A stretch of DNA of 16,551 nucleotides from the NCBI GenBank assembly GCA_964247135.1, contig CAXTTL010000101.1, forward strand, positions 1 to 16,551, given 5' to 3'. Positions 1 through 16,551 of this stretch are shown piece by piece. The translations under genes were made by a program, and so were the position numbers. The notes under the pieces were generated by a model. That model searched no databases, was not told the origin of the DNA, and worked only from the letters and a program-made list of their open reading frames with translations. The DNA is from an uncultured Deinococcales bacterium. Its GTDB lineage: Bacteria > Deinococcota > Deinococci > Deinococcales > JAAFIG01. Position 1 is the stretch's first letter. Each line of letters begins with the position of its first letter.

Positions 1-250
1 GATTGAAGTTTGGCTTTTGACAAGTCCGTAAACAAAGCCATTTCGCGTTCCGCTTTAGGTCTTGTGACCCCTCAGTTGCGTATCCAAACCGTCTCGAGAT
101 TCCATCGGCAGCGTCCTGCCCCAAGAATCCCAACGCCTGGGATTGCGCCAGAACCCCCTTTCCAGATCTTTTCGCCTGGGCATTGCGGCTCAAGCTCGGA
201 TTGATGCTAAGGGTGGACCGGTCACAACTTGGTCATAAGTTTGCCAACGG

Positions 251-284
251 CAATCAATACTATCGTACCAGACAGTATTGATTG
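251..284. promoter_or_regulatory. AT-rich perfect 11-bp inverted repeat with 12-nt spacer (operator or terminator-like hairpin)
   Basis: CAATCAATACT (251-261) and AGTATTGATTG (274-284) are exact reverse complements. It lies about 27 nt downstream of the stop of the minus-strand STAND gene. There is no clear U-tract. Confidence 0.4.
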
Positions 285-311
285 TCAGAAATTAGAACGG
301 AAAAACCCTTT

Positions 312-3300
312 TCAGACGCTTGGTTGTGGCGTCAGAAAACCGTCCATCGTTTCGGGAAGCAGTTCGCCAACCTCGAGCAACCTCGAGTAGCCTTCGGCGT
401 AAACCGAGCGTGCCCGTTTGAGATGACCGGCGCGTTCCAGGCAAGCCAGCGTCAAACGCAAGATTTTTGCATTGTAAGGCTCCATCTCGAGCAGGATTAA
501 GCCCAATCGGGCTGCCTCGTTCGGGTTTGACTCGAACAGCGATTCGACGCTGGTCTGCAAACCGGTGGTCAGGGCGTTGCGCACCCCAAGCAACCAATTG
601 TCTTCCAGGCTGCCCTGATACACCCCGCGCCAGAGTGATGAATCGCCAGTTTGCAAAAAGTCTTCGGCATCGCTCGAGATGGCTCCCAGGGCGTATCCAC
701 CTGCAGTGCTGACCAGGCTATCAACACCCAAGACAGAACGGTTGAGGTACACCAGTTGCTTGAGGGCTTTTTTCGCCTCCAATTCGGGCATGTTCGGATA
801 CAGCGCGACGACGAGTTCGCGGGTATTTGCCTCGGATCGACCAGAGATTCGCGTCTCGAGCAGGTAACTGAGAATCTCGAGGCGCTTGTGGGCGCGTGTG
901 ATGACGGGTTGATCGTTGCGAAACAGACGAATCGCGCCGAGCACCTCGATTCGCGCCGTCGTGAAAGAAACCTGCACTGGTTCGATCTCTTCGGTCAGGA
1001 AATCCCGCCTGGTTCGCAGGACGATTGCCCCAAGCCCGCGCCGTTCAAACCACTCGAGCAATTCCAAACCGCGCCGGCGGTCACCCCGAAGACGGGCGAT
1101 GGCAAGTTCAGCCTCGCGTTGATCCTCGATAAATGCGGTTTTGCGTGCGATTTCCTGCCAGCGAAGCAGTGCCGCATCCGGCTGACCGTTTGCCTCGAGG
1201 GCTGTCGCCAGGGCAAACTCGCAGGCACCAACGTCGGTCAGCGAAGTCAAACCGAGGGCGTTCGCCTCGAGCGCCAGTTTGAGCGCCTGTACGGGATCAC
1301 CAAGCCATGCCTCGATCCGCGCAGCGACCGCCAACGCAGCACCAAGGCAGCGCACGTTCGCCAGTTCGCGCGAATGCTGAACCGCGTCCCGAGCAAATTT
1401 TAATGCCAGCACGGCACCGTGCGGTGGACGCCACTGCGCGTAAAGATCGGCGAGCGCCCACTCGGCGTTCGCCAGCCTGTGGCTGACCTCGAGACGTGAC
1501 AGCGTTTCAAAGCCTGCCAAAATCAAGGCTTCGGCGTCACCAAAACGTCCCAACCGTGTCAAGATCGCACCGAGCACGGTTCTGGCATTCGCGCTGTACT
1601 CAAAGACCCCAGCCTGATCGCCCAACGAAATCGCATCCTCGAGGCTTTTGATCGCCTGCTGGTAACGACCCAGGCGGCACAGGTTGAACGAGCGGTTGTA
1701 GTAACTCGAGGCGATATTGCCCGCCCCACCGGCTTGCAGCGCCAGCTCGAGATGCTGCTCGTGCAACTGCTGGGCTTCCTCCAAGCGACCCTGTTCGGAG
1801 CGGATGAACGCCAGCATTCCAATCACATTGCGGTGTCTGCCGACAGGGTCTGGCTTTTCGAGCGCTTGGGCAATCAGGTGCTCAGCGTTTTGAAAGTCGC
1901 CCAGGTTCGCGTAGGCTTCCGCCGCGTAAGCGACGCTTCTGGGAAACTGAAGTAATTCTGGATGATCGCGCCAGGTTTGAAGCGCCTCCACCGAGTTCGT
2001 GCTGCGGGTTTGGGCATTGAACAGCGCATTCACCCAGCGGGCTTCGGAACGCTCACGCGCTGGCAGCTCGGCGATCAGGGCTTTGACCGGCTCAACTTGA
2101 CCGACAGTTGCCAAAGTCATCGCCAGCTTGAGCTGGGTGTCGCGGTTGTCGGGTTGTGCCCCATGAGCCAAACGCAGCAATTTCAGCCGTGGCGTGAAGG
2201 TTCCTCGGGTTTGAAACAGGGCGTCCGCCTCGAGCGCCAAGCGCATTCGCCCTTCACCGGAGGCGCGTTCGGCAGCCATTCCCAGCAGGTGCGCGGCACG
2301 GTCCAAATCGCCCTGCTCTCGCAACCGGGATGCGGCTCGCTCAAGGCGCTCGATTGCCGCCACAGGCTCGAGTCCCGCGTCATCGATGTAATCGGCAGCC
2401 AACACCAGATCGATTGGCTCGAGCACTTGCATGGCGCGCTCAGCGTAGCTGGCGCGTCGGGCTGCCGGCAGGTCGCGCCGCGTGATTTCGGCAAACAGTG
2501 GATGAACAAAGGCTTGGTTGTTGAATACACCACCGCGCTCGAGAAACCCAATGGCATCGAGCAGCGGCTGGCGTTCAAGCGCCGCAACGTGTTCCCAGAC
2601 GGACAAAAGCACGTCCAAAGCCAGATGATCCGGCAAGATCGCCCTGGTTTCCAGCACCGCCTGGATTTCTGGGGTCGTCGTCAAACCCAGGGTCAACTGC
2701 GAAATCAAAGCCTCGACCGTCATCGGCATAAAGTCTTCGGGAGGTTTGCGCCAGTGCCAGGATTCGCCGTCCGACCACAAAAAACCTTGACGGTTCAGGA
2801 ACCGCACAAACTCGAGCGTGAACAACGGATTGCCACAGGTGCGTCCAAACACCCACTCGAGTCCGTCGTTCGGGGCTGGGGCGTTCAACCCGTGTTCGAT
2901 CAACGCGGCTGTCTCCAAAAAAGAGAGTGGCTCGAGCTTGTGGTTTCGGATTGGCGCCGAGGGTTCTGATCGACCCGTGACCAGCAAACCCACCCCGCGC
3001 GTTCGAGCAATCGACTGGGCGAGCATCACAATCAAATCCAGACGCTCAACGCTTGCCTCGTGCGCATCTTCGAGGTGCAACACGAACGGCGCGAGCGCAC
3101 TTAAAATTGCCGCCAGCAACGCCGCAAAAGTGCTGTTCCCTGGCTGCTCACCGCGCTCGAGTCGCGCAAGTTGGGCTTGCACCCAAACGGGCTGTTTTTT
3201 GGCTTGGGGCAACATCGTAACGATCTGCACCGCGCCGGTCGTGGCGTGCAGGCTCAGATGACGGCACTGGACCCGCGACAGAACCTCACGGGCGGTGTGG

Positions 3301-3407
3301 GTCTTGCCGATTCCTGGTTCGCCCCAGAGTCCAACAGCCGTACCGACAAACTTGGAGACAACCACGTTCAGTTGCCGAGCAAGCTGCAACACAACATCTT
3401 GCCTCAC
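312..3407 (-). CDS. Large STAND/AAA-ATPase + TPR-repeat protein with C-terminal SARP/BTAD-like transcriptional activator region
   Basis: 1031-aa ORF with Walker A GEPGIGKT, Walker B LHLEDAH and a GNPLF motif typical of STAND NTPases. It has TPR-like helices (GRLEEAQQLH, GRYQQAIKSLEDA). The C-terminus IEVLGAIRLFR...LLEMEPYNAKILRLTLACLERAG resembles wHTH+BTAD. GTG start with AAGGGTG upstream. Confidence 0.8.
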   Translation of the reverse strand: MRQDVVLQLARQLNVVVSKFVGTAVGLWGEPGIGKTHTAREVLSRVQCRHLSLHATTGAVQIVTMLPQAKKQPVWVQAQLARLERGEQPGNSTFAALLAAILSALAPFVLHLEDAHEASVERLDLIVMLAQSIARTRGVGLLVTGRSEPSAPIRNHKLEPLSFLETAALIEHGLNAPAPNDGLEWVFGRTCGNPLFTLEFVRFLNRQGFLWSDGESWHWRKPPEDFMPMTVEALISQLTLGLTTTPEIQAVLETRAILPDHLALDVLLSVWEHVAALERQPLLDAIGFLERGGVFNNQAFVHPLFAEITRRDLPAARRASYAERAMQVLEPIDLVLAADYIDDAGLEPVAAIERLERAASRLREQGDLDRAAHLLGMAAERASGEGRMRLALEADALFQTRGTFTPRLKLLRLAHGAQPDNRDTQLKLAMTLATVGQVEPVKALIAELPARERSEARWVNALFNAQTRSTNSVEALQTWRDHPELLQFPRSVAYAAEAYANLGDFQNAEHLIAQALEKPDPVGRHRNVIGMLAFIRSEQGRLEEAQQLHEQHLELALQAGGAGNIASSYYNRSFNLCRLGRYQQAIKSLEDAISLGDQAGVFEYSANARTVLGAILTRLGRFGDAEALILAGFETLSRLEVSHRLANAEWALADLYAQWRPPHGAVLALKFARDAVQHSRELANVRCLGAALAVAARIEAWLGDPVQALKLALEANALGLTSLTDVGACEFALATALEANGQPDAALLRWQEIARKTAFIEDQREAELAIARLRGDRRRGLELLEWFERRGLGAIVLRTRRDFLTEEIEPVQVSFTTARIEVLGAIRLFRNDQPVITRAHKRLEILSYLLETRISGRSEANTRELVVALYPNMPELEAKKALKQLVYLNRSVLGVDSLVSTAGGYALGAISSDAEDFLQTGDSSLWRGVYQGSLEDNWLLGVRNALTTGLQTSVESLFESNPNEAARLGLILLEMEPYNAKILRLTLACLERAGHLKRARSVYAEGYSRLLEVGELLPETMDGFLTPQPSV

Positions 3408-3721
3408 ACAAGCACCCTTTGAGCTTTAACTGTTCGATTCTGCACGACATATTGTATTTGAAATATAGTGCAACTTAACTTTAACCCTCAAAAGTATTGT
3501 CTGGTGCAGTAAATATTACCTCAAAGGAGATCGCGCCAACCGGCAAACCCAAAACGATCACAATCCATCCCAAGTTAAATCTCAATCCCACTTCAAAAAT
3601 CAAAACCAATCACAGGCTCGGCACTCGAGTTTGACCTGCCACCACAAATTTCGGACCCGATCCCTCACTTCTGAGATCGGTTTCATGTTGGGTCCATGAC
3701 CCACAAGGCAAAAAATCAAAT

Positions 3722-4444
3722 TTATTGTTTCTTACGACTCTTTTTCGGCGCCGGCAAGGCGTTCATGCTCGAGACTCGGGTCGATATTTCATGTTGAAGT
3801 TTGGCAATGTCGTGCTCGAGGCGGTCTTGGGCGCTGTCAAGCTCGAAACGAAGCCGCATGATCTCCTCCACCCCAGCCAAGTTGACGCCAAGTTCTTGGG
3901 TTAAGCGCCGCACCTCGCGCAAATGATCGACATCGCGGTCAGAGTAAAGGCGCGTTTTACCGCCCGAACGGCGCGGACGAATCAAACCTTTGCGCTCATA
4001 CAAGCGCAAGGTCTGCGGATGCATTTCGACCAGTTCGGACGCCACCGAAATCACGTACACGGGGCGGTCCTTGGGGTCGCTCGAGACGCTGCCATTTTCG
4101 AGCGCTCGAGCCTCACGCTGGCTGGTTTCGAACTCGGAGCGCAGTTGCGTTTCCAAATCTGAAATTTCCATCTCGAGTTGGACTTGAACATCATCGAGTT
4201 CGTGCCTGAGTTTCATGACCTCCTCGACGCCAGCCAAATTGACGCCCAATTCTTGGGTCAAACGCCGAATCTCGCGCAGGTGATCGATGTCGCGCTCCGA
4301 ATACAACCGCGTTTTGCCGCTCGAGCGACCAGGACGAATCAAGCCCTTGCGTTCATAAAGGCGCAGGGTTTGTGGGTGCATGTCTGTCAGCTCTGCTGCG
4401 ACAGAGATCACGTAAACTGGGCGATCTCGAGCATCCTGGGTCAT
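3722..4444 (-). CDS. hspR: Heat-shock repressor HspR, fused tandem (two MerR-type HTH domains)
   Basis: Two near-identical repeats of [60 protein letters not shown], the HspR signature, each followed by a coiled coil. Confidence 0.9.
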
Positions 4445-4450
4445 GGTTAC

Positions 4451-4456
4451 AGTATA
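4451..4456 (-). promoter_or_regulatory. -10 box TATACT, 6 nt before the hspR ATG (leaderless promoter)
   Basis: Minus strand reads TATACT-gtaacc-ATG with no Shine-Dalgarno. Confidence 0.7.
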
Positions 4457-4477
4457 CCTGATAAGGGTACGCTCATG
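4457..4477. promoter_or_regulatory. Degenerate HAIR-like operator (possible HspR autoregulation)
   Basis: CCTGATA-N7-GCTCATG matches 9/14 positions of the HAIR consensus CTTGAGT-N7-ACTCAAG and abuts the hspR -10 box. Confidence 0.4.
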
Positions 4478-4598
4478 GAATCGTTTTGGTCACACTCGAG
4501 AATTGTAAAACCCAAGCAATAACTTTTTGATCGCATGGGTTCCTGAGGGCACGATGCGCAGATTCTCAAACTCAAATCCGGATCATCAACGCGCTGGG

Positions 4599-4604
4599 TA
4601 AACT
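4599..4604 (+). promoter_or_regulatory. -10 box TAAACT, 6 nt before the GTG of the PLD gene (leaderless promoter)
   Basis: TAAACT-tggaac-GTG with no Shine-Dalgarno. Confidence 0.6.
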
Positions 4605-4610
4605 TGGAAC

Positions 4611-5951
4611 GTGAACTATTTTAGGTATTTGATGGCGGTTTCGGCACTCGTTTTGGTCACCAGCGCCTGCCTCGAGCCGAGGGCGCAAGCGGGACACCCA
4701 AGTCCAGCAAAGCTTTTTATCGAACCCAAAGACGGCATTCAACCCATTTTGGCTGCCATCAACGCCGCCAAGCTTTCAATTCGGCACAAAATTTACTTGT
4801 TCACCGACTCGAGGCAAGACGTGATTGACGCCCTGGTTGCCGCCAAAACTCGAGGGGTGGATGTGAAAATATTGCTCGAGCGCGAACCGAGCGGAACGGT
4901 CGGCGGCAACACGGCGATTTTCTTAAAACTCAAAGATGCAGGCTTGAACGTACAATTGACCAAAGCGTTCAAGTTTGTCTTCGTTCACGAAAAAAGTTTT
5001 GTGATTGACAACCAAACCGCCATCATCTCCACCGCGAACATCACGGGCAGCAGTTTCTCGAGCAACCGCGAGTATTTGGTGCAACTCGAGCAGCCAGAAT
5101 TGGTGGGCGAGATTGCCAGTGTTTTTGATGCCGATTGGGCTGGAACAGATGTTGATCTCAAAGACGCCAAATTGGTTTGGAGTCCGAGCCAGACAACCTC
5201 AGCGGGTTTGGTGCGCGGCAACGCTCGAGCAAAAATCTTAGACCTGATTAACACCGCCAAGCAAAGTTTGCTGCTCGAGCAAGAGGCAATGGCGGATGAA
5301 GAAGTGATTCAGGCTTTGATTGCGGCGCAAGCTCGAGGGGTGATGGTTGGATTTGTGGGGTCGCCTAAACCACCCACTGACACGTACATTGTCGCCGGTG
5401 CAGAGCGATTGAAGGCGGCTGGCATCAAAATTCGTTGGTTGCTGAATAATTTTGTTCATGCCAAAGTTATTTTGGCAGACGATGCTCGAGCGTTCGTTGG
5501 CTCGGAAAACATCAGCATCAACAGTTTAAACGCCAACCGCGAACTTGGCGTGATCCTCGAGAAAACCGATGCACCTGAAGCGATAACGCAGCTCAAAACC
5601 CAACTCGAGGCTGATGTCAATTCAGGCGTTGAAGTGAACCCGTTCACCTTGCCAGCGTTAAAAGAAATCCAAGCTGCCGAAAAAATGTCCGAATTTCTTG
5701 GGCGTGAGGTGACGCTCGAGGGCGTAATTCAAGAAGTTGAAAAACGCGATACTGGTGTGAGTTTCCTCAAATTTGGAACTGGCGAACTTGCCCCTCGAGC
5801 CGTGGTGTTTGCCAGAAATTATGATGCTTTCGCGCAGCCGTTTCCAGATTTTTACAAAGGCAAACGCGTGCAAATTACGGGTCGGGTGCAACTGTACGGC
5901 GACTATTTTGAGGTCATTCTGGATTCGCCGAATCAAATCAAGCTGCTCTGA
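4611..5951 (+). CDS. Phospholipase D superfamily lipoprotein with C-terminal OB-fold-like domain
   Basis: Two HxKxxxxD motifs (HEKSFVID, HAKVILAD with downstream GSEN). N-terminal signal peptide ending LVTSAC (lipobox-like). The C-terminal ~85 aa GREVTLEGVI...GKRVQITGRVQLY...EVILDSPNQI resembles a nucleic-acid-binding OB fold. Confidence 0.85.
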   Translation: MNYFRYLMAVSALVLVTSACLEPRAQAGHPSPAKLFIEPKDGIQPILAAINAAKLSIRHKIYLFTDSRQDVIDALVAAKTRGVDVKILLEREPSGTVGGNTAIFLKLKDAGLNVQLTKAFKFVFVHEKSFVIDNQTAIISTANITGSSFSSNREYLVQLEQPELVGEIASVFDADWAGTDVDLKDAKLVWSPSQTTSAGLVRGNARAKILDLINTAKQSLLLEQEAMADEEVIQALIAAQARGVMVGFVGSPKPPTDTYIVAGAERLKAAGIKIRWLLNNFVHAKVILADDARAFVGSENISINSLNANRELGVILEKTDAPEAITQLKTQLEADVNSGVEVNPFTLPALKEIQAAEKMSEFLGREVTLEGVIQEVEKRDTGVSFLKFGTGELAPRAVVFARNYDAFAQPFPDFYKGKRVQITGRVQLYGDYFEVILDSPNQIKLL

Positions 5952-5968
5952 GCAAAGCCCCGAGTCCC

Positions 5969-6094
5969 GTAGGGTGCGCCGTGCGCACCACGAGAAAACT
6001 TGCCCAATTACAACGCTTAACGCGAGAATCTACAATCGATTTTGCAGGACTACTTGAAGCATGGGTTGTCAACGGTGCGCGAGGCGCACCCTAC
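5969..6094. repeat. REPIN: inverted pair of 21-bp GTAG-type REP units with 84-bp spacer
   Basis: GTAGGGTGCGCCGTGCGCACC (5969-5989) and GGTGCGCGAGGCGCACCCTAC (6074-6094; reverse complement GTAGGGTGCGCCTCGCGCACC). Each unit is GTAG plus a GGTGCGC-N3-GCGCACC hairpin. Confidence 0.85.
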
Positions 6095-6311
6095 CGAATC
6101 ATCTGGGAATTGCACTGCGCCGAGCTGTCGTTTAAAGCCCTCCAAACCTCACACGCTCGAGTTTCCACGGCGCAATTTCCAAAAACGAAACAGAATTGAC
6201 ACAAACTCAAGGTTTGATGATTCAATTCACAACTTAACCCCCTGTTGAAATGCTCGAGACTCTGGCATAATGCAAAGCGCAACTCAAGCAGGAAAATTTA
6301 GAGGAGGAAGT

Positions 6312-7430
6312 ATGAAGAAAGTCGCATTGGGAATTGTTGCTCTCGCACTCGCCGCAGGTTTTACCACGGCGCAACAACAAGTTCGCGTCGGGATCGCATT
6401 TGATGCCGGTGGCAAAAACGATAAGTCGTTCAACCAGAGCGCCTACGAGGGTGCTCAAAAAGCCGTCAAAGACCTGAAAATCGATTACCGCGATTTCGAG
6501 CCGAGCGACCCCAGCCAAGTCGGTCCAGGCATCCGTAAATTTGCCGAGGACGGTTTTGATCTGGTGATCGGTGTGGGCTTTGCCAACACTTCCGCCATTT
6601 CTGCCACCGCCAAAGAATTCCCAGACACCAAGTTTGCCGTGATCGACGACATTCCAGAGGGCGCGAATACAACCGGCGCAGTCTTCCGCGAACACGAGGG
6701 CAGCTTCTTGGTTGGATACATCGCCGGCAAGACCACCAGCACCAATGTCGTCGGTTTCGTCGGCGGCATGGACATTCCGTTGATTCACAAGTTCGATGCT
6801 GGTTACACCGCAGGCGTGAAATATGCTTGCCCCAAATGCACAGTTATTAGCAATTACGTCGGCACGACACCAGCCGCCTGGAATGACCCCGCCAAAGCCA
6901 AAGAAATCAGCGCCGCCCAAGCCGCCAAGGGAGCAGACATTATTTACGCCGCAGCCGGAGCCAGCGGTTCTGGCGTGCAAACCTATGTCAAAGACACCAA
7001 ATGCGTGGACGGTGCCAAATTGCCAGCAGGCGTTAAGTTAAACCCAATGAACGTGGCGATCAAGAACCTAGCGAAACCAGCCGATTACAAAGCCAAGTGC
7101 GTGGGTGCAAACGACCGTCCAATGTTCTTTATTGGTGTTGACGCCAACCAAAACTACCTTGGTGACAGTGACAACAATCCAAAGACCCTTAATTATGGTT
7201 TGACTTCCATGATGAAACGAGTAGATGTTGCCGTATATCAAATCATTAAAGATACCGTTGATGGAAAAGGTTGGACAAGCGGACCTCGGGAGTTTGGTTT
7301 GGACAACAATGGCGTTGGATATGCACTTGACGCCTACAACAAGTCACTCGTGAGCAGCACCACCATCAAGAAGCTCGAAGCGCTCAAAGCCGACATCATT
7401 TCGGGCAAGATCAAAGTTCCAAGCAAGTAA
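6312..7430 (+). CDS. BMP-family (PnrA/TmpC-like) ABC substrate-binding protein, probably for nucleosides
   Basis: Motifs GGKNDKSFNQSAYEG, FREHEGSFLVG, GADIIYAAAGASG, IGVDANQ and TSMMKRVD. Strong SD GAGGAGG before the ATG at 6312, so the 6270 start in the ORF track is probably too far upstream. The signal peptide has no lipobox Cys. Confidence 0.92.
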   Translation: MKKVALGIVALALAAGFTTAQQQVRVGIAFDAGGKNDKSFNQSAYEGAQKAVKDLKIDYRDFEPSDPSQVGPGIRKFAEDGFDLVIGVGFANTSAISATAKEFPDTKFAVIDDIPEGANTTGAVFREHEGSFLVGYIAGKTTSTNVVGFVGGMDIPLIHKFDAGYTAGVKYACPKCTVISNYVGTTPAAWNDPAKAKEISAAQAAKGADIIYAAAGASGSGVQTYVKDTKCVDGAKLPAGVKLNPMNVAIKNLAKPADYKAKCVGANDRPMFFIGVDANQNYLGDSDNNPKTLNYGLTSMMKRVDVAVYQIIKDTVDGKGWTSGPREFGLDNNGVGYALDAYNKSLVSSTTIKKLEALKADIISGKIKVPSK

Positions 7431-7450
7431 ACCAACACTCGAGTTATTTG

Positions 7451-7477
7451 GAGGGCGCTTTTGCGCCCTCTTTTTTT
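7451..7477 (+). terminator. Rho-independent terminator after bmp
   Basis: GAGGGCGC-TTTT-GCGCCCTC hairpin followed by T7. Confidence 0.85.
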
Positions 7478-7489
7478 GTGGCTCGAAAG

Positions 7490-7498
7490 TGCGATAAT
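7490..7498 (+). promoter_or_regulatory. Extended -10 (TGcGATAAT), 5 nt before the ATG of the ABC ATPase (leaderless promoter)
   Basis: TGCGATAAT-gggtc-ATG immediately downstream of the bmp terminator, with no Shine-Dalgarno. Confidence 0.5.
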
Positions 7499-7503
7499 GG
7501 GTC

Positions 7504-9060
7504 ATGACGCAAAATCACAAAGCTCAAAATGCCGTGGCAATGAACAACATCACCAAGCAATTTCCCTTGGTGCTGGCAAACGACAATGTCAGTTTTGAGG
7601 TGAGTTGGGGCGAGGTTCACGCGCTGGTCGGCGAGAACGGTGCGGGCAAAAGCACCCTGATGAAAATCTTGTACGGAATGCAGCGCCCAGACAGCGGCGA
7701 AATTGTGATTGACGGCAACAAACTTCAACTTTCCAACCCGAACGATGCGATCAAACAGGGCATCGGCATGGTGCATCAACATTTTATGCTGGTCGAACCA
7801 CTGTCCGTGATGGAGAACATCATTTTGGGTTTGGAGCCAGGCTCGAGCCTGGCAATGGACACCGGCGCGGCGCGAGTCAAGGTGGCGGCGCTGATCAAAC
7901 AATTTAATTTTGAGCTTTCACCCGAGGACATTATTGAAGAATTACCCGTGGGCAAGCAGCAAAAAGTTGAAATCTTAAAAATGCTCTACCGAAACTCGAG
8001 CATTTTGATTTTGGATGAACCGACGGCGGTGTTAACGCCAATGGAAACCGAGGAGTTGTTTGAATTCCTGAAAAGTTATGCGGCGGCGGGCAATGCGGTG
8101 ATTTTTATCTCGCACAAATTGCGCGAGGTGATCGAGGTCAGCAACCGCATTTCGGTCATGCGCAACGGCAGAATGATCGGCATGGTGGACACCGTCGGCA
8201 TCACCCCGCCCGAGATTGCCCGCATGATGGTCGGGCGCGACGTGATCTTAAATGTCGAGAAAAAACCAGCCGAACCAGGTGCGCCCGCCCTCGAGTTAAA
8301 CGGTTTAACTGTTGGGAAACGCGGTGAACGCGCCAAAGTCCACGGAGTGAGTTTTACCGTCCGAACGGCTGAAATCGTCGGCATTGCCGGCGTCGAAGGC
8401 AACGGACAATCCGAACTCGTCGAAGCCATCACAGGTTTGATCCACTCGAGCGGCACGATCAAATACATGGGCGCAAGTTTGGCGCATCAAGACTCGAGAA
8501 GCGTGCGCGAGGCTGGGGTCAGTCATATTCCAGAAGACCGCAACGAGCGGGGGTTGGTGCTCGAGTATTCGACGAGCGAAAATTTGATTCTGGGCGATCA
8601 GCACACGAGATTAAACGCTGGAAGTTTTGGTTTGCTGGACTTTAACGGCATTGAGACCAGGGCGCGAGCATTGGTTGAAGAATTTGATGTTCGACCACGC
8701 AGCATCGAACTGCCAGCCTCGAATTATTCGGGCGGCAACGCCCAAAAAATTATTGTGGCGAGGGAACTCTCACGCGATCCAAAAATTTTGATTGCCTCTC
8801 AGCCAACTCGAGGGGTGGACATTGGCGCGATTGAATTTATTCACGAACAGATCGTGGCGGCTCGTGACAAGGGCTTGGGCGTCTTGCTGGTCAGCGCCGA
8901 CCTGGGCGAAGTGATGAGCTTGTCGGACCGTATTTTGGTAATGTACGAGGGTGAAATTGTCGGCGAAATGCCAGCCTCGGAAGCCACAGAAGAGCGTTTG
9001 GGACTTTTGATGGCTGGCGTACACGGCGAAACAAAAACGCAGGAGCTTGTCTCGAGTTGA
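7504..9060 (+). CDS. ABC transporter ATP-binding protein with two NBDs (CUT2 nucleoside/sugar type)
   Basis: Walker [21 protein letters not shown], and a second degenerate NBD ([30 protein letters not shown]). Adjacent to the BMP gene. Confidence 0.95.
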
Positions 9061-9063
9061 GTT

Positions 9064-9122
9064 GTAGGGTGCGCCTTGCGCACCGTGTTTCACGTGTTCT
9101 TGGTGCGCAGGGCGCACCCTAC
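9064..9122. repeat. REPIN: inverted pair of 21-bp GTAG-type REP units with 17-bp spacer
   Basis: GTAGGGTGCGCCTTGCGCACC (9064-9084) and GGTGCGCAGGGCGCACCCTAC (9102-9122). Same family as 5969-6094, differing only in the loop bases. Confidence 0.88.
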
Positions 9123-9173
9123 TCTCGAGAAATTCGTTTTGCCAATTGCCAGTCGCTCTTTTAGGAGATTCCC

Positions 9174-10316
9174 ATGATTGATTTTTCGCTCACCGAAGAA
9201 CAAAAACAACTTCAAAGCCTGGCTCGAGAATTCGCTCGAGAAGAGATCATTCCTGTGGCGGCAGAATTTGACCAAAGCGAGGAATACCCAGCAAAAGTGA
9301 TTGCCAAAGCCGCCGAAATCGGCTTGCTGAACGTTTCAGTGCCCGAACACGCGGGCGGTCTTGGTTTGGGAATGCTCGACGAGTGCATTTTGGGCGAAGA
9401 GCTGGCGTATGGCTGTATGGGCATGTACACGATCATGATGGCATCTGAGTTGGGCATCACACCGATTGTCATCGGAGGCACTAAGGCGCAACAAAAACAA
9501 TGGCTCGAGCCTTTACTTTCGGGGGCAAAACTGGCATCGTTTGCGCTTTCGGAACCAGGCAACGGTTCGGATGCAGCCGCACTCAAAACCAAAGCCGTGA
9601 TTGAAGGCGACGAAATTATTTTAAACGGCACGAAAATGTGGATCACTAACGGTGGCATTGCCGAATTCGCCGTGGTATTCGCCACCGTGGACCAAAGTTT
9701 ACGAACCAAAGGAAGCGTGGCAATCATCGTCCCTCGAGAAACCAAAGGTTTTAGCCACAACAAAATTCATCACAAGATGGGTCAACGCGCCAGTTACACC
9801 AGTGAGTTGGTGTTTGAAGACGCTCGAGTTCCAATTGCCAACATGCTCGGTGGCGTGGGTGACGGCTTCAAAATCGCCATGAAAACGCTGGACAAAACCC
9901 GAATTCCGGTTGCGGCGGGCAGCAACGGCATCACCAAACGGGCGCTCGAGGAAAGCATCAAGTACGCCAAGGCACGCGAAGCTTTTGGCAAACCGATTTC
10001 TGAATTTCAGTTGATTCAAGCCAAAATTGCCGAGATGTACATGGGACTCGAGACAGCAAGGTTAGCGACATTCAAAGCCGCTTGGTTGGTGGACAACGGC
10101 TTGCCGCATGTCTCCGAGGCGGCACTGGCGAAAGCCTATGCCAGCGAAGTCGCTTTCAATGCCGCCAACGAAGCCATTCAGGTTCACGGCGGTTTTGGTT
10201 ACGTCGGCGAGTATCCCGTCGAAAAACTCTTGCGTGACGCGAAACTGAACATGATTTTTGAAGGCACGAACGAAATTCAACGGCTTGTGATGGCGCGGGG
10301 CTTGCTCAAAGATTGA
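9174..10316 (+). CDS. Acyl-CoA dehydrogenase (short/medium-chain type)
   Basis: Motifs FALSEPGNGSDA, LNGTKMWITNG, AIQVHGGFGY and IFEGTNEIQRL. SD AGGAG upstream. Confidence 0.95.
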   Translation: MIDFSLTEEQKQLQSLAREFAREEIIPVAAEFDQSEEYPAKVIAKAAEIGLLNVSVPEHAGGLGLGMLDECILGEELAYGCMGMYTIMMASELGITPIVIGGTKAQQKQWLEPLLSGAKLASFALSEPGNGSDAAALKTKAVIEGDEIILNGTKMWITNGGIAEFAVVFATVDQSLRTKGSVAIIVPRETKGFSHNKIHHKMGQRASYTSELVFEDARVPIANMLGGVGDGFKIAMKTLDKTRIPVAAGSNGITKRALEESIKYAKAREAFGKPISEFQLIQAKIAEMYMGLETARLATFKAAWLVDNGLPHVSEAALAKAYASEVAFNAANEAIQVHGGFGYVGEYPVEKLLRDAKLNMIFEGTNEIQRLVMARGLLKD

Positions 10317-10352
10317 TAAGCAAACTAAAATCCACTCTCACAATTAAAACCC

Positions 10353-10358
10353 TAAGCT
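10353..10358 (+). promoter_or_regulatory. -10 box TAAGCT, 6 nt before the ATG of the S41 peptidase (leaderless promoter)
   Basis: TAAGCT-cgagcc-ATG. Overlaps a CTCGAG at 10357-10362. Confidence 0.55.
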
Positions 10359-10364
10359 CGAGCC

Positions 10365-11663
10365 ATGAAGACCAAGGCTTTTGTCGTTTTAGGATCACTG
10401 TTCGCCCTCGCCAGCACCCAAAGTTATTCTCAATTTCAACCGATCATCAACAGTCCCGCAACCGCGCTTTACAAGGAAGCCGCGTTTTACCTCGAGCAGT
10501 ATTACTTTGGTTACTCGAGCGCCGACTTGTCCAATTTGACCGAGCAATACCGTCAGGAACTCGAGAATGCCTGTGCACCGCAAGGTGCAAATTGCGGTTT
10601 TGAAGTGGCGCGACCTTTCATTGAACGCCTGACCTCGGGTTTGCACGATGGTCACTCTTACTACTTCAATCCAGCGGGGTATAAAAGTGCCCTCTCGAGT
10701 TTTGCGGGCGTCAACACCAACCCCAATCCCAGTTTTGGTTTCACGCCAGGCACGGCAAACGCCCAAGGTGAAGTCTTGGTGCTCGATGTGAGCGCAAACT
10801 CGCCGGCGCTCGAGGCTGGTTTGCAACCGTTTGACCGCATTACCGGAATCAATGGCGTGAAATTCCAGACGCAAACGGCACTGAATACCCTGTACTCGAG
10901 CCTGAACACCGACAGCCCAGTGCGCTTTTCAATCGCTCGAGGGGACATTGCCAAACCCGTCAAACTCGAGCTGACGGTGCAGCGCCGTTACAAGCCAAAC
11001 CTCAACTTGCCATTTTCTTACGTGGCGGCGGGGCATCCTGGCGTCATCGTCATGCGATTTCCAAACTTTATAGGCTTTAACGACATTGGACCAAAAACCC
11101 ACGCGATGGTCAAGGACGCGATAGCCAAAAAAGCCAAAGCGATTGTGATCGACGTGCGCGGCAACATTGGCGGCGAGGAAACCGAATGCTCGAGCGCCGC
11201 CGCCGCGTTCGTGGCTGGTGGCGTGGAATTCATGGGACAAACCAAATACCTCAAACTGCCTTGGGGTTTTAAAGACGGCAAAACCACTGGCAATGACGCT
11301 CGAGATTTGCGCAGTTACTCGATTGCCGACCCACAACTTTGGAAAGGCAAAATGGCGGTGTTGGTCAACCGCAGCACCGCATCGTGCGGGGAAATTTTTG
11401 CGTATGCCGTTCAACGCGCCAAACGCGGCAAGGTCGTTGGCGAAACAACCCTCGGCGTTTTGAACACTGCCACCGATTACTTCAGCCTGATCGACCAAAG
11501 CGCGGTTGCCATCACCTACTCGAGAACCTTCAACCTTGACGGCACAGCGTTGCCAGAACGCATCACGCCAGATGTGATGCTCGAGTTTAACCCGAACAAG
11601 ATTGCGCAAACAGGGAAAGATGACATGCTCGAGAAAGCCCTGGTGGGGATGGGCGTGCGTTAG
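10365..11663 (+). CDS. Secreted S41-family peptidase with PDZ domain
   Basis: Signal peptide, PDZ segment (VSANSPALEAGLQPFDRITGING), IDVRGNIGG, catalytic-Ser motif TASCGE, GETTLG and ITPDV. Confidence 0.9.
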   Translation: MKTKAFVVLGSLFALASTQSYSQFQPIINSPATALYKEAAFYLEQYYFGYSSADLSNLTEQYRQELENACAPQGANCGFEVARPFIERLTSGLHDGHSYYFNPAGYKSALSSFAGVNTNPNPSFGFTPGTANAQGEVLVLDVSANSPALEAGLQPFDRITGINGVKFQTQTALNTLYSSLNTDSPVRFSIARGDIAKPVKLELTVQRRYKPNLNLPFSYVAAGHPGVIVMRFPNFIGFNDIGPKTHAMVKDAIAKKAKAIVIDVRGNIGGEETECSSAAAAFVAGGVEFMGQTKYLKLPWGFKDGKTTGNDARDLRSYSIADPQLWKGKMAVLVNRSTASCGEIFAYAVQRAKRGKVVGETTLGVLNTATDYFSLIDQSAVAITYSRTFNLDGTALPERITPDVMLEFNPNKIAQTGKDDMLEKALVGMGVR

Positions 11664-11729
11664 AAACTCGAGCTTTAAGAATTGATGCGATACTCGAGAG
11701 ATTTACTAACGTGCCACGTTCATCCCCGA

Positions 11730-11755
11730 CCCTTCTCCCGCAAGCGGGAGAAGGG
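11730..11755. terminator. GC-rich hairpin between convergent genes (possible terminator or small palindromic repeat element)
   Basis: CCCTTCTCCCGC-AA-GCGGGAGAAGGG, a perfect 12-bp inverted repeat between the S41 peptidase (+) and aminopeptidase (-) stops. Confidence 0.6.
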
Positions 11756-11799
11756 AGTTTCATTGTGATACACGATTGGCTCGAGATTTTGCCAATTGC

Positions 11800-12915
11800 T
11801 TATTTCAAGTTTTCAGGATTCAAGCCATGCAAATCCTTTGGCACAAACAAACCATCTTTGCGAATCAATTCGTCGTCAAAGTAAATCTCGCCGCCGCCGT
11901 ATTCTGGGGTTTGAATAAAAACCATGTCCCAGTGAACGCTCGAGCGGTTGGTGTTGTCGGCGACGCCCTCGTAGGCTTGCCCTGGGGTGAAGTGAAAACT
12001 GCCCGCGATTTTTTCGTCGAACAAAATGTCGAGCATGGGCTTGGTGACGTAGGGGTTGAAGCCGATGGCGAACTCGCCGATGTACCTTGCGCCGTCGTCG
12101 GCATCCAAAATTTCGTTGAGGCGTTTGGTATCGCTGCCCGTGGCGTCAACGATCTTGCCGTCTTTAAACTCGAGTGTGATGTCGCTAAACTTTACGCCTT
12201 GATAGATTGTTGGCGTGTTGTATTTGATAACGCCGTTGACGCTGTCACGAACTGGGGCGGAGAAAATCTCGCCGTCGGGAATGTTGCGCTCGCCTGCGCA
12301 AATGATCGCGCCAAGACCTTTCAGGGAAAACTCGAGGTTTGTGCCAACGCCAGTCAAACGCACGCGTTCGGCTTTGTCCATTCGGGCTTTTAAGGGTTGC
12401 TGCGCGGCTTCCATTTTGGCGTAATCGAGGGTGCAAACATTGAAGTAAAAATCCTCGAAGGCTTCGGTGCTCATGCCCGCACTTTGGGCGAAGGCGGGGC
12501 TGGGGTAACGCAAAACCACCCATTTGGTTTTGTTGATGCGGTGACGGTGAACCTTTCCCCACACCTCTTTTTGGTAGAGCGCCATGTTGTCGCTTGGCAC
12601 ATCTGAACTCTCGAGCGCATTTAAACTGCCGCGAATGCCGATGTACGCATCCATTTGTTCCATGCGATTTAATTCCCAACTCGCCCAGCGTTCAACCATG
12701 TCTTGACTGGCGTTTTGCAAGAGTTTGCGCAAAATACGGTTGTTTTTGGTTTCAACAAACGGAATTGCACCAGCCGCAACGGTGCGATCAATCAGTGCCG
12801 AGACGATGTCTTCTGGAACATCAAACGCCTCGATCAGAACGCGTTCTCCAGCTTTTAACTTCGTTGAATGCGACACCAGAACATCAGCCAATTTGAGAAT
12901 ACGCGAGTCTGCCAT
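11800..12915 (-). CDS. Aminopeptidase, M29 family (AmpS/aminopeptidase T type)
   Basis: Motifs NIPDGEIFSAP, IGEFAIGFNP, LFDEKIAGSFHFTPGQAY and NRSSVHWDMV. SD GGAGG before the ATG at 12915 (MADSRILK), so the 12996 start in the ORF track is too far upstream. Confidence 0.93.
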   Translation of the reverse strand: MADSRILKLADVLVSHSTKLKAGERVLIEAFDVPEDIVSALIDRTVAAGAIPFVETKNNRILRKLLQNASQDMVERWASWELNRMEQMDAYIGIRGSLNALESSDVPSDNMALYQKEVWGKVHRHRINKTKWVVLRYPSPAFAQSAGMSTEAFEDFYFNVCTLDYAKMEAAQQPLKARMDKAERVRLTGVGTNLEFSLKGLGAIICAGERNIPDGEIFSAPVRDSVNGVIKYNTPTIYQGVKFSDITLEFKDGKIVDATGSDTKRLNEILDADDGARYIGEFAIGFNPYVTKPMLDILFDEKIAGSFHFTPGQAYEGVADNTNRSSVHWDMVFIQTPEYGGGEIYFDDELIRKDGLFVPKDLHGLNPENLK

Positions 12916-13072
12916 AAAACCTCCAAGAAACTCGAGATTTGAGGCTCGAGCGCATTTTTTCGTGTCGCCATTCTCACTGGTTTTGACGGCTTGCAACAGG
13001 AATGTGGGTTGCGATTCAAAAGCTCGTCTAGCTGTCTAGCCAGCGCACTCGAGCTATACAAAGCCTCGAGCG

Positions 13073-13078
13073 TAACGT
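13073..13078 (+). promoter_or_regulatory. -10 box TAACGT, 6 nt before the trpB ATG (leaderless promoter)
   Basis: TAACGT-gacagc-ATG with no Shine-Dalgarno. Confidence 0.55.
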
Positions 13079-13084
13079 GACAGC

Positions 13085-14323
13085 ATGAACCTTCCAACTT
13101 ATCCATTGCCGAATGAACGCGGGCGTTTTGGTCGTTTTGGTGGACGCTACGTTCCAGAAACCTTGATTCCCGCGCTCGAGGAACTGCGTGAATCCTATGC
13201 CGCCGCCAAAGTTGATCCTGACTTCTTGAACGAATTTCACAGCATTTTGCGGGAATATGTTGGGCGTCCCTCGAGGTTGTATTTTGCCAAGAACCTGACC
13301 GAACGCTTGGGCGGTGCAAAAATTTACTTCAAGCGCGAGGATTTGAACCACACGGGCGCTCACAAGATCAACAACACGATAGGTCAAGTGCTGCTGGCAA
13401 AACGCATGGGCAAAAAACGGATCATCGCCGAGACGGGCGCGGGTCAACACGGCGTCGCCACCGCCACCGCCTGCGCGTTGTTCGGACTCGAGTGCATCGT
13501 CTATCAGGGCGAGGAAGACGTGCGCCGCCAGAGTTTGAATGTGTTTCGCATGAAGCTTTTGGGCGCGGAAGTTCGCCCCGTCTCGAGCGGCACCAAAACC
13601 TTGAAAGACGCCACCAATGAAGCCATTCGGGATTGGGTCACCAATGTTCGGGACACATTTTACGTGCTCGGCAGCGTGGTCGGACCGCATCCGTACCCCG
13701 CAATGGTGCGAGATTTTCAAAGCGTGATCGGTGAGGAGACCAAAGCCCAGTTGCTCGAGGTCGAAGGGCGAGAAATTCCAGATGCGCTGGTGGCTTGCGT
13801 GGGTGGCGGCAGCAACGCGATTGGTTTGTTTGCGCCGTTCGCCTACCTTGATCCTGCGATTCGTCCGCGTTTGATTGGCGTCGAGGCGGCTGGTCACGGC
13901 GTCGAATCGGGTTTGCACGCCGCCAGCGTTGCGGGTGGCAAAGTTGGCGTACTTCACGGCAGCATGATGTATTTGCTTTACGACGATAACGGTCAAATAC
14001 AACCCGCGCACAGCATCAGCGCCGGACTTGACTACCCAGGCATCGGACCCGAGCACAGCTTTTACGCCGAAACCCGAGTTGCCGAGTACGTGCCAGCCAC
14101 CGACACCGAGGCGCTCGAGGGTTTCAAATTACTTTCTGAATGCGAGGGCATTATTCCCGCGCTCGAGACGGCGCACGCGGTGGCTTACCTGCGCAAACTC
14201 GCGCCAGAAATGGGCAAAGACAAAATTATTGTCGTCAATCTTTCTGGTCGCGGCGACAAGGACGTGAACGAAGCCATGCGAATCTTGGGTGATCTCGCAG
14301 GTAAAGGTGACGCCAATGATTAA
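13085..14323 (+). CDS. trpB: Tryptophan synthase beta subunit
   Basis: [30 protein letters not shown] (PLP lysine), [21 protein letters not shown] and NLSGRGDKD. Confidence 0.99.
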
Positions 14324-14444
14324 TGCATTTCTCCGTAGGGGCGCTGCTTGCGACCCAAGCCCGTTAGGTGCTGTTTTAGGGTCAAGAAGCTGCGCCCTGC
14401 ATTGCCTCGCCATACCGTGCCACACCTCGAGGTTTTGCTCATGA
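14316..14444 (+). CDS. Putative 42-aa small ORF bridging trpB and trpA
   Basis: ATG at 14316 overlaps the end of trpB (ATGATTAA) and is preceded by SD-like AAGGTGA. It reads [42 protein letters not shown] and stops at TGA 14442-14444, overlapping the trpA ATG (ATGA). No recognisable homology. Confidence 0.3.
14335..14400. repeat. Degenerate GTAG-type REP pair in the trpB-trpA spacer
   Basis: GTAGGGGCGCTGCTTGCGACCC (14335-14356) faces GGGTCAAGAAGCTGCGCCCTGC (14379-14400; reverse complement GCAGGGCGCAGCTTCTTGACCC). The pair is imperfect and is a different variant from the two REPINs upstream. Confidence 0.55.
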
Positions 14445-15217
14445 CCACCCGTATTCAAGATGCTTTTGACCACGCCAAATCCGAGAATCGCGCCGCCTTC
14501 ATCGGGTATTTGCCCGCAGGCTATCCCACCCAAGAATCGTTTCTCGAACACGCCAAAGTGTTGCTCGAGAGTGCCGATTTGCTCGAGATTGGATTGCCGT
14601 ATTCCGACCCGCTCGGCGATGGTCCAACAATTCAAAAGGCGTCCGAGGTTTCATTGTTGGGCGGTATGACGGTTGAGGGGACGTTTAAGCAGGCTCGAGC
14701 GCTTCGGGCGATCACAAACAAGCCACTCTTAATCATGACCTATTACAACCCCATTCTGGCAACAGGTGAGGAATCGTTTATCGCCAGTGCCGTCGAGGCT
14801 GGGATTGATGGTCTAATCTTGCCCGATCTTCCGCCAGACGAAGCCGACACGCTGATTCCTCTGGCGACAGCGGCAGGACTGAAACTGACGTTCTTACTCG
14901 CACCAACCAGCACACCAGACCGCATCAAACTGGTCACGGACCATTGCACAGGCTTCATTTACGCCGTTTCCGTCACAGGCGTGACTGGCGCTCGAGCGCT
15001 CGTACCAACTGAAGTCCCCGATCTCGTCTCGAGAATCAAAGCCATTTCGGATAAACCTGTTGCCGTCGGTTTTGGTGTTGCAGACGCTCAGACCGCCAAT
15101 GGCATTGCCCAAGTTGCCGATGGCGTGGTGGTTGGCAGCATTCTGGTCACGATTGCTGGCAATGGCGAATCGTTGCAAGCCAAAGCCCAAGAGATTCTGG
15201 CGGGTTGTAAGCGTTAA
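14441..15217 (+). CDS. trpA: Tryptophan synthase alpha subunit
   Basis: LEIGLPYSDPLGDGPTIQ, MTYYNP, YAVSVTGVTG, VGFGV and ADGVVVGS. The likely start is ATG 14441 (MTTRIQDAF) with GAGG upstream. The TTG 14348 extension runs through the REP. Confidence 0.98.
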   Translation: MTTRIQDAFDHAKSENRAAFIGYLPAGYPTQESFLEHAKVLLESADLLEIGLPYSDPLGDGPTIQKASEVSLLGGMTVEGTFKQARALRAITNKPLLIMTYYNPILATGEESFIASAVEAGIDGLILPDLPPDEADTLIPLATAAGLKLTFLLAPTSTPDRIKLVTDHCTGFIYAVSVTGVTGARALVPTEVPDLVSRIKAISDKPVAVGFGVADAQTANGIAQVADGVVVGSILVTIAGNGESLQAKAQEILAGCKR

Positions 15218-15220
15218 ACT
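15215..15220 (+). promoter_or_regulatory. -10 box TAAACT overlapping the trpA stop, 6 nt before ATG 15227
   Basis: TAAACT-cgagtg-ATG. Overlaps CTCGAG 15219-15224. Confidence 0.55.
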
Positions 15221-15226
15221 CGAGTG

Positions 15227-16081
15227 ATGACTTGGTTGAAACATTTAAAAATTGGCGCGGTTGATGTTTATTCATTGACCGACGGAAAATTTCGGCTGGA
15301 TGGCGGCAGCATGTTCGGCACAGTTCCCAAGGTCTTGTGGGAAAAAGTTGCACCACCAGACTCGAGCAACCGCATTCACTTGCGTATCAACCCGCTTTTG
15401 ATTCAAATGCAAGGCAAAAACATTCTGGTCGAAACTGGTATGGACGATAAATCGGGTGACAAGTTTGACGCCATGTTTGCTGTTGAGCGCGACGAAACAA
15501 TTTTTGACGGTTTGAAACAATTGTCGCTCGAGCCTAAAGACATTGATTTGGTTATCAACACGCATTTGCATTTCGATCACGCTGGACGAAACACCACCCC
15601 AAATCTCGAGCCAACTTTTTCAAACGCTCGGTACATCGTACAAAGCCAAGAACTTTATGACGCGACCCACGCACACGAACGATCTCGAGCTTCGTACAAC
15701 GCCCACAATTTCATTCCAATTCTCGAGCGAGGTTTGTTTGATTTGGTCGAAGGTAAAACCGAAATAATGCCAGGTTTAAAAGTCTTACCGATACCAGGGC
15801 ATAACCTTGGTTCGCAGGCGGTGGTGCTCGAGTCCGAAGGGCAGGGTTTGGTTTATGTGGCGGATTTGATTCCGACCTTCAACCACGCCCAATACCCGTT
15901 TATCATGGGTTTTGACTTGTACCCAGTCACCACGCTCGAGACGCTTAAAAGAGTGTTCCCCCAATGGGCGCAACGCGGGATTGTAAGCGCGCCCCCTCAT
16001 GATCCAAATCATGCTTTTGGCAAATTGAAGGCTCGAGAACGTGGTGGGTTTGATCTCGAACCGCAAACCCAAACATTGTAA
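15227..16081 (+). CDS. Metallo-beta-lactamase-fold hydrolase (YtnP/lactonase-like)
   Basis: HxHxDH motif THLHFDH, plus FRLDGGSMFG..PK..W, PGHNLG, ADLIP and HDP. Confidence 0.92.
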   Translation: MTWLKHLKIGAVDVYSLTDGKFRLDGGSMFGTVPKVLWEKVAPPDSSNRIHLRINPLLIQMQGKNILVETGMDDKSGDKFDAMFAVERDETIFDGLKQLSLEPKDIDLVINTHLHFDHAGRNTTPNLEPTFSNARYIVQSQELYDATHAHERSRASYNAHNFIPILERGLFDLVEGKTEIMPGLKVLPIPGHNLGSQAVVLESEGQGLVYVADLIPTFNHAQYPFIMGFDLYPVTTLETLKRVFPQWAQRGIVSAPPHDPNHAFGKLKARERGGFDLEPQTQTL

Positions 16082-16084
16082 ACT
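16079..16084 (+). promoter_or_regulatory. -10 box TAAACT overlapping the MBL stop, 6 nt before ATG 16091
   Basis: TAAACT-gagttt-ATG with no Shine-Dalgarno. Confidence 0.55.
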
Positions 16085-16090
16085 GAGTTT

Positions 16091-16551
16091 ATGAAACAAA
16101 AATCTGGGTTCGATCTTTGGAGCTTCTGGCTCACTCGAGTGGTGCTCGCTCTTGTCTTGACGATAGGCATTCGGGTGATCGTTGCCATCTTGGACGGTGC
16201 AGGATTGCCGATGCTGGTCACTCGAGCGCTTGGATTGATGATTGGCATTGGTGCGATGCTGGGGCTGGGCAGGATCAATTGGTTGCAGACAGCCACGAAT
16301 GGTTTGACACCCAAAAATCCCGCTCGAGGATTGTTCTACGGCGCTCTTGCCGGAATCTTTTTGTACAGTTGCATCGTGCTGATTGCCGCTGTTGCAGGTT
16401 GGTATTCGGTAGGATCAATTTCATTTGATGCGGCTGGTCTGTTGCGTGTTTTTGCCTTGCTGGTTTTTGCGGCAGCCTTTGAAGAGGTTTTGTTTCGTGG
16501 CATTTTGCTTGGGTCACTCGAGAAATCCGTAGGAACCGCTTGGGCACTGGC
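16091..16551 (+). CDS. CPBP-family (CAAX/Abi) intramembrane metalloprotease, 5' part, truncated by the window end
   Basis: Not in the ORF track. Translated by hand from ATG 16091: MKQKSGFDLWSFWLTRVVLALVLTIG...LLVFAAAFEEVLFRGILLGSLEKSVGTAWAL. It has several hydrophobic helices and the EExxFRG motif, and is open to the window end. Confidence 0.88.
   Translation, partial: MKQKSGFDLWSFWLTRVVLALVLTIGIRVIVAILDGAGLPMLVTRALGLMIGIGAMLGLGRINWLQTATNGLTPKNPARGLFYGALAGIFLYSCIVLIAAVAGWYSVGSISFDAAGLLRVFALLVFAAAFEEVLFRGILLGSLEKSVGTAWAL

Follow-up and report, generated by a model that had tools for sequence, protein, structure and literature searches.

CTCGAG in the window and the genome

The window (the whole stretch of DNA analysed, 16,551 nt) contains 12 called open reading frames (ORFs), with genes on both strands that include those for an ABC ATPase, an acyl-CoA dehydrogenase, a Bmp/PnrA-like substrate-binding protein, S41 and M29 peptidases and TrpB. 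Dispersed across it is an array of 115 CTCGAG copies (93..16522, mean spacing about 144 bp; no strand is assigned to the array, to the site groups or to the site-free stretch described below). The exact count equalled the hand count of about 115 in the initial annotation, and its estimates of 4-5 expected copies and a roughly 25-fold excess were also right, base composition giving about 4.6. Dinucleotide-preserving shuffles of the window yielded a mean of 3.06 copies (sd 1.67, largest 7) and reached 115 in 0 of 200 trials; counts and shuffling together confirm that the word is hyper-abundant in the window.

As annotated initially, the word was found in all three frames and in genes of both strands, with 101 of the 115 sites inside ORFs (CTC-GAG 56, xCT-CGA-Gxx 22, xxC-TCG-AGx 23). 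The other 14 lie at 93, 3624, 4495, 6156, 6253, 7438, 9124, 10357, 11667, 11693, 11780, 13048, 13065 and 15219. Seven of nine sites previously called intergenic are so; the remaining two, 12931 and 12945, lie upstream of the Pfam match within the longest M29 peptidase ORF (11800-12996), so whether they are coding is decided by which start codon is the real one. The S41 and M29 peptidase genes converge on a spacer in which three sites (11667, 11693 and 11780; 11667..11785) flank a REP-like hairpin. A REP-like inverted repeat that separates the ABC ATPase gene from the acyl-CoA dehydrogenase gene has a site on either side (9051 and 9124; 9051..9129). Segment 9061-9122 has a 94% match at another place in the same genome (G000). 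A pair of sites 17 bp apart (13048 and 13065; 13048..13070) lies just upstream of trpB (13085..14323, + strand), which itself carries seven. Between 6253 and 7438 lies the longest CTCGAG-free stretch (1,185 bp from site to site; 6259..7437), which wholly contains the Bmp/PnrA-like gene (6270-7430, 0 copies); about 7.7 sites would be expected in this stretch at 6.6 per kb. No enzyme responsible for the word is encoded in the window, as had been stated.

The genome (5.09 Mb) contains 33,925 copies, or one per 150 bp, at observed/expected ratios (O/E) of 24.8, 35.2 and 14.4 under zero-, first- and second-order models, respectively, and the density was 2.6-10.5 per kb in every one of 297 contigs >5 kb. 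Flanking bases showed only a slight bias (G at −1 39%, C at +1 39%, A at −3 37%), so the unit is the hexamer, as proposed earlier from its variable flanks.

Density was 6.62 per kb in coding DNA versus 9.45 per kb in spacers of 30-300 bp, and rose to 10.2 per kb in convergent spacers and 11-12.6 per kb in the first 40 bp past stop codons. Spacing was relatively even: gaps ≤20 bp made up 4.4% (12.6% under a geometric law) and gaps >300 bp 10.7% (13.2%). Pair density was 163 at 10-40 bp versus a plateau of about 236, with a deficit below about 40-70 bp. The only periodicity was the 3-bp coding period, with none at the helical repeat (10-11 bp) or longer. In a comparison with a sister genome, unshared DNA carried 5.35 copies per kb and shared DNA 6.86. 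O/E was flat (22-26x) over 2-kb windows of 35-60% GC, and therefore no class of recently acquired, tag-poor DNA could be demonstrated in this MAG. No cluster of sites was seen at dnaA in any of four genomes examined.

Null models and effect on the proteome

Codon usage was controlled for by synonymous shuffling, in which every protein and the codon usage of each gene were kept. The 26,722 coding copies observed compared with 3,707 expected, a 7.2-fold excess that was seen in each frame (CTC-GAG 5.8x, xCT-CGA-G 15x, xxC-TCG-AGx 11.4x). The excess is thus not due to codon usage and, with short spacers denser than genes, the earlier statement that neither protein coding nor codon bias explains it holds. 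Under an order-4 Markov (5-mer) null the O/E was 1.24, the one result in favour of a compositional, codon-usage or assembly artefact, but this null is circular and uninformative because the sub-words are abundant only through CTCGAG itself (CTCGA was followed by G in 88% of cases, and TCGA outside CTCGAG numbered 20,685 versus 19,755 expected). Of the nulls that the initial annotation had named as able to abolish the excess, the amino-acid-preserving one therefore leaves 7.2-fold and the 5-mer one says nothing; a dicodon-preserving null would by construction hold CTC-GAG fixed.

Leu-Glu had the highest O/E of all dipeptides (2.37) while Glu-Leu stood at 1.01, and 77.8% of 21,544 Leu-Glu pairs were encoded as CTCGAG (11.6% expected). 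One-mismatch neighbours, for which a depletion check had been suggested, were not depleted (O/E 1.74 for TTCGAG, 1.17 for CTTGAG, 1.43 for CCCGAG), and transition neighbours were commoner than transversion neighbours. CGATCG, the core of the cyanobacterial word HIP1, is strongly avoided in this genome (47 copies).

Conservation of sites

Conservation was assessed against one same-genus genome over 242.5 kb aligned at 85% identity. CTCGAG was kept at 1,357 of 1,716 sites (79%, versus 45% for all hexamers), ranking 1 of 666 frequent hexamers. Identity was 0.93-0.946 over exactly six bases and dropped to 0.81-0.90 immediately outside them. The six positions were equally protected, and both gains and losses were frequent and distributed over all of them; transition losses to CTTGAG/CTCAAG numbered 39, while the two remaining transition classes accounted for 58 and 54. 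Among covered window sites, 59 of 74, 55 of 62, 50 of 62, 45 of 51 and 40 of 43 were kept in same-genus genomes.

Several of the trpB sites occupy alignment positions shared across the family. Of 17 family genomes, 14 have CTCGAG at column 402, as do both Trueperaceae MAG loci; 14 have it at column 497 and 13 at column 1029, while trpB of three Deinococcus loci has none. Column 669 carries a site in eight genomes and column 675 in eight others, never both, a nearby replacement that fits one site per neighbourhood.

Distribution across Deinococcales

All 19 family genomes, including one complete single-contig genome (G011, 23,515 copies), were hyper-abundant in CTCGAG (12,028-35,442 copies), which rules out an assembly or library artefact. 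The excess is accordingly not confined to one contig, as the initial annotation had allowed it might be, and extends over the 297 contigs and the 19 genomes. Ordinary high-GC genomes were near chance, with 0-7 copies per 14-21 kb. The artefact reading was rejected on the family-wide occurrence, the synonymous shuffle and the expected frequency of TCGA outside CTCGAG, and we assign it practically no probability.

Three other Deinococcales families were sampled with seven genomes, and in these too no hexamer was more over-represented than CTCGAG (5-15 fold; O/E 10.7 in the sampled genome of genus g13, G116). In Deinococcus-like genomes it was depleted. The TrpB of the window was closest to Trueperaceae and Deinococcus records (73-77% identity), in support of the earlier suggestion that a lineage outside the cyanobacteria has an independent word of the HIP type. 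No paper describing CTCGAG as a hyper-abundant word of these Deinococcales was found in the literature.

Methylases and nucleases

None of the 19 family genomes gave an XhoI-family nuclease. The XhoI-linked methylase type was seen in one of them (a weak partial match at 43%) and in 0 of 10 genomes of the CTCGAG-enriched genus g13. Searches revealed no methylase type or orthologue common to all good family genomes. In G000, a solitary PF01555 methylase (C36) lies between housekeeping genes; it occurs in 5 of 19 family genomes, two of these matches being weak, and PF01555 had no match in the complete genome G011. The latter encodes a solitary D12-class methylase, and its PF02384/PF07669 matches were a type I HsdM with HsdS and one match in a 1,111-aa frame. 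Methylase D12a was absent from G000 (tblastn), and D12a and D12b were unrelated to the D12 matches of two further genomes (G009 and G012). Of the 19 family genomes, one had an MT-A70 match and none a Dam (PF05869) match, and the C-5 methylases of G000 have GGCC and CCGCGG nucleases as partners. A search of G000 (84% complete) gave no Vsr, and none of 151 Deinococcales genomes had a RecC (PF04257) match.

Elsewhere in Deinococcales, an XhoI-type nuclease of family f4 adjoins a 340-aa PF01555 methylase. Of the 22 genomes of genus g9, 15 carry homologues of that methylase (62-66% identity); in these the XhoI-family nuclease was not found. Separately, CTCGAG appears among the methylated motifs of hot-spring communities as given in a preprint (bioRxiv 10.64898/2026.06.24.734251).

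Comparison with known systems

Cyanobacterial words include HIP1 (GCGATCGC) and the alternatives GGCGCC, GCsGC, rCCGGy, TCGATCGA and GGGATCCC (PMC4390886; PMC5861425). As those sources describe it, HIP1 resembles CTCGAG in being a short palindrome that is hyper-abundant throughout the genome, within genes as well as spacers, is more conserved than neutrality predicts, and is common to a whole lineage with exceptions. The O/E of CTCGAG (25-35) falls inside the 15-300 fold given for HIP1, but its density is 6,660 per Mb versus 300-2,700 per Mb (PMC4390886). HIP1 also differs in phylum and word, being an octamer and not a hexamer, and is accompanied by DmtA and DmtC, whereas CTCGAG has no conserved matching orphan methylases.

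The uptake sequences USS (Pasteurellaceae) and DUS (Neisseriaceae) about double the peptide they encode and not its reverse (PMC2817400, PMC7811141). Like CTCGAG, they are described as over-represented in all frames, commoner outside genes and near gene ends, fairly even in distribution and common to related genera, with drive sufficing in the absence of cell benefit. They are, however, asymmetric words of 9-12 bp with flanking preferences, at about one per kb; CTCGAG is an exact 6-bp palindrome lacking flanks, is about seven-fold denser, and no member of Deinococcales is known to have biased uptake or a receptor for it.

The same word, also lacking a partner nuclease, is the target of an orphan methyltransferase in Nocardiaceae, where motif clusters adjoin dnaA (Blow et al. 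2016, PMC4752239). In that account the word is origin-clustered and served by one conserved methylase, whereas in the family of the window it is everywhere, with neither feature. CTCGAG is also the site of XhoI/PaeR7I restriction-modification, and sister families within Deinococcales carry XhoI-type systems. Genomes usually avoid restriction targets, and Deinococcus-like genomes do so with CTCGAG; here the word is 25-fold enriched and the nuclease was found in none of the 19 genomes.

Interpretation

We consider CTCGAG to be a genuine word of the "highly iterated palindrome" type, present throughout the lineage and actively maintained (probability about 0.95), which supports the general claim of the initial annotation that a DNA-level process maintains it. 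On this reading the maintaining force recognises the whole hexamer and nothing beyond, and copies accumulate by point substitution, in genes (in all frames) and even more between genes. CTCGAG alleles are favoured roughly 15-20 fold over one-mismatch neighbours, which would correspond to a weak per-site advantage, about 3 in Ne*s units.

As to the nature of that force, our best guess, a tentative one, is that CTCGAG tags self DNA and has spread through drive linked to transformation, and that it is not a by-product of XhoI-type restriction-modification or of a conserved orphan methylase. The tag would be read during natural transformation, at DNA uptake or recombination, by a putative reader protein in that machinery, and CTCGAG-carrying alleles would be passed on more often, a molecular drive as proposed for USS/DUS. 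The doubling of Leu-Glu and not Glu-Leu, the density outside genes (highest after stop codons and in convergent spacers), the relatively even spacing, the lower density in unshared DNA, the graded strength of one word in related lineages, the replacement in trpB and the lack of enzymes for the methylase alternative are all consistent with such a tag. HIP1 has been proposed as an uptake or transformation signal (10.1101/2024.09.10.611283; PMC13756078), which points in the same direction. All five family genomes tested had ComEC and DprA, but the same searches matched 10-11 of 14 control genomes, non-transformable ones included, so that their presence is weak evidence. Against a tag stand the failure to identify an uptake receptor or other CTCGAG-reading protein, the palindromic, flankless form of the word (the signature of a type II restriction/modification-type enzyme), its density relative to known uptake sequences and the flat O/E. 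Deinococcus is transformable, yet Deinococcus-like genomes are depleted in CTCGAG, which counts against the tag, and Thermus is reported to take up DNA with no sequence preference. Even spacing and nearby replacement fit equally well direct selection for a chromosomal protein site, in which an abundant dimeric protein (a nucleoid organiser, a repair or segregation factor, or the self/non-self sensor of a defence system) would bind CTCGAG and fitness would need a site every 100-200 bp. Whole-motif conservation, the deficit of close sites (as from footprint or saturation), the scarcity of mid-length gaps, the constant O/E at any local GC and independence from any methylase agree with this, but no candidate binding protein was identified, 6 bp with no spacer is short for helix-turn-helix dimers, helical periodicity is lacking, and selection on 34,000 sites, each of tiny effect, would require a very large effective population size; we regard it as rather unlikely.

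It is similarly doubtful that an orphan methylase, perhaps a non-orthologous one in different genomes, modifies all CTCGAG sites, with the methylated site serving repair strand choice, replication timing or protection from an XhoI-type nuclease and selection holding the density. This would be the closest analogue of HIP1, and equal weight on six palindromic bases with none on the flanks suits type II methylase reading. The XhoI-type system of f4, the methylase homologues of g9, the solitary methylases of G000 and G011, the orphan CTCGAG methylase of Nocardia and the methylated CTCGAG of hot-spring communities also speak for it. The scattered enzyme distribution tells against it, as do the absence of a dnaA cluster and of an m5C signature, the CpG cytosine not being the commonest loss. 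Very unlikely, in our view, is a functionless word made from near-cognates by very-short-patch-like or other context-specific repair: coding and non-coding DNA are affected alike and such drive would imitate selection in conservation tests, but transition neighbours are not depleted, all six positions are equally protected whereas patch repair would protect the methylated cytosine only, gains and losses occur at all positions, and Vsr was not found. The first mechanism of the initial annotation, a CTCGAG methyltransferase coupled to biased repair, is hence unsupported, while its other suggestions, an uptake or self-recognition tag and a nucleoid-protein site, still stand. A Chi-like hotspot, at which RecBCD/AddAB-type end-resection would halt no more than about 150 bp from a break, would be apt in a lineage noted for surviving many double-strand breaks, and a palindrome would act in both orientations; with RecC found in none of the 151 genomes, and known Chi sites being asymmetric and far less enriched, this is highly improbable.

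The failure to find Vsr, RecC or XhoI-type enzymes in the family, or a methylase type common to its good genomes, is new here, as are the graded enrichment in related families and the depletion in Deinococcus-like genomes. As the most over-represented hexamer in four Deinococcales families, extreme in that of the window, CTCGAG would be an old trait, and the force that maintains it is strong enough to raise Leu-Glu more than two-fold in the proteome.

CTCGAG in the window

CTCGAG occurs exactly 115 times in the window, from position 93 to position 16522, in agreement with the count of about 115 in the initial annotation; 200 dinucleotide-preserving shuffles yielded a mean of 3.06 and a maximum of 7. 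Twelve open reading frames (ORFs) contain 101 of these sites and 14 lie outside. The ORF sites are split 56, 22, and 23 by frame and fall in genes of both strands, as had also been described. Eleven of the ORFs are supported by Pfam matches (a STAND/TPR protein, MerR, a PLD nuclease-like protein, Bmp, an ABC ATPase, an acyl-CoA dehydrogenase, an S41 peptidase, an M29 peptidase, TrpB, TrpA, and a metallo-beta-lactamase fold), and the twelfth, an Rce1-like fragment, is more weakly supported. No nuclease or methylase able to read CTCGAG was found among the genes of the window, as the initial annotation had stated. The Bmp/PnrA-like substrate-binding gene (window 6270-7430) contains no CTCGAG in 1,161 bp against about 7.7 expected, and is 83-89% conserved in same-genus genomes despite the absence of sites from the window copy.

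Several other features of the window were recorded. The product of the minus-strand gene at window 312-3407 (1,031 aa) carries TPR repeats and, at its N-terminus, an AAA_16/STAND-type ATPase; a role as an NTPase in signal transduction or defence is possible. Long open frames run antisense to genes at window 13028-14056 (-), 6234-6980 (-), and 9212-9763 (-), among them one of 342 aa across trpB and another of 248 aa across Bmp; they look spurious. Intergenic REP-like hairpin repeats are located at window 9061-9122, 11710-11799, and 14302-14403 and have copies elsewhere at 84-95% identity (for 9061-9122 at another place in the same genome, G000; for 11710-11799 at places in the order genome G003; for 14302-14403 at places in G000, G001, G002, and G003).

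Abundance and spacing across the genome

The G000 assembly comprises 5,091,702 bp on 386 contigs and is 84% complete. It holds 33,925 copies of CTCGAG, one per 150 bp, with observed/expected ratios (O/E) of 24.8, 35.2, and 14.4 under Markov models of order 0, 1, and 2, respectively. CTCGAG is the commonest hexamer of the genome, with 67,850 occurrences on both strands against 11,958 for the next non-overlapping hexamer. The initial annotation had raised confinement of the excess to this contig and its disappearance under a 5-mer-type null as grounds for doubt. The former was dispelled by densities of 2.6-10.5 sites/kb on each of the 297 contigs longer than 5 kb. As to the latter, O/E does fall to 1.24 under an order-4 Markov model, yet this is no refutation because the sub-words owe their abundance to CTCGAG. 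G follows CTCGA in 88% of cases, 62% of all TCGA sits within CTCGAG, and the remaining TCGA is as frequent as expected (20,685 against 19,755), which marks the hexamer as the unit. Flank bias is weak and symmetric, with A at -3 and G at -1 (A-N-G / C-N-T).

Spacing between sites has a mean of 148 bp, a median of 108 bp, and a coefficient of variation of 0.96. Gaps of ≤ 20 bp make up 4.4% of the total against 12.6% under a geometric law, gaps of > 300 bp are somewhat rarer than random, and no head-to-tail copies, which would create GAGCTC, were found. No helical or long-range periodicity of sites was detected, the sole period being that of 3-bp coding. Density reaches 11-12.6 sites/kb within 40 bp downstream of stop codons and 10.2/kb in convergent spacers, and is lower over the initial 20 bp of genes. 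In DNA that aligns to the sister genome it is 6.86/kb against 5.35/kb in unaligned DNA, atypical contigs being removed by MAG binning. The longest site-free stretches are few and mostly AT-rich; AT-rich "foreign" islands lacking CTCGAG are nevertheless not claimed, because O/E is flat at 22-26 fold across local composition (2-kb windows, GC 35-60%). Within 10 kb of dnaA, no site cluster was found in G011 (the complete, one-contig genome of the same family), G000, G147, or G056, the sites near dnaA amounting to at most 3-8 per 500 bp and no higher than local background.

Codon usage and the proteome

Synonymous codons were shuffled within each of 3,946 called genes, with proteins and per-gene codon usage kept. 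Observed sites numbered 26,722 against 3,707 after shuffling, a 7.2-fold excess over a null in which the codon usage is already inflated by CTCGAG itself, which substantiates the earlier claim that codon usage cannot explain the excess. By frame, the excess was 5.8-fold for CTC-GAG (16,762 against 2,914), 15-fold for xCT-CGA-G (3,862 against 257), and 11.4-fold for xxC-TCG-AGx (6,098 against 535). Spacers of 30-300 bp hold 9.45 sites/kb against 6.62/kb in genes.

CTCGAG pressure has changed the proteins. Leu-Glu is the most over-represented dipeptide of G000 (O/E 2.37, 21,544 copies), and CTCGAG encodes 77.8% of it against 11.6% expected from codon frequencies. Glu-Leu has an O/E of 1.01, and none of its 9,232 copies is written GAGCTC.

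Conservation and turnover of sites

G000 was compared with the same-genus genome G005 over 242.5 kb aligned at 85% identity. CTCGAG was kept at 1,357 of 1,716 sites (79%) against 45% for all hexamers, and ranks first in conservation among 666 frequent hexamers. Per-base identity is 93.9% within CTCGAG and 85.5% outside; values of 0.93-0.946 extend over exactly six bases, all equally protected, and background is reached again at the first flanking base. Private sites number 359 in G000 and 273 in G005, of which only 13 and 15 are opposite gaps, which indicates gain and loss by substitution.

Window sites were kept in five same-genus genomes at 59/74, 55/62, 50/62, 45/51, and 40/43 of the sites covered. 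In trpB (window 13085-14323; loci L096-L114), single sites are common to several genera and also to Trueperaceae MAGs, the site at alignment column 402 being present in 14 of 17 family genomes and in both Trueperaceae MAGs. Sites at columns 669 (eight genomes, genera g1-g3) and 675 (eight genomes, genera g4-g5) lie 6 nt apart and are mutually exclusive, and two genomes without the column-90 site carry one at column 99. Such replacement may represent compensatory turnover or single inherited shifts.

Distribution across the order

Each of the 19 genomes of G000's own family (hereafter the family), including the complete G011, holds 12,028-35,442 copies of CTCGAG, about 4.3-6.8/kb. For a wider sample, 20-60 kb was taken from each of seven genomes in three other families of the order (GC 46-68%), together with two named Trueperaceae MAG loci. 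CTCGAG is the hexamer of highest O/E in all seven genomes and at both loci, 5.1-15 fold. Genomes of genus g13, outside the family, hold 7,000-9,800 copies in 3.0-3.8 Mb at 64% GC. The lineage is placed by the window's TrpB among Trueperaceae and Deinococcus, at 73-77% identity; a Deinococcus saxicola locus contains no CTCGAG, and genomes of the Deinococcus-like family hold 37-1,193 copies, under the approximately 1,400 estimated for 4 Mb at 67% GC. The trait is therefore old and order-wide, extreme in the family and counter-selected in the Deinococcus-like sister family, a distribution that is new relative to the initial annotation.

Four IMG/VR viral contigs (L229, L249, L257, and L222; GC 0.59-0.69) carry an approximately 10-fold excess of CTCGAG over base composition (in one example, 49 sites against 5 expected in 14.7 kb), which is partly ascertainment since they were chosen for three close sites. 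Among the matches listed, most were high-GC contigs with a similar excess and without the host signature. No useful named-phage relatives were found for two of the viral contigs compared.

Restriction and methylation genes

The XhoI nuclease family (PF04555) is present in none of the 19 family genomes and in 6 of 151 genomes across the order, and no cognate XhoI/PaeR7I-type pair of nuclease and methylase was found in the family. Elsewhere in the order, the XhoI-family nuclease adjoins a 340-aa PF01555 methylase (family f4), and the two genes are convergent at sister-family loci L182-L186 (for L185, G015:C1:73699-77256); these sister-family genomes still hold 0.7-1.8 CTCGAG/kb. The XhoI-linked methylase type was detected in 33 of 151 genomes, with one weak partial match among the 19 of the family and none among ten genomes of the enriched genus g13. 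Among 22 genomes of genus g9, 15 carry homologues of this methylase (62-66% identity), and no XhoI-family nuclease was found there. In a further genome (G026), stop codons interrupt the XhoI-family nuclease, whose neighbour is a TaqI-like gamma-class methylase.

Most methylases of G000 can be accounted for. Two C-5 methylases have partner nucleases, one NgoPII-like (GGCC O/E 0.02) and the other Eco29kI-like (CCGCGG, 11 copies). A PF01555 enzyme is paired with a nuclease of BcnI/MvaI-like type (CCSGG, 856 copies against 13,311 of CCWGG), and another methylase with a NotI-like nuclease (CGGCCG, 3 copies). The genome also encodes an 802-aa type I-like N6 methylase, and N6/Eco57I matches fall in a frame of 1,502 aa. 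Resident restriction systems of G000 (C14, L081; C178, L082; C189, L084; C207, L086) match avoided palindromes. CGTACG, GCATGC, CGATCG, GCGCGC, TCGCGA, GGATCC, and CAGCTG are among many other palindromes depleted 10-150 fold in this genome.

No methylase orthologue from seven Pfam methylase families was found to be common to G000, G005, G007, G009, G011, and G012, five of which are incomplete MAGs, with hits clustered in part; within these limits, a family-wide methylase orthologue is absent. In the complete G011, PF01555 has no match, the PF02384/PF07669 hits are type I HsdM except for one in a 1,111-aa frame, and one C-5 methylase, two D12 methylases, and one MT-A70 are also encoded; neither of the two D12 types recurs throughout G000, G009, and G012. 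Dam (PF05869) was found in none of the 19 family genomes. Candidates considered and rejected were the one solitary PF01555 methylase of G000 (contig C36), detected in no more than 5 of 19 family genomes, with weak matches in two of these; two enzymes of G000 on contigs C21 and C192, which are MmeI-like type IIG enzymes; and the approximately 500-aa proteins with weak Eco57I matches in many family genomes, which proved to be a varied set of type I HsdM subunits (24-41% identity) encoded next to HsdS.

Swapping the half-sites of CTCGAG gives GAGCTC, which is absent from the 5.09 Mb of G000; GRGCYC occurs 11 times there against approximately 6,100 expected, and most family genomes hold 0-25 GAGCTC. 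A link between this avoidance and CTCGAG was rejected, as a D12 methylase with a SacI-like nuclease (C320:1064-2985, L094), conserved in G011 at 83% and 72% identity, explains the avoidance in both genomes. As no more than 11 of the 19 family genomes gave a match to the SacI-like nuclease (a weak one in four), it is not the common cause. Across the order, outside the Deinococcus-like family, a high CTCGAG count tends to accompany a low GAGCTC count.

Discussion

Highly iterated palindromes (HIPs) in cyanobacteria have been a puzzle for thirty years, and the debate has been tied to two conserved methylases. A HIP is recognized by a many-fold genome-wide excess of a short palindrome (15-300 fold for HIP1), and CTCGAG is a HIP in the broad sense by its abundance, its occurrence in all frames and in non-coding DNA, its conservation, and its lineage-wide sharing. 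HIP1 proper has the word GCGATCGC, whereas the word here is CTCGAG and copies of the HIP1 core CGATCG number 47, with 1,789 expected (order-4 Markov). HIP1 also has conserved orphan methylases, DmtA and DmtC, with targets inside the word, whereas no such orthologue was found to be common to the six CTCGAG-rich family genomes compared. The uptake sequences of Pasteurellaceae and Neisseriaceae (USS/DUS) have asymmetric 9-12 bp cores and favour certain flanking bases; CTCGAG, in contrast, is an exact 6-bp palindrome whose conservation ends at the flank, its density is seven times that of any uptake sequence, and no receptor for it was identified. Its defining features therefore differ from those of HIP1 and USS/DUS, and its genomic footprint is like both. 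Motifs of orphan methylases such as Dam GATC are clustered at the origin, and Nocardia CTCGAG is described as such a motif, clustered next to dnaA (PMC4752239), unlike CTCGAG here. No description of hyper-abundant CTCGAG was found among the papers searched, and the Meiothermus literature with CTCGAG appears to concern enzyme cloning. The present case looks like a second, independent, and denser HIP, in a phylum without such methylases.

The data require a force that reads the complete hexamer and favours alleles bearing it, that is, selection or allele-level drive; mutation bias at particular bases is not the force. The motif-to-neighbour ratio in G000 is approximately 15-20 after composition correction, which would correspond to a weak advantage of approximately 3 in Ne*s units.

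A methyltransferase coupled to biased repair had been among the causes proposed in the initial annotation, with depletion of one-mismatch neighbours as a test, and neither was borne out. No methylase shared by the six family genomes compared was found, Vsr (PF03852) has no match in G000 (84% complete), and no m5C footprint was detected between G000 and G005, where CpG-cytosine loss is the rarest of three transitions; TTCGAG (O/E 1.74) and CTTGAG (1.17) are not depleted. CCWGG in E. coli is a Vsr/Dcm-type repair-driven word, and the marks of that type, a Vsr endonuclease and T-for-C neighbour depletion, were thus not seen in G000. As all six positions are also equally protected, repair bias is improbable. 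Still less credence is due to a Chi-like signal, since none of the 151 order genomes gave a RecC match and a Chi-type word is oriented and asymmetric, whereas CTCGAG is palindromic. A library or assembly artefact, a further concern of the initial annotation, is scarcely credible when all 19 family genomes are alike and the excess survives synonymous shuffling.

The leading reading, to which we give a probability of roughly 0.35, is that CTCGAG serves as a self-DNA tag, read when DNA is taken up or recombined in natural transformation, and that tag-bearing alleles would spread by molecular drive, as proposed for USS/DUS. Ranked behind it are two readings that we regard as unlikely, and equally so. 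One links the word to methylation, as for HIP1, with methylases that are not orthologous; the shape of the site would favour this reading and gene content opposes it. The other is a binding site for an abundant chromosomal protein under direct selection, with which the scarcity of close pairs and the replacement of sites by near neighbours would fit, although no candidate protein was found. The self-DNA tag is suggested by a set of uptake-like genomic traits, namely the doubled peptide, the excess outside genes and at gene ends, the fairly even spacing, and the sharing among lineages. Peptides encoded by uptake sequences are likewise about doubled, with the reverse peptides not so, and these sequences are commoner outside genes (PMC2817400, PMC7811141); HIP1 has also been proposed as an uptake or transformation signal (10.1101/2024.09.10.611283, PMC13756078). 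ComEC and DprA were each present in five of five family genomes tested, which lends weak support because both families are widespread. The exact palindromic form, the lack of a flanking signal, and the high density count against the tag.

For these organisms, CTCGAG skews binning by k-mers, the statistics of codons and dipeptides (some 12,000 Leu-Glu in excess), and methods based on restriction. It also provides a very strong taxonomic signature by which metagenomic DNA of these organisms and of their mobile elements can be spotted. If the enriched sister-family genomes belong to cultured genera, the question becomes open to bench tests. If a second HIP is real in the absence of the cyanobacterial methylases, the phenomenon reaches beyond the cyanobacteria and may have a cause other than methylation. 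More tentatively than the tag itself, CTCGAG may be a six-base palindromic uptake or self-recognition signal, the shortest and densest known, that was ancestral to most Deinococcales, was lost or counter-selected in Deinococcus, and was driven in the family to one copy per 150 bp by a transformation-linked process. If so, HIP-type words and uptake sequences would be two faces of one phenomenon.
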